Source: an uncultured virus (IMG/VR IMGVR_UViG_2061766007_000731) (taxonomy: Duplodnaviria; Heunggongvirae; Uroviricota; Caudoviricetes). From it: a DNA stretch of 45,612 nucleotides. The notes under the pieces were generated by a model. It was given only the letters and a program-made list of their open reading frames with translations. It ran no database searches and was not told the DNA's origin. The position numbers and the translations under genes are program-made. Shown here in pieces: positions 1-45,612 of the stretch. Positions within the stretch are counted from its first letter, which is position 1. Every line of letters begins with the position of its first letter. Location of the stretch: IMG/VR virus record IMGVR_UViG_2061766007_000731. The stretch is one strand, 5' to 3'.

Positions 1-1330
1 TGTTTTTAATTTCCACGCTCTAGGAATCATATCCTCTTTTTTAATAACCAACCCTTCGTGTGGAACATTATTATTACAATCTGGAGAATTGCATTCCATA
101 AAGAAATTTTCATCATTTGCCAACTCTTCCCAAAATAACATGTTCCAGTTTTCTGCTAATAATAAATCATCTACATCGCCATTACACATTTGATAAAGTT
201 GTGGATATAAATCTACAGCTTTACCATAATATAATTCTTCTACAGGCATTAAACCATTAAGTGTACACCATTGTTGGACTTCTCTAGTTGAAAATTCATG
301 AACTATACCATCTATATTTGTTAATGTTATTCTATATATTCTTACTTTAAAATGTTTTTCAGAAGTATATTTTTCACCATTAGTTGGTGGAACACAACCA
401 TAATCATAATTATTTTGAATGTACGATCCGTTTGGAAGATATCCAACAATTTCATAATAGGCGGTCATACCCTTAATTAAATGTGGTCTAACTATTTTAT
501 CTGCCTCAAACCATACATCTGTATTATAATATCCAGAATTTACATTTTTATTAAAATATTTATTTTTAATTACTGTTCTGGAAGCATATACATAATCATA
601 ATATTTGTATTCGTTATTCCAAGAATTACCTAATAGTACATTTCCTAACTTTTTAAATATATTTAATGGTTTTTTACATAAAATGTATGCTGAAATTCCA
701 GAGGTTCCGTGCCATTTTGATGTAATTTGAATCAAATCGTCTGGTTCTATGCACCAAGGTTCTTTTTTCACTTGTACGGTAGTATAATGAAACCTAAATT
801 GATTATTGTCAATTTTATCATAACCTTTTATTTTTTTGGCAGATGCGTTACTATTTTTACTTTCAACATTTTTTACTTTGGTTTTATATTTTTTACAAAT
901 CCAAATTATTTTATCGTTGTGTTTAATTGAGTCAAATTCGACATTACTTTTAACTTCATTTAATTCTACGTTAATTGTAGTTAAAAGAAAATCCCGTAAT
1001 GTTTTTACTGGAAGTAAAAATCCTTCAGATACTATACCACGTAATCTAATTGCTTTTACTCTACCATNNNNNNNNNNNNNNNNNNNNNTTTTTATTTATG
1101 TGTCTATATAAATTAGCATATGATAATAAATTTTCATTAATTTGAGATAAAGCTGGAAAATAAATATATAAACCTGGCTGTTCGTCTAATCCAACAATTA
1201 TATTGTACCCACCAACATGCACTATTTTTAAGGAATTTGCGTTTGGATGTGGAGTAAAATCAGATTCATTTAAATAAATAATTTTAGCTAGATAATTAAT
1301 ATCGGCTTTTTTACTTTGTATCAGTTCCAT
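1..1330 (-). CDS. RNA ligase, Rnl2/DRB0094-like (runs off window start)
   Basis: N-terminus HPNANSLKIV..GGY and GRVKAIRLRGIVSEG; nucleotidyltransferase motif I TSKWHGTS, YEIVG, HEGLVIK. Frame is interrupted only by the N gap at 1068-1088. All visible Trp codons are TGG. Confidence 0.85.
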
Positions 1331-2261
1331 TTGTAATATTTAATTTTTTACAAAGTTCATCAAAAGAAAGTTCAATTTGATTTCAAATATAATGTTCTAA
1401 TAAATCAGTATTATCATATCCAAACTCATATTCTAAAAGTTTATGTATTATATAATTATATGATTCATAAAACTTATTAGTTTGTAATGCCGCTTGAAAG
1501 TAACTTTCTCTAAACTTTTTATATTCTTTTTCTACATTGTTGTATAATGTTATATAATTTTCTAATTNNNNNNNNNNNNNNNNNNNNNNNNNNNNNNNNN
1601 NNNNNNNNNNNNNNNNNNNNNNNNNNNNNNNNNNNNNTTAGATTCAGAATTTAATAAATTTTCCAAAAGTTTATGCGCATAATTTTTATATTCTCACGGT
1701 GACGACAATTTAATAATTTCCTGATTATCTAATTTAATATCATAATCGTTTATTAATATACAAAAAGAATTGTTTAATTCGTTCATATGATTAATTTTTA
1801 ATTCCTCTAAATTATATGTTAATCTTAAATTATTATATCAATATTCGTCATCAGTCTGATCAAATACACAATATAAATTTAATTTTGATAAATATAAAGT
1901 ACCATTATTGGGTAAATATTTATTAAGAAAACATTTATATTGTATAAACAAACCATTGTTTATAATTTCTGCTTTTTTTTTATTTTGAGTATTGTTGGAA
2001 GTTGACTTTTTATTTTTTCTATATAAGAGTAATTATCATGTATAACTGGAGGAGAAACTAATCAATTAGGATAAAATGCATTATCGGTGGTTAAAGATGA
2101 TACGTTATTACTTACAATATTGTTATCCTTTTGCGTCATGTTGATTTATATCGATAGTTGCCTGTGTATAACCATTACTATATGCAGTATCTAATAAAAA
2201 TTGAAAAAATTCACATTGTTGTGTAGTTAAATTACTAAAAAGTTCTTCTTTAGACATATAG

Positions 2262-2705
2262 TTAATTCATTAACTGGCGTACAAGTTCTAATTTTTTGGG
2301 ATTATTTTTATATCTATTATAAAGAATTGTTAATAATTGAGACTCTGTTATACCAGGAATTTTATATCCATCTTCAGTATAATGTTCGAATATTAAAATT
2401 TGTTCTCTAAATGTTGGCCAATCGTTACACATTTCTTTTAAAATATAACAACTATCGTCATTAATAACAATATTGCTCGGAAAAGATTTTACATAATTAT
2501 TGTTTAAATTTTTACAAGAACTATCAACGAACTTTTGCTTTTTTTGATCTTCGTTTATATTAGATATAACATTTGATTTAGACTTTTCTTGATTTTTATC
2601 TTTATTTTTATCATTAATGTCTTTAACAATATTTTTAGATGCTACTTCTGCTGCTTCTAAAATATCATTAAGAAATTCTGTAAGATTATCGTATTTTTCT
2701 TTCAT
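2262..2705 (-). CDS. hypothetical protein
   Basis: Open frame; likely ATG at 2705 (MKEKYDNL) overlapping the dUTPase end. Confidence 0.55.
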   Translation of the reverse strand: MKEKYDNLTEFLNDILEAAEVASKNIVKDINDKNKDKNQEKSKSNVISNINEDQKKQKFVDSSCKNLNNNYVKSFPSNIVINDDSCYILKEMCNDWPTFREQILIFEHYTEDGYKIPGITESQLLTILYNRYKNNPKKLELVRQLMN

Positions 2706-3156
2706 TATTATCTGTGCTTCCAAATCCTCCCTTACCTCTATCTGTATCAGTAAGATCATCTACTTCTATAAAATTAATTGGTTCTGTTACATTTATATGC
2801 AATTGTAACATTTTATCACCAACTTTATATCTAGGCATATTAGGCATTACATGATAAAAAACTGCCATTACTTCACCACGATATCCTTCATCAATCATTG
2901 CAGTAGTATTAGCAAGAACCATTCCAGTTTTTCAAACACTACTTCTTGGTTTGCCTTCAATACAAAAATTTATATATTCTACTGGTGGACAATTATCATC
3001 TCTAATAATTTCTAAAGCAAACCCTAAGCCGTATCTTCATACGTTTGGAGCAATTTCTTCTTCGCTAACAGCATAGCAATCATAACAAAAATCGTCTATG
3101 TGCGCCTTTTCTGGTATGATAGCATCTGGATGTAATTTTTTAATCTTTATTTCCAT
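2686..3156 (-). CDS. dut: trimeric dUTPase (TGA=Trp)
   Basis: MEIKIKKLHPDAIIP...DFCYD...KPRSSV*KTG...IDEGYRGE...DRGKGGFGST. In-frame TGA at 3037-3039 and 2932-2934. Confidence 0.92.
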
Positions 3157-3352
3157 TTTTTATATATAATGTGCAATGACAAATGTCATTTTCTCTATAT
3201 TCTTTACATGGACATATACGATCCTGACGAGTTTTTCCTGGATTATCACACGGGCATTCAAAATTATTTAATTCACATCGTCTTAAAATAGCATTAACTA
3301 TTTTATCATCAGGATTTAGTATTCAACCATCTTTTCTATAAATTTGAATCAT
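3140..3352 (-). CDS. ferredoxin-thioredoxin reductase catalytic (beta) chain-like protein (TGA=Trp)
   Basis: CPC...CPC...CHC motif set; in-frame TGA at 3323-3325. Confidence 0.8.
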
Positions 3353-3582
3353 TAAAATTTATTTTCAATATAATCAAATGCTTTATCTACTACAGATTCG
3401 TTATCAGAATTATAGTCCATTATATTAAATACATTATCTCCTTCTGTTAACATGTATTCAACACTCGTTGCATGATATCCTAAAACATCTATTACAAAAG
3501 ACTCCAAATCTTCAATATTATCTGGAATATTACGAACAATATCAATATTTCCAGATTCATAATCAAAAATAAACAAATACAT
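3352..3582 (-). CDS. hypothetical protein
   Basis: 76-aa ORF packed between nrdG and the FTR-like gene. Confidence 0.6.
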   Translation of the reverse strand: MYLFIFDYESGNIDIVRNIPDNIEDLESFVIDVLGYHATSVEYMLTEGDNVFNIMDYNSDNESVVDKAFDYIENKF

Positions 3583-3585
3583 ATA

Positions 3586-4053
3586 TTATTTCCAAAATTT
3601 ATAAGTTATATCTTTCATTCAAGAATTTGTTGCTGATTTATATATCGCAAACATTCTTTGATTAGTTGTTATTTTATTAATTGGACCACATTCTTCTTTA
3701 TATGGCCCAATTTTTATATAATCTAGATAATTTACACATTCATGAATTGGTACTACGTGTCTACCAGAATATCACGCAATCTTTAATAGATTATTTTTAC
3801 TGTGGCAATATTTAAATATTTCTAATAAACTATCTAAATCTTGATCACCACCCATAAAACAAACACATGTTATTGCTGGAATTTCTAACATTTTATCTAA
3901 CTCATTGATAGTTAATTCCGTACCAATATCCTCTCATAAATGTTTAGAATGACAAGCTGGACAATGAATGGGGCAACCAGAAATTTCTATAGCTAGTGTA
4001 ATTTCATCAGGTATTTCTGAAAATACAATAGCTTGATTTACATATTTTAACAT
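3586..4053 (-). CDS. nrdG: anaerobic ribonucleotide reductase activating protein, radical SAM (TGA=Trp)
   Basis: EIPDEITLAIEISGCPIHCPACHSKHL* (CxxxCxxC), MGGD, KIA*YSG, YIKIGPY, TNQR. Confidence 0.92.
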
Positions 4054-7000
4054 ATCGTATCTTCTTTTTTAGTATAAATACGTGTTTTTTGTTCTTGCCG
4101 TCTTCCTGCAGATCATCCATTTATTTTAGTTAAATATCCGATAACTCTATCATAGTAATCAATGTGCTTTGAATCACATTTTGGACATACTGTCACAGGT
4201 TGTTTTCCAATTCATCCACAATCTTGGCATTCAGAATTTGGAATATTTCAAGTAAAGTATTGACATCCCACAGAAGCTGCATAATTAATAAGCTTTCTAT
4301 ATTGTTCTACACTCAAATGAGAGTCAAGATTAATATGGGCGGCAGAACCCGTGTTATCACATGTTTCCATGTGCACTGACTATATCTTAACTGAGATTAA
4401 ACTCAGCAATAACCATTTCAACTTACGTACCAATAGTAAGCTTACTCTCCCGATACGGAGATAGTCGATACAGGTTTATAATTATTGATATTAATTTCTT
4501 TATTTTTAAATATTCATTTCTTTTCATTTTTCAAGTATCTTGGAACATTTAAATATCCTCGATCTATTAAATTTCGAAATGCACATTTTGATTTAGATCT
4601 AGATCCAAATTTATTATAACACTCTGTTAAAGAGTGATTTACATAATATTTTCTAATTTTTAAAATTTCCCAATCTTTGTATAAAGCAATTGGATTACGC
4701 TCTCCTTTCAACCCAGTTTGCCTTTTGTGCCAATTTATATTCTCTTCTGTATAAACTTCACAATTTATATCTTTTCAAGTAACTCCTTCTCAAATTTTTT
4801 GAAACGCAGAGAATGATATTTTATTTTTATACATTTCTCAACATTGTTTACAATTAAGTTCACAATTGTCATAAATGCTCCTAATTTGAATTATTTCTTC
4901 GATAGATAATATTGCTCTCGGATTTGCATCAAGTTGATTTCTTTCACCTCCAGCTGTAAGATTATAACCCTTTTCTGGATTTCTGGAATCATAAAATTTA
5001 ATATAATATCGTTCTAATTCTCCAAGTTTTACAATATCATCTGTATTATCTATTTCCTCTATTTTAAAAGATTCAATACCATATTTTCGCATTGCGTTAT
5101 ATAAATGCTTTTTGGCACTTCTTTTACATTCGGCCTTATGAGAAGTTCATCGTTTGTTTAAGGAAAGCGTAGTAAGACCAATATAAATTTTATTATTTAT
5201 AAGATTGGTTATTTTATATATTATCATATCAATAATTATTTTCCCACGGTATTCCNNNNNNNNNNNNNNNNNNNNNNNNNNNACTGGTTAGTGGAAAAGT
5301 TATAACAGGCAGTTTAATCTACCATCTAAATAATCACCTATATATTCAGAACCATGTAATTTTAATTTATCTAGTACAGATATTTCTTTATCATTTGGTT
5401 TAAATATATAACTAGCATAAAGATTTATATCAGAAGGTATTCAGTATCCGTCCTGTTTATCTCAGTTGTAATTTTTTACTGCTAAAGATTCGGCAGGTAC
5501 TTGTTCTGTGTTATATGTAGTTTTTTCGGTTTTATGTAATAGATTTTGTTCTTTTACCGTACTAAATATAAACTGACAGAATTCTTTATATTCTTCATTA
5601 TCATTACATTGAATACCTAAAAATTCAGCAGCTTGATTTAGACCGTTTAAACCTATTGTTAAATATTGTTTATCGAGAGATATAAAATGCGATGAATATA
5701 CTGGAAGTAAACCAGCGTTATACATATCATAAAGTCCTTCGTTATATGCTGTATGATATTTGTAAACTCTTTCTAGAATATCAACTAAGTATTCATAAAG
5801 ATCGGGATATGATTCTCTTGCTCTTTGTTGAGTTCATTCAGGATTTAAATTTTTCATCATATTACTTCAATCTTGAATAATACGATTTAAATTTAATGTT
5901 ATAACTGATTTACTACCAGTCATAACGCCCATGTTACCATTAGTAAAATTAAACTCTTTTGTTTGAAGTTTATTCTTTAAACGACAACAAGACGATAACG
6001 AATCTACTGTATTTGAAATATATGTAAAGAAACTATGCCCTCTTGCATATTCTTCACATACAAATTCAAACATGTCTTTATCAACAAATTCTCCATCTTT
6101 ATATAATAGAGTAACTGATTCTACAGGAAAAGTTAGTATACATTTTAATCTTTCTGCATTAAACCATTGCATAAATTCTTTTTGTAATCAGCATAAAGAT
6201 TCTCATTTTCCTTGTGTGCCGTCTGGAAAATAAAATTCTCCAAACATCCCATCAAAGAACGGTTTATCAAAGTAAGAAAAATTAACAACATAAAATGTTC
6301 CGTATAGGTCGTTAATCTATACGCGTTTATAACTGCTATATGTTACCATATAGATCGGACTATATCATCGCTAATGCGTTCCCTACTTCCACTCACTTGA
6401 GTGTACTCCTTGCGGATAGTCTCTGAACCTGGCAAAGCCTCGGCTGCTGATTATCCATTTCTGGACTTCCCAGCAATTCAGGGAATTTTAAGTGCGCCTG
6501 TTATTTTTTTCTTATCTATGTTTATAACCATGTACTTTAAATAAGTGACATTCTTTACAGTATGTTATCAAATTATTTAAATCATTAAATTCTAGATCCT
6601 CCGTGGCAATTCTATATAATTCGTTTTGATTTTCAATAGGATCTAAATCAGAATGCTCTTGTAGTAATCTATCTAATATTTTAGAAAATGGTTTTATATG
6701 ATGAACTTGTAGTATATGTTTACTTCCGCATAATTGACAGCAATAATTGTCTCTTTCTAAAACCTTTGGAACTTGTTGAACATAAAATAATTCTCGTAAT
6801 CTATAATGTAATGGAGTTATTCCGCCTTTTCAATTTGGGTGTTTTTCTCCAACCATTTGACCTATTTTTGCCTCAGAATTATTACGAATCTGAATATTAA
6901 AATTTTTTAATATTCTGTCAATTACATCTGGTTCACAATTATATTTTTTAGCAATATCGGCTTTAGATAATTTCTGTGTTATATAAAGATCGATTACTAT

Positions 7001-8389
7001 ATCTCTATCTGTTAAATCTTTTGGAAATTCTTTATTATTATAATTTCATTGTGCTTCAGATAAACTTCTTCGCTTAATACCACAATGTTCTAAATGATGT
7101 AAAATTGTAGTTCAAGATGTGTTAAAATATTTTGCTATTTCGGTAGAAGATTTGCCATTCAAGTACATTTTACATATTTCTTCATCGTTTGATGAATCAT
7201 ACTGAGAATATTCTTTTGGTTCTGCTAATATAGTTAATCCAAATTTTTTGTTTCATTTGTAAACAGTACTAATAAATACATTAAAATGTTTTGCTATTTC
7301 TTCTGCAGACATTTTAGCATTAATACATTTTTCTAATTCTTCCTTAGAAATAATAAATTTTTCTTTATTGATATTTCAATTTTTTAACAGACTTTNNNNN
7401 NNNNNNNNNNNNNNNNNNNNNNNNNNNNNNNNNNNNNNNNNNNNNNNNNNNNNNNNNNNNNNNNNNNNNNNNNNNNNNNNNNNNNNNNNNNNNNNNNNNN
7501 NNNNNNNNNNNNNNNNNNNNNNNNNNNNNNNNNNNNNNNNNNNNNNNNNNNNNNNNNNNNNNNNACACGCGTTGTATTAGTACTAACTTTTAAATCAGGA
7601 TTTTGATAATAATTATCACCTCATTCTTTACGAGCAAAATAATCAAAGTATAATAAAAATTCAGAAGTTGCCACAGCTCCAGCAAACATCGCTGAAGTAG
7701 CAAATATAAGATTAATGTACATTCCGCAGAAAGAATCTAAATTCTTAGGAGCGGCAGAAAGACCTCCTAAATTTTTAATACCATCTGTTAAAAATGGATA
7801 CATTGATATACTACAACAATATGGTGCAATAGCTCCAGCAAAAGAACTTTCATCATGCTTATATATAATATGATGTTCAAGATCACGTATATACTGTTTA
7901 CAATCAAAATCTGGATAAAGTTCTTTTAATTTATCCATTATCATTTTTCTAGATATTTGAATATTATCTGGCTTATGAATTTCAGCATTTAATATTCCAA
8001 TATTTTTACTTTTTACATTAGAGTTATCATCAATAGTGGCATCGGCTGNNNNNNNNNNNNNNNNNNNNNNNNNNNNNNNTTATAAATTCTTCTTTCTCTG
8101 CAACTCAATCTCTAACTCTATTATGTTTCTCACGATAAAGTATATAACTTTTTGCTACATCATAATTTTCTGTTATCATTAAACATTCTTCAACTAAATC
8201 TTGAATAGTTTCAACAGATAGGTCAGATCAAGCATTTAGTCTTATTTTAACTAATTTTAAAACACGAGTTATATTATCCAAATTATCTTGATCTGGCCTA
8301 GTAGCATTAAAAGCAGATGTTATAGCTGTTTCAATTTTAGAAAAATCAAACTCTTGTTCACTACCATTACGTTTAATTACTTTGGTCAT
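4047..8389 (-). CDS. nrdD: class III anaerobic ribonucleotide reductase, 3 exons (8389-~7500, 6288-5321, 4349-4047; TGA=Trp)
   Basis: ATP cone VIKRNG, IYKHDE, SSCCRL, VPAESLAVKNYN*DK, C-terminal Zn ribbon, and glycyl-radical motif RVIGYL. Confidence 0.93.
4350..5320 (-). mobile_element. group I intron (nrdD intron 2)
   Basis: Removal restores DG^GSAAH. P1 GGUAG/CUGCC contains the U-G pair. Core elements AATACCGTGGG, GTATCGACTA, AAGATATAGTC; terminal G at 4350. Confidence 0.92.
4442..5227 (-). CDS. intron-encoded GIY-YIG homing endonuclease (TGA=Trp)
   Basis: MIIYKITNLINNKIYIG...KR*TSH...GYNLTAGG; 262 codons when TGA is read through. Confidence 0.88.
6289..7500 (-). mobile_element. group I intron (nrdD intron 1); 5' splice site lies in N gap 7396-7564
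   Basis: Core AATTGCTGGG, AATCAGCAGCC, TTCAGAGACTA, GATATAGTCC at 6350-6490; terminal G at 6289 before TT GTT AAT (F-V-N-F-S-Y-F-D). Confidence 0.88.
6512..7312 (-). CDS. intron-encoded HNH endonuclease with N-terminal HTH repeats (TGA=Trp)
   Basis: HPN*KGG...ERDNYCCQLCG..LQVHHIKP...NLITYCKECH; start codon uncertain. Confidence 0.82.
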
Positions 8390-8399
8390 TAAACAAAAA

Positions 8400-8705
8400 T
8401 TATTTCATTTTTACATTTAATTCAGGCTGCATTTCCTTAATATAATGTTTTTCTCACTTTATTGCCTGTTCTTTAGTATTACATATTTTAATAACAAAAA
8501 ATGTAATAATAGAATCTGAAGTAATAAATTCTTTAATATTTCGGTTACATGTTAACTTTTTAAAACTTAGGATATGTTCCCTTCATCTAATTTTAAAATG
8601 TCTTGATGTTTGACCGATATATAATTTTTTACCCTTTATATTTTCTATATAAAAGCCGTATACCCCAAATGCAAAAAATGCAGCACTTTCATAAATAATC
8701 TTCAT
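8400..8705 (-). CDS. small free-standing GIY-YIG nuclease (TGA=Trp)
   Basis: GVYGF...LYIGQT...IR*REH...*EKHYI....PELN; 102 codons. Confidence 0.78.
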
Positions 8706-8721
8706 TTTTATCTCTTATTTA

Positions 8722-8759
8722 ATAAATTGGGCTAGATTATGACATCTAGCCCAATTTAT
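8722..8759 (-). terminator. hairpin, probable intrinsic terminator
   Basis: 16-bp perfect inverted repeat ATAAATTGGGCTAGAT/ATCTAGCCCAATTTAT immediately after the stop codon at 8763. Confidence 0.7.
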
Positions 8760-8762
8760 AGT

Positions 8763-9263
8763 TTAATTGCCAAAAATTATATAACGTCCTTCTTTAGTAT
8801 TAACAGAAGGTTTGTATTTAAGTGTAAAAGCTAAGCCTTTATTATCAACAACTTTATAAATTTGTCTACAATATAAATCTTCACGAATTTCTTTCATTTT
8901 TGATTTAGCAAATTTAGACGCATTATCTTTAGTTGTCGCCTCTCCAATAAAAATATCATTTTTTACTGTACGAATCTCAAATACTCTTTTTCTCTTAAGT
9001 TGACCTTTTACCTTATTATTAATATATTCGTAAGGTCGTTCACGAGTATCTATAGCACCAGGTTCTAATACTACTATACAGGCAACTCCATCTGCATTAT
9101 CTAAATGATTCTTTTTGATAATTTTTTCAGCAAATTCATCAAAATCAATTGGTTTTTCTTTTTTGAAAGAAAGTGTAACATTACGTACAACTGTCAATCC
9201 TAATTTAAGAGCTTTTTCTTTAGCTTCATTATAACTGTACGCACTAATTTCAAATTTTTTCAT
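8763..9263 (-). CDS. hypothetical protein
   Basis: ORF MKKFEISAYS... with its own upstream promoter and downstream hairpin. Confidence 0.7.
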   Translation of the reverse strand: MKKFEISAYSYNEAKEKALKLGLTVVRNVTLSFKKEKPIDFDEFAEKIIKKNHLDNADGVACIVVLEPGAIDTRERPYEYINNKVKGQLKRKRVFEIRTVKNDIFIGEATTKDNASKFAKSKMKEIREDLYCRQIYKVVDNKGLAFTLKYKPSVNTKEGRYIIFGN

Positions 9264-9295
9264 AAAATGAAATTTTTTATTATTTATTCTAAATA

Positions 9296-9327
9296 CAAAA
9301 TTAACCTTTTTATAAAAGATTTCCAAA
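9296..9327 (-). promoter_or_regulatory. Bacteroidota housekeeping-type promoter
   Basis: TTTG-N20-TAATTTTG matches the -33/-7 consensus TTTG..TAnnTTTG. Confidence 0.7.
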
Positions 9328-9328
9328 T

Positions 9329-11295
9329 TTAAATAAAAGATACTTCTGAGTCATAACCTGCTATCTCATAATATGCTACTCGTTTTAGTAACTCTGTAAA
9401 TTCATTAATGCCTCTATGAAGATCTTCATCGTTGATTTTAAAACATCTTGACCAGTAATTAGGAATTGTTTCTACGGCACATATGTTTGATTCAAAAGTC
9501 CATCCAGTTTTTGGAGATATGCCATATTCTTTATTTACATACAATTCTAATATAGACATATAAACACCCAATTGACGATAATATCTATAATGTTCAAACG
9601 AATTTTCCATAAATTGATTTATAGTTTTACCTGTAGTTTTCAAATCATTTAAAGAAATGGTCATAGTATCATCATTAATTGTCCAATTATCAATTTTTAA
9701 TTTAAATGGTATTATAGCACATTGTTTTTCTTTATATGTAACGATAAAATCAATAAATAGTGCATCTTCGTTAAAAAACTCATAATTTTCACCAAATGTG
9801 TTTATTGGTTGTAAAATATTAGATATAGTTTGATTAGATTTTAAAGATTGTATACAAGCATTAGCTATATCATAATCAGAGTCAGATAAAAATATTAATT
9901 TTTTTGTAGACTGTGATTGTAGCTTAGAAACTTTCGATGAGTATTCTTCCCATGTTTCTTTAATAATCTTTATTTTTGAATCAATATTTTTAGTAAAATA
10001 ATCAACTTTTAAAGCTGCGTTTTTAATAACTTCGTTAATGTCGTCATTAGATTTAAGAAGTGATTGGATATTATCCATAACCATACCGAGTTTTGCAGTT
10101 GGTTTATTTACTTTTGGAGCCAATTCAAACTCATCTCCTTGTAGAATACATTCGTGAATAGCGCTACCTAAAGATAAACTACTTGTTTGTAATTTAGGAG
10201 GATTTTGAAATAATTGTGGAGAACCCAATGTGTTATCTCTAAGACTCTTTATTCTTAGATTCAATAACTTCTTCTTTGTTANNNNNNNNNNNNNNNNNNN
10301 NNNNNNNNNNNAAAAAATCTTTATTTCATCTCATGTAGCATTATTTTTCATAATATTTGCTTTATGACTAATTACTCAAACATTTCCTTTTACATATCCT
10401 TTTGTATTATCTATACGATCTAATGAAGGAGTTCAATCGTAATAAGATTCTTTCCCATATTCAAATTTTCTATTGAATATTGGACATTTTTCAGGAATTT
10501 TTATATCAGAAACATCAATATTAAATTCTAAACCACGTTCTGGAGCATGTTTTTTTGCATTACTTCACATTTTATATTCAAAATTATTAAGTCTAGAATT
10601 ACGATTTATTTCATTTTTACGATCTCTGTAATTATTATCATAAATTCTACGTTGTTTATCAATGTCAATACCAGGATTATTTTGTACAAATTCCTTTTCA
10701 CATTCTTTACAATATCATTTTCTAAGAACTTTACCTGTTATTTTAAATTCATAATATGGCTTAGTTTTACCACATATTTTACAAGTAAATTCCATAGGAT
10801 ACTTTTTATTAGGATATTTTTGTACATATTGACATCTTTTACATGTAGATACTATACCATGCTTACATTCTGGATTTTTATAAAATTCATCTAGTGGTAA
10901 TTCCTTACCACAAATATTACATTTTTTTATCATATCAAAAAAATTTTAATTTTTTAAAATCTAAAATTTATTGATACAAATATAGTAAAAGATTTTTATA
11001 TTTCAAAATATATTTCCACTTTTCGTGGGTGTATTATATTCTTTTTTTTAAGTTTCAACACCTAGTCTCTACACCTTTTATAATCATTTAAATTNNNNNN
11101 NNNNNNNNNNNNNATTTAGTGGATTTAAAGAGAGCAATTCTATTTACCCTCAGTAGGATCAATCCATTTTAATCTACTATTACTTATAAACTTTTTGTAT
11201 TGATCTCCAAAATATGTGTCATCATCAATTGTTTCACGATGTATTGAATTATAATCTGGTATTATTTTAAAATCAGAAAACTTAATTTCTTCCAT
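9329..11295 (-). CDS. PD-(D/E)XK exonuclease, 2 exons (11295-11146, 10225-9329)
   Basis: ISNSRLKWIDPTEG^GSPQLF, LGSAIHE, KLKIDNW, NDLKTT, YYRQLGVY; both exons are multiples of 3; Trp encoded only by TGG. Confidence 0.85.
10312..10933 (-). CDS. intron-encoded Zn-finger/HNH (His-Me finger) endonuclease (TGA=Trp); 3' end in N gap
   Basis: CNICG..CKRC, CKICG, TPSLDRIDNTKGYVKGNV*VISHKANIMK. Confidence 0.82.
10977..11007 (-). promoter_or_regulatory. intron-internal Bacteroidota-type promoter
   Basis: TTTG-N19-TATATTTG about 45 nt upstream of the endonuclease ATG. Confidence 0.7.
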
Positions 11296-11298
11296 CTC

Positions 11299-12057
11299 TT
11301 AAAAATTTAAATTTAAATTATATATTCTACGATGTTCTGGAACTTTAAACCATCGATTATGTTGTGAATCCATAAGATAACAAAATATACCAGCATTAGT
11401 AGCTTCCTTATAATTGTTAACTTTGTCATCAATAAGTAATGTTACTTTATGTTTCTTTAATAACTCTAATTTACTTTCGTTCCAAGGAACACTGTAGACA
11501 GGAGCACACGGAAATCCCATTTTTTGTAGATTTTCCATTGTCCATTCAATAGGAATTGATCTTGATGTAATGTAAAGATCTGGTTCAAAAGAAGGTAAGT
11601 TTAAGGCTGGTAAGTTTGTCCAAAATTCTTTATCTCCAGATATTTCTTTCAATTGTTCTCCGATATCATAGGAACCAGCCCAATAATTATTTAATTTACC
11701 AAATCTTTTTTCAAATTCACCTATAAAATCTAAACAAACGTCATCTATATCTAAAGCTATTATTGGTTTATCAATCATATAACATGGTCTATCATCACCT
11801 TGTGGATATATTTCATAATAAGCACAAATTAACATAGCATTTGCTGCGACCTCTGCTATATTTAAATCACCATCTGAATTTTTATCAATTCCTTGTTCAA
11901 ATTGAGTAAGATGATACTTTAACGAAGATAAAACTTCCGTCCAAGAAATCCCTTCTCGCCATTTATTTTTATCATATTTTTCAAGCTTATGGGTTAGTAC
12001 TTTACTAACTTCAGTGATTCCCTGAGCGGGAATTAAATCATAACGTATGTTATTCAT
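11299..12057 (-). CDS. DUF5664-like (dATP/dGTP diphosphohydrolase) domain fused to HAD 5'-nucleotidase-like domain
   Basis: RYDLIP...KY..NKWREGISW...SL..HL; HAD motifs IALDIDDV, ITSR, LIDDK. Confidence 0.75.
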   Translation of the reverse strand: MNNIRYDLIPAQGITEVSKVLTHKLEKYDKNKWREGISWTEVLSSLKYHLTQFEQGIDKNSDGDLNIAEVAANAMLICAYYEIYPQGDDRPCYMIDKPIIALDIDDVCLDFIGEFEKRFGKLNNYWAGSYDIGEQLKEISGDKEFWTNLPALNLPSFEPDLYITSRSIPIEWTMENLQKMGFPCAPVYSVPWNESKLELLKKHKVTLLIDDKVNNYKEATNAGIFCYLMDSQHNRWFKVPEHRRIYNLNLNF

Positions 12058-12074
12058 CTCTTATTTGTTTTATA

Positions 12075-12281
12075 TTATTTTTCTTCTTCAGTATTATACT
12101 GAAGTGAATTTAAAAACATATTAGCTAAAAATCCAACAAAATCTAAATTCGTTTTTAGATCGTAATCTTTACTAATTGTAATATTATAATCTAAAAATGA
12201 AGTTTCTTTATCATATATGAAATCTATATTAATTTCTTTATTATTTTCTGGATTTTTAAATGTTACTTGCGCTTTCTCCAT
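12075..12281 (-). CDS. hypothetical protein
   Basis: 68-aa ORF within the operon. Confidence 0.55.
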   Translation of the reverse strand: MEKAQVTFKNPENNKEINIDFIYDKETSFLDYNITISKDYDLKTNLDFVGFLANMFLNSLQYNTEEEK

Positions 12282-12648
12282 CAGCGTATGGTTTAATTAA
12301 TTTGTAAAATAATAACTTATCCATTATTACTACTTCTCCAACAGTAATTATATTTTTTTCTTTAGGTTCTTGTTTAGCTCAAATAATTACAAAAGTTTCT
12401 GGATCAACCGTAGAATCAGATCGAATTTTAAAATAATTTGGTGTAGCTATTGTCTTTTTTATCTGAATATTAACTGGTAATTTATTTTCAGTATCTATTA
12501 TGTCGACTTTATTATCATCCATTCGTTTAGATTCACTCCTAGATGTTACTACGCCTTTATATCCTAATTCTCTTAATTCTTTTGCAATTTTTGTTTCAAA
12601 CGTATGCCCTCTTCTACGATTATAAGCTCCTGTTCTCTTTTTTATCAA
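12256..12648 (-). CDS. Holliday junction resolvase-like PD-(D/E)XK protein (TGA=Trp)
   Basis: NRRRGHTFETKIAKEL...VDII...IQIK; TGA at 12379 read through to TAA at 12256. Confidence 0.75.
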
Positions 12649-13666
12649 AATAATATTCTTTAGCTTTTTCGATTAATTTCAAAGTTTTATCCTTACCATA
12701 TAATTTATAAAAATCTGAAATATCTTTAGCGTTATACTTTCTAGGAATAAAAGCTACTTTTAAATCTAAATGAGCTTTATGTATTTTATTTAAACCTTGA
12801 ATTCCAGGTAAATCATTATCATATACACAAATAATGTTATTAAATTTTGTTTTTAACTTATTAAATTGTGTATCAGTCATAAACATATGTTCGGAATTGG
12901 GAGCAATTGCTGGAATTCCTAATTCATAAAGAACTAAACAGTCTTTTAAAGATTTGGTAATAACTAAATATTCTCCACCATTCTTTGGTAATTGATTAGC
13001 TCCCTGTAACATAATAGATTTTCAATTTCCAATAAATTTATATACTCTATTTTGTGGGGTATATATTCTTCATCGTTCGATATCTTGTCTAATTCCACCA
13101 TAATAACCAAAAATTAATTGATTTGGTTTTTCATAATGAAATATATTACCGTTAAGTCATATATTTTTACATGAAAATACATTAAACTTTTTTAAAGTTT
13201 TTTCTGTGATTCCATAGCGAGCCCATCATTTTAATTCATAGTCTTGAAAATCACGAATCTCTACCTTTATTTCTGTTTCTGTGGTTTCTTTAATTTTTGT
13301 ACCAGTGTACTTAATTTGTGGCTTATGTATTTCTAATTTATTTGATTTTATAATACCAAAATCATTAGCAACGATTTTTAATGCTTCATAATAACTAACA
13401 TTAAATAAACTAGCTACATAAAAGAAACAATCTCCACAAAAATCTGATCCAAAATCTTTCATCAAAAGAACTCCATTTTTTGATCGATACAATGCTACTG
13501 TTGGATGTTTATCGTTTCTTAATTTAGAACAAAAGAGCCCCTTTTTAATAGGGACTCCGTAATGTTCAAATATTGTTTCTTCTGATACTTTTGCAAGTAT
13601 ATCTTCTTTACTTATATGAACATATGTATCAATTTTCTGTATACCTGAAAAGTTTAGGTTTATCAC
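12620..13666 (-). CDS. DNA primase (Zn-binding-like + Toprim; TGA=Trp)
   Basis: FCSKLRNDKHPT, KDFG..GDCF, ITKSLKD, YDNDLPG, AKDISD; 349 codons in one frame with several TGA. Confidence 0.88.
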
Positions 13667-13676
13667 AATTTATATT

Positions 13677-14261
13677 TTAAAATGGTAGATCTGAATCATC
13701 ATCACTATCTAAATCATCTTTCATATCTTGTACAATGGTATTATTAGCCATATTTGTAGGACGAGCGTTCATTGCAGTGTCAATTTTCTTCTTTTCGAAA
13801 TCATTAAGTGTAAGATCGTGACCAATAACCCAAGTACCAATTGCTAATTCACCATTTTTCGTAATTTTAGCAATAAATGTTGGCATTGCCGCATATCCAT
13901 TACTTTGCGGAAGAAGTTTAATTTGTAATTCCTGGCCTTTATATCCAGCAGTTACTTCTATCATAGCAAGAACAATCTGCTTAAAATTTCCATTAAAATT
14001 ACCTTTACCTCGAAGCTTTATTTCACCACTACCAACTTCTTCGAGAAGTTCTGGACTAAGCGCTTGAAGAATTTCCCTAATTAAAATAAGAAAATCGTCT
14101 GCCTGAGATGCATTCTTACCACCTCATGCATTATCTTTTCTTTCATCGGATTTGGGCTCAAAGAATTTCTGAGTATATTCTCCATAACCATCAATGTTAA
14201 ACTTTACAATCATTGCTTGATATAGATTACCATCCTTTCCTTCTTTATTTTCAAAATCTAT
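13677..14261 (-). CDS. probable single-stranded DNA-binding protein (5' part in N gap; TGA=Trp)
   Basis: Acidic C-terminus DDDSDLPF; located between the Sak4-like ATPase and primase; TGA at 14124 read through. Confidence 0.65.
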
Positions 14262-14826
14262 NNNNNNNNNNNNNNNNNNNNNNNNNNNNNNNNNNNNNNN
14301 NNNNNNNNNNNNNNNNNNNNNNNNNNNNNNNNNNNNNNNNNNNNNNNNNNNNNNNNNNNNNNNNNNNNNNNNNNNNNNNNNNNNNNNNNNNNNNNNNNNN
14401 NNNNNNNNNNNNNNNNNNNNNNNNNNNNNNNNNNNNNNNNNNNNNNNNNNNNNNNNNNNNNNNNNNNNNNNNNNNNNNNNNNNNNNNNNNNNNNNNNNNN
14501 NNNNNNNNNNNNNNNNNNNNNNNNNNNNNNNNNNNNNNNNNNNNNNNNNNNNNNNNNNNNNNNNNNNNNNNNNNNNNNNNNNNNNNNNNNNNNNNNNNNN
14601 NNNNNNNNNNNNNNNNNNNNNNNNNNNNNNNNNNNNNNNNNNNNNNNNNNNNNNNNNNNNNNNNNNNNNNNNNNNNNNNNNNNNNNNNNNNNNNNNNNNN
14701 NNNNNNNNNNNNNNNNNNNNNNNNNNNNNNNNNNNNNNNNNNNNNNNNNNNNNNNNNNNNNNNNNNNNNNNNNNNNNNNNNNNNNNNNNNNNNNNNNNNN
14801 NNNNNNNNNNNNNNNNNNNNNNNNNA

Positions 14827-16725
14827 AATTCTAAAGTTCCATTATCTTTCATTTCACCAAGTGTAATAACAGCATTTCTTAAGTGTTCTGGTCTAGCTCC
14901 ACACTCTGTATATTTATCAGAGGTATCAAAACTTAAGATAGTATTTGAATCTTCATCTCTATCTAATAAACCAATTGCATCAGCTTTAGCAGCTAAAATT
15001 CTTCCTAATTTACCTGCCAAGTCTATTTGTTTAATAGTAAGTTCACTTTTATCAATAGCAGCATCTTTACAATGACATACTAAAATTATGTTCTTTGTAC
15101 ATGATTCTATCTTATCTATTACCATTTCTACTGCTGTTCTTAAATGTCCTCACATTTATACCCTCTCTTTCGAGATATTTTAAAGGGATTAGACTATATC
15201 TTTTATTTACTAAATTGATTTTTTATAACACCTGGCTCATATTTTTTGGCAGAATTATAATAAGAATAATCCTCATTTTCATCAAATGTTATATAATATT
15301 TATCATATCTAATACCTGACTTATAACGCTTTAACACATGACTTAACGAATCTTTTTTTAAACCAAGTTGTCTAGTAGCTTCCGATATACTAAAATATTC
15401 TACAACACCATCTTTAGTTCAAACATATACCTTTTTATTTTTTGGATTATTTATTTGTTTTAATCGTATTGTTTCTTTAGATTCTAATTCTCTTTTAAAA
15501 GGTATATACTTATAAGATAAATTTGGATCATAGTCGGATGACTTTATTATTACATATCCCTTAACACTTCTAGAAACATTATTTAATGCAAAACAAATAT
15601 TTGTAGTTTGATCATGTAAATCATTTGCACAATCGGTAATACTATCAAACTCTTTATAAAATTCTCCAGTTTCTCTAACAAAAGCTTTTACTTTTATTTT
15701 GTGCTTATCATGTTTAACCTTTCGTTTTGCTATTGATTCTTTTAATAATATTGGAAATGTAGTATTAGTTCGTTTATTATATCCAAACTGACTATCAATT
15801 GTGTTATATTTTANNNNNNNNNNNNNNNNNNNNNNNNNNNNNNNNNNNNNNNNNNNNNNNNNNNNNNNNNCATCTATTTCAAATGCAGAACTTCCATATT
15901 TTTGAAAAGAACGTTGAAGATGTAAATTGAAATGAATATTTTTACTTAATTCACTATAGTGCTGTGTTAATCTTTCGTGGAGATTAATCGCGCTTCCTAT
16001 ATATCTTTTATGATTTACAGTGTTATAAATACAATAAATTCCACAATTTGTGGATACATTAAAATCAGTAATTTTTTGCATAATTTTTTTGTTTTTATGC
16101 AAATTTAGTAAATAAATCTGGCTTTTCCAAACAATATCCAATCATTATGATATTGTTCGTACTCCTTTACAGGATAGTCGTTGAACCTTTTTCCATCTAG
16201 GAAACTTGGCTGCGGTTATATGATTTCCCAATCCTTAATGTTTTTACAATCTAATAGGCTCTTATCCTATCTGCTAACCACATATGTTACCATTGTGTGC
16301 TGTAATTAAGGCTCTAAGGGGGTTCCCGCAATTAACCAGATATGGGCTGATTAACAACCCGCACCGTTTGGTGCATTAATAATATCTCCTGTATAATTAG
16401 CTCCTGCTGCGGTAGCTTGATACAACTTAAGAGCTAATGGTTTACATACATCTTCTAGCATTGTAATAGTATCTATTGCTATAAACGAATATGGATAATT
16501 AGCAGATTTTAATTGCTTACATAAGTCATTAATATCTTGAATACCTTCAATTTGAACTTTATAAGCGTCTACATAATTAGATCCATTTTCTGTATCTACT
16601 ATTAAGCAATTATTTAAAGCAGCTAACGCTGTTGTTTTACCTCTTTTAGGCTTTGAAAAAATAATTAATCTTTTAGGATCTTGTATTTTTGCGGGTATTT
16701 TTTCTGTAGGTAATACAATTGCCAT
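14827..16725 (-). CDS. Sak4-like/AAA_24 ATPase, 2 exons (16725-16357, 15152-<14827)
   Basis: Walker A SKPKRGKTT, DTENG, IDTIT, PNGAG^*GHLR, ILVCH, DLAGK, ADAIG. Confidence 0.85.
15203..16081 (-). CDS. intron-encoded GIY-YIG homing endonuclease with NUMOD1-like repeats (TGA=Trp)
   Basis: CGIYCIYNTVNHKRYIGSA...FGYN; TGA at 15419 read through. Confidence 0.87.
16100..16131 (-). promoter_or_regulatory. intron-internal Bacteroidota-type promoter
   Basis: TTTG-N20-TAAATTTG about 20 nt upstream of the ATG at 16081. Confidence 0.7.
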
Positions 16726-19004
16726 TAAAATTTATAAATTATTTCTTTTTTCGGTTCTACAACCTCATCTTTTGTTTCTTCTTTACTAAATTTTTCGTCT
16801 TTTCATGATTGATATTTAGAATAGTCTATATTATCTGGATTTGGTAATTCTTCAAATGTACCATTTGAACCCATAAAACCACAAACAATTGCTTTATGTG
16901 CACTACCAAATCTTGATTTTAGAATTAATAATCCTCTAATAGCACTACCTAATCCATCATCACCAATAACTTGATAACCTCTATATGTTTTAAGCTTATA
17001 ATCTAATGGATTATAAACAGCTATACATATATTACACAATTTTGTTATCATAAGAGCTCTTTATCTCTTATATCTACATATTACTATGTAGTTCAGACTA
17101 TATTTTCGTCCTATATGGCGTTCCCCCGTCTTCGTGGTAGATTTTATAGCCTCGTCTTTACGTTAGGCATCACTACTAGTCGTTTAGCTTTTATAATTAT
17201 TTCTAATTAATTTAGCACAGGATTGTCCATTTCAGGAGTTTCCCTGTTTAGCGGAGTTTTACAACGACCGTTATGTAATTTATACAAACAATCTGGATGT
17301 ATATAAGGTTCAATAATACTATTAAACTTTTCTACATATTTACTTGGTATATAAGTAACTCCAGATTTTAGNNNNNNNNNNNNNNNNNNNNNNNNNNNNN
17401 NNNNNNNNNNACTTGCAATTTGTTCTCAATCTTCTAAAGAATAACAATTTGTAGATATTAAATACCCACTTTTACTTTTAAAACCATCATCTTGAAACCA
17501 TATAGCTAAACCCAAATCATTAACCTTAGATAATATTTCGGGATTTNNNNNNNNNNNNNNNNNNNNNNNNNNNNNNNNNNNNNNNNNNNNNNNNNNNNNN
17601 NNNNNNNNNNNNNNNNNAAAGAATTTGTAAAACTTTTAATCGTAATACCATAATAAGTTTTATTTGTTCTTTTATCAAATTGACTAGAATAAATAGGTTT
17701 AAAACACAAATTTTTAAGTTTATTATATTTTCATAAACAATACTTTTCTTGTACTAACGAATGTTTAAATATAAACATAGCATTTTTACAATCATTTGGT
17801 ATATATAAACACGAATCTCCTAACAAACCTCCCAAAAATATTTGAAGTTGTTCGTCAGTAAATTGTAGTTTTTTTTGTGTATTACATTTAAGTCCTAATT
17901 TTTTTCGTATATCACAAATTCTTTTTTGTGGTATATTAAAAATTTCACTTAACTGTTTATCATTTAAACCTTTATTATACTCAATAATAAATTCATTTAC
18001 ATTAATTTGTCACTTTAAAGGTCTTTTTAAAGTTATTTTATATTCTTTACATCTTTTGTATAAAACTCCGTACGTAACATTAAGTTTTTTACAAATTTCT
18101 TCATAATTTTCACAATTNNNNNNNNNNNNNNNNNNNNNNNNNNNNNNNNNNNNNNNNNNNNNNNNNNNNNNNNNNNNNNNNNNNNNNNNNNNNNNNNNNN
18201 AAAAATTACTTGTGTTTATAGATCGTTTCCAGGATTACCAGATTCCTTAACTTCATCAAGAGTAGGTTCTGACATATCCATTTTTAATCTATCTGATGTG
18301 CCAGCTGTTCTATTTTCTTGAAGTAAGAAATCTACAGATATTCCACAAACTTCTCTAAACCTCACTAGATAACTTGAAGCTAGATCAATTTCTTCTTTTT
18401 TAGTACGACCTTTTGTTGGTTGAAAAAGACCACCATGATCAATAATAACATTAATTATTAACGATGGATCTTTTGGTTTATATATTTTTCGTTTTCCATC
18501 AGACGAATCAACAAAACTCCCATGCTCTTCGAGAAATTCCATAATTTTAGCATATAGAAAATCTGCATTCATTCGTTGATCATAAATAATAATCTTTTTA
18601 CTTACTTCGTCTAATCAATTTTTGGCCTCTAATACTTTTAAATATATAACATCTGGTAAAGGTTCTCTAATAGAAAATATATCCATAAATGAAACATCTA
18701 AATGATATGTTTCTCACAAATATAAATTTAAAAGTTTTGCTAATAAAACAGTACCTCTCATTTCCATACTGAAATAAAGATGTACAAAGTTTTTATCAGG
18801 ATAATCTTTTAATGTTCTATATAAAGTATAAGTAGTTAAACTAGTCTTTCCAGAACCACTCTTTCCAAAAATTAATCTATACATACTTTTTTGAAATCCA
18901 CCAGTATATCAATCTATTTTTGGTAATCCTGTTTTTAAACCTATGTTTTCTCCGGATAATCCTTTTTCAATTTCTTTATATAAGTCGTTAACAACAGTAT
19001 TCAT
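16725..19004 (-). CDS. dnaB: DnaB-like replicative helicase, 2 exons (19004-18222, 17036-16725; TGA=Trp)
   Basis: KTGLPKID*, Walker A GKSGSGKTS, FSMEM, IIDH, QENR, KESGNPGND^CNICI, LKSRFG. Confidence 0.9.
17037..18221 (-). mobile_element. group I intron in dnaB with the endonuclease ORF in the P1 loop
   Basis: Guide GGTCGTT (about 17263-17269) is complementary to AACGAT/C at the 5' junction; core AAACAGGGAA, AATCCTGTGCT, AACGACTAG, AAATATAGTCT; terminal G at 17037. Confidence 0.87.
17207..18117 (-). CDS. intron-encoded LAGLIDADG endonuclease (start in N gap; TGA=Trp)
   Basis: IFLGGLLGDS and LGLAIWFQDDG motifs, ISTNCYS, PYIHPDCLYKL. Confidence 0.83.
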
Positions 19005-19582
19005 TATCCGTTTTCATATATATCATAAGATTGAGCAATGGGGGCAATATCTGGATTATCGCGTAATTCTTTTAGAGCGTTTCATTGATTTGAAATTACA
19101 AAAGATAATAAACCAAATGTAATAAAGTTATTATCTTTAGCTCATTGTAAGATATCCATTACTTCTCTATGTTTTTCTGGATTATGACTTATTTGAGTAG
19201 AATAAAAGAAGAAAAATTCATCTAAAGAAGAAAATCTTTTAGAGATATCTTTTAAAGGAGCATATTTTCCTTGAATTAATAAAAATGGAGGATAAGCGTC
19301 AAATAATTCTTGTCCCATTTTTAATGAATTCTTAGTTCAAGATTTAATAAAGTTTTTATTAAATTCTATTTCATTTGGATTTCAAGCATCCGCATTATAA
19401 TTTTTATGTATAATGTTTTTATCTTTTAAAGATTCAAATAAAGATCTTAATCGTATAGAACCACCATTATTAAATCATTGATTAAAATATTCTATATGTC
19501 CACCTNNNNNNNNNNNNNNNNNNNNCTCATCTGCTGTAATATCATAAGTTGTCATTAAGTTTAAAATAGTTTTAATTTCCAA
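19004..19582 (-). CDS. hypothetical replication-module protein (TGA=Trp)
   Basis: 193-codon frame open only with TGA readthrough (5 TGA); ELFDAYP motif; lies between the two helicases. Confidence 0.65.
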
Positions 19583-19618
19583 AATTAAATAAATTTTACA
19601 ATCTATTTAACTACATAG

Positions 19619-20824
19619 TTAAAATCTAAATTTATAATCTGGAATAAATTCTTGTTTTCTAGTTTCAATTTCTTTTCCAGCAAGTATTTGATCTAATTGA
19701 TCTTCGTTAATTACAGTTACATCTGATGTATTACTATTTGCAAATCATTTTATTTCTTGTGTACCTTTAAGAACTAAAATAAACATTTCTGCAATCTTTC
19801 CTGGTTCGGCACGAATAACTCGTCCTAATTTTTGAATAGATTTAATCTTAGAACTATTCACATTCATAACAATNNNNNNNNNNACTCCTGTATCAAGAGC
19901 TTTTGATGATGCTATTGACCCATGCTCTAAAGAATTAAAATTATCCATTATTTCTTTATTCTGTTTTTTACTTTGTTTTGAATGTAAAATATAATCACAT
20001 CCTATTTTTTCAGCTTCTTTAATGGTACTAGAAAAAGTTATACATTTCTTATTTTTTCTAGCATTAAGAATTTTTTTACAAATTTCTATTTTTTTAGGAT
20101 GTGATGCTATAAATTGTTTTCGACCTTGAACGGCTTTCATTCATGAAGCGCTAATACCAACACATTCTTTTGGAGTTACCCCCATTTGCTTAGCATAAGA
20201 ATTTCTAAATTTTCAATCAGAAAGACATTTTTGACCATTTGTCCAGTTATAACCAAAAAATGCAAAATAACTGTTAAATCTTCTATCAAGTTCTTTATAT
20301 TCGGTTAAATCTACATCTAGTAATACTAAATATTGTTTAACTGGAGCAACTCAACCGTTATTTAATGCTTCTTGCATAGTGATTGTATCACAAACTGGTG
20401 CATATTTTTTAATAATTGTTTCCTTACCATCAAGACGTTCAATTGTCGCAGTAAGACATAAAATCATATCATATTTAACACATGTAAAAATACGTTTAAA
20501 TGTTTCACTAGGCGCTATATGACATTCGTCTATTATTAACAAATCACAAAAACTATTATATGTAATTGTAGTATTAATTATTTCAACAATACAATTTCTT
20601 CCCAATCCATAAGGATTAATATAATCTTCAATCCATTGTTTTTTTAATACTTCTGTAGGAACAACAATTTTAATTACTGCATCAGAATTATGTTTTAATA
20701 ATAATATCATAGCTCTTAAAGCTACTCTAGACTTACCAAATCCAGTAGCAGCTACAACACAAGCTTTTCCACCATTAGCCAATCAATTTTTAACACATAG
20801 TTTCTGTCTTTCCGTTCTGTCCAT
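19619..20824 (-). CDS. superfamily 2 (DExH) helicase (TGA=Trp)
   Basis: ATGFGKS, IIDECH, LTAT.ERLDG, IQKLGRVIR; 402 codons in one frame. Confidence 0.9.
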
Positions 20825-23800
20825 TAGAATAAAGTTTGATTTTGACTCTCTTCAATAGCATAAATTATTTTATAAATTTCATTTGAATATCATAAATAAT
20901 TTATATGCGCATCTTTTGGGGCTATGTTTTGAAATTCGTTAAAAATAGTAACATTGGACGTAGCACATAAGTCTGCATAATCAGATCGTATTCCAGTTTC
21001 TTTATCAACAACACATCTACGTATTTTATATCCATTTGTTGACATATAATACCTATTAATGTGTGTTAATAACTGGCCGTTATACTCAATACTAAATTCC
21101 TTTTTAACTTTTTGATAAGTTAAGAACTTTTTAATATCGTTACAATTATATAATGTTTCTTTGACTGGAATCTTATTTACAAAATATTCTTTTAAACATT
21201 CTGCAATAATTTGTGGAGACATGCCTTTACCTAATTGAACAGTATCGATAAACAAACCTTTTGTTTTAATTAGTTTTGGATCATGTGTTTCTGAATATCC
21301 TTTATAAACGCCGATATAATCATTTACAGCATATTGATAAAACGCTTCAAAATATTCGTGTTCTAATTCAAATCGAGTTATATGCTCTCAATTATGACAT
21401 ATATTCATAATATCATCAATTTTATCTTTTGGCGCCATATATAATACACCATCTGTATTTAATTGACCAATTTTACAACCACTTTTAATTAATTGTTCAG
21501 TTAACATTAAAAGCATTAATTGACAATTTAATCTTAATCGTAAAACTGTTTTAGGATCATAACATCATGAATACTCATTTTGTAGCATGCCTGATATACC
21601 ATTCAATGCTAATTTATATGTTTGGTTAATAACATTATTGCCCTCTCTTTTAGCTTTAATTCTATCAGCTCGTATTCTTTTATAAGTATCAAGAAATTCA
21701 GGCCCTAAATGTTGAGGATATAAACCAAAATTAATTATCGCACTTGGATACATTGCTTAACCAATAAACTTTCGTTTATTGCTGGACTATCTCATCTTTT
21801 AAAAATTTTTTTCATTTATAACCGTATATAGTTGGCTTTTCACCATTACACGCAGCATAAATATTATGTCTTTTTCAATTTGGATTTTCTTTTAATATAT
21901 CATAGACAGAGTCTCAAACTTTAATTAGTTCCTCAGTCTCTTTATTATATTGATAAAAACGATATTCGGTTCGAGAAACACTGACTTTTTTCTTCATATC
22001 TTCTTTCAATTGAGGATTTTCATCTCAGTGTTTATTTCTTATCTCGCACGCTTTTTTTGGAGCTTCGGGATTAATAACTCTTTCTCCAGACTTAAATTCA
22101 GTTTTAAGACGTTTTGACATAATTAATTTTTGTTCATCTGTTCATTTGTTTCCAAAATTTGGATTTTTCTCACCAGTAAATATTTCAGATTTTAACTTTC
22201 TTGTTTCTTCTGATACAATTACACCGGTTGAAGAATCTCTTCTTAAATTATATCCAAAATCTTTATCAGTAGCATTTAGTTCAACTATTCAAAAATCTTC
22301 ACGTTCTCTTAACAATTCTTCATTTAATTCTAATTCTTCAATAACAAAATATTCAAAGTTATAGGCTCCGTATTTNNNNNNNNNNNNNNNNNNNNNNNNN
22401 NNNNNNNNNNNNNNNNNNNCTATTTTCGTTTTTATCTTTATTATTTAGAAGATATTTATGACTAATTATTCTTTGATAAATATCTTTTGACTTACCAACA
22501 TATACTTTTTTATTAATTTTATTAACTATNNNNNNNNNNNNNNNNNNNNNNNNNNNNNNNNNNNNNNNNNNNNNNNNNNNNNNNNNNNNNNNNNNNNNNN
22601 ATATTTTATTTTAAAATTATATGCAAATATACAAAAATTAATGGTTGTATCCAAATATATTTTTAATTTTTAAAAGTTCCCTTTTTAGTCTCTGAGCCTT
22701 CTTCCATACGGAAGNNNNNNNNNNNNNNNNNNNNNNNTTTATATTTTTACCATCGTTTTGATTAGAAACGCCCTATAATATATTTCTATTTATAGTTGGT
22801 AATAAAAGCTCTAAAGACGTTCCCGCAGTTTAAGGAATTTAACGTGCGCCAATGTTACCTAACGCACAATCGCTATCTATAATTACTCATTTATCATCGG
22901 ATTTATAAATTGCAGGCTTATTTTTAGTATGAATACCACCTAAAGAATATGTAATTTCAATATCGTTAAGATAAACTGTAATTTTTCAACGATCTTTTTG
23001 ATCTTTATTACGTTCTTCTTCTAAGTTTAAATGTGTACTAAGAATTTGTTTATGTAATTTTTGTAGTTCTGGAGTTTCAAAATGAATAAAATCAAATATA
23101 ACATCTTTTAAATCTAACTGATTACATGGACTACGAAGATTTTTAATTTCGTCTCAATGTTTTCCAGTATCTTTTAAATAATTATTCTTAATAATTTCAA
23201 CTCCAAGATTAACTCCATCCATATTAAGTACATTAACACCAAATGTTTTATCTACATCTTCTCGTAGCTTAATATCTTTTTCTAGACGAAACATTAACTC
23301 TTTAGTTGATAAAATGTCATTAATATTATAACTAATTACATTATCAAATTCTGATTCTGGTAAATAACTATTAAAATCTCCTTCATATTCACGAACATTA
23401 GAATATTCCATAGTTACTTGTAACTCTTTTAAACCAACCCTTAACTTAGAAGCAAACATCATTGTTAATAAATCTAAATGACTAAATAAATTAGCATATT
23501 TATATTTACTTCATGAAGCTACTTGATCTNNNNNNNNNNNNNNNNNNNNNNNNNNNNNNNNNNNNNNNNNNNTAAACGTTTATTTATTTCTCAAACGGGA
23601 AGTTTTACAAGTTCATCTATATTCAAAATAATATAAGAAATAATAGGAGAATCGTAATGAATAGTATTAAATCCGACAAATATAATATTTTTATTAAGAT
23701 ATAAATTTGCAATATCTAAAATATCATTCTTACGTTGTGATATTTCAAAAACCTTAATATTATTAGAATTAACATTTACTNNNNNNNNNNNNNNNNNNNN

Positions 23801-23851
23801 NGGAAAAATTTCAATATCATGAACAAATGGAGTTTTACCTTTAATAAACAT
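20824..23851 (-). CDS. family B DNA polymerase, 2 exons (23851-22862, 21755-20824; TGA=Trp)
   Basis: ExoI DIEIF, GFNTIHYD, YNIND; motif A DCAS^MYPS; motif B KLALNGISG; motif C NTDG. Confidence 0.93.
21776..22529 (-). CDS. intron-encoded GIY-YIG endonuclease (start in N gap; TGA=Trp)
   Basis: NKINKKVYVGKS...REDF*I...FGYNLR, GEKNPNFG (NUMOD3-like), IYGYK* (NUMOD1-like). Confidence 0.82.
22624..22655 (-). promoter_or_regulatory. intron-internal Bacteroidota-type promoter
   Basis: TTTG-N20-TATATTTG upstream of the endonuclease ORF. Confidence 0.7.
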
Positions 23852-24705
23852 TAATATTCTTTTTCTTTAAGATGTATTCCTTTATATTCTGCAACTCTTT
23901 CAATATTACGTTTTAAGATTTTTCATTTATCAATGTGATAATCTGTATCAGCATCAAGTAAAATTAAAACTTTATCTCTAAATAATCGTAAAGTGGTTNN
24001 NNNNNNNNNNNNNNNNNNNNNNNNNNNNNNNNNTAATTGCATTAAACATCTAAATTCTCCGTATGAAAACCCATTTGGATTAACTCTTAATTTTACATTA
24101 TCCAAAAACAAACGTTCTTTAATAACATCTAATCAAGGTCTTTGCTTATTATTATTATATTCAGTAAGTTCTTTCTTTTCTTCTTCTGTTAATCAAATTC
24201 CTTGTGACACAATAAAATTATCAGATAACATTTTTCGATTAATTACTTCTAACTTATCGAAACATGCTTTCATTAATTGATCTAATGTAACAGTTTCAAA
24301 TTCTTTTGGTACGTTTCCGAATAAAACTGTTACAGAATTATTTCCATTTAGATTATTACTAGATTTTTGAGTTCGTATAAAATCAGCTATTTGTAAACCA
24401 GTTTTAAGCATTTCTACGTCACAGTCATGCAGTATATATCTTAATAATAATTCTGCATTACAATCTGATATAAGAGTTTTTAAATTAAGTTTCATTACTT
24501 CTTTACCAGGTTGAAAACGATTTTTATTATATAACATATCTGTAGTATGAAAATATGCTTTTTGCAATTCTTGCTGATTCATATCCACTAATCGTATATC
24601 TCTACCATCCTTTAATCTTCATATCAATTGCTGAATATCATTATTTTTATCATCAATTGCTGTTTGAAGATTACTTAATTCTGTAATAACCTTTTCATTC
24701 TTCAT
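23851..24705 (-). CDS. hypothetical protein upstream of PolB (TGA=Trp)
   Basis: ORF fragments 24193-24588 and 23923-24111 join into 285 codons on TGA readthrough. Confidence 0.72.
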
Positions 24706-24711
24706 ATTTAT

Positions 24712-25051
24712 CTAAAATTTATAATCTTTATTTATCTCTTCTTTTTGTCTAATAAAATTCATAAAATAATTAGTTGAATAATTATATTGTTTTGTAATTT
24801 GAGACGCTCTCTCAAAATAATTTTCACCAGCCTCAACAAAATCATACTCTAAAAATCCAACATCACCTATTTTTATAATTTCNNNNNNNNNNNNNNNNNN
24901 NNNNNNNNNNNNNNNNNNNNNNNNNNNNNNNNNNNNNTACAGTAATATATTTAAATATACTATTTTCTGGTACATCTAAATTTTGAAAAACATAATTTTT
25001 ATAAATTCCGTCTTGTTTAGCTACTAATTTACTCAAAATCGTGTTTCTCAT
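24712..25051 (-). CDS. hypothetical protein (spans N gap)
   Basis: MRNTILSKLVAKQDG...IGDVGFLEY... Confidence 0.6.
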
Positions 25052-25223
25052 ATAAATTTTTNNNNNNNNNNNNNNNNNNNNNNNNNNNNNNNNNNNNNNN
25101 NNNNNNNNNNNNCTTGTGTAGATATTATATCTAACGTTTTAAATATAATATCGTCATTTTCTTGTCGTGTTTTTTTATTAACGTCTAATTCTATATTATC
25201 TTCTTCTGATTTAAATTTCATTT

Positions 25224-25589
25224 TTAATAAACTATTATTCTATAAATAGATTGATGAAAATCAAATTGATATTCTTTTTCTAATAAATAATAAAATGTAC
25301 TAGAAATTGTAAATCTATGTTTTCCTATATATACAATCATCCAAAATTTATCATCGGTTGTAAAATATTTTAACAAGTCTTCATCTCTAAATTGAATAAG
25401 ATTGTCAACATTATCTGTATAATTTTCTTTTAACAGATAAATACGATTTACTATTTCATATTTATTAGGATCTAGAGTATCTAAAAATCTTTCTAATCTA
25501 TTATCTAACACCAGATCTTCTGGATTATCATGAGGTATATTTAAATACCAATGATTTCCAATCTTTTTAAAAACTAATTGTTTTAACAT
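25224..25589 (-). CDS. hypothetical protein
   Basis: Intact 121-aa ORF; Trp encoded only by TGG. Confidence 0.65.
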   Translation of the reverse strand: MLKQLVFKKIGNHWYLNIPHDNPEDLVLDNRLERFLDTLDPNKYEIVNRIYLLKENYTDNVDNLIQFRDEDLLKYFTTDDKFWMIVYIGKHRFTISSTFYYLLEKEYQFDFHQSIYRIIVY

Positions 25590-26028
25590 AATCTTCTGGT
25601 AGATTTAAACATTTTGCGGCATGTTGTGCTAACATATCAGCATAATTATTCATAACGTCTTTATCATGACCTTTAACTCAAACTAAAGTAACATTATGAA
25701 ATTTAATTAGATCTAAAAGTTCGTATCATAAATCTATATTCTTTTTTGTATAATCTTGATTATTAAATCAAGTTTCTACTCATCCTAACATAATAGAATT
25801 TACCACATATTGTGAATCAGAATATATAGTAATACTAATTTTTTCTTTAAATCATTTTAACGTATTAATTACAGCTAACAATTCCATACGATTATTAGTT
25901 GTATTAGTCATACCACAATATAGTTTTTTAATTATTTTATTGTTTTTTAATATTATAGATGCTCATCCACCAGTATTTATTTTTGGTTGATATGAACCAT
26001 CACAATATGCAATATAATTTTTACACAT
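25567..26028 (-). CDS. rnhA: ribonuclease HI (TGA=Trp)
   Basis: YCDGS...GG*A, TTNNRMEL, YSDSQYV, KNIDL*, *VKGH, N.YAD.LA; TGA occupies the conserved Trp sites (25726-25728, 25678-25680). Confidence 0.93.
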
Positions 26029-26052
26029 TCAATATTACATATAACTTATTTA

Positions 26053-26415
26053 TTAATCTTTAACGTTATAATATTTTAAGACTTCTTGTTCAATGTCTCT
26101 AGCGTTAGTAATAAATAATTTAGAAATTTTATCCTCTGGTTTAATATTTACAACGCGATACGGTTTATGAAGAGCTCTATGGTATGATATTTTTTGTCCT
26201 AATTTACGACGAAAATCGTCATTACTAGAACATTTTGCAACACCATACGACATTGTTTTTTCCACATCATCATAAATGCCACAAATTGTTACACGAGGAA
26301 TGTTATCATAAGTTTGAATATTATTAATTTTTAAAATTAAATCTCTACTATCAACTGTAACCATTGCTATAGCACGACGTAAAGCACTGCCATAATAATA
26401 TTTTTCTTTTTTCAT
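26053..26415 (-). CDS. hypothetical protein
   Basis: Intact ORF containing YGVAKCS.NDDF.RKLG..IS. Confidence 0.65.
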   Translation of the reverse strand: MKKEKYYYGSALRRAIAMVTVDSRDLILKINNIQTYDNIPRVTICGIYDDVEKTMSYGVAKCSSNDDFRRKLGQKISYHRALHKPYRVVNIKPEDKISKLFITNARDIEQEVLKYYNVKD

Positions 26416-26427
26416 ATGTTATTTATT

Positions 26428-26727
26428 TTATGTACATTCAACTTCTACTAAAATTTCTTTAGTATTTTTATCACGATATATTTTAGTTATTTTATTATTA
26501 CTATCAAGACAATAACCTGGATAAATCATAGGGCCTCCATCAAAATCCAATCCTTCAATTTCATTATCGTTAGAATATAAAATTCTAAGATATGCGCCAA
26601 AGTTTGGATTATTTTCCCATTTACAAAATATTTGGTAAACTCCAATATTATCAGTTATTTGATATAATAATCTTAACTCTTTAATTTGTTGAGAAGGTCT
26701 TTCTCTTAATTCAAACGTTAAATTCAT
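26428..26727 (-). CDS. hypothetical protein
   Basis: ATG overlaps the GroEL stop; contains DFDGGPMI. Confidence 0.6.
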   Translation of the reverse strand: MNLTFELRERPSQQIKELRLLYQITDNIGVYQIFCKWENNPNFGAYLRILYSNDNEIEGLDFDGGPMIYPGYCLDSNNKITKIYRDKNTKEILVEVECT

Positions 26728-28266
26728 TAATTTATAATTATTTCTGGAACAATTGTACAATATGTACTTAAAAATAAACAAGTGGTAGATATTGCATTTT
26801 CCAATGCTAATCTAGCACATTTTGCAGGATCTATAATACCTTCTGCATACATATCTACAAATTCATTGATATTTGCATCATATCCAATGTTATTTGTAAG
26901 ATTTTTATATAATTTATTGGGTATTAATCCTGCGTTTTCAACTATTTTATTAAATGGAGCTATTAAACCAGCTTTTAAAACAGATTGAGCATAAGGTGAT
27001 ATAGCATTAACACTATTAATGTTTTTACACATATTATAAAATACTAACCCTCCTCCTGGAATAACACCCTCTTCTACAGCAGCTTTTGTTGCACATACAG
27101 CATCGTCTACTCGATCTTTTCTTTCACGAAGTTCTAACTCTGTAGTACCTCCAACAAAAATTGTACAAATACCTGAACTGAGTTTAGCGATACGTTCTTC
27201 TAAAAACTTAATTTTAAAAGAACCATTTAATTCAGAAGTATTTTTAATTTTATCTAATTCTGATTTAATTTCTTGAATTCGATCATTAACATTACCTTTA
27301 CCACCAATAATCGTTGTATTTTCTTTTGTAATAACAACTTTATTACAAGTACCAAGATAATTTAATTTTGTATCCGTTAGTTTTAAACCAGAATCATAGG
27401 ATATGTTATAACCTTCTGTCAATACCGCAATATCATCTAAAATTGATTTTCTATATTCACCAAACGATGGAGCTTTAACTAAACATCCTTTTATTCTTTT
27501 TTCTAAAACATTTAATTTAAATGTTTCANNNNNNNNNNNNNNNNNNNNNNNNNNNNNNNNNNNNNNNNNNNNNNNNNNNNNNNNNNNNNNNNNNNNNNNN
27601 NNNNNNNNNNNNNNNNTTGTCTAAATTACAAACATCTTTGATTCTATCTGTAACAAAATGAGGAGCCACATAGCCTTTATCAAACTGCATTCCATCAATA
27701 ATCTTAATTATTGTATCAATATTCTGTGATTGGTCTACATTAATAATTCCATCTTTGCCAATTTGTTTAAAAGCGTTATTTATTAATGTGCCTATAGAAT
27801 AATCATTATTAGCAGAAATTGTAGCAATGTTTAATATATCCTCATCTTTAATAGGAATTATATATTTTTTAAACTCATCTAATAAATCACTAATACTCTT
27901 TTGAATTTCTTGTTTCAATTTAATAGGATGTATTTTATCTTTTGCAATAAAATCCGCTGCTTTATTAATCATAGCTTGAGCCATAACTACAGAAGTAGTA
28001 GTATTATCACCAACTAGTCCAAGCATTGTTTCTGCAGCTTCTCGTATTAATTGCACACCTGCGTTTTCAGTTAAATCTTTAGTTTCAACATATTTTGCAA
28101 CAGTAACGCCATCCTTAGTAATTATTGGTTTTTTATCAATATCGCCAATAATTACACAATTTCCTTTTGGACCAAGTGTACATCCTACCGCATCTCCTAA
28201 TAAATTAATTCCACGTAAAAGTGATTTTTTAGCTTTATTACCAAATTTAACATCTTTACTAAACAT
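26727..28266 (-). CDS. groEL: chaperonin GroEL/Cpn60 homolog (spans N gap)
   Basis: TLGPKG, ITKDGVTVAK, GMQFDKGY, KAPSFG, VGGTTELEL.ERKDRVDDA..AT.AAVEEG..PGGG, GIIDP. Confidence 0.93.
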
Positions 28267-29369
28267 TAAAAGCCAATTTTTCTTTTAGGTTTATTACTAT
28301 AATCTTTATTATCAAAATTATAAATCTCTGCCAATGTCATAGATTTTGGATTATCAATTTTATATCCACGTTTCTCTAATAATTTCTTAGATTTTTCTGC
28401 GTCTAATTCTTTAAATTCATAATTAGCAAAACACCTACCCTTTCTAAGTAGTGCTTCATCAATCATATTCATATCTGCATTAAATGTACATATAAACTTA
28501 ATGTTAAATATATCAGATAATAATCCATCAGACATATTCAGTATATTCGCTATACCAGAACTAAAGAAATTAGCATCTGTTCTTTTTCTAAGAATTTGTT
28601 CACAATCTTCTAAAATGAATATACTATCTTTATTATCTAATAAAAATGAAACAAATTCTGGAGAACCAAGATGTTCTGCAATTTGATTCGTAATAAATAC
28701 ATAGTGTTTTGGTGTAGAAACAATTAAATGTTTTATTAAGCTAGTTTTACCAGTTCCAACATCACCTCTTAATAAAATTAGTCCACTTTCTCTTCTATTA
28801 ATAAAATTAACTATATCGTCATATACTGGTAAAAAATCATCATTATAATTTTCTTTAACGTTAACATTAATAGTGTTTATTTCAGATGTAATGTTGTAAT
28901 ATTCTCCTTGACTATAAGCAACTAGATCAATTTCTTTACTTTTAGGTTGATACTTACTTAATGGTAAAATACTCATTAATTTTTCATATAAAGGAATAGG
29001 ATCTTGATTGTAATACATTATAGTAATACTGTGTGCATCCATAATATAAAATACATCATTATCGTATATTACAATATTTAAAGAATACCATTTACCATGA
29101 ACATAAATACAATCTTTTAAATTTTCACTATCTTCAAATTCTTCAATATTTTCGTTTTGATTATCGTCTGTAATAAATTGTACATATTGAATAATTGCTT
29201 CCGGATAATGTTCTTCTAAAATTTTAGGATTAAAGTTTTTTAAATCAATACTTATGTCTGAAAATTTATGTATATATTTTAATGGAGGGTGATTATTAAC
29301 AATCAAATAAGCTTTTAATAATCCAATCTCGCCATTAGAATAAGCATCTATCCAATTAATTTCTTTCAT
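28266..29369 (-). CDS. AAA+ ATPase
   Basis: Walker A GDVGTGKT, Walker B ILED, ILNMSDGL, IDEALLRKGR, C-terminal RKIGF. Confidence 0.88.
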   Translation of the reverse strand: MKEINWIDAYSNGEIGLLKAYLIVNNHPPLKYIHKFSDISIDLKNFNPKILEEHYPEAIIQYVQFITDDNQNENIEEFEDSENLKDCIYVHGKWYSLNIVIYDNDVFYIMDAHSITIMYYNQDPIPLYEKLMSILPLSKYQPKSKEIDLVAYSQGEYYNITSEINTINVNVKENYNDDFLPVYDDIVNFINRRESGLILLRGDVGTGKTSLIKHLIVSTPKHYVFITNQIAEHLGSPEFVSFLLDNKDSIFILEDCEQILRKRTDANFFSSGIANILNMSDGLLSDIFNIKFICTFNADMNMIDEALLRKGRCFANYEFKELDAEKSKKLLEKRGYKIDNPKSMTLAEIYNFDNKDYSNKPKRKIGF

Positions 29370-29826
29370 AATTAATTTAAGTTTATATTTAATATTTTTG
29401 CCACATTATAAATTATANNNNNNNNNNNNNNNNNNNNNNNNNNNNNNNNNNNNNNNNNNNNNNNNNNNNNNNNNNNNNNNNNNNNNNNNNNNNNNTAAAA
29501 TTTGTTAAGCCAAATTCATCTAAATCATACTCTTTATTATTAGATGTTTTTAATAATCCAATAAGTCGTCGTTCGTTTAAATTTTGTTGAGATTTTAACT
29601 TATTTTTATTATCATCGACTTCTANNNNNNNNNNNNNNNNNNNNNNNNNNNNNNNNNNNNNNNNNNNNNNNNNNNNNNNNNATACGTGCAATGATTCTTT
29701 TTTAATAATATAACACATTTATCAAAATCTGTAATATTATCATATCCATCTAATATACCATATTGATTTTGTATTCTATCTAAATGTGGTTTATAATTCA
29801 TCTATCTGTATATTCATTTTACATCG

Positions 29827-29900
29827 CCCCCACGTTTCGATTCGAACAAAAATCTAATTGTTTTGAAGACAATTGCATTAGCCAATTATGCTACATGGGG
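29827..29900 (-). tRNA. opal suppressor tRNA, anticodon UCA (probably Trp-accepting)
   Basis: Acceptor CCCCAUG/CGUGGGG with G73; anticodon stem AUUGU/ACAAU and loop CU-UCA-AA; T loop UUCGAAU; short variable loop; CCA not encoded. Confidence 0.9.
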
Positions 29901-29913
29901 TAGGCCATACCAA

Positions 29914-30873
29914 TTATTTATAATAACTTTCGAATTCATTAATACTTTGAATTTCGTATTCAACATTTTTACGAAATTCGTTTAAGTTATGACATCCTGT
30001 GAGTGACATAGAACTTCTTAAAGCTGCTTCAAATGCAATAGCAAATTGTGATAAATTTGTATCTACTGTTACACAAGTTACTATACCTTCTGGTTGTCTA
30101 ATAACCTTACCAAATAAATCTATTTGACCAGCTTCCGAAGCCATTCCGTAATAAGCTCTTTTCTTTGGAGATTGTTCGACTATATCACCGCAAGCTTCTT
30201 CACATTTAGCAAACATTTTGCCCATCATTACATAATCTGCTCCTAAAGCAAGACATTTAATAGCCTTATCGATAGTATCTATACCGCCATCAATCACTAC
30301 TTTTGGACATTTATCGCTTTGAAGAACTGCTTTAGCTGAACGAATATTACGCAGCATATATTCATGACTAGCATGAACCGCTGTTAAAACAGATGTTGTA
30401 CAAGCATTACCACCACCAATACCTATCCTAACATAATCTACACCAGCATTAAAACATTCAATATACATTTGAGGATGGGCAATATTGCCAACCATAATTG
30501 TTAAATCTGGATATAAACCTTTAGCTTTACGAACGGCATTATATAATCTTTCCATATGACCATCTGCAATATCAATTAAAATATGTAATTGATCAAGATC
30601 ATATTTCATAAATACATTCTCAAAATCATCCAGAGAACAAGCAATCCAATCATCAGGAGTAATATAATTAGGCATTATATTTCTAGGAACAATTGGAATA
30701 AATTTAGAATGTTTAAATCTTATGTAATTATCGTCATCAATGATACATGTCATTGGAGAAACAAAAATCGGAAGCTTTCCATTTTCATCAAATGGATTGA
30801 CTTCCGATCTATGATTAATATCAACTGGAGTTGCACTGGCTAACAGTGAAACTTCATCTAAACTATACATCAT
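29914..30873 (-). CDS. IMP dehydrogenase / GMP reductase family protein (no CBS domains)
   Basis: SPM, IDIADGH, VGNIA, RIGIGGGNACTT, DGGI, KCLALGADYVMMG, YYGMAS, EG. Confidence 0.88.
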   Translation of the reverse strand: MMYSLDEVSLLASATPVDINHRSEVNPFDENGKLPIFVSPMTCIIDDDNYIRFKHSKFIPIVPRNIMPNYITPDDWIACSLDDFENVFMKYDLDQLHILIDIADGHMERLYNAVRKAKGLYPDLTIMVGNIAHPQMYIECFNAGVDYVRIGIGGGNACTTSVLTAVHASHEYMLRNIRSAKAVLQSDKCPKVVIDGGIDTIDKAIKCLALGADYVMMGKMFAKCEEACGDIVEQSPKKRAYYGMASEAGQIDLFGKVIRQPEGIVTCVTVDTNLSQFAIAFEAALRSSMSLTGCHNLNEFRKNVEYEIQSINEFESYYK

Positions 30874-31159
30874 ACATCTATAATATTAATGTTTTATTAT
30901 TTTGTGTTAATTCTGTTCTATCTAGAGGTCGTATAATCTCAAATTCTGCGTACTGTAACGCATTATCTTTATCTGTATATACTACATATATAATATTAGA
31001 TTTATTTCCATACACTCATCCGTCAAATAAATCATCTTCAATTTTTATCTTAACATCATCAAAAGTTTTAATATTTCCGATATTTTTCTTAATGAATGTT
31101 TTTTGGTTATCTAATACTTTTAATTTTTTGTTAAATAATTTTTTTAATATATTCATATT

Positions 31160-31748
31160 TTAACCATCTAAGCACTCAAAATATAGCAAAGTGGGATTAT
31201 TTTTATGAATATCGATATCAGGAAATTTCTCACCAAATAATGTAGTATTAAATGGTCTCATAATTAAATGTACTCCATGAGCNNNNNNNNNNNNNNNNNN
31301 NNNNNNNNNNNNNNNNNNNNNNNTTTAGGATCACACCAAATTTCAATAAAATTTAAAATATCTACAGTTTTTTCTACATTTTTGCCGTCTAAGTCTACTA
31401 TAAACTTTTTATCTTTAGATATATAAGATTTACCACATGCTGTTGAATATGCACCCTTAAGACCTACTATATTATTACCAGATAAATACATATCTGTAGT
31501 AACTCTTAACATCATATTTGCAACTTCTTTAAAACTTCTTTTAGTTGGATGAATATAAGCTCTTGCGTTTAAAGCATGACAAATAGATTTTATTTCTTCT
31601 TCTTTATCTATTAGTTCTTTAACAGATCTTATTGTATAATATTTGACTAATCTATTTTTATTATTACCATTCATTCCAACCTCTTTATGTCCATCTTTTC
31701 CTCTTATTAAAATTTGTACGAAATAAAATTCATCCTCGTTATTAAATT
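31160..31748 (-). CDS. hypothetical protein (5' part in N gap)
   Basis: FYFVQILIRGKDG...NARAYI...FIVDLD...HGVHLIMRPF...HKNNPTLLY. Confidence 0.6.
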
Positions 31749-32271
31749 NNNNNNNNNNNNNNNNNNNNNNNNNNNNNNNNNNNNNNNNNNNNNNNNNNNN
31801 NNNNNNNNNNNNNNNNNNNNNNNNNNNNNNNNNNNNNNNNNNNNNNNNNNNNNNNNNNNNNNNNNNNNNNNNNNNNNNNNNNNNNNNNNNNNNNNNNNNN
31901 NNNNNNNNNNNNNNNNNNNNNNNNNNNNNNNNNNNNNNNNNNNNNNNNNNNNNNNNNNNNNNNNNNNNNNNNNNNNNNNNNNNNNNNNNNNNNNNNNNNN
32001 NNNNNNNNNNNNNNNNNNNNNNNNNNNNNNNNNNNNNNNNNNNNNNNNNNNNNNNNNNNNNNNNNNNNNNNNNNNNNNNNNNNNNNNNNNNNNNNNNNNN
32101 NNNNNNNNNNNNNNNNNNNNNNNNNNNNNNNNNNNNNNNNNNNNNNNNNNNNNNNNNNNNNNNNNNNNNNNNNNNNNNNNNNNNNNNNNNNNNNNNNNNN
32201 NNNNNNNNNNNNNNNNNNNNNNNNNNNNNNNNNNNNNNNNNNNNNNNNNNNNNNNNNNNNNNNNNNNNNNN

Positions 32272-32670
32272 AGACGGCCAATTTTCAATATATCCATCAG
32301 AATTAATTGTAAAACATAACATTTCACCATTATCAATTAAATCTAGTTTCAAATATTCTGGAATATTTTCAATATCTGCAAATATTTCATTATATGTATT
32401 TGATAAATAAATACATATATGTGATTTTAATTGAAAATTAATAATAGCTCTTATTCCTTTTGGCCAACAAACTACTTGACCAGTTTCAAGAATAATTCTA
32501 GGATTCCATTCAAAACCAGATCTTTTGTAAGTTAAAAATGGAAGATTTTTAATTGTTTGTGCTGTAGAAGATACGTTATTTATTCTACATTGACTAAGAT
32601 CTTCTAATTCAAACTTACAATCAACATATTTGATTTCATATGTTTTTGTTAGTGTTTTTGTTAGTTCCAT
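32272..32670 (-). CDS. hypothetical protein (3' end in N gap)
   Basis: Open frame from the ATG at 32670. Confidence 0.55.
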
Positions 32671-32671
32671 A

Positions 32672-33526
32672 TTACATCCAACACTGTAAATTACAGTGAT
32701 TATCTATTTGATAATTTATTTTATTATTTATTTCTTCCCAACTAATTGGTGTAAAATTATTAAAATCTACTCCAACATCATACTGTGTAGGAAGATAGCA
32801 TTTGACAAATTCCGAATCAAATCCAGTATTGTTATTTCTAATATGTGTGTGTCCAGATAAAGCAAAATGTAATTGATCTTTTGGATATTTATCAGAATTC
32901 CAATGAGCAAAAGTTAAAAATGGAAAATGATTTAAATACACTGTACGACCATCTACGTTAATACGCATTTGATAGGTTACATAATCAAATAATAAATCTG
33001 TTCCTGTAGTTCTATTTTTATCATCCTTGTTGTTTAGTGTAAGTCGTTAATTTACACCCATATAGCTCATACTTCATTTAATATGAGAACTGACTATATC
33101 TTCACCCTTGACGTTACTCATTAGGGGCAGGGCATTTGGAGTCACTTGACTCTACTTCCATTTCAGGAATAGTCGATGAACCTTCTGTATTATCTACAGC
33201 TTGGCTGCTGATTACCATCTCAGGCTTTCCAGCAATTAACCCTGTTTCACTTAATGATTTCTCATTAAGAGCACAAATTATTTATGATTACCTACAATTA
33301 GTATAATATGACCATTAAGTTGATCTCTAATTTCTTTCCATTTTGGAAATCCTCCAAAAACAAAATCACCAAGATGAAACACAGTATCATCTGGTCCAAT
33401 AACAGAATTCCAATTATTAATTAAAGTTTGATCATGTTCTTCTATTGTATTAAACGGACGATTACAGAATTCTAAAATTTTAGAATGTTTAAAGTGGGTA
33501 TCGGACGTAAACCACAATCCATTACC
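32672..33526 (-). CDS. calcineurin-like metallophosphoesterase, 2 exons (>33526-33284, 33025-32672)
   Basis: FTSDTHF, HLGDF, GNH^D, LNHFP, GHTH, DVGVD. Confidence 0.88.
33026..33283 (-). mobile_element. ORF-less group I intron (258 nt) in the GNHD motif
   Basis: AATTGCTGGAA, AATCAGCAGCCAAG, TTCATCGACTA, AAGATATAGTC; exon ends in U, intron ends in G, frame is restored. Confidence 0.92.
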
Positions 33527-33904
33527 NNNNNNNNNNNNNNNNNNNNNNNNNNNNNNNNNNNNNNNNNNNNNNNNNNNNNNNNNNNNNNNNNNNNNNNNNN
33601 NNNNNNNNNNNNNNNNNNNNNNNNNNNNNNNNNNNNNNNNNNNNNNNNNNNNNNNNTCATAATCATCGTAGTCAGATAGACAACGACCATCCTTATATAC
33701 GTAATAATGTCTATTACATTCCATAATATTCCTTAATAGTTATAGAACCTGGATAATAATATCTACGAATACCATTAGGTTTTATTTCAACATAGCCCAT
33801 AAATTTACCATCAACTAAATATAAGTTAACTTCAATTTCTTTATTATCTGATTTGCGATATGCTTTCATAAATGATGTTTTAGTTAATAAATTAAGTTAA
33901 TATT

Positions 33905-33981
33905 TGGTTAAATGATGAGATTCGAACTCACTACCTGAAGAACCACAATCTTCCGCTCTAACCAAATGAGCTACATCCAAC
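33905..33981 (-). tRNA. tRNA-His(GUG)
   Basis: G-1:C73; anticodon arm GAAGA-UUGUGGU-UCUUC; GTTCGAATC. Confidence 0.9.
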
Positions 33982-33986
33982 ATATA

Positions 33987-34076
33987 TGGCGGAAATGCTC
34001 GGTTCCGACCCGAATTCAATAAAATCGAACGATCTGCTTAGCAGGCAGTCCCTATTCCTTATAGGTTGCTATTTCC
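33987..34076 (-). tRNA. tRNA-Ser(GCU), atypical D/T arms
   Basis: CUGC-CUGCUAA-GCAG, long variable arm, GCCA end. Confidence 0.8.
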
Positions 34077-34078
34077 AA

Positions 34079-34165
34079 TGCGGTAGGCATCCTAGTCGAA
34101 AAGAATCCTCAAAAGGACCAACTGTTTTCAAGACAGTGCTTGCAATCCCTGCAAGTTTACCTACC
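34079..34165 (-). tRNA. tRNA-Ser(UGA), atypical D/T arms
   Basis: ACUGU-CUUGAAA-ACAGU, long variable arm, acceptor GGUAGGU/GCCUACC, G73. Confidence 0.8.
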
Positions 34166-34171
34166 AAAAAC

Positions 34172-34873
34172 CTAAATATTAAGAATTAAGGGTTCGTATG
34201 TAATATGATAATTTTCATCCTTTAATGATACATTTACTAGCTTAGTATTATTATGTATACTAATATTATGATCTCCAGAATGAACATGCCCAAAGAAATG
34301 ATATTTAGGATTTAAATAATTAATAGCATCTGCCAATTCTTGACAACCGTAGTCCGCACCAGTATTAAACATATTTTCTTGTAAAACAGTACCACATGTA
34401 CCAAATTTTGGAGGGCAGTGTGTTAATAATATATCACAATTTGGATAAATTAAACCAAATTTGTCATTAAGCTTTTTATGATCTCCATAAAAAGCCCATC
34501 TCTTTAAATCTGGACACCAAGGAGTTCCATAAATAATTTTACCTTTATAAGAATATTCATTATCACAAAGATAAACTAATTTATTATTGTCTATTCTAGA
34601 TGTTAATAATTGTTCTTTAACTTCCCAAGCATCGTGAAAATGTTTTGGACCAAGCTCATCCATAAAGAAATCATGATTTCCTGCAATAAATATAACTTTA
34701 TCACATTTTAACTTATCCGTCCATGGAAGGAAAGATAATAAAAACCACGAAACACTTTTAATTATATCATTTTGATATTGCAATGGGACAATATCTCCAC
34801 AAATGCATACTAAATCACACTCTGGTAATTCTGGTAAATACCCGTGTAAATCACTAATCGCTATTATTTTCAT
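34172..34873 (-). CDS. metallophosphoesterase
   Basis: ISDLHG, CGDI, AGNHD, LLTHCPP, FGHVH. Confidence 0.88.
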   Translation of the reverse strand: MKIIAISDLHGYLPELPECDLVCICGDIVPLQYQNDIIKSVSWFLLSFLPWTDKLKCDKVIFIAGNHDFFMDELGPKHFHDAWEVKEQLLTSRIDNNKLVYLCDNEYSYKGKIIYGTPWCPDLKRWAFYGDHKKLNDKFGLIYPNCDILLTHCPPKFGTCGTVLQENMFNTGADYGCQELADAINYLNPKYHFFGHVHSGDHNISIHNNTKLVNVSLKDENYHITYEPLILNI

Positions 34874-35054
34874 GAACTGTAATATTAGGACGATTAAATA
34901 TAATATCTGCACAAACTAATAACGCTACACTTTGACTAAAACTTAAATCAAAATTTAAAATGCCGTTACCAATCCACATTAAAACTAATGCACTAACAAG
35001 TAACACACCAATATATACCAATAATTTAACAAATAATAATACAAATCCTTCCAT
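34854..35054 (-). CDS. small membrane protein
   Basis: Two hydrophobic segments in 66 aa. Confidence 0.6.
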   Translation of the reverse strand: MEGFVLLFVKLLVYIGVLLVSALVLMWIGNGILNFDLSFSQSVALLVCADIIFNRPNITVHENNSD

Positions 35055-35725
35055 AATTAATCATAATAATCATACATTTTGTATAAATCTTCATAATATT
35101 CATCAGATCTATAATTACAACAATCGTCTTCGTGATAATCCTCAAATCGTGGGTGATGTGTAGATTGTGATTTAGTTACTTGAGTTTTACTACCTGTTGT
35201 TTGTTTAGGTTTAGATCTATGAAAAATATACTTATCATTTTCTAATAAGTTAACTACCTNNNNNNNNNNNNNNNNNNNNNNNNNNNNNNNNNNNNNNNNN
35301 NNNNNNNNNNNNNNNNNNNNNNNNNNNNNNNNNNNNNNNNNNNNNNNNNNNNNNNNNNNNNNNNNNNNNNNNNNNNNNNNNNNNNNNNNNNNNNNNNNNN
35401 NNNNNNNNNNNNNNNNNNNNNNNNNNNNNNNNNNNNNNNNNNNNNNNNNNNNNNNNNNNNNNNNNNNNNNNNNNNNNNNNNNNNNNNNNNNNNNNNNNNN
35501 NNNNNNNNNNNNNNNNNNNNNNNNNNNNNNNNNNNNNNNNNNNNNNNNNNNNNNNNNNNNNNNNNNNNNNNNNNNNNNNNNNNNNNNNNNNNNNNNNNNN
35601 NNNNNNNNNNNNNNNNNNNNNNNNNNNNNNNNNNNNNNNNNNNNNNNNNNNNNNNNNNNNNNNNNNNNNNNNNNNNNNNNNNNNNNNNNNNNNNNNNNNN
35701 NNNNNNNNNNNNNNNNNNNNNNNNN

Positions 35726-36386
35726 TCAATTTTCTTTCCATTTTTTTCTATAACAAAATCAAGAAAATATTTTTTAGTAGAAAAATCTTCTCTGACATAA
35801 ACTATATTATGTTCATCTAGAACTTTCATTCAGAATTGTTCAGAATAAGATGTTATATTCCTAGATTGTCAACCAGAAAAACTTCCTGCTTGTTTTCTTT
35901 CTTCAACTTTATTTCTTAATTTTTGCTTTACTTCTGGATCAGAATTAGAACATTTGTTAGAACAATACTTAGCATTTGAATTTTTGGATAAGAATTCTTT
36001 ACCACAAATTTTACAAACACACTTAACTTTCAATTTCCTACTATTAGTTCTTGGAATAGATAAATATTCTTCTAAAGATAATCCTAATCTATTAGCATTT
36101 TTCTTTAATAAAGTTTCAGATATTTTCTTTTTCTGTTCTTTTGTAATAGATTCTCTTTGTTTATTATTATAACTAGCAGCACAAGACTGACAACAGAACT
36201 TTCTTTTAAATCTATCCTTCCCTTTAATCTCTTCGCCACAGTTTAGACAGTAAACTTTTCTAGTTTTATAATCTTGTATATGTTTTTCTAAATCAAAATT
36301 AAAATTGTCTAAACATCATTGACGTACTTTTTCTTGCATTTTACCATTAGTATAACTTTTATTAAATACTAATTTAATAGCTTCTG
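35726..36386 (-). CDS. free-standing Zn-finger + Vsr/DUF559-like endonuclease (both ends in N gaps; TGA=Trp)
   Basis: CLNCG..FCCQSC, CKICG..YCSNKC, SG*QSRNITSYSEQF*MKVL...YFLDFVI; in-frame TGA at 35869 and 35830. Confidence 0.65.
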
Positions 36387-36439
36387 NNNNNNNNNNNNNN
36401 NNNNNNNNNNNNNNNNNNNNNNNNNNNNNNNTTTACTTG

Positions 36440-36515
36440 TAGGGTAGACGAGGCTCGAACTCGCATAAATGTCTTCATCCCAAATGAAGCCGGTAACCAA
36501 TTACCGTACTACCCT
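36440..36515 (-). tRNA. tRNA-Pro(UGG)
   Basis: CUUCA-UUUGGGA-UGAAG; acceptor AGGGUAG/CUACCCU; GTTCGAGCC. Confidence 0.88.
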
Positions 36516-36520
36516 ATGTA

Positions 36521-36563
36521 AGAATTTAGTTCAAATGATTCTAGCCAACTGAACTAAATCCCG
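36521..36563 (-). pseudogene. tRNA 5'-half remnant folded back on itself
   Basis: CGGGATT-TA-GTTC-AGTTGGCTA-GAAT (acceptor strand + D arm) followed by TGAACTAAATTCT, complementary to its own 5' end. Confidence 0.55.
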
Positions 36564-36566
36564 TAG

Positions 36567-36638
36567 TAGCGGGAAATGGATTTGAACCATTGACCTTTAG
36601 CTTATGAGGCTAACAAGCTACCACTGCTCTATCCCGCT
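36567..36638 (-). tRNA. tRNA with CAU anticodon (Met; Ile2 not excluded)
   Basis: UUAGC-CUCAUAA-GCUAA; acceptor AGCGGGA/UCCCGCU; GTTCAAATC. Confidence 0.85.
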
Positions 36639-36976
36639 ATACATTCTTCCATTACAATTTTTACTATAATATCTAAATTCATCATTATTTGTTGATAAAT
36701 ATCCCATTTTTCTTCATGTTTTTGACATGGCCAATCAACTAAAATAATTTCATATTCACATCTACCCCAAAATTGATACATAGATTCATCTTTGACAAAT
36801 TGTTTAAATTCATCAAATGTAACTGGTACATCAAAATACTTATCATACTTATTATCAATTCTCTTATGATGAAAATCTATTCTCTTTTGATAACAATTTT
36901 TTAGATAAGGTATTATGTCATAAGCAATAAACTTCTGTCTATTACAATCGTAATTTATTACATTAAAACTTTTCAT
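36629..36976 (-). CDS. hypothetical protein
   Basis: YDIIPYL...YQFWGRCEYEIIL..WP...DIYQQI..N; stop codon lies inside the tRNA(CAU) 5' end. Confidence 0.7.
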   Translation of the reverse strand: MKSFNVINYDCNRQKFIAYDIIPYLKNCYQKRIDFHHKRIDNKYDKYFDVPVTFDEFKQFVKDESMYQFWGRCEYEIILVDWPCQKHEEKWDIYQQIMMNLDIIVKIVMEECIAG

Positions 36977-36991
36977 AATATTTAAAATTAG

Positions 36992-37076
36992 AGCCAGAAG
37001 CCGGATTCGAACCGACGGTGCGCATAAGCATCTTGATTACAAGTCAAGCGGAGTCGACCAGCTGTCCCATTCTGGC
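36992..37076 (-). tRNA. tRNA-Thr(UGU) with long variable region
   Basis: GCCAGAA/UUCUGGC with U73; CUUGA-CUUGUAA-UCAAG; 14-nt variable region; GTTCGAATC. Confidence 0.82.
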
Positions 37077-37108
37077 AAATTTCCCATTTATTCTCTGGGA
37101 ACAGGAGA

Positions 37109-38326
37109 TTAAATTAATTCAGTGGTATTAAAAATATGGTCTTCAATATCTGTACGTTCACCAATTAAATCACCAAGATTTCTTTGTATTTCTGTACATA
37201 ATTTACACTTAATTATGTTTTTAATAAGATCTTGTGAAATATCTTGTGGATAAATATTAACAACCAATTCTTCTAAATTAGATGGAATATATCCAGATTC
37301 TGAAGCAATTAATATTGCATTAAATATATAAATCCAAAAAATTATTTTATTAAGATTATAAGATGGTCTTAAAAATCTAAACTCAATAGTTTTTCCGGTA
37401 TTATAACATAATGCGTTTATAAAATTTACAAAAAAATACCTTGTATGAATATTCCATTTTCTTTCGTGTGCAATATCAGCAGGATGTGGTTGATGTAAAT
37501 CACCAAAATAATTTAATCCTACCATATACTTATATAATTGTTGAAAAGATGAAAATACCGTTGGTAGCATTTTACAATAATCTTTTCCAGTGTTTTTATA
37601 TAATGACGATTTAAATGTGTATTCAGGTACAATACTTGCAATTTGATTTTGCAAATTTACACAAATTTGATAAACATTAAATATAAAGTTAGGATCTAAT
37701 TTTATATTCCCTAAATGAATATGAAGTGAACAATTTTTATCAAAATATGTGTATTCTTTCATGGTATCGATTTGTTGTTTTAAAAGATTCAATCCATCGT
37801 TACCATCTAGAATAACAGTTGAATATTCGTTTCCACTAATAGATCCATCTCTTAATGGAATTAATCCGTCTCTAAAACATATATTCTCTGGAATAATTCC
37901 GGTTGCTGTTTCAAATTCAACACCTAATGTATATTTAAGAAAATGAGATAATTTAAAATCTATTTTATCATTGACAATTGTTTGTTTGTTTTTAAATAAG
38001 TTTAAGTGCTTATTTGCTCCATATTCTTTTATGAACGTATAATTATATCCAGTGGTGGCACCATATTTACAATATATAACTTCAGATTGATCAACCAATT
38101 CATCTAATAATTGATAAATACCAATAGATTTGTTAAAAACGACACGATTTTGAAATTTTTCTTTATTATACCAAAGACAAGTTCCATGATGGTTTAACTC
38201 AATTAGTTTACTAACATCTGTCGTATATTCGTAGATTTTAATACCATCTATAACATCATTGACAAAACGAATAGAACAATTTATATGTTCATACTTTTTA
38301 GTAAAAAAATCTTTAACCAAAGGCAT
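37109..38326 (-). CDS. putative amidoligase (COOH-NH2 ligase, glutamate-cysteine ligase fold)
   Basis: LGVEFE, DGSI.GNEYST, CSLHIH, RY..VN, TIEFR. Confidence 0.82.
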   Translation of the reverse strand: MPLVKDFFTKKYEHINCSIRFVNDVIDGIKIYEYTTDVSKLIELNHHGTCLWYNKEKFQNRVVFNKSIGIYQLLDELVDQSEVIYCKYGATTGYNYTFIKEYGANKHLNLFKNKQTIVNDKIDFKLSHFLKYTLGVEFETATGIIPENICFRDGLIPLRDGSISGNEYSTVILDGNDGLNLLKQQIDTMKEYTYFDKNCSLHIHLGNIKLDPNFIFNVYQICVNLQNQIASIVPEYTFKSSLYKNTGKDYCKMLPTVFSSFQQLYKYMVGLNYFGDLHQPHPADIAHERKWNIHTRYFFVNFINALCYNTGKTIEFRFLRPSYNLNKIIFWIYIFNAILIASESGYIPSNLEELVVNIYPQDISQDLIKNIIKCKLCTEIQRNLGDLIGERTDIEDHIFNTTELI

Positions 38327-38338
38327 AATTTAAATCTC

Positions 38339-39439
38339 CTATTTTTGTTCTATAAATTTAGACTTACTAAAAACTAAATCATAGTCTTGGTTAAAAACAC
38401 TTTTTATACATTTACCACTATTAAATTCTCTAATAGAAGATCGTCCTAAAACATAAATCTGTCCAGTAAATGGTATATATCCAATTTCAGAAATTGCTAC
38501 ATAAGCATTATTGTTTTCAATAAAAACTTTATCTGTAGAATAAAATCTAATAAATGTAATATTGCGCTTTATAAATTCATCTAATGTTAATCCAGATTTT
38601 TTATACTTTTTATTAATTATNNNNNNNNNNNNNNNNNNNNNNNNNNNNNNNNNNNNNNNNNNNNNNNNNNNNNNNNNNNNNNNNNNNNNNNNNNNNNNNN
38701 NNNNNNNNNNNNNNNNNNNNNNNNNNNNNNNNNNNNNNNNNNNNNNNNNNNNNNNNNNNNNNNNNNNNNNNNNNNNNNNNNNNNNNNNNNNNNNNNNNNN
38801 NNNNNNNNNNNNNNNNNNNNNNNNNNNNNNNNNNNNNNNNNNNNNNNNNNNNNNNNNNNNNNNNNNNNNNNNNNNNNNNNNNNNNNNNNNNNNNNNNNNN
38901 NNNNNNNNNNNNNNNNNNNNNNNNNNNNNNNNNNNNNNNNNNTAACCTTTTCTATAGTCCACAGCTACAAAAGCTGTACCTCCATTATATTTATCTAAAA
39001 CATCAAATCCATTATAATATAAAATTAAAGCCAAAACTTGAGAATCTGATAATTTATCGTAATCGACTTTAGGAATAAATTCTTTTGCTAGGTCTTCATA
39101 ATTATGAATAGTTCCATTGTGAACTAATACAAAATCAATATCACCTTTTTCATTCTTAATTATAATAGGATGCGCTTTTTCAACAGTAATTCCACCTATA
39201 CTAGCTTTTCTATCATGTCCTAACGCGATTTCGCAAATTTTTGTATTATTCAGTAATTCACTATCCCAAAAAAACTCTTCAAACAAAGCTTTTTGGCCAA
39301 TACCGTATTCTACTTTACCATCAATAAAAACTCCACATGAGTCACCTCCTCGACGATCGTTAGTAATACCAAGTATTTCAAAAATATCTTTTCTAAAAGC
39401 TTTAGGACCGTTGTTTATAATTCCATAAAGACCACACAT
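38339..39439 (-). CDS. class II (Ntn) glutamine amidotransferase
   Basis: MCGLYG, RGGDSCG, GHDRKAS, AHP, HNGTI.N, SDSQ. Confidence 0.88.
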   Translation of the reverse strand: MCGLYGIINNGPKAFRKDIFEILGITNDRRGGDSCGVFIDGKVEYGIGQKALFEEFFWDSELLNNTKICEIALGHDRKASIGGITVEKAHPIIIKNEKGDIDFVLVHNGTIHNYEDLAKEFIPKVDYDKLSDSQVLALILYYNGFDVLDKYNGGTAFVAVDYRKGXXXXXXXXXXXXXXXXXXXXXXXXXXXXXXXXXXXXXXXXXXXXXXXXXXXXXXXXXXXXXXXXXXXXXXXXXXXXXXXXXXXXXXXXXXXXXXXXXXXXXXXXXXXXIINKKYKKSGLTLDEFIKRNITFIRFYSTDKVFIENNNAYVAISEIGYIPFTGQIYVLGRSSIREFNSGKCIKSVFNQDYDLVFSKSKFIEQK

Positions 39440-39440
39440 G

Positions 39441-41800
39441 TTAGTAAAGTAAATGATATTTTTTAATTAATTGTGTAGCTAATTCTACATCACCATTATT
39501 AATAGCGGTATTTATATATGAAGGATCTGGCAATAAAAAAGAGTTATTATAACTACTAATAGCTTTCATTACTTGCGTATATACAAATTCTATTAATTCT
39601 GGACTTTCCATCATTGCACTAGATAGACTACGATATTCAAACATCTTGGTTCTCTCCAAGATAAGACTTTACCTTCATCTTCAGCATTACCTGTTAAGAG
39701 TCTCCCGTCAAGTCGTTACACCTTCCTCTATTAAGAAGCTTGGCTCGGTATTCCTTCTGCTGGTTCACCGAATTTGAGAGATCTTCGAATATTATTTCTA
39801 ATATTCTGGGCCTTATCATATTTTCTTTTTAGAAAATAATGAGCAGAATCGTATAAATAGTCAAAAANNNNNNNNNNNNNNNNNNNNNNNNNNNNNNNNN
39901 NNNNNNNNNNNNNNNNNNNNNNNNNNNNNNNNNNNNNNNNNNNNNNNNNNNNNNNNNNNNNNNNNNNNNNNNNNNNNNNNNNNNNNNNNNNNNNNNNNNN
40001 NNNNNNNNNNNNNNNNNNNNNNNNNNNNNNNNNNNNNNNNNNNNNNNNNNNNNNNNNNNNNNNNNNNNNNNNNNNNNNNNNNNNNNNNNNNNNNNNNNNN
40101 NNNNNNNNNNNNNNNNNNNNNNNNNNNNNNNNNNNNNNNNNNNNNNNNNNNNNNNNNNNNNNNNNNNNNNNNNNNNNNNNNNNNNNNNNNNNNNNNNNNN
40201 NNNNNNNNNNNNNNNNNNNNNNNNNNNNNNNNNNNNNNNNNNNNNNNNNNNNNNNNNNNNNNNNNNNNNNNNNNNNNNNNNNNNNNNNNNNNNNNNNNNN
40301 NNNNNNNNNNNNNNNNNNNNNNATTTTGATTAATATATCCACAATGAATATGAACAAATTTGTTATCTTATAGGCTTTTTATCCTATAATTCTTACAGTC
40401 TAGCTATTCTGTAAGTTCAGCATATATTTTCATCCTATATATTATATAGGAGTAATTCACTCTTGGGGATATTTTATTCTCTTTCGAGGTTCAATCCCTA
40501 TGCGTTANNNNNNNNNNNNNNNNNNNNNNNNNNNNNNNNNNNNNNNNNNNNNNNNNGATATGCTTTAATTTTATTATATTTTCTAATCATATAAATTTCA
40601 GCATTTTCGTATAAGAAATTATATAATTTTTGTATTTTTTGAGGTTTATCTTTATTATTAGCCGATCATCTTAAATGATAATATTTACAAGTTTTTCCTT
40701 GTTTTTCATATAATTTATATGTTAAACCAGTATATTTGTTAATTAATTCACCAACTTGTATTATTCAGGTTTTATTTGGACTAACAATAGAAGGAGTAAA
40801 TATTCCATCGTGTTGTTCAAAGGAACCATCACCATCTATATATCCTCTAATTAACGCGCCTCAATATTTTTCTGATATTTTGTCAAACGGAAAATTAAAA
40901 TTAGTAAAAGTTTTATTTGGACCTAAATTATAGTTAGCAATATCATTTACCATATCTTTGGAAGTTCATCGTAATCGCACTTGAGTTTTACGTTTTATAT
41001 ATCCGTTTTGATAATTATATTTACTAACTTTTAAATCTCCTAGTTCTTTTGCTAATTCTTCTAATATATACCCGTCTTCTTCTTGTATATTAAAAGAAAA
41101 TCTTCCGTTACATCGTTGTTTTTTATTTATAGTTACACAACCATCTGCAATAAAAAACCCTAAAAAATAGGCTTTTTTATCACTATTTATTTCAGAAAAA
41201 TAATTTACATTCATAATTGTAATTTTAAAAATTAAAAATCTCTTGCTGGTGTAAATATACACATTAATCTTTAAAATTACAAATAATTTCTTATAGTTTT
41301 TTTTGCTTCTCGTCTACCGTTTTTGAATTATTCTTAGTATTAGTTACCTAATACAAGGGCCTCACATTGACCCCGCACCACGACCATTTGAACTTTTTGC
41401 CTCTGGTTTAGGATTTGCTTTCATTGTGTACACATTGTAATCAGGATCACAACNNNNNNNNNNNNNNNNNNNNNNNNNNNNNNNNNATCTTCATCAACTA
41501 TTTCATAAGCGGAACATTTAATATCGTAATTTGAATTAATTCGTTTGACAAAACAACGAATATAATTTTTCATATATTCAATATTATGTATCCATTCTTC
41601 AACAGTCCTACATGGAGGAATATTAAATTCAGCTAAAATATTATCAGTTTCANNNNNNNNNNNNNNNNNNNNNNNNNNNNNNNNNNNNNNNNNNNNNNNN
41701 NNNNNNNNNNNNNNNNNNCAGAAGATACAATTTTATTAGTAGATGTATCAATAATAAATAATTCAGGATCTGCTCCTAGAGTAATTGATTGTACGTACAT
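39441..41800 (-). CDS. phiEco32-like COOH-NH2 ligase type 2, 3 exons (41800-41370, 40354-gap, 39641-39441)
   Basis: LGADPE, DNILAEFNIPP, CDPDYN, RGAGF^HIHCG, EYRSLS. Confidence 0.85.
39642..39866 (-). mobile_element. group I intron (ligase intron 2) with the C-terminus of a probable LAGLIDADG ORF; 5' part in N gap
   Basis: AAATTCGGTGAA, AATACCGAGCCAAG, GTAACGACTTG, AAGGTAAAGTCT; terminal G at 39642; upstream frame YLYDSAHYFLKRKY. Confidence 0.82.
40557..41214 (-). CDS. intron-encoded LAGLIDADG endonuclease (TGA=Trp)
   Basis: KAYFLGFFIADG and ALIRGYIDGDGS motifs; YNFLYENA..MIRKY. Confidence 0.87.
41252..41283 (-). promoter_or_regulatory. intron-internal Bacteroidota-type promoter (1 mismatch)
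   Basis: TTTG-N20-TATATTTA about 40 nt upstream of the ATG at 41214. Confidence 0.55.
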
Positions 41801-42311
41801 GTTAAATAATTAATATATTCAGAAATAGATGTTTTTGAAATGTACTGTGGATTTAATCCTAGTAATAAACAAAATGGTTTTTCTTCGGATTTTAATANNN
41901 NNNNNNNNNNNNNNNNNNNNNNNNNNNNNNNNNNNNNNNNNNNNNNNNNNNNNNNNNNNNNNNNNNNNNNNNNNNNNNNNNNNNNNNNNNNNNNNNTGGT
42001 ACGCATTCATATATTACGTCATCTGTCGTATTATGTACTTGAAGAGAGTTATTTTTATAACATTGCTTTATAGAACTTTCTTTAAAAATATAAGTCCCCC
42101 CATAACGCTTAATAAGAAATTCTAATCCTGTTTCTTCAATTCCTATTACCAATTTATCCTTTGAAATTTTATTAAACTTCATTGCAGCGGATCTATAATT
42201 GAAATGATTAGAAAATATAACAATATCCGCGTTTGATACATCTGCAACAAGTTCAAAATTTGCTAAAAAGTTAAAATACTCTGGATTATTTCCAATTATC
42301 GCTACTTTCAT
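41776..42311 (-). CDS. degenerate class I glutamine amidotransferase-like protein
   Basis: MKVAIIGN...ELV.DV..ADIVIF parallels the N-terminus of 42893-43509 but lacks GGED and the catalytic Cys. Confidence 0.5.
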
Positions 42312-42892
42312 GATTTTTAATTATATGATAAGCTTTAATATAAATAGGACAATTCTTGTTAAAAAGTTCTAAGTTAATTTCATCAAAATCTGAAGGTAAT
42401 TCGCACTGAGGTATGTCTGCTCTANNNNNNNNNNNNNNNNNNNNNNNNNNNNNNNNNNNNNNNNNNNNNNTGCTAATAATGTCTTTCTTTCGAAGAATTG
42501 TCAAATCTGTTCCAAAAGTATGAATATTAACATTAAAACTATCTTTGTGAACAGAAGCTATTACATTAAAAAGATTTATAATAGATTCANNNNNNNNNNN
42601 NNNNNNNNNNNNNNNNNNNNNNNNNNNNNNNNNNNNNNNNNNNNNNNNNNNNNNNNNNNNNNNNNNNNNNNNNNNNNNNNNNNNNNNNNNNNNNNNNNNN
42701 NNNNNNNNNNNNNNNNNNNNNNNNNNNNNNNNNNNNNNNNNNNNNNNNNNNNNNNNNNNNNNNNNNNNNNNNNNNNNNNNNNNNNNNNNNNNNNNNNNNN
42801 NNNNNNNNNNNNNNNNNNNNCAGATTCGTGAATATCAAAGTCTTTTGATTTATGTTCTGAAGATCCATATCTTACATGATAACCATATACAT

Positions 42893-43509
42893 TTAACGGA
42901 TGCATTGTAGTATAAGATTATTTAACATATCATGAAGTTCGTCGTATTCCATCATTTCGGGATGGCCTTGAATTCCAAGACATATTGGTTTGTTTAATTT
43001 ATGATAAATTGTAATTTCCGGTTCTTTTATAATTTTATTTGGATCAATTTTATCACCTTCATATTTAGTAGAACGATGATTTGCCCAAAATAATATTTCA
43101 TAATCATTTTTATCAAGATCAAATGGATNNNNNNNNNNNNNNNNNNNNNNNNNGTTATTTGATATTTTTCACCTTTAGAATTAACAATTTCATGAGTTCC
43201 CCAAATAGCATGGTTATTACAATTTTGAACTAACTTACCTCCGTTAAGACAACAAAGCAATTGAGACCCACGGCAAACTCCTACAACTAATTGATTTATA
43301 GACACTTGATCAAATATTTCTTTTTCATAAGCATCTCTATTAGGATAACAATATGTTGTAGGATGCTTTTTACATCCATAAAAACTAGGAGTTACATCTT
43401 CACCTCCTGTAAAGAAAACTATGTTAGCTTCTTTAATGTTAGAGACTAATTCACAATTTTTAATCCATTTTGTGTAATCAGTCATATTACCAACAACAAA
43501 TACTTTCAT
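42893..43509 (-). CDS. class I glutamine amidotransferase / peptidase C26
   Basis: FTGGEDV, GVCRGSQLL, GG.LVQ, GIQGHPE. Confidence 0.88.
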
Positions 43510-43571
43510 ATCTTCTTTATTAAAAATAAAGAAAATGCCCACAGTACATTTTCTTTATTTATTTTCAGTTA

Positions 43572-44612
43572 TTAGTCCTCGTTTTCATTTTCAACTACTT
43601 CAGCTACAGGAATGTTAGCAGGAGTTGGGGCAAATATGTTACCAAAAGGATTTTGTCCGCCATTAAGCATGGAGAACATTAACATATCCTTAATATCAAA
43701 ATCACCGTCTCCAGCCATAAGAGCAAAAAGCATCGGATTTTGAGTAAGAGTTCCGCCATTCTGCGTCATCATCATTAAAGGAAGAAGAGACGAATTTTCA
43801 TCATCCTTAGAAAGAGCAAGAAGCATCAAAGGATTCAACTGACCGTCAACAAGACCAGTATAAGAAATTACTACACGAACTGTAGCTTGACCAAGAAGGA
43901 AGTCCTTAATAGGATAAATGTTAGATCCATTGCCAGTATAACCAACAACGCAAATCTTACCATCTTTAATGCTCTTTACTTTAGCATAGGACTTTGAACG
44001 ACAAATAACATCACCAGGTTTAAGTTGTTCAAATGGCTTAGCAATGGTGTAAGCGGGTACAGGAAGAACTGCTTCTACAGGATAAGAAACAAGTTTAAAA
44101 TTATTATCGATGGCGACATAACCTTCTGTGGTTTCGACACAAATATTGCCATCCATGGCAATACGAACGTCAGTTGCTTCCGTAGGATAGAACTGTGCCT
44201 TAAGACGTTCACCAAAATTCTTAAAGGAATTCTTCATCTCAGGTTTTGAATTTGTTGTGTTAGTTTTTGAAAGTAAAGGCTTAGCGTATTGACACCAAGT
44301 CTCAAATTTAATACGATTCTTGACAGACGTAATATTAGCTTTCTTCAGGTTATAATTACGAGCAAGATTGTCAATATAAGCGGCGTCCTCACCAGTAAGC
44401 TGATCTACAGGACGATCGAAGGTTTTGAGAACATACAGACTATTACCTTTATCAGTACGAAGATTGTCACCAACCTGTACATTTTCAAGATAACTATTAA
44501 GGCCAACCTCAGCGATATAAAACTTAGGCTTGCCCTTTGCAAAAGCAATAACTTGCTCTAAATTTTTAGGCTCAAAACCAATGTTAGAAGTGTAAATAAT
44601 AATACGATTCAT
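43572..44612 (-). CDS. hypothetical protein with Met/Leu-rich C-terminal repeats
   Basis: Intact 346-aa ORF; NPLMLLAL, LLPLMMM, NPMLFALM, DMLMFSML. Confidence 0.8.
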   Translation of the reverse strand: MNRIIIYTSNIGFEPKNLEQVIAFAKGKPKFYIAEVGLNSYLENVQVGDNLRTDKGNSLYVLKTFDRPVDQLTGEDAAYIDNLARNYNLKKANITSVKNRIKFETWCQYAKPLLSKTNTTNSKPEMKNSFKNFGERLKAQFYPTEATDVRIAMDGNICVETTEGYVAIDNNFKLVSYPVEAVLPVPAYTIAKPFEQLKPGDVICRSKSYAKVKSIKDGKICVVGYTGNGSNIYPIKDFLLGQATVRVVISYTGLVDGQLNPLMLLALSKDDENSSLLPLMMMTQNGGTLTQNPMLFALMAGDGDFDIKDMLMFSMLNGGQNPFGNIFAPTPANIPVAEVVENENED

Positions 44613-44693
44613 ATAAGTCTATTGTATTTTTAAATAAAGAATCTATACTGTGGACATAGATCTTTGTTGTTAATAATTCCGTTAATATTTTAG

Positions 44694-45195
44694 TTGTGGC
44701 GGCNNNNNNNNNNNNNNNNNNNNNNNNNNNNNNNNNNNNNNNNNNNNNNNNNTCAACTCCTTCATTCTCTAAATGAGAAACATTTGCCTTTTCAGCTTGT
44801 TAGTTGTTGTTTGTGGTCTGGACTATACCTTCTCCGTATTGAAATCTTGCAAGTTCGTGACTTATCCCTATTACTTGGGGGCTCTCAAAAGCTACATTCT
44901 TTGTCCTTATTATTTCAACTTAGGCGCTCTCCGTCTAGTCTCTACACACTGTCTATAGCTCCGACTTTTATTTTCTGAACTCTTTCGAGGGCCATCCTAG
45001 CTAATAACATTGGCTCGGTATTAACATATTGGCGATAAGCGAGCTTTTCAAGTCCTGCATTACTGCATCCTGCGCTCNNNNNNNNNNNNNNNNNNGAATT
45101 TGGAGAGTTCTACATTAATGATTTCTCATTAAGCATTCAGATTATGATTAAGTTCCGTACTAAAATCCCATGTCTTGCCGTTAGACGACGCCACA
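44694..45195 (-). tRNA. intron-split tRNA with a Gln-like body (anticodon unresolved)
   Basis: 5' half UGUGGCG-UC-GUCU-AACGGCA-AGAC-A-UGGGA-UUUU at 45195-45162; matching 3' acceptor CGCCACA-A at 44701-44694; the rest of the 3' half is in N gap 44704-44752. Confidence 0.8.
44730..45161 (-). mobile_element. ORF-less group I intron in the tRNA anticodon loop (ends approximate)
   Basis: P3 CUCUCC (45107-45102)/GGAGAG (44932-44927), AATACCGAGCCAA (45022-45010), GTGTAGAGACTAG (44947-44935), AAGGTATAGTCC (44831-44820). Confidence 0.88.
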
Positions 45196-45202
45196 ATCAT
45201 TT

Positions 45203-45412
45203 TTAATAAGTTTCGTAAATTAATTTAAGTAATTTTTCAAATTCAATATCACGTTCGTTTTTAGTAGAAAATTTTAATTTCTTTATAACACCTACGCAAA
45301 AGTAAATAAGAATGTTATAATTAATATCATTCGAATATTGAATATCTTGCTTTTCAATATAAGAAATATTATTTACAATAATACTGCAATTTTTATAATG
45401 ATATGCTCTCAT
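45203..45412 (-). CDS. hypothetical protein
   Basis: 69-aa ORF ending just before the split tRNA. Confidence 0.55.
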   Translation of the reverse strand: MRAYHYKNCSIIVNNISYIEKQDIQYSNDINYNILIYFCVGVIKKLKFSTKNERDIEFEKLLKLIYETY

Positions 45413-45612
45413 AAATAAAATTAATACTTTTATTTCATCTGTCGGAGGAAAAAGTATTAAAAACCCGAAAGTCCGCGAGTGTTGGGTTGATCTGTTATAA
45501 CGTTTACCAACTGTCTTATGTTTAGTATCTCATTCAACTTAATGACTACGGATACCCGTTTTGATACGACATAAATGGAATTTGCCACTCTCTCGCCCTT
45601 TCTTATTTCTTT

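Follow-up and report, generated by a model that had tools for sequence, protein, structure and literature searches.

A conserved gene-wise split in the use of TGA as a tryptophan codon within the replication block of a probable crAss-like phage

The stretch of DNA analysed here (the window) comprises 45,612 nucleotides from an uncultured virus of the Caudoviricetes (IMG/VR record IMGVR_UViG_2061766007_000731). Its GC content is low, at 25%, and every gene lies on the minus strand. The sequence is N-masked at 4375 bases in 41 runs, so all TGA and TGG counts are lower bounds. Tryptophan codons were counted in a curated set of 53 genes, 44 of which carry a Trp codon (counts are given as TGA:TGG). 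Five rows with a doubtful frame or a mostly masked ORF were left out before counting, namely 17207-17635 (1:1), 24782-25138 (5:2), 39731-40378 (0:0), 42286-42849 (1:1) and 44690-44941 (5:0, without a start codon). TGA is present in 25 of the 44 Trp-bearing genes, and two classes of gene are without it, with the exception of a single ORF, orf30878.

The recoded replication and dNTP-supply block (1311..26034, minus strand) contains 16 permissive genes with 60 TGA to 6 TGG codons in the curated counts, as well as seven homing endonuclease ORFs. The family B DNA polymerase (PolB; 20824..23866, minus strand; 8:0) is divided into three exons, with phrog_1252 matches on three ORFs, and its best tblastn matches, at 48% identity, are DNA polymerases of crAss-like phages. 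NrdD (4047..8410, minus strand; 12:1) consists of four exons, and Pfam NRDD and ATP-cone matches fall on four ORFs. The first recoded gene is that of RNase H (25567..26028, minus strand; 6:0; Pfam RNase_H, E 7.5e-31), which starts downstream of the last TGA-free ORF at a distance of about 25 bases. The DnaB-like helicase (4:0), SF2 helicase (5:2), primase (4:1), NrdG (3:1) and dUTPase (2:0) follow the same pattern. Three weaker cases have one TGA each: an SSB-like gene (1:1), for which a family search gave no match; Sak4 (1:0), whose sole TGA sits at the edge of exon 2; and a 'resolvase' (1:0), a label whose sole basis is a sub-threshold Hjc match (E 0.0045).

All nine homing endonuclease ORFs hold at least one TGA, with a total of 33:2. 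A GIY-YIG/NUMOD ORF interrupts PolB (21776-22444; 6:0), and a GIY-YIG ORF (4442-5287; 5:2) and an HNH ORF (6512-7576; 5:0) lie within NrdD. Inside the TGA-free block described below are an HNH ORF (35254..36339; phrog_1271; 3:0 in its visible part) and a LAGLIDADG ORF between two COOH-NH2 ligase exons (40498..41212; 4:0; Pfam LAGLIDADG_3 and phrog_4645); all five are on the minus strand. The proposal of the initial annotation that replisome, dNTP and endonuclease genes read TGA as Trp is therefore supported.

Five genes interspersed among the recoded ones have 0 TGA and 23 TGG codons. Three of these, all on the minus strand, had previously been singled out as TGG-only: an RNA ligase gene that runs off the window (1..1330; phrog_968), a PD-(D/E)XK exonuclease gene (9329..10279; Pfam DUF3799, phrog_412) and a DUF5664-HAD gene (11299..12057; Pfam PF18909, E 9.5e-15; phrog_37590). 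This remains correct, with corrected Trp counts of 9 rather than 8 for the ligase (0:9) and 4 rather than 5 for the exonuclease (0:4), while the 7 of the DUF5664-HAD gene (0:7) are unchanged. To these we add orf2262 (0:1) and orf25224 (0:2). The exonuclease belongs to a conserved TGA-free island with the DUF5664-HAD gene at its core; in the latter, judged from the family matches and an alignment, a dATP/dGTP-diphosphohydrolase-like N domain (DUF5664) is fused to a domain with a DxDxV-type motif.

The second TGA-free class is the upstream block (26053..45538, minus strand), whose 20 non-endonuclease genes total 1:31, in agreement with the earlier impression that nearly all recognisable exons right of about 26 kb use only TGG. 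Its genes encode GroEL, an AAA ATPase, an IMPDH/GMP-reductase-like protein, two phosphoesterases, an amidoligase, GATase I and II and a COOH-NH2 ligase, alongside small ORFs and five tRNA genes. A group I intron (33072..33293, minus strand; Rfam RF00028, 74.3 bits) splits the phrog_547 phosphoesterase gene. In these 20 genes TGA is used neither as a sense codon nor as a terminator, except in orf30878 (30878-31159, minus strand), the sole non-endonuclease ORF of the block with an in-frame TGA, at codon 48 of 94. This unannotated ORF had no family match and no homologue in the complete related genomes G001 and G002; it is either a 47-codon gene terminating at TGA or a small recoded gene.

The TGA-free block carries, at its downstream end, a 75-nt tRNA(UCA) gene with an opal suppressor anticodon (29826..29900, minus strand), called by ARAGORN, matched by the Rfam tRNA model (59.8 bits) and folding as a cloverleaf. 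This tRNA is without a long variable arm and has G at the discriminator position; its ARAGORN call as SeC is due to the anticodon alone. The gene is 3.8 kb upstream of the first TGA-bearing gene, in the same orientation, and the same layout is found in two relatives whose primase is about 57% identical. The order tRNA(UCA), AAA ATPase, GroEL, small ORFs and then RNase H as the first TGA gene is common to the window, G001 and G002, and in the latter two the suppressor gene likewise lies inside a TGA-free block. The code switch falls between 26053 and 26034, inside one minus-strand array. As no terminator-like site was found at this 26-kb boundary, no class-specific promoter motif was found, and the island is packed gap-free among recoded genes (in G001 ORFs even overlap on its upstream side), no separate early transcript can be seen.

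Counting TGA against TGG gene by gene rejects the single genome-wide rate that would have contradicted the initial annotation. Across the 44 Trp-bearing genes, none of 20000 permutations gave a heterogeneity statistic as high as that of the data (131.7; largest permuted value 73.8), and 0 of 20000 were as extreme for the left-block non-endonuclease genes alone (n = 21). Among the 23 genes with at least three Trp codons, eight are at 0% TGA and fifteen at 71% or more, with none between.

TGA stands at Trp positions in the permissive genes. The family models of RNase H, NrdD and PolB match across TGA positions, and in 39 Trp columns shared in permissive genes TGA pairs with TGA or TGG and rarely with F, Y or R. 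Switching between TGA and TGG is seen in 16 of these 39 columns, compared with 0 of 23 in the exempt and upstream genes (Fisher p = 1.8e-4). All four shared Trp columns of RNase H are TGA in the window, G001 and G002.

The absence of in-frame TGA is not compositional, as out-of-frame TGA is plentiful in the TGA-free right-block genes (268 occurrences). The fraction of A-ending two-fold codons is also similar throughout: the exempt genes stand at 0.87, the permissive genes at 0.879 and the upstream block at 0.855. TGA makes up 60/66 = 0.91 of the Trp codons in replication genes, against a neutral A-over-G third-position expectation of 0.879 (p = 0.57). No 5' bias of TGA was found inside genes (KS p = 0.55), and in all three genomes (the window, G001 and G002) it is spread evenly over the length of genes. 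Both the frequency and the placement of TGA in permissive genes are thus neutral, which indicates selection against TGA in the exempt genes rather than for TGA in the replisome. The earlier suggestion that TGG-only genes reflect selection is upheld by the shared A-ending bias, by the lack of column switching and by conservation in relatives.

This conservation was seen in 20 related loci (16 clusters at 90% identity, 7 at 80%). Exonuclease and DUF5664-HAD orthologues together have 0:236 (0:113 in 19 loci and 0:123 in 20 loci, respectively), as opposed to 298:101 for primase, DnaB, SF2 helicase, orf19004 and PolB; the gene-wise partition exists and is conserved. RNA ligase orthologues have 0:5 in G001 and 0:10 in three further loci, and island genes overall reach 1:374. 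Across the window, G001 and G002, PolB has 8:0, 8:2 and 7:0, and RNase H 6:0, 6:1 and 4:1. The exempt set is not fixed, since NrdG is TGA-free in six of the nine relatives with a match and the dUTPase match in three of three, whereas the window has both genes in recoded form.

Synteny of the island genes extends over the 20 loci and also over two outgroup loci, L002 and L003, which have the same gene order and a primase 48% identical. In these more distant relatives the entire replication module is TGA-free, with 0:33 in primase, DnaB, SF2 helicase and orf19004. Judged from this outgroup state, recoding of the replication module would be best explained as a derived trait by which the permissive set grew in the clade. 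In G001 the tRNA block has 25:202, the replication genes are bimodal at 85:81 and the late blocks have 202:196, and G002 is similar. Structural, lysis and giant RNA-polymerase-block genes are also recoded in both genomes, and the claim that recoding marks the replication module in particular does not survive. With Trp left out, codon usage in G001 places the island nearer to its recoded neighbours than to the tRNA block; the G002 result is ambiguous.

The window is probably part of a large crAss-like phage from the cattle gut, belonging to the Zeta group. The Zeta group is marked by crAss-type capsid, portal and terminase genes, genomes of 145-192 kb, a complex replication module and many tRNAs and introns. 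No structural genes were found in the window, and this placement rests on the relatives. Those with a primase 57% identical have genomes of 147-177 kb, from which a genome of about 150-180 kb seems likely here; in one of them the capsid matches Pfam Crass_capsid (E 2.4e-9) and the portal matches too. Crass-like phages have been linked to Bacteroidetes (Yutin 2021, PMC7886860). Shine-Dalgarno-like motifs precede 2 of 46 starts in the window, and a Bacteroidetes-type promoter motif was found 7 times against 2.5 expected. The host most likely uses the standard code, as the avoidance of TGA itself also suggests. In such a host the replisome would be incomplete without suppression, given that every recognisable replisome gene has at least one TGA.

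Based on these results, we consider it probable that the phage changes the reading of UGA during infection through its own tRNA(UCA), presumably charged with Trp. Genes that need translation by the unmodified host would then hold no TGA; these would be the upstream tRNA block and a small conserved set in the replication block (exonuclease, MazZ-like/HAD nucleotide hydrolase and RNA ligase), which position and gene content suggest to be early. Elsewhere TGA would be tolerated, here in replisome, dNTP-supply and homing endonuclease genes and in relatives also in virion and RNA polymerase genes, and under strong AT pressure the permissive Trp codons would drift to a mutational equilibrium of about 90% TGA. 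No full-length replisome proteins would be made before the suppressor works, a delay of replication that may matter to the phage.

Tentatively, the opal suppressor could be a true checkpoint between two translational programmes, although we regard this as rather less than likely. The TGA-free set, comprising the tRNA/auxiliary block and the island (exonuclease, MazZ-like/HAD hydrolase, two unknown genes and RNA ligase), would be made on naive host ribosomes, with the island serving host DNA breakdown, nucleotide-pool reshaping and tRNA repair, and everything from the replisome onward would wait. If so, the list of TGA-free genes would be an evolutionary readout of functions that precede, or are independent of, the code switch, and the entry of TGA into the replication module, which the outgroup relatives lack, would be the trace of a code frontier moving through the genome over evolution.

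The initial annotation went further, proposing a gate in which suppressor tRNA build-up may time the start of replication; in this reading TGA would be kept in replisome genes by selection. TGA does occur in all recognisable replisome genes, nearly all Trp codons of PolB and RNase H are TGA in the window, G001 and G002, and the suppressor gene is just upstream in all three. A TGA fraction equal to the neutral expectation and an even spread along genes, however, leave no sequence sign of TGA having been selected as a gate. Of the 39 conserved Trp columns 16 flip freely between TGA and TGG, late genes are recoded too and the outgroup relatives cope with a TGA-free replication module. The gate is partly borne out as a consequence, in that replisome genes need TGA to be read, but as a purpose it is distinctly unlikely.

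We also find it unlikely that sensitivity to yield or truncation is the whole explanation, with suppression competing with release factor 2 and high-output or truncation-harmful genes avoiding TGA whatever their timing. Timing is not the sole cause of TGA avoidance, as the late major capsid protein of G001 is TGA-free (0:6), as are its two neighbours (0:1 and 0:3), in a region of otherwise recoded late genes; no internal stops interrupt the capsid matches in G005 and G006. Across relatives almost no TGA occurs in GroEL, SSB-like and Sak4 genes. GC3 is highest, at 0.23-0.25, in the late TGA-free genes, and the giant late genes of G001 have a TGA fraction of 0.46-0.58, below the neutral 0.77-0.83. 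Such sensitivity could account for both the island and the capsid gene and is compatible with timing acting too. Yet 2 TGA codons lie in the first segment of the G002 capsid gene, and genes of at least 3000 codons hold 15-23 TGA, implying that suppression must be efficient late in infection. Moreover, exonuclease, nucleotide hydrolase and RNA ligase are not expected among the most abundant proteins, and the contiguous TGA-free, tRNA-holding block (about 20 kb here, about 50 kb in G001) is left unexplained.

It is very unlikely that UGA natively means Trp in the host (a Mollicutes-type code), with TGG-only genes arising by chance or recent import. The GC content and the 91% TGA of permissive genes do resemble native code-4 genomes, which have 80-90% TGA (Mgcod; Pfennig, Lomsadze, Borodovsky, bioRxiv 10.1101/2022.06.29.495998). 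Under such a code, however, nothing would exclude TGA from 20 consecutive genes or from the roughly 50 kb of G001, nor would the outgroup replication module be entirely TGA-free. The TGA codons of G001 early genes lie at extreme 3' ends, like terminators, and the crAss-like affiliation also argues against it. Phages of recoded hosts have in-frame TGA in about 90% of genes (Borges, bioRxiv 10.1101/2021.08.26.457843), well above the proportion found here. Recent horizontal acquisition of the TGG-only genes can likewise be rejected as highly improbable. One gene of the upstream block, at 43572-44618, stands out in composition, with a GC of 0.37 and an A-ending fraction of 0.52. The island, though, shares the third-position bias of its neighbours, has diverged among relatives (44-67%) as much as the adjacent primase (57%), keeps its synteny in 20 loci and the outgroup, and has 1 TGA among 375 Trp codons over 7 lineages that share less than 80% identity.

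The split is a variant of a genetic-code switch in mid-infection that has already been described. As in Zeta crAss-like phages, the relatives have large genomes and many tRNAs including Sup-TCA (PMC7886860, PMC12386605), and introns and homing endonucleases are dense, with PolB in several pieces (PMC7886860). The Zeta-group papers describe reassignment as mostly confined to late genes (PMC7886860, PMC12386605). The premise that recoding affects mainly late structural and lysis genes is outdated. TGA occurs in PolB exons and intron ORFs of a Zeta phage (PMC7886860, Fig. 7c) and in the helicase and RNA polymerase genes of phage Lera, most of whose 41 recoded ORFs are structural (PMC12386605). 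Replication genes use the alternative code 'variably' in the Jade, Sapphire, Agate and Topaz phages and 'mostly' in Lak (Borges, Figs S4, S5). Recoded replication genes and recoded endonucleases are thus already published; the conserved TGA-free island looks new, and the Zeta papers, in the parts considered here, describe no per-gene TGA/TGG partition and no conserved TGA-free set in the replication block.

As described by Borges, the putatively early genes can be read with the standard code, the suppressor tRNA lies in standard-code DNA upstream of recoded genes, and recoded stops are enriched in certain gene families and depleted in others; a preference for TGA in a group I intron endonuclease within an early gene is likewise reported there for Agate phages. 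The emphasis and statistics of that study, as far as it is considered here, are on lysis and structural genes, with integrase as the depleted family, whereas here the contrast lies within the replication module of a lytic-looking phage and permissive TGA is neutral, not enriched. The upstream block is dual-coded as Mgcod uses the term, being translated identically under codes 11 and 4. The Mgcod preprint describes a code switch that follows a coding-strand switch, with replication and transcription genes dual-coded. Contrary to that layout and to Borges Fig. 4A, the switch here occurs within a co-directional array with all replisome genes recoded and, unlike in Mgcod, dual-coded islands of 1-3 kb lie within the recoded block. 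The outgroup loci L002 and L003 do fit the published layout in keeping their replication genes TGA-free.

TGA is used as a tryptophan codon gene by gene in the window, as the initial annotation had proposed, with only small differences in the counts. Frames were cut to their likely start or to the homology-supported part before codons were counted, and five doubtful or mostly masked frames were left out. The 16 replication and dNTP genes hold 60 TGA and 6 TGG codons and the nine homing endonuclease ORFs hold 33 and 2, while five exempt genes interspersed among them hold 0 and 23 (TGA/TGG: RNA ligase 0/9, exonuclease 0/4, DUF5664-HAD 0/7, orf2262 0/1 and orf25224 0/2) and the 20 non-endonuclease genes to the right of 26053 hold 1 and 31. 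Shuffling codon labels among the 44 Trp-containing genes reached the observed heterogeneity in 0 of 20000 trials, and the same was true for the 21 left-block non-endonuclease genes alone (0/20000). The distribution is bimodal: eight of the 23 genes with at least three Trp codons contain no TGA and the other 15 use it for at least 71% of them. Out-of-frame TGA is common in the TGA-free genes, with 268 occurrences in the other two frames. The TGA-free upstream block (26053-45538) is also low in tryptophan, at 8.0 Trp codons per 1000 versus 16-18 in the other window classes, a feature absent from the early block of the relative G001 described below (17.9 per 1000).

The window (45.6 kb, 25% GC, with 4375 bases in 41 runs masked as N) was annotated by family scans of stop-to-stop frames under table 4, using Pfam on 66 frames and PHROG on 50. 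Every recognisable gene is encoded on the minus strand, which makes expression proceed from high towards low coordinates. From 45.5 to 26 kb the order begins with GATase I, a COOH-NH2 ligase split by a LAGLIDADG endonuclease ORF, GATase II and an amidoligase (all from Pfam/PHROG), and continues with tRNA-Thr, -Met and -Pro, an HNH endonuclease, a metallophosphoesterase, tRNA-His and a second phosphoesterase split by a group I intron recognised by Rfam. It closes with an IMPDH/GMP-reductase-like gene, tRNA(UCA) (29826-29900), an AAA ATPase, GroEL and small ORFs. From 26 to 1 kb follow RNase H, PolB (three exons), an SF2 helicase, a DnaB-like helicase (two exons), Sak4 (two exons), an SSB-like gene, primase, a small resolvase-like gene, the DUF5664-HAD gene, a PD-(D/E)XK exonuclease, NrdD (four exons), NrdG, dUTPase and RNA ligase, with seven homing endonuclease ORFs interspersed. 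The best similarity of a PolB exon is to DNA polymerases of uncultured crAss-like phages (48%), and the sequence runs that list 19619-29400 are DNA runs, mostly from bovine gut.

Relatives were found in IMG/VR through the primase and the AAA ATPase, and two large records were examined whole: G001 (176,795 bp, with terminal repeats and rated 100% complete) and G002 (146,798 bp, rated 84% complete), whose primases are about 57% identical to that of the window. At in-frame TGA columns, the orthologues from the other genomes carry TGA or TGG and occasionally F or Y, and the family models of RNase H, NrdD and PolB span the TGA positions. The window's tRNA(UCA) is 75 nt long, folds as a cloverleaf with no long extra arm and has G as its discriminator base, a feature of bacterial tRNA-Trp. 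Pooled counts of the base after the codon (+4) showed A enriched and C depleted after TGA (p = 1e-6), a signal that stems from G002, is not seen in G001 and cannot be separated from local AT content. The suppressor of G001 (L014:187-280, that is G001 80187-80280, minus strand) has an unusual 94-nt, five-arm fold, in which two tandem 5-bp stems carry the 7-nt loops CUUCAAA (anticodon UCA) and then CUCCAAA (anticodon CCA, Trp-like). Such an RNA might act as a decoy for the Trp-tRNA synthetase, or it may be an artefact; of five complete relatives searched, one shows the pattern.

To separate selection from composition, we took as a neutral yardstick how often A rather than G is the third base of Lys, Glu, Gln, Leu(TTR) and Arg(AGR) codons. 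This share is 0.879 in permissive genes, which tolerate TGA; the five exempt genes stand at 0.87 and the upstream block at 0.855, so the exempt genes are not compositionally foreign. In permissive genes TGA stands at the level expected from mutation bias (60/66 = 0.91, binomial p = 0.57) and is evenly placed along the genes (KS p = 0.55 in the window, and likewise in G001 and G002), with no clustering of TGA in the first ~80 codons; neither test reveals selection for TGA in replisome genes. At the permissive rate, the probability of finding no TGA among the 23 Trp codons of the exempt genes is about 1e-24. Since the permissive genes are neutral in both frequency and placement, the selection that is visible is against TGA in the exempt genes. 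Nor is TGA avoided at critical Trp sites, as it occupies conserved Trp columns of both PolB and RNase H in each of the three genomes.

G001 and G002 are laid out like the window, each with one minus-strand array that opens with a TGA-free, tRNA-bearing block. Near the downstream end of this block lie tRNA(UCA), then the AAA ATPase, GroEL and small ORFs, and the first TGA-rich gene is RNase H. In G001 the block spans about 50 kb with 18 tRNAs and 25 TGA to 202 TGG, most of its TGAs lying in endonuclease-like ORFs, before the probable start or, terminator-like, among the last few codons. In six early-block ORFs (G001 75200-126200, segments L013-L016) the sole TGA falls within the last 12 codons with TAA or TAG close behind, as expected if it were an early-infection terminator and the second codon a back-up stop limiting later read-through. 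The replication block of the relatives is bimodal per gene (85 TGA to 81 TGG in G001, with 26 genes containing TGA and nine TGA-free genes with at least three TGG). Their plus-strand arrays, which hold portal, endolysin, capsid and giant RNA-polymerase-block genes, are recoded too, with a TGA fraction of 0.46-0.58 in G001 and 0.72 in G002. Because late genes of the relatives are recoded as well, recoding does not single out replication, contrary to the suggestion that it marks the replication module. The distinctive feature of these phages is instead the set of exempt genes.

This set is largely conserved. The RNA ligase has 0/9 TGA/TGG in the window and 0/5 in G001, with no match in G002; the exonuclease has 0/4, 0/7 and 0/2 in the window, G001 and G002, and DUF5664-HAD 0/7, 0/6 and 0/6. 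In both relatives the exonuclease, DUF5664-HAD and two genes of unknown function form one contiguous TGA-free island. A search of IMG/VR that used aligned DUF5664-HAD proteins as the query returned 20 loci together with their flanks. These group into 16 clusters at 90% identity and seven at 80%, and codons were counted inside the matches to each query. Across these loci, which are related and not independent events, TGA to TGG is 0:113 for the exonuclease (19 loci), 0:123 for DUF5664-HAD (20), 1:87 and 0:41 for the unknown genes of 433 aa (8) and 292 aa (7) and 0:10 for RNA ligase (3), versus 86:32 for primase (20), 63:21 for DnaB (18), 69:21 for the SF2 helicase (14), 51:15 for orf19004 (16) and 29:12 for PolB (7). 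The split seen in the window is thus kept among its relatives. No in-frame TAG occurred in matches to the window genes at the 20 loci, while the 433-aa query from G001 gave three. The first stop after the island orthologues is mostly TAA; TGA comes first at 3 of the 20 DUF5664-HAD loci and also at PolB and primase loci, so this is not discriminating. PDB sequence and NCBIfam searches with the unknown exempt genes returned nothing above threshold. The exempt set is not wholly fixed, as NrdG is TGA-free in six of nine matching relatives and the dUTPase match in three of three, both genes being recoded in the window.

Could the exempt genes simply be recent arrivals, or genes that drift has yet to reach? 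Of the shared Trp columns, 16 of 39 in permissive genes switch between TGA and TGG, whereas the 23 in exempt and upstream genes show no such switch (Fisher p = 1.8e-4). With Trp codons turning over this fast and the same genes still TGA-free across related loci, we reject recent horizontal gain as well as a simple lag in time. A host that natively reads code 4 is very unlikely, as TGA-free blocks and a TGA-free outgroup module argue against it. This module comes from two outgroup loci, L002 and L003, whose primase is 48% identical to that of the window and in which the stretch running from the SF2 helicase to the exonuclease is arranged as in the window. Summed over primase, DnaB, SF2 helicase and orf19004, these loci hold 0 TGA to 33 TGG, which is the published crAss-like phage layout, so that recoding of the replication module, judged from these sequences, looks derived in the window's clade. 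No other member of the set is as low in GC or as saturated with TGA as the window; TGA-free outgroup module, partly recoded relatives and saturated window form a comparative series for the spread of a genetic code.

We moderately favour the established model of a stage-dependent code as the reason for exemption: genes translated by naive host ribosomes could not hold TGA, and the others would drift. An early role in host takeover, as known from other phages, would suit what the island genes and the RNA ligase are predicted to do, namely break down DNA, hydrolyse dNTPs and repair RNA. Several observations nevertheless speak against timing alone. Recoded genes border the island with no gap in between, and the other codon usage of the island resembles that of its neighbours in G001, although G001 and G002 disagree on its codon-usage distance to the early block versus the recoded neighbours. 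Its borders also lack a terminator or a class-specific promoter motif. Between 8500 and 28400, a sigma-70 scan found 140 promoter-like sites versus 138 expected, and in a terminator scan neither the 26-kb boundary nor the surroundings of the island showed a terminator-like site. The Bacteroidetes -7 box (TAnnTTTG) within 100 nt 5′ of starts gave no class signal (1/5 exempt, 1/16 permissive, 2/9 endonuclease and 1/20 upstream-block genes). A second force probably acts besides timing, with TGA avoided where yield matters or where truncated products are harmful. The late major capsid gene of G001 (Pfam Crass_capsid, E 2.4e-9) is TGA-free at 0:6, which supports such a force and tells against timing alone, though the capsid gene of G002 has two TGA.

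The initial annotation had also proposed that accumulation of suppressor tRNA may gate the start of DNA replication, a reading that finds partial support. The suppressor gene does lie a few kb upstream in all three genomes, and in a standard-code host no replisome protein would be completed without it. The sequence, however, shows no sign of a device shaped for such gating. TGA is neutral in both frequency and placement, late genes carry it too, and some relatives have a TGA-free replication module; these three points argue, at the level of sequence, that the dependence of the replisome on the suppressor would follow from which genes tolerate TGA.

Phage stop-codon recoding is regarded as a means of timing gene expression; to our knowledge, experimental evidence for this is scarce and published patterns concern mainly late genes. 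The present array offers a sharp natural contrast, in which neighbouring and even overlapping genes are either at neutral TGA equilibrium or TGA-free over deep divergence, and yields a testable list of proteins predicted to be made before or without the suppressor. For annotation, it follows that such genomes are poorly described by a single code or by a block model. The kind of system is already known, since recoded replication genes and a TGA-preferring endonuclease have been published. In the sections considered here, Yutin et al. 2021 (PMC7886860) place reassignment mostly in late genes and describe a Zeta-group PolB in four fragments with TGA in exons and intron ORFs alike, and the Lera paper (PMC12386605) reports a Zeta phage with TGA in TerL, RNA polymerase and helicase genes. 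The parts of the preprint by Borges et al. (10.1101/2021.08.26.457843) used here propose an early-standard, late-recoded model, with replication genes "variably", and in Lak phages "mostly", in the alternative code, recoded stops enriched in some gene families and depleted in others, and a TGA-preferring intron endonuclease inside an early gene. In the corresponding parts of the Mgcod preprint (10.1101/2022.06.29.495998) the switch of code block follows the strand switch and replication genes sit in a "dual-coded" block. Compared with that layout, the window switches code inside a co-directional array and has its replisome fully on the recoded side. Window and relatives differ from the systems in these sources by the small TGA-free island conserved within a recoded block, of which we found no description in full-text searches or in the main-text passages cited above.

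Several further features of the window deserve mention. The strongest terminator-like structure in 8500-28400 is a 16-bp perfect hairpin at 8722-8759, between orf8763 and a GIY-YIG endonuclease ORF (8400-8714). The Bacteroidetes-type promoter motif TTTG-N18-22-TAnnTTTG occurs seven times versus 2.5 expected (at least seven in 1 of 100 shuffles), six times on the coding minus strand (3564-3596, 9296-9327, 10977-11007, 16100-16131, 16853-16885 and 22624-22655). Three motifs lie just upstream of homing endonuclease ORFs (10312-10945, 15203-16144 and 21776-22444), as if these had their own promoters. An 84-codon table-4 open frame at 44690-44941 (minus strand) has five TGA, no start codon and a translation that does not resemble a protein. 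The frame may belong to an intron or to some other RNA, and Rfam at gathering threshold gave no match over it. The RNA ligase (1061-1339 / 1-1095) and GroEL (27517-28284 / 26727-27620) change frame across masked runs of 21 and 88 N, respectively, and each is a single ORF in G001; the break may stem from a small intron, from a frameshift or from the masking itself. The amidoligase, GATase II, COOH-NH2 ligase and GATase I are clustered at 37109-44618, which together with the IMPDH/GMP-reductase-like and dATP/dGTP-diphosphohydrolase-like genes suggests nucleotide or DNA modification chemistry in the phage. Finally, the 348-codon gene at 43572-44618 (minus strand), which has no family match, stands out with a GC of 0.37, a GC3 of 0.28 and an A-ending fraction of 0.52 versus about 0.87 elsewhere, and is a candidate recent import.

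Follow-up and report, generated by a model that had tools for sequence, protein, structure and literature searches.

The closest described counterparts of the locus analyzed here are found among crAss-like phages, for which suppressor tRNAs and reassignment of TGA to tryptophan have been reported, with imperfect agreement between recoding and detectable suppressors; in the Zeta group of these phages, PolB is described as encoded in four fragments, with TGA codons in the polymerase and in the intron ORFs (Yutin 2021, PMC7886860, including the legend to Fig. 7c). For recoded phages more generally, a code-switch model has been put forward in which replication genes are 'variably' recoded, and UGA suppressors have been reported to be tryptophylated in E. 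coli; the questions of charging, competition with RF2 and timing have been posed in the same source (Borges preprint, 10.1101/2021.08.26.457843). A related study described early genes as dual-coded and located the switch, in most cases, after a change of strand (Mgcod preprint, 10.1101/2022.06.29.495998).

The window, that is, the entire stretch of DNA that was analyzed (45,612 nucleotides), has a GC content of about 24%, and all its ORFs of note are on the minus strand. Altogether 4,375 of the 45,612 bases (9.6%, summed over 41 runs) are masked as N, the longest run being 564 nt. Scans of the ORFs against PHROG and Pfam identify the window as phage DNA. The best matches of its polymerase among GenBank phages are crAss-like, with up to 48% identity, and its gene for a protein similar to IMP dehydrogenase or GMP reductase (hereafter, IMPDH-like gene) and its helicase have relatives of 45-46% identity on viral contigs of 140-179 kb. 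Two relatives at this level of identity in the IMPDH-like gene (L042 and L061) are listed under group zeta, subgroup zeta_14, 'TGA|w' in Supplementary Data 1 of Yutin 2021 (PMC7886860). In addition, 26 of the 57 window ORFs match a complete relative, G002, at 30-60% identity, and a megablast search of 25 kb against GenBank phages produced no match. The window phage appears to be related to the Zeta-group crAss-like phages, a relationship short of proven membership, the structural genes (TerL, MCP, portal) lying outside the window. Public bovine gut metagenome runs contain window sequence, and one additional study covers 0.70 of its words. In one RNA run (X17), three short contigs of 90-95% likeness are confined to the IMPDH-like gene, with none over the tRNA, and could represent DNA carry-over.

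The features relevant to the argument are the following:

29827..29900, minus strand: tRNA(UCA) gene (ARAGORN, with the start at 29826; Rfam; sequence reading)
29864..29866, minus strand: anticodon UCA of this tRNA, read as tga on the plus strand (ARAGORN and sequence)
29914..30873, minus strand: IMPDH-like gene (Pfam PF00478, 2.6e-39), with 0 TGA and 1 TGG
26053..44612, minus strand: standard-code-compatible block, with 29 TGG and 9 TGA, which includes all 5 tRNA genes
33906..37076, minus strand: the other four tRNA genes, His GUG, Pro UGG, Met CAU and Thr UGU (ARAGORN, Rfam)
35254..36339, minus strand: HNH-type endonuclease-like ORF in the preceding block, partly masked (PHROG 1271), with 3 TGA and 0 TGG
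40498..41262, minus strand: LAGLIDADG homing-endonuclease gene in the same block (PF14528), with 4 TGA and 0 TGG
1562..26028, minus strand: recoded block (PHROG and Pfam matches, codon counts)
25567..26028, minus strand: RNase H gene (PF00075), the first recoded gene past tRNA(UCA), with 6 TGA and 0 TGG

Apart from the IMPDH-like gene, the standard-code-compatible block encodes a glutamine amidotransferase, an amidoligase, phosphoesterases, an AAA ATPase and a GroEL-like chaperonin. Seven of its nine TGA codons belong to the two homing-endonuclease genes listed above, one is in a doubtful ORF of 92 codons, and the remaining one is located three codons from the end of an ORF, behind a masked stretch. 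As a separate observation, one of the phosphoesterase genes of this block is split by a group I intron. The recoded block encodes RNase H, DNA polymerase (in at least three pieces), helicases of the SNF2 and DnaB types, a primase, NrdD (in four pieces), NrdG, dUTPase and at least five homing-endonuclease ORFs; the RNA-ligase pieces at positions 1-1330 are free of TGA. Between positions 1 and 26028, we counted 84 TGA and 34 TGG codons, with 23 of these TGG found in units that lack TGA.

The initial annotation had presented the tRNA as a stand-alone opal suppressor located upstream of a recoded block and as the last tRNA before transcription enters TGA-rich replication genes, an interpretation that is, overall, supported. 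The genes that follow in the direction of transcription are indeed TGA-rich and function in replication and nucleotide metabolism, and the tRNA is set apart from the others, its nearest neighbor, tRNA-His (33906-33980), being 4.0 kb away. It is also the last tRNA in the readable sequence, although N runs of 78 nt and 57 nt just downstream limit this statement to what can be read. The order of tRNA and recoded block was given correctly, but the two are not adjacent, given that five TGA-free ORFs (3.8 kb) come before the RNase H gene; likewise, a TGA-rich block exists, but the recoding is split gene by gene, and two homing-endonuclease genes upstream already use TGA. Because TGA-free genes, namely those for a MazZ-like hydrolase, a PDDEXK nuclease and an RNA ligase, are also found further down, inside the replication block, a simple positional reading in terms of before and after is too neat. 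The tRNA(UCA) gene itself sits in the TGA-free gene class.

The window shares with the Zeta crAss-like phages, as far as the accounts in PMC7886860 and PMC12386605 go, the presence of many tRNA genes and an opal suppressor tRNA together with the lack of a phage TrpRS or release factor, as well as split polymerase and NrdD genes with homing-endonuclease ORFs that contain TGA. It differs in its GC content (24% vs 28-37% in Table 1 of PMC12386605), in its origin from cattle rather than human gut, and in the form of the tRNA, which is a plain 74-nt cloverleaf whereas zeta_14 contigs have an odd 91-nt tRNA(UCA) in another slot; furthermore, the Zeta papers place the stress on late genes whereas here it is the replication genes that are recoded. 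In common with the code-switch model (Borges and Mgcod preprints), a code-change gene that conforms to the standard code precedes the recoded ones, early genes can be read under either code, and charging of the suppressor by the host TrpRS is assumed. A typical code switch, as described there, involves a change of coding strand and sets standard-code replication genes against recoded late genes, in contrast to the window, where a single strand is used and the replication genes are recoded. Unlike the Jade phages, which are described as encoding their own TrpRS and RF1, neither is seen here. Thus described, the arrangement matches one already known for such phages (Yutin 2021; Borges preprint), and the particulars of the window, namely very low GC, a near-binary codon split, a one-strand switch ahead of replication genes and a plain tRNA, are variations and not a new principle.

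The element at 29827-29900 is a genuine, canonical tRNA gene of 74 nt. The Rfam model RF00005 matches it on the minus strand over the full model (positions 1-71) with 59.8 bits and an E-value of 1.4e-10, compared to a gathering threshold of 29 bits, the second-best score among the five tRNAs of the window. The acceptor stem consists of 7 bp, from C1:G72 to G7:C66 and including U6-G67; the D arm has a 4-bp stem and a 9-nt loop with GG; the anticodon arm has a 5-bp stem and the loop CUUCAAA; the variable loop is 5 nt long; and the T arm has a 5-bp stem and the loop UUCGAAU. Standard pairs occupy all 21 stem positions, the conserved tertiary positions are all readable, and the discriminator is G73. 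The canonical cloverleaf, the anticodon and G73 claimed in the initial annotation are thereby borne out, and so is the plus-strand tga at 29864-29866, with the strand that was left implicit made explicit as minus. The CCA end is encoded neither in this gene nor in the other four tRNA genes. When the sequence is folded alone, its z-score is -2.15, with 6 of 200 shuffles as stable, and the structure of minimum free energy differs from the exact cloverleaf. A scan of positions 29300-31300 revealed 12 promoter-like sites vs 14.8 expected and no terminator on the minus strand, and a search for repeated promoter-like motifs yielded nothing usable.

Several lines of evidence indicate that, as implied in the initial annotation, TGA stands for tryptophan in the window phage. 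There are 93 in-frame TGA codons across 31 ORFs, and the PHROG and Pfam matches span them. The ORFs were called under code 4 and hence never end in TGA, so the distribution of TGA along the ORFs was used as a test instead; it is even (13, 20, 25, 19 and 16 per fifth), with only 3 of the 93 within the last 10 codons. When the RNase H, with TGA translated as X, is aligned to solved chains, X83, X87 and X101 face Trp in all three chains shown, X22 and X117 in one of the three, and X59 faces Ala in all three. In a test that is independent of the code, window ORFs were aligned to stop-to-stop frames of G002: among the 42 aligned TGAs, 11 are opposite TGG, 10 opposite TGA, 5 opposite Phe, 5 opposite Tyr, and none opposite Gly or Cys, the other 11 facing Arg (2), Lys (2), a gap, and six residues once each. 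The TGG codons of the window behave similarly, with Trp opposite 15 of 26. The helicase contains five in-frame TGAs in the window and five or six in each of the five relatives searched (46% identity). In one NrdD piece, none of the five aligned TGAs faces Trp in either of the two solved chains shown, in what is a distant alignment.

Taken together with the features of the tRNA discussed below, these observations suggest that the gene probably encodes a functional elongator tRNA of the Trp type, whose UCA anticodon would decode UGA and, by wobble, UGG, in a Zeta-related phage in which TGA is the spelling of most Trp codons in the genes for replication, nucleotide metabolism and homing endonucleases. 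Because the replication genes spell Trp as TGA, the phage needs a tRNA that reads UGA.

The history of the locus in relatives bears on whether this particular tRNA is that reader. The stop codon of the IMPDH-like gene is 13 nt ahead of tRNA(UCA) and marks the syntenic slot. The closest relatives found are two short metagenome contigs, L038 and L039, with 77% and 75% amino-acid identity, respectively, in the IMPDH-like gene; both have a tRNA(UCA) just after this gene. The L039 tRNA is 92 nt long, with A1:U72 and G73, and its variable region of 25 nt (about 20 extra) contains a 4-bp hairpin with a loop that includes UCCAAA, whereas the variable loop of the window tRNA is of ordinary length (5 nt) and a second hairpin is lacking. 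In L038, a C1-type tRNA(UCA) is split between U34 and C35 by an insertion of 609 nt, which ends in G, is preceded by U, and encodes a PD-(D/E)XK endonuclease (PF11645, 5.8e-14) with one in-frame TGA. An intron reading of this insertion is unproven because no group I model of Rfam matched it up to E = 10; a limited literature search, at the level of titles and abstracts, turned up no precedent for a split phage suppressor tRNA.

Comparison of the three tRNAs, hand-fitted to the cloverleaf, shows that 9 of the 18 comparable pairs between the window and L038, and 14 of the 21 pairs between the window and L039, are changed on both sides, with none broken, while the anticodon loop and the T loop are identical in all three. 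Judging from these three sequences, the tRNA is evidently under selection, the pair changes matching the pattern of a working tRNA. A contig of 198 nt from an independent study is identical to the window across the tRNA. In a contig from a close relative (approximately 87 differing letters over 1.35 kb, IMPDH-like gene), 69 other letters replace positions 29802-29881, which include most of the tRNA, and thus even closely related strains do not all keep the tRNA(UCA) gene. In relatives of about 45% identity, tRNA-Arg(UCU) is next after the IMPDH-like gene in all 19 loci, and an odd, GC-rich tRNA(UCA) of 91 nt is located about 4 kb beyond it in 11 of the 19; in the two zeta_14 loci scanned, this 91-nt tRNA had no Rfam match at the gathering score. 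Given that the slot holds Arg(UCU), split, enlarged or replaced versions, it clearly turns over. The complete relative G002 has in-frame TGA throughout and carries a tRNA-Trp(CCA) with a U11-A24 pair, and no tRNA(UCA) is detectable in it; it follows that a phage-borne UCA tRNA is not always needed or else that it escaped detection.

These findings raise the possibility that tRNA(UCA) is a dispensable cassette of fast turnover and that a near-cognate tRNA-Trp(CCA), of the phage or of the host, is the chief reader of UGA, with the UCA tRNA raising efficiency only. The Hirsh suppressor, an E. coli tRNA-Trp with A24, is able to read UGA, and the tRNA-Trp(CCA) of G002, with U11-A24 and no UCA tRNA beside it, fits such a scheme, as does the variability of the slot. 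Nevertheless, we consider it unlikely. In 31 genes, TGA is nearly the sole Trp codon and occurs up to six times per gene, a load that inefficient near-cognate decoding could hardly support; the three slot tRNAs have retained UCA and all their stem pairs despite many double changes; and neither ARAGORN nor Rfam finds a tRNA-Trp(CCA) in the window. Decoding by the phage tRNA(UCA) remains the preferred reading.

The distribution of Trp codons among genes is informative with respect to the host. When TGA is read as Trp in the 57 minus-strand ORFs, 17 contain TGG only (48 TGG, 0 TGA), 31 contain TGA (93 TGA and 15 TGG, so that 93 of 108 Trp codons are TGA, up to 6 TGA per gene), and 9 have no Trp codon. 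Three or more Trp codons occur in 27 ORFs, of which 20 use exclusively TGA or exclusively TGG; in 20,000 label shuffles, the number of such pure ORFs averaged 4.07 and never exceeded 12, none reaching 20. We attribute the near-binary character of the split to the very low GC. One apparently mixed ORF, at 9329-10933, consists of two units, an HNH endonuclease part with 5 TGA and 0 TGG and a PDDEXK nuclease part with 0 TGA and 4 TGG. The GC3 of the TGG-only genes is 0.160 vs 0.131 in the rest, and they are therefore not recent imports from a GC-richer source. The split is conserved in G002, at about 45% identity: orthologs of TGG-only genes (7 pairs) have 0 TGA and 20 TGG, and those of TGA-containing genes (14 pairs) have 24 TGA and 17 TGG (Fisher p = 3e-6). 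The IMPDH-like gene is without TGA in the window, L038, L039 and G002. We read this pattern as the probable mark of selection that has long kept TGA out of a particular group of genes, a pressure not to be expected from a host in which UGA natively means Trp.

In native code-4 organisms, such as Mycoplasma and many mitochondria, a tRNA-Trp(UCA) with U34 reads both UGA and UGG, RF2 is absent, and the whole cell uses the code. The window resembles these systems in its AT-rich sequence, in the preference for TGA as the Trp codon and in a Trp tRNA with U34. If the host were of this kind, Mollicutes-like, tRNA(UCA) would merely supplement codon usage in the manner of the other four tRNAs, and no switch would be involved. 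Such a host would suit the phage GC of about 24%, low as in code-4 bacteria, and would fit certain relatives in which TGA occurs in frame and a tRNA(UCA) was not detected; host-encoded suppressors are raised as a possibility in the Mgcod preprint and in Yutin 2021. However, we find this scenario unlikely: a subset of genes here strictly avoids TGA (48 TGG and 0 TGA in 17 units despite a GC3 of 0.16), while other genes use TGA for most of their Trp codons, and the TGA-free state is kept in orthologs of about 45% identity, which implies selection against TGA and points to a host that terminates at UGA. Moreover, the hosts predicted for relatives are Firmicutes or Bacteroidetes with the standard code (PMC7886860; PMC12386605, Table 1).

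The tRNA looks like a Trp-type tRNA in sequence comparison. When 79 tRNAs, taken from the window, from G002, from phage cr111_1 and from loci of six relatives, were compared with it, the top two places in similarity went to the only two tRNA-Trp(CCA) genes in the set, with scores of 17 each, the next best being 8 and the slot tRNA-Arg(UCU) genes reaching 2. In the anticodon arm, 19 of 21 positions agree with the tRNA-Trp(CCA) of cr111_1, one of the differences being C34 to T. G73, a TrpRS identity element, is common to the window tRNA, the L039 tRNA and both phage tRNA-Trp(CCA) genes. C34 is also a TrpRS element, and the C34-C35-A36 anticodon of bacterial tRNA-Trp is not present: the window tRNA has U34-C35-A36, with two of the three positions kept, and it is U34 that makes the tRNA a UGA reader. 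A1:U72, a minor bacterial TrpRS element, is absent as well from the window tRNA (C1:G72) and from L038 (C1); both phage tRNA-Trp(CCA) genes start with G1.

Insertion at UGA of a residue other than Trp, namely Arg, Gly, Sec, Cys or Gln, has to be considered given that ARAGORN, which calls the anticodon tca on the minus strand, labels the tRNA 'SeC', a label that stems from the anticodon alone. In a tRNA-Sec, the acceptor and T stems together amount to 13 bp (8 + 5), the D stem has 6 bp and the variable arm is long. A selC-type tRNA-Sec was accordingly rejected, the acceptor and T stems of the window tRNA having 7 + 5 bp, its D stem 4 bp and its variable loop 5 nt, and the clan competition in Rfam having kept the general tRNA model. 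Arginine is suggested by the syntenic slot of the distant relatives, in which tRNA-Arg(UCU) is one anticodon base away, and the acceptor stem without A1:U72 leaves room for a non-Trp identity. Position 20 of the window tRNA is C; A20 is an ArgRS element, so that C20 argues against ArgRS, as does the far lower similarity to Arg(UCU) than to Trp(CCA). A comparable ambiguity exists for the Sup-TCA of phage Lera, which tRNAscan-SE types as 'either Trp or arginine' (PMC12386605). With 42 aligned TGAs that face no Gly, no Cys and only two Arg, as opposed to 11 TGG and 10 aromatic residues, we regard insertion of a non-Trp residue as very unlikely and retain the assignment to Trp.

The initial annotation noted that no TrpRS or release-factor gene is visible in the window, and this holds: none was found among 56 ORFs compared to PHROGs or among 36 ORFs compared to Pfam, and none in the five related phage records, four of which are at least 90% complete. 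No masked run, the longest included, could hide a whole TrpRS or release-factor gene, although a short gene, for example, one for a tRNA, could be hidden. With G73 kept and no TrpRS or release factor found, we take the published code-switch model to be the most likely mechanism. Under this model, tRNA(UCA) would be transcribed with, or in the same manner as, the surrounding genes that never use TGA, and these genes would be translatable by an unmodified host with the standard code. Host enzymes would then process the tRNA, add CCA and modify U34, and the host TrpRS would charge it through G73 and C35-A36. As it accumulates, the tRNA would compete with RF2 at UGA and thereby open the translation of the TGA-containing genes. 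Co-transcription, charging by the host TrpRS, modification of U34 and the temporal order are steps that we infer, as is the standard-code host, for which the apparent selection against TGA in the 17 units is the sole indication. That the tRNA serves chiefly to harm the host, with UGA read-through weakening defense or RF2 autoregulation and the decoding of phage TGA being secondary or done otherwise, as proposed in PMC12386605 for the suppressor tRNAs of phages without recoded genes and as might be argued from G002, which copes with TGA in frame although no UCA tRNA is detectable in it, seems highly improbable, because the 93 in-frame TGAs in essential genes of the window require a decoder, for which tRNA(UCA) is the only visible candidate, and because decoding and harming roles can coexist.

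A further-reaching interpretation, which we offer tentatively and regard as doubtful, is that of a genome divided almost perfectly into two gene classes, one free of TGA and the other using it nearly always, with the division preserved over about 45% protein divergence. The tRNA would then control access to the replication machinery and to all homing endonucleases, and not only to late genes, so as to act as an early-to-middle translational switch. The slot would then be a replaceable cassette, known in the forms of Arg(UCU), plain Trp(UCA), Trp(UCA) split at U34/C35 by an endonuclease-bearing insertion, and Trp(UCA) that carries an additional hairpin of the CCA type. Exchange of cassettes would be the way in which code switching evolves, and the plain version would show that the hairpin is dispensable for charging. 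If the spare hairpin, as in L039, is a handle for TrpRS, the window tRNA does without it.

The locus adds a clean, very-low-GC case from the cattle gut to the phages that appear to change the meaning of UGA during infection. Its short, canonical tRNA of 74 nt, without an extra arm, could serve as a clonable probe of the minimal requirements of the host TrpRS in a UGA reader, and from the conserved, near-binary TGA/TGG split one could predict the set of genes whose translation precedes the switch.

The context of the TGA codons gives no coherent sign of avoidance of strong RF2 contexts in the base that follows TGA in the window and in G002: C is depleted in the window (2 seen vs 10.9 expected, p = 0.035) and A is enriched in G002 (p = 0.001). 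Exact searches for the anticodon arm in IMG/VR and for the 5' part of the tRNA in metagenome contigs each gave 0 matches. A looser pattern retrieved three phage tRNA(UCA) genes that were rejected as orthologs because they are unrelated; they share the anticodon arm with the window tRNA, two of them having G73 and one having A73 and CCA.

At the position just after the IMPDH-like gene, where the window carries its 74-nt tRNA(UCA), a proposed Trp-type UGA reader with a 5-nt variable loop (29827-29900, minus strand), the tRNA takes several forms in related phages. In L038, a short metagenome contig (neighbouring gene 77% identical to that of the window), the tRNA(UCA) in the same position (L038:1142-1818) carries a 609-nt insertion that separates U34 from C35. 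The last base of the 5' part of the tRNA is U and the last base of the insertion is G, borders that resemble those of group I introns. The insertion yielded no match to the Rfam intron models; it codes for a 161-aa PD-(D/E)XK endonuclease (PF11645, 5.8e-14) whose reading frame includes a single TGA. If this insertion splices, the supply of the suppressor tRNA would hinge on splicing.

In L039, another short contig (neighbouring gene 75% identical), the tRNA(UCA) occupying this position is enlarged to 92 nt (L039:1212-1303) and combines an A1:U72 pair and G73 with a 25-nt variable region. This region forms a small hairpin with UCCAAA within the loop, which resembles a second Trp (CCA) anticodon loop; the window tRNA(UCA) differs in having no variable-region hairpin of this type.

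Among the zeta_14-like relatives (about 45% identity), 11 of 19 possess a GC-rich 91-nt tRNA(UCA) that was called by ARAGORN only (L001:12249-12339); the same sequence is present in 10 more loci, and all six copies that were aligned are identical. In this tRNA the anticodon stem has 6 bp, the D loop has 3 nt and the T loop is odd, and at both loci tested it scored under the Rfam gathering score. At the corresponding place in the tRNA order, the supplement of Yutin et al. 2021 (PMC7886860) gives 'Sup TCA' for OLXR01000011.

In another cattle-gut run, a close relative is represented by a 5,179-nt contig in which the site after the IMPDH-like gene is also altered: 69 other letters replace the 80 at 29802-29881. 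The swapped stretch comprises most of the tRNA(UCA) along with 25 nt beyond it; in the neighbouring gene, the contig and the window differ at about 87 letters across 1.35 kb.

The complete genome of one relative (G002; 178,874 nt) contains in-frame TGA on both strands, and no tRNA(UCA), RF or TrpRS was detectable in its sequence. The tRNA-Trp(cca) of this phage (163650-163722) has a U11-A24 pair, the configuration with which E. coli tRNA-Trp becomes able to read UGA, as in the Hirsh suppressor. Recoding without a suppressor may thus be reached through near-cognate reading.

Within the window, several genes are interrupted or fragmented:
33072-33293, group I intron (Rfam, 74.3 bits) interrupting a phosphoesterase gene
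33278-33724 and 32672-32968, exons of the phosphoesterase gene on either side of the intron
20824-23851, DNA polymerase in at least three pieces
4047-8389, NrdD in four pieces

A 31-nt stretch from the 5' part of the group I intron is repeated at 45115-45145 (84% identity), and this repeat may mark a second intron. ORFs for GIY-YIG and HNH endonucleases lie between the pieces of DNA polymerase and NrdD, and TGA is used in all of them. The fragmentation of these two genes agrees with the high intron density of Zeta crAss-like phages described by Yutin et al. 2021 (PMC7886860).

The single long code-4 ORF at 9329-10933 consists of two units flanking a masked stretch, namely an HNH endonuclease part (five TGA, no TGG) and a PDDEXK nuclease part (no TGA, four TGG). 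The GroEL-like gene (26727-28266) likewise shows two reading frames flanking a masked stretch (27529-27616); the absent profile positions (218-311) equal the gap in length, so the split reflects either a change of frame or the masking itself, not a deletion.

Five enzyme genes identified with Pfam are TGA-free:
29914-30873, minus strand, IMPDH/GMP-reductase-like gene
11299-12057, 37109-39439 and 43027-43542, a gene with the N-terminal domain of dATP/dGTP diphosphohydrolase (PF18909), an amidoligase gene and two glutamine-amidotransferase-type genes

These genes may jointly constitute a nucleotide or DNA-modification route.

Follow-up and report, generated by a model that had tools for sequence, protein, structure and literature searches.

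Group I introns in the anticodon loops of tRNA genes occur in cyanobacteria, plastids and some proteobacteria, and phages carry group I introns in protein-coding genes, such as td, nrdB and sunY of T4. The main text of Williams 2020 describes 21 classes of bacterial tRNA intron, taken from bacterial and archaeal genomes only. Section 11 of Hausner et al. 2014 (PMC3984707) places all phage introns known at that date in protein-coding genes. In the Jug gut jumbo phages each genome has some 18 group I introns; tRNA is never mentioned in the accessible part of that report (PMC12880540). The word ‘intron’ is absent from the main text of Al-Shayeb 2020 (PMC7162821), and ‘phage’ is absent from Selles Vidal 2025 (PMC11835236). 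A search of the literature found no paper that describes a phage tRNA gene with a group I intron.

The DNA analysed here is a stretch of 45,612 nt from an uncultured virus (IMG/VR IMGVR_UViG_2061766007_000731), referred to below as the window. In it there is very probably a tRNA-Gln(UUG) gene, belonging to a large phage of the cattle gut, that is split between U35 and G36 by a group I intron without an ORF; the intron is predicted to splice. The splicing has to be inferred, because exon 2, the terminal G of the intron and the closure of P9 are hidden. Both the mechanism and the fold appear to be those of the bacterial tRNA (IC3) introns. Like the intron of Azoarcus tRNA-Ile(CAU) and the classes of Williams 2020, that of the window is an IC3 ribozyme placed in an anticodon loop, with a P1 of three exon pairs.

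The similarity to the tRNA-Leu(UAA) introns (L002–L007) extends from the anticodon-loop site and the ORF-less compact core to the individual blocks J2/3, P4′, J6/7–P7 and J8/7–P7′. In both there is a U.G pair at the 5′ splice site, and the guide directly precedes P2. The Leu introns are inserted at 34/35 and have the guide UUGAG, whereas the window tRNA-Gln is split at 35/36 and its intron has the guide CUGAA. They are also shorter, at about 175–250 nt compared with an estimated 460 nt or so for the window intron, which is located in a phage genome and is longer because its P5, P6, P8 and P9 carry inserts. With the phage group I introns of protein-coding genes (those of T4 and the Jug phages, and the two at 33072-33293 and 39629-39815 of the window) it shares the self-splicing type, the frequent occurrence of many introns per genome and the company of free-standing homing endonuclease genes. 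Those introns have protein-coding hosts, however, and the host of the window intron is a tRNA.

The split tRNA-Gln gene and its intron

The gene is read on the minus strand. Exon 1 (45162..45195) provides tRNA positions 1–35. It begins with the acceptor strand UGUGGCG (45195-45189), which is followed by UC, and continues as the D arm GUCU/AGAC (45186-45172) with the D loop AACGGCA. After A26 comes the 5′ strand of the anticodon stem, UGGGA (45170-45166), and then, from 45165, the sequence UUUU-AGU, in which the exon ends with the loop nucleotides U32–U35. The visible end of exon 2 (44694..44703, minus strand) consists of GC, the last two bases of the T stem, the acceptor 3′ strand CGCCACA (44701-44695) and the discriminator A73 at 44694. 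All seven pairs of the acceptor stem (45195-45189 with 44701-44695) are Watson–Crick. The two halves of the cloverleaf are represented by this stem, a D stem of four pairs and the UGGGA strand. When the letters were rechecked, the tRNA 5′ half and the acceptor 3′ strand were found where the preliminary description had located them.

The body of the tRNA had been likened to tRNA-Gln, and this was borne out. From the D stem to U35 it is identical (28 of 28 nt) to the intron-less tRNA-Gln(ttg) of locus L010. L010 and two further intron-less genes, L018 and L019, are called Gln(ttg) by ARAGORN; these three and the window gene all have U1–A72 and A73, with covariation in the acceptor stems. The three have the anticodon stem UGGGA/UCCCA and the loop UUUUGGU, and the build of the window tRNA is the same as that of L010, L018, L019 and the intron-bearing L021. 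U34 and U35 of the window gene are read directly. G36 lies under N, and all four relatives have G36, G37 and U38. The start of exon 2 that had been expected, GGUUCC, is indeed carried by L010, L018 and L019 without an intron and by L021 with one. The window tRNA is therefore taken to be Gln(UUG), its third anticodon base and 3′ splice site being assigned by homology only.

At the 5′ splice site U33, U34 and U35, followed by A and G (45164-45160), pair with the guide CUGAA (45140-45136), forming the P1 hairpin (45136..45164, minus strand) in the MFE fold. On the exon side U33 and U34 each pair with A, and on the intron side there are A–U and G–C pairs. Between them, U35 (45162) forms a wobble pair with G45138 and is thus flanked by two exon pairs and two intron pairs within a helix of the MFE fold. 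The preliminary description saw no canonical U–G pair in P1; this is corrected by U45162.G45138, which probably marks the splice site, between 45162 and 45161. P1 is small, with five pairs, and in its 19-nt loop a putative leftover provides a competing helix. Three nucleotides (UGC) separate the guide from P2, the same register as in the Leu intron L002, the Ser intron L012 and the Gln intron L021. Compared with L021, the guide covaries with the start of the intron: CU is matched by AG in the window, and L021 has UC matched by GA.

The CU of the guide would pair with G36 and G37 as P10. GGAACU (45156-45151) had earlier been proposed as P10 and is present, but canonical P10 partners adjoin the wobble G, and GGAACU was dropped in favour of the guide-adjacent P10; it is altered in a relative from the cattle run X4. 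Since the guide CUGAA fits UUU|GG, the tRNA would be Gln(UUG) rather than a suppressor with the anticodon UUA; of the two outcomes first considered, splicing after U35 is the one retained, with G36 supplied by the relatives. In the proposed mechanism the pre-tRNA would fold with U33–U35 paired to the guide and the U35.G pair at the splice site, and free guanosine would attack after U35. The guide would then hold G36–G37 in P10 while U35 attacked after the last G of the intron. The product would be a tRNA with the loop UUUUGGU.

From P1 the strand passes into P2 (45115..45132, minus strand as for all that follows), which folds as UUAAUGA-GAAA-UCAUUAA and has one compensatory pair with respect to L012 (UUAAAGA/UCUUUAA). 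J2/3 (UGUAGAA), the 5′ strand of P3 (CUCUCC), J3/4 (AAA) and the UUC that starts P4 come next (45096..45114), and this segment is identical in L012. The fold places the remainder of P4, followed by J4/5 and a P5 domain that is enlarged and partly under N, at 45024..45095. The strand returns through J5/4 and the 3′ strand of P4, ACCGAG, to the CC that starts P6 (UAAUACCGAGCC, 45012..45023; fold and relatives). In the fold, P6 is an enlarged domain (44948..45011) comprising UGUU..UAGCU/AGCUA..GACA with the tip CUC-GAAA-GAG, and nearly the same insert is found in L032, the intron of a tRNA-Arg(UCU)-type gene.

J6/7, the 5′ strand of P7 (GACUA, 44940-44936) and the 3′ strand of P3 (GGAGAG, 44932-44927) lie within 44927..44947, as assigned from the fold and relatives; the block GUGUAGAGACUAGAC-GGAGAG is identical in L012 and L013–L016. 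P8 (44832..44926; fold and alignment to the covariance model R1 described below) is CGCC/GGAG, with three of four pairs and one G.A mismatch, and has a seven-pair extension, UUGAAAU...AUUUCAA, with a 66-nt tip. J8/7 and the 3′ strand of P7 (GAAGGUAUAGUCC) follow, together with the 5′ strand of P9, ACCAC (44813..44832; fold and an exact 21-mer match). The extension of P9 then enters an N run (44704..44812), where the rest of P9 and the start of exon 2 are hidden.

P3 (CUCUCC/GGAGAG) forms six of six pairs and P7 (GACUA/UAGUC) five of five. The 3′ strand of P4 is visible, and its 5′ strand is partly masked in the window and completed in contigs. The core helices P3, P4, P6, P7 and P8 of a group I intron are present together with the conserved joining segments. 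No sense-strand ORF of at least 30 aa was found in the intron under table 11 or table 4. Every element of the ORF-less core with P3, P4′, P7 and enlarged outer domains noted at the outset was thus located. As judged from these letters, the intron belongs to the compact tRNA (IC3) type, its P5, P6, P8 and P9 domains being enlarged.

The window contains 41 N runs, which near this gene hide 18 positions by P4 and 49 over most of exon 2. The second of these probably covers the closure of P9, the terminal G and, by homology, tRNA positions 36–63. The runs do not equal the true lengths: where the window has 49 N, a contig from the run X1 shows 68 letters, and beside the stretch of 18 N the contigs from X1 and X3 have 14 extra letters, which continue P4 and J4/5 as GGUGAA, as in relatives. 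For this reason the length of the intron, about 460 nt if 27 hidden exon bases are assumed by analogy, is an estimate.

Detection of the intron and the phage that carries it

The Rfam model Intron_gpI (RF00028, gathering 50 bits) gave no match in 44400-45612, either at gathering or with E up to 10, and this miss is attributable to the N runs and the long inserts. When the same model was applied to eight insert-rich relatives, four scored 31–42.5 bits and four had no match at E 0.01. A covariance model, R1, was built from five distinct tRNA-Leu(UAA) introns; it has 47 pairs, omits P7 as a pseudoknot and does not include the window sequence. Four of its five source introns are called Intron_gpI by Rfam, and L006 is missed. 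With filters off, R1 scored the candidate at 36.2 bits (E 1.6e-8) over 44927-45153, and with the whole model at 45.5 bits (E 6.8e-11) over 44778-45158, both on the minus strand. The group I covariance search proposed in the preliminary description was therefore positive with R1 and negative with Rfam.

In A2, an alignment of 11 sequences, 96% of cells pair and 35 of the 47 pairs have two-sided changes, including all seven of P2, figures that are biased upward because A2 was fitted to R1. The pairing was reached by none of 500 shuffles, and no slid register came near it.

ARAGORN found five other tRNAs in the window and not the split gene, with intron mode included; the miss in that mode is expected with exon 2 masked. 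The prediction that standard finders would miss the gene thus held for both modes of ARAGORN and for Rfam. A 21-mer around P7′ occurs exactly in eight IMG/VR loci, seven of which are called Intron_gpI by Rfam (51–54 bits). All eight are tRNA-Leu(UAA) genes split as CUU/...G/AAAA, and all are missed by default ARAGORN. Counts of phage tRNAs made with default ARAGORN, tRNAscan or Rfam would be too low, which would affect arguments about codon usage and host takeover.

The genes of the window are all on the minus strand. Names from Pfam and PHROGs comprise a GroEL fragment, an amidoligase, a glutamine amidotransferase, an IMPDH-like enzyme, phosphoesterases and an exonuclease. When TGA is read as sense the number of minus-strand ORFs of at least 200 aa rises from 17 to 33; TAG as sense has little effect, and the effect of TAA is the same on both strands. 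ORFs under table 4 tile 1–26 kb, with long matches to a primase, helicases, the C-terminal part of a polymerase, a piece of nrdD and four homing-endonuclease-like genes. The primase, helicase and polymerase matches cross TGA, and the pol and nrdD genes are split in the window. A tRNA(UCA) lies at 29826-29900. Two further group I introns are present, at 33072-33293 (33.1 kb), scored by R1 at 43.5 bits, and at 39629-39815, scored at 59.4 bits and missed by Rfam. From the TGA read-through, the tRNA(UCA) and the table 4 matches it follows that this is a large, TGA-recoding phage, rich in introns and endonucleases.

The runs that hold neighbouring DNA are bovine gut metagenomes (X1, X3, X4 and X5). 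There was no match among GenBank phages by blastn with the region or by megablast with 25000-45612. The neighbouring protein (43572-44612) belongs to no Pfam or PHROG family; its one relative in IMG/VR, in L001, has 51% identity, and at the matching place in L001 there is no split tRNA. A promoter and terminator scan near the split tRNA gene gave nothing above shuffles.

Counterparts and an intron family in phage tRNA genes

The same arrangement is visible in full in L021 and L050, viral contigs of 363 kb and 108 kb that are identical here. They carry a tRNA-Gln(UUG) gene whose 35/36 site is occupied by an intron of 556 nt, arranged as ...GGGAUUUU, then 556 nt ending in GUGGUAUG, then GGUUCCCA.... 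Exon 1 ends in UUUU, the terminal G of the intron can be seen, and ARAGORN -i calls the gene Gln(ttg). The tRNA family, the insertion site and the intron core are those of the window gene, and the guide fits UUU|GG. The guide is UCGAA with intron start GA, compared with CUGAA and AG in the window, and the inserts in P5, P6, P8 and P9 differ from those of the window intron. L019 is an intron-less allele of the L021 locus: the exons differ by 1 nt, the 556 nt are precisely absent, and the flanks have 225 and 256 identical positions of 351 columns.

The search for alleles of both kinds was therefore fruitful, yielding L010, L018 and L019 without an intron and L021/L050 with one. L010 is the single exact match of the 28-mer in metagenome_contigs, and L018 and L019 are two further intron-less tRNA-Gln genes from an 18-mer search of viral contigs. 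Exact matches were absent for the exon 1 28-mer in genome_contigs and for the exon 1 34-mer and the J6/7–P3′ 23-mer in viral_contigs. L011 and L017 were discarded as relatives, their matches falling in coding DNA by chance. No intron-less allele of the exact window locus was seen.

Contigs from cattle runs cover the window gene itself. In X1, which may be the source run of the window, and in X3, contigs continue from exon 1 into the intron; the X1 contig leads from the intron through the hidden part as far as the downstream gene. The X3 contig, from another study, covers 643 nt with two other letters and has the same 14-letter insertion. A more distant relative is represented by a single contig from X4 (depth 4.2), in which exon 1, U35 and the guide are kept, with one change in exon 1 that gives U.G. 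No contig among the joints listed joins exon 1 directly to exon 2, and none of the matches listed for the stretch is an RNA run. Other copies of the core in the cattle runs have a short P5 (joint 45027-45096) and a 16-nt P8 tip (joint 44832-44920). Over the core the depth in these runs rises to >100.

The 18-mer AATACCGAGCCAATGTTA occurs at 38 viral loci in IMG/VR, many on contigs of 100–390 kb, and with ARAGORN -i 32 of them fall within split tRNA genes, in at least eight site classes. By our own reading of the junctions these are Ser(UGA) at 34/35, Gln(UUG) at 35/36, Arg(UCU) at 34/35, Lys(UUU) at 34/35 and 36/37, Leu(UAA) at 33/34 and 34/35, Leu(UAG) at 34/35, and CAU at 36/37. Several of the labels given by ARAGORN (Tyr, Arg-acg, Leu-aag, Stop) are mis-splits. 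L055, L056 and L057 look mis-split by the same program.

The guide is altered with the site. It is UUGAG or UCGAG where the site is CUU|AA, CUU|AG or CUU|GA, AGGAG for CUU|CU, AAGAG for CUU|UU, UGGGU for ACU|UA and UCGAA for UUU|GG. A further likeness to the Azoarcus tRNA-Ile(CAU) intron is that the family also includes CAU|AA copies, with the guide UUGUG. The pairings were counted in 27 of the 32 split-tRNA loci, five being dropped for want of anchors. Of the 27, all three P1 pairs with the exon are possible in 26 and the two P10 pairs with exon 2 in 25, counts that lean towards pairing, as each junction was the ARAGORN -i call moved to the best-pairing U(-1)/terminal-G shift. P7 and J8/7 vary among the family loci.

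At least 32 IMG/VR loci are thus tRNA genes of large phages split by what appears to be one intron lineage, its guide refitted at each site. The same core block is also found in capsid-like and polymerase-like genes (L013–L015), and the outer domains do not track the host tRNA. The P6–P8 region of the window intron aligns best with Arg(UCU)-type introns (L032, 236 nt at 78%; L023, 243 nt at 75%). For P9 the alignment is to L057, a Leu intron. The family would represent one ribozyme naturally retargeted to at least eight sites, and offers good material for studying changes of target and the swapping of outer domains among group I introns.

Alternative explanations and a possible earlier site

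The split gene might be dead, with an inactive intron and a tRNA-Gln pseudogene that persists only because its descent is recent. This is unlikely. The G.A mismatch in P8, the short P1 with its competitor helix, the bulky inserts and the half of the 3′ end of the core hidden by N would all be compatible with loss of activity. Against this, the visible core blocks are all intact and identical to those of relatives, and the divergent X4 contig preserves U35, the guide and exon 1, its one change giving U.G, while the leftover segment drifts. In addition, the guide is matched to the site in 25–26 of the 27 family loci, which argues for selection for splicing. We find it very unlikely that the product is a suppressor, as suggested at first, with splicing after U38 to give the anticodon UUA and reading of UAA/UAG. 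An intron starting after U38 would leave UUUUAGU as a 7-nt loop containing UUA, but U38 lacks a U.G pair, the partner of the wobble G is U35, in the register that is fixed throughout the family, and the four relatives all read UUUUGGU. The phage moreover recodes TGA, not TAA or TAG: only TGA read-through lengthens the minus-strand ORFs specifically, a tRNA(UCA) is present, and the primase, helicase and polymerase matches cross TGA. The window gene is very probably an ordinary tRNA-Gln and not a new suppressor.

That the tRNA-like pieces are unrelated fragments around an intron-like stretch, brought together by chance or by assembly, is scarcely credible. The middle of the gene is masked, and chimeric assembly is possible at repeated intron cores of such depth (>100); yet the independent X1 and X3 contigs bridge exon 1 and the intron, X1 reaches the downstream gene, L021 has the same architecture, and by our own estimate a 7-nt complement would arise by chance in the right range in ∼2–4% of cases. 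The preliminary description had also held that the supply of the tRNA would be controlled by splicing. An intron that times tRNA-Gln supply, or that conceals the gene or its anticodon loop from host defences aimed at tRNA or at DNA, would accord with the preference of the family for the anticodon loops of phage tRNAs and with a phage that already delays genes by TGA recoding. We regard this as decidedly unlikely, as nothing points to regulation. Alleles with and without the intron coexist at one tRNA-Gln locus (L021 and L019), the same core resides in protein-coding genes, and the outer domains are a patchwork across hosts, all of which is typical of a selfish element. The intron is most likely a selfish passenger, tolerated because it is predicted to splice out, and not a control device. 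Its lineage would have spread through many phage tRNA genes, with the guide changed for each site.

The loop of P1 contains a segment, ACGGAACUU-AA (45148..45158, minus strand), that includes GGAACU and is a putative remnant of a former 5′ exon with its P1 strand. R1 aligns 45158-45135 to the end of the tRNA-Leu exon and P1. Four of the six positions of ACUUAA (45153-45148) pair with the present guide CUGAAU, and the mismatches fall at the two places where this guide departs from the UUGAGU seen in Leu and Ser introns; with a guide of that ancestral type all six would pair. By our own estimate the chance of such a placement of mismatches is about 0.04.

The segment may thus be the fossil trace of a site occupied earlier. 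It is possible, though we put this forward tentatively, that the intron once occupied a site of the tRNA-Leu(UAA) type (CUU|AA), moved from there to tRNA-Gln and retained the old P1 strand. Were this so, the phage intron lineage would hop between tRNA anticodon loops through two to five letter changes in the guide. A ribozyme would then be retargeted in nature, possibly by reverse splicing, with outer domains swapped en route. The leftover segment is changed in the X4 relative.

Relatives among split tRNA genes

Eight IMG/VR loci (L002–L009) carry a tRNA-Leu(UAA) gene interrupted by a small group I intron, in the arrangement CUU/~175 nt/AAAA. They lie on contigs of 5–37 kb whose viral origin is as listed by IMG/VR, and default ARAGORN called none of the eight tRNA-Leu(UAA) genes. 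At L020/L021 and at L050/L051 tRNA genes for Ser(UGA) and Gln(UUG) are adjacent on the same contig, ~1.1 kb apart. Both neighbours hold an intron of the same family as that of the tRNA-Gln gene in the window, with lengths of 722 nt (Ser) and 556 nt (Gln).

The 176-kb viral contig L001 has a tmRNA gene within 1426–1941 (Rfam, 99 bits) that includes an unaligned insert of 179 nt. Just upstream, within a tRNA array, there is a 'permuted tmRNA' match (58.6 bits).

Traces within the introns

The P1 loop of the tRNA-Gln intron (window 45148–45158, minus strand) appears to contain a remnant of a tRNA-Leu-type 5′ exon together with its P1 strand. Compared with the present guide, the intron strand that pairs with the exon end in P1, this leftover is mismatched at exactly those guide letters that differ from the Leu and Ser introns. 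The true lengths of the N runs at 44704–44752 and 45078–45095 were not kept; in contigs from bovine gut metagenomes, 68 letters replace the 49 N of the former (run X1), and 14 additional letters adjoin the 18-N run of the latter (X1 and X3).

The arms of family members contain tRNA-like pieces, located at 688–791 of locus L039, at ~960–990 of the Ser intron relative L012, and in the loose end from bovine gut run X5 at window 45028. The piece in L039 is an internal Rfam tRNA match of 30.8 bits. T-arm-like hairpins occur in P5 inserts of the family, with sequences GGCGG-UUAAACU-CCGCC and GGCGGUUCGAAUCCGCC.

Other introns and endonuclease-like genes in the window

All features in this section are on the minus strand. 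An additional group I intron at 39629–39815 scores 59.4 bits with R1, a covariance model built from five IMG/VR tRNA-Leu(UAA) introns; Rfam at gathering made no group I call there. It interrupts a protein-coding gene, with ORF 39731–40357 upstream and the reading frame continuing to ~39440. An Rfam group I intron at 33072–33293 (74.3 bits) lies directly 3′ of ORF 33278–33724, whose match to phosphoesterase family phrog_547 covers its N-terminal part only (positions 30–109 of 245); the arrangement looks like a split phosphoesterase gene. At 17098–17293, R1 gives a weak match of 11.1 bits (E 0.09). Its P4–P6 and P9 blocks resemble those of group I introns, and it is possibly a fourth, more distant intron.

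Four homing-endonuclease-like genes are present (4442–5227, 9329–10933 (N-terminal part), 35254–36339 and 40498–41262), their types being GIY-YIG, HNH/endonuclease VII, HNH and PHROG 'endonuclease'. Gene pieces comprise a DNA polymerase C-terminal part at 20824–21753 (profile positions 359–656 of 663) and an nrdD piece at 5300–6247.

TGA codons

Table-4 ORFs tile the minus strand of window 1–26000, where primase, helicase and polymerase matches each cross 1–7 TGA codons; TGA is read through here, probably as Trp. The tRNA at 29826–29900, labelled 'tRNA-SeC(tca)' by ARAGORN, is likely to be the tRNA that reads TGA. TGA is mostly absent from genes at 26–45 kb.
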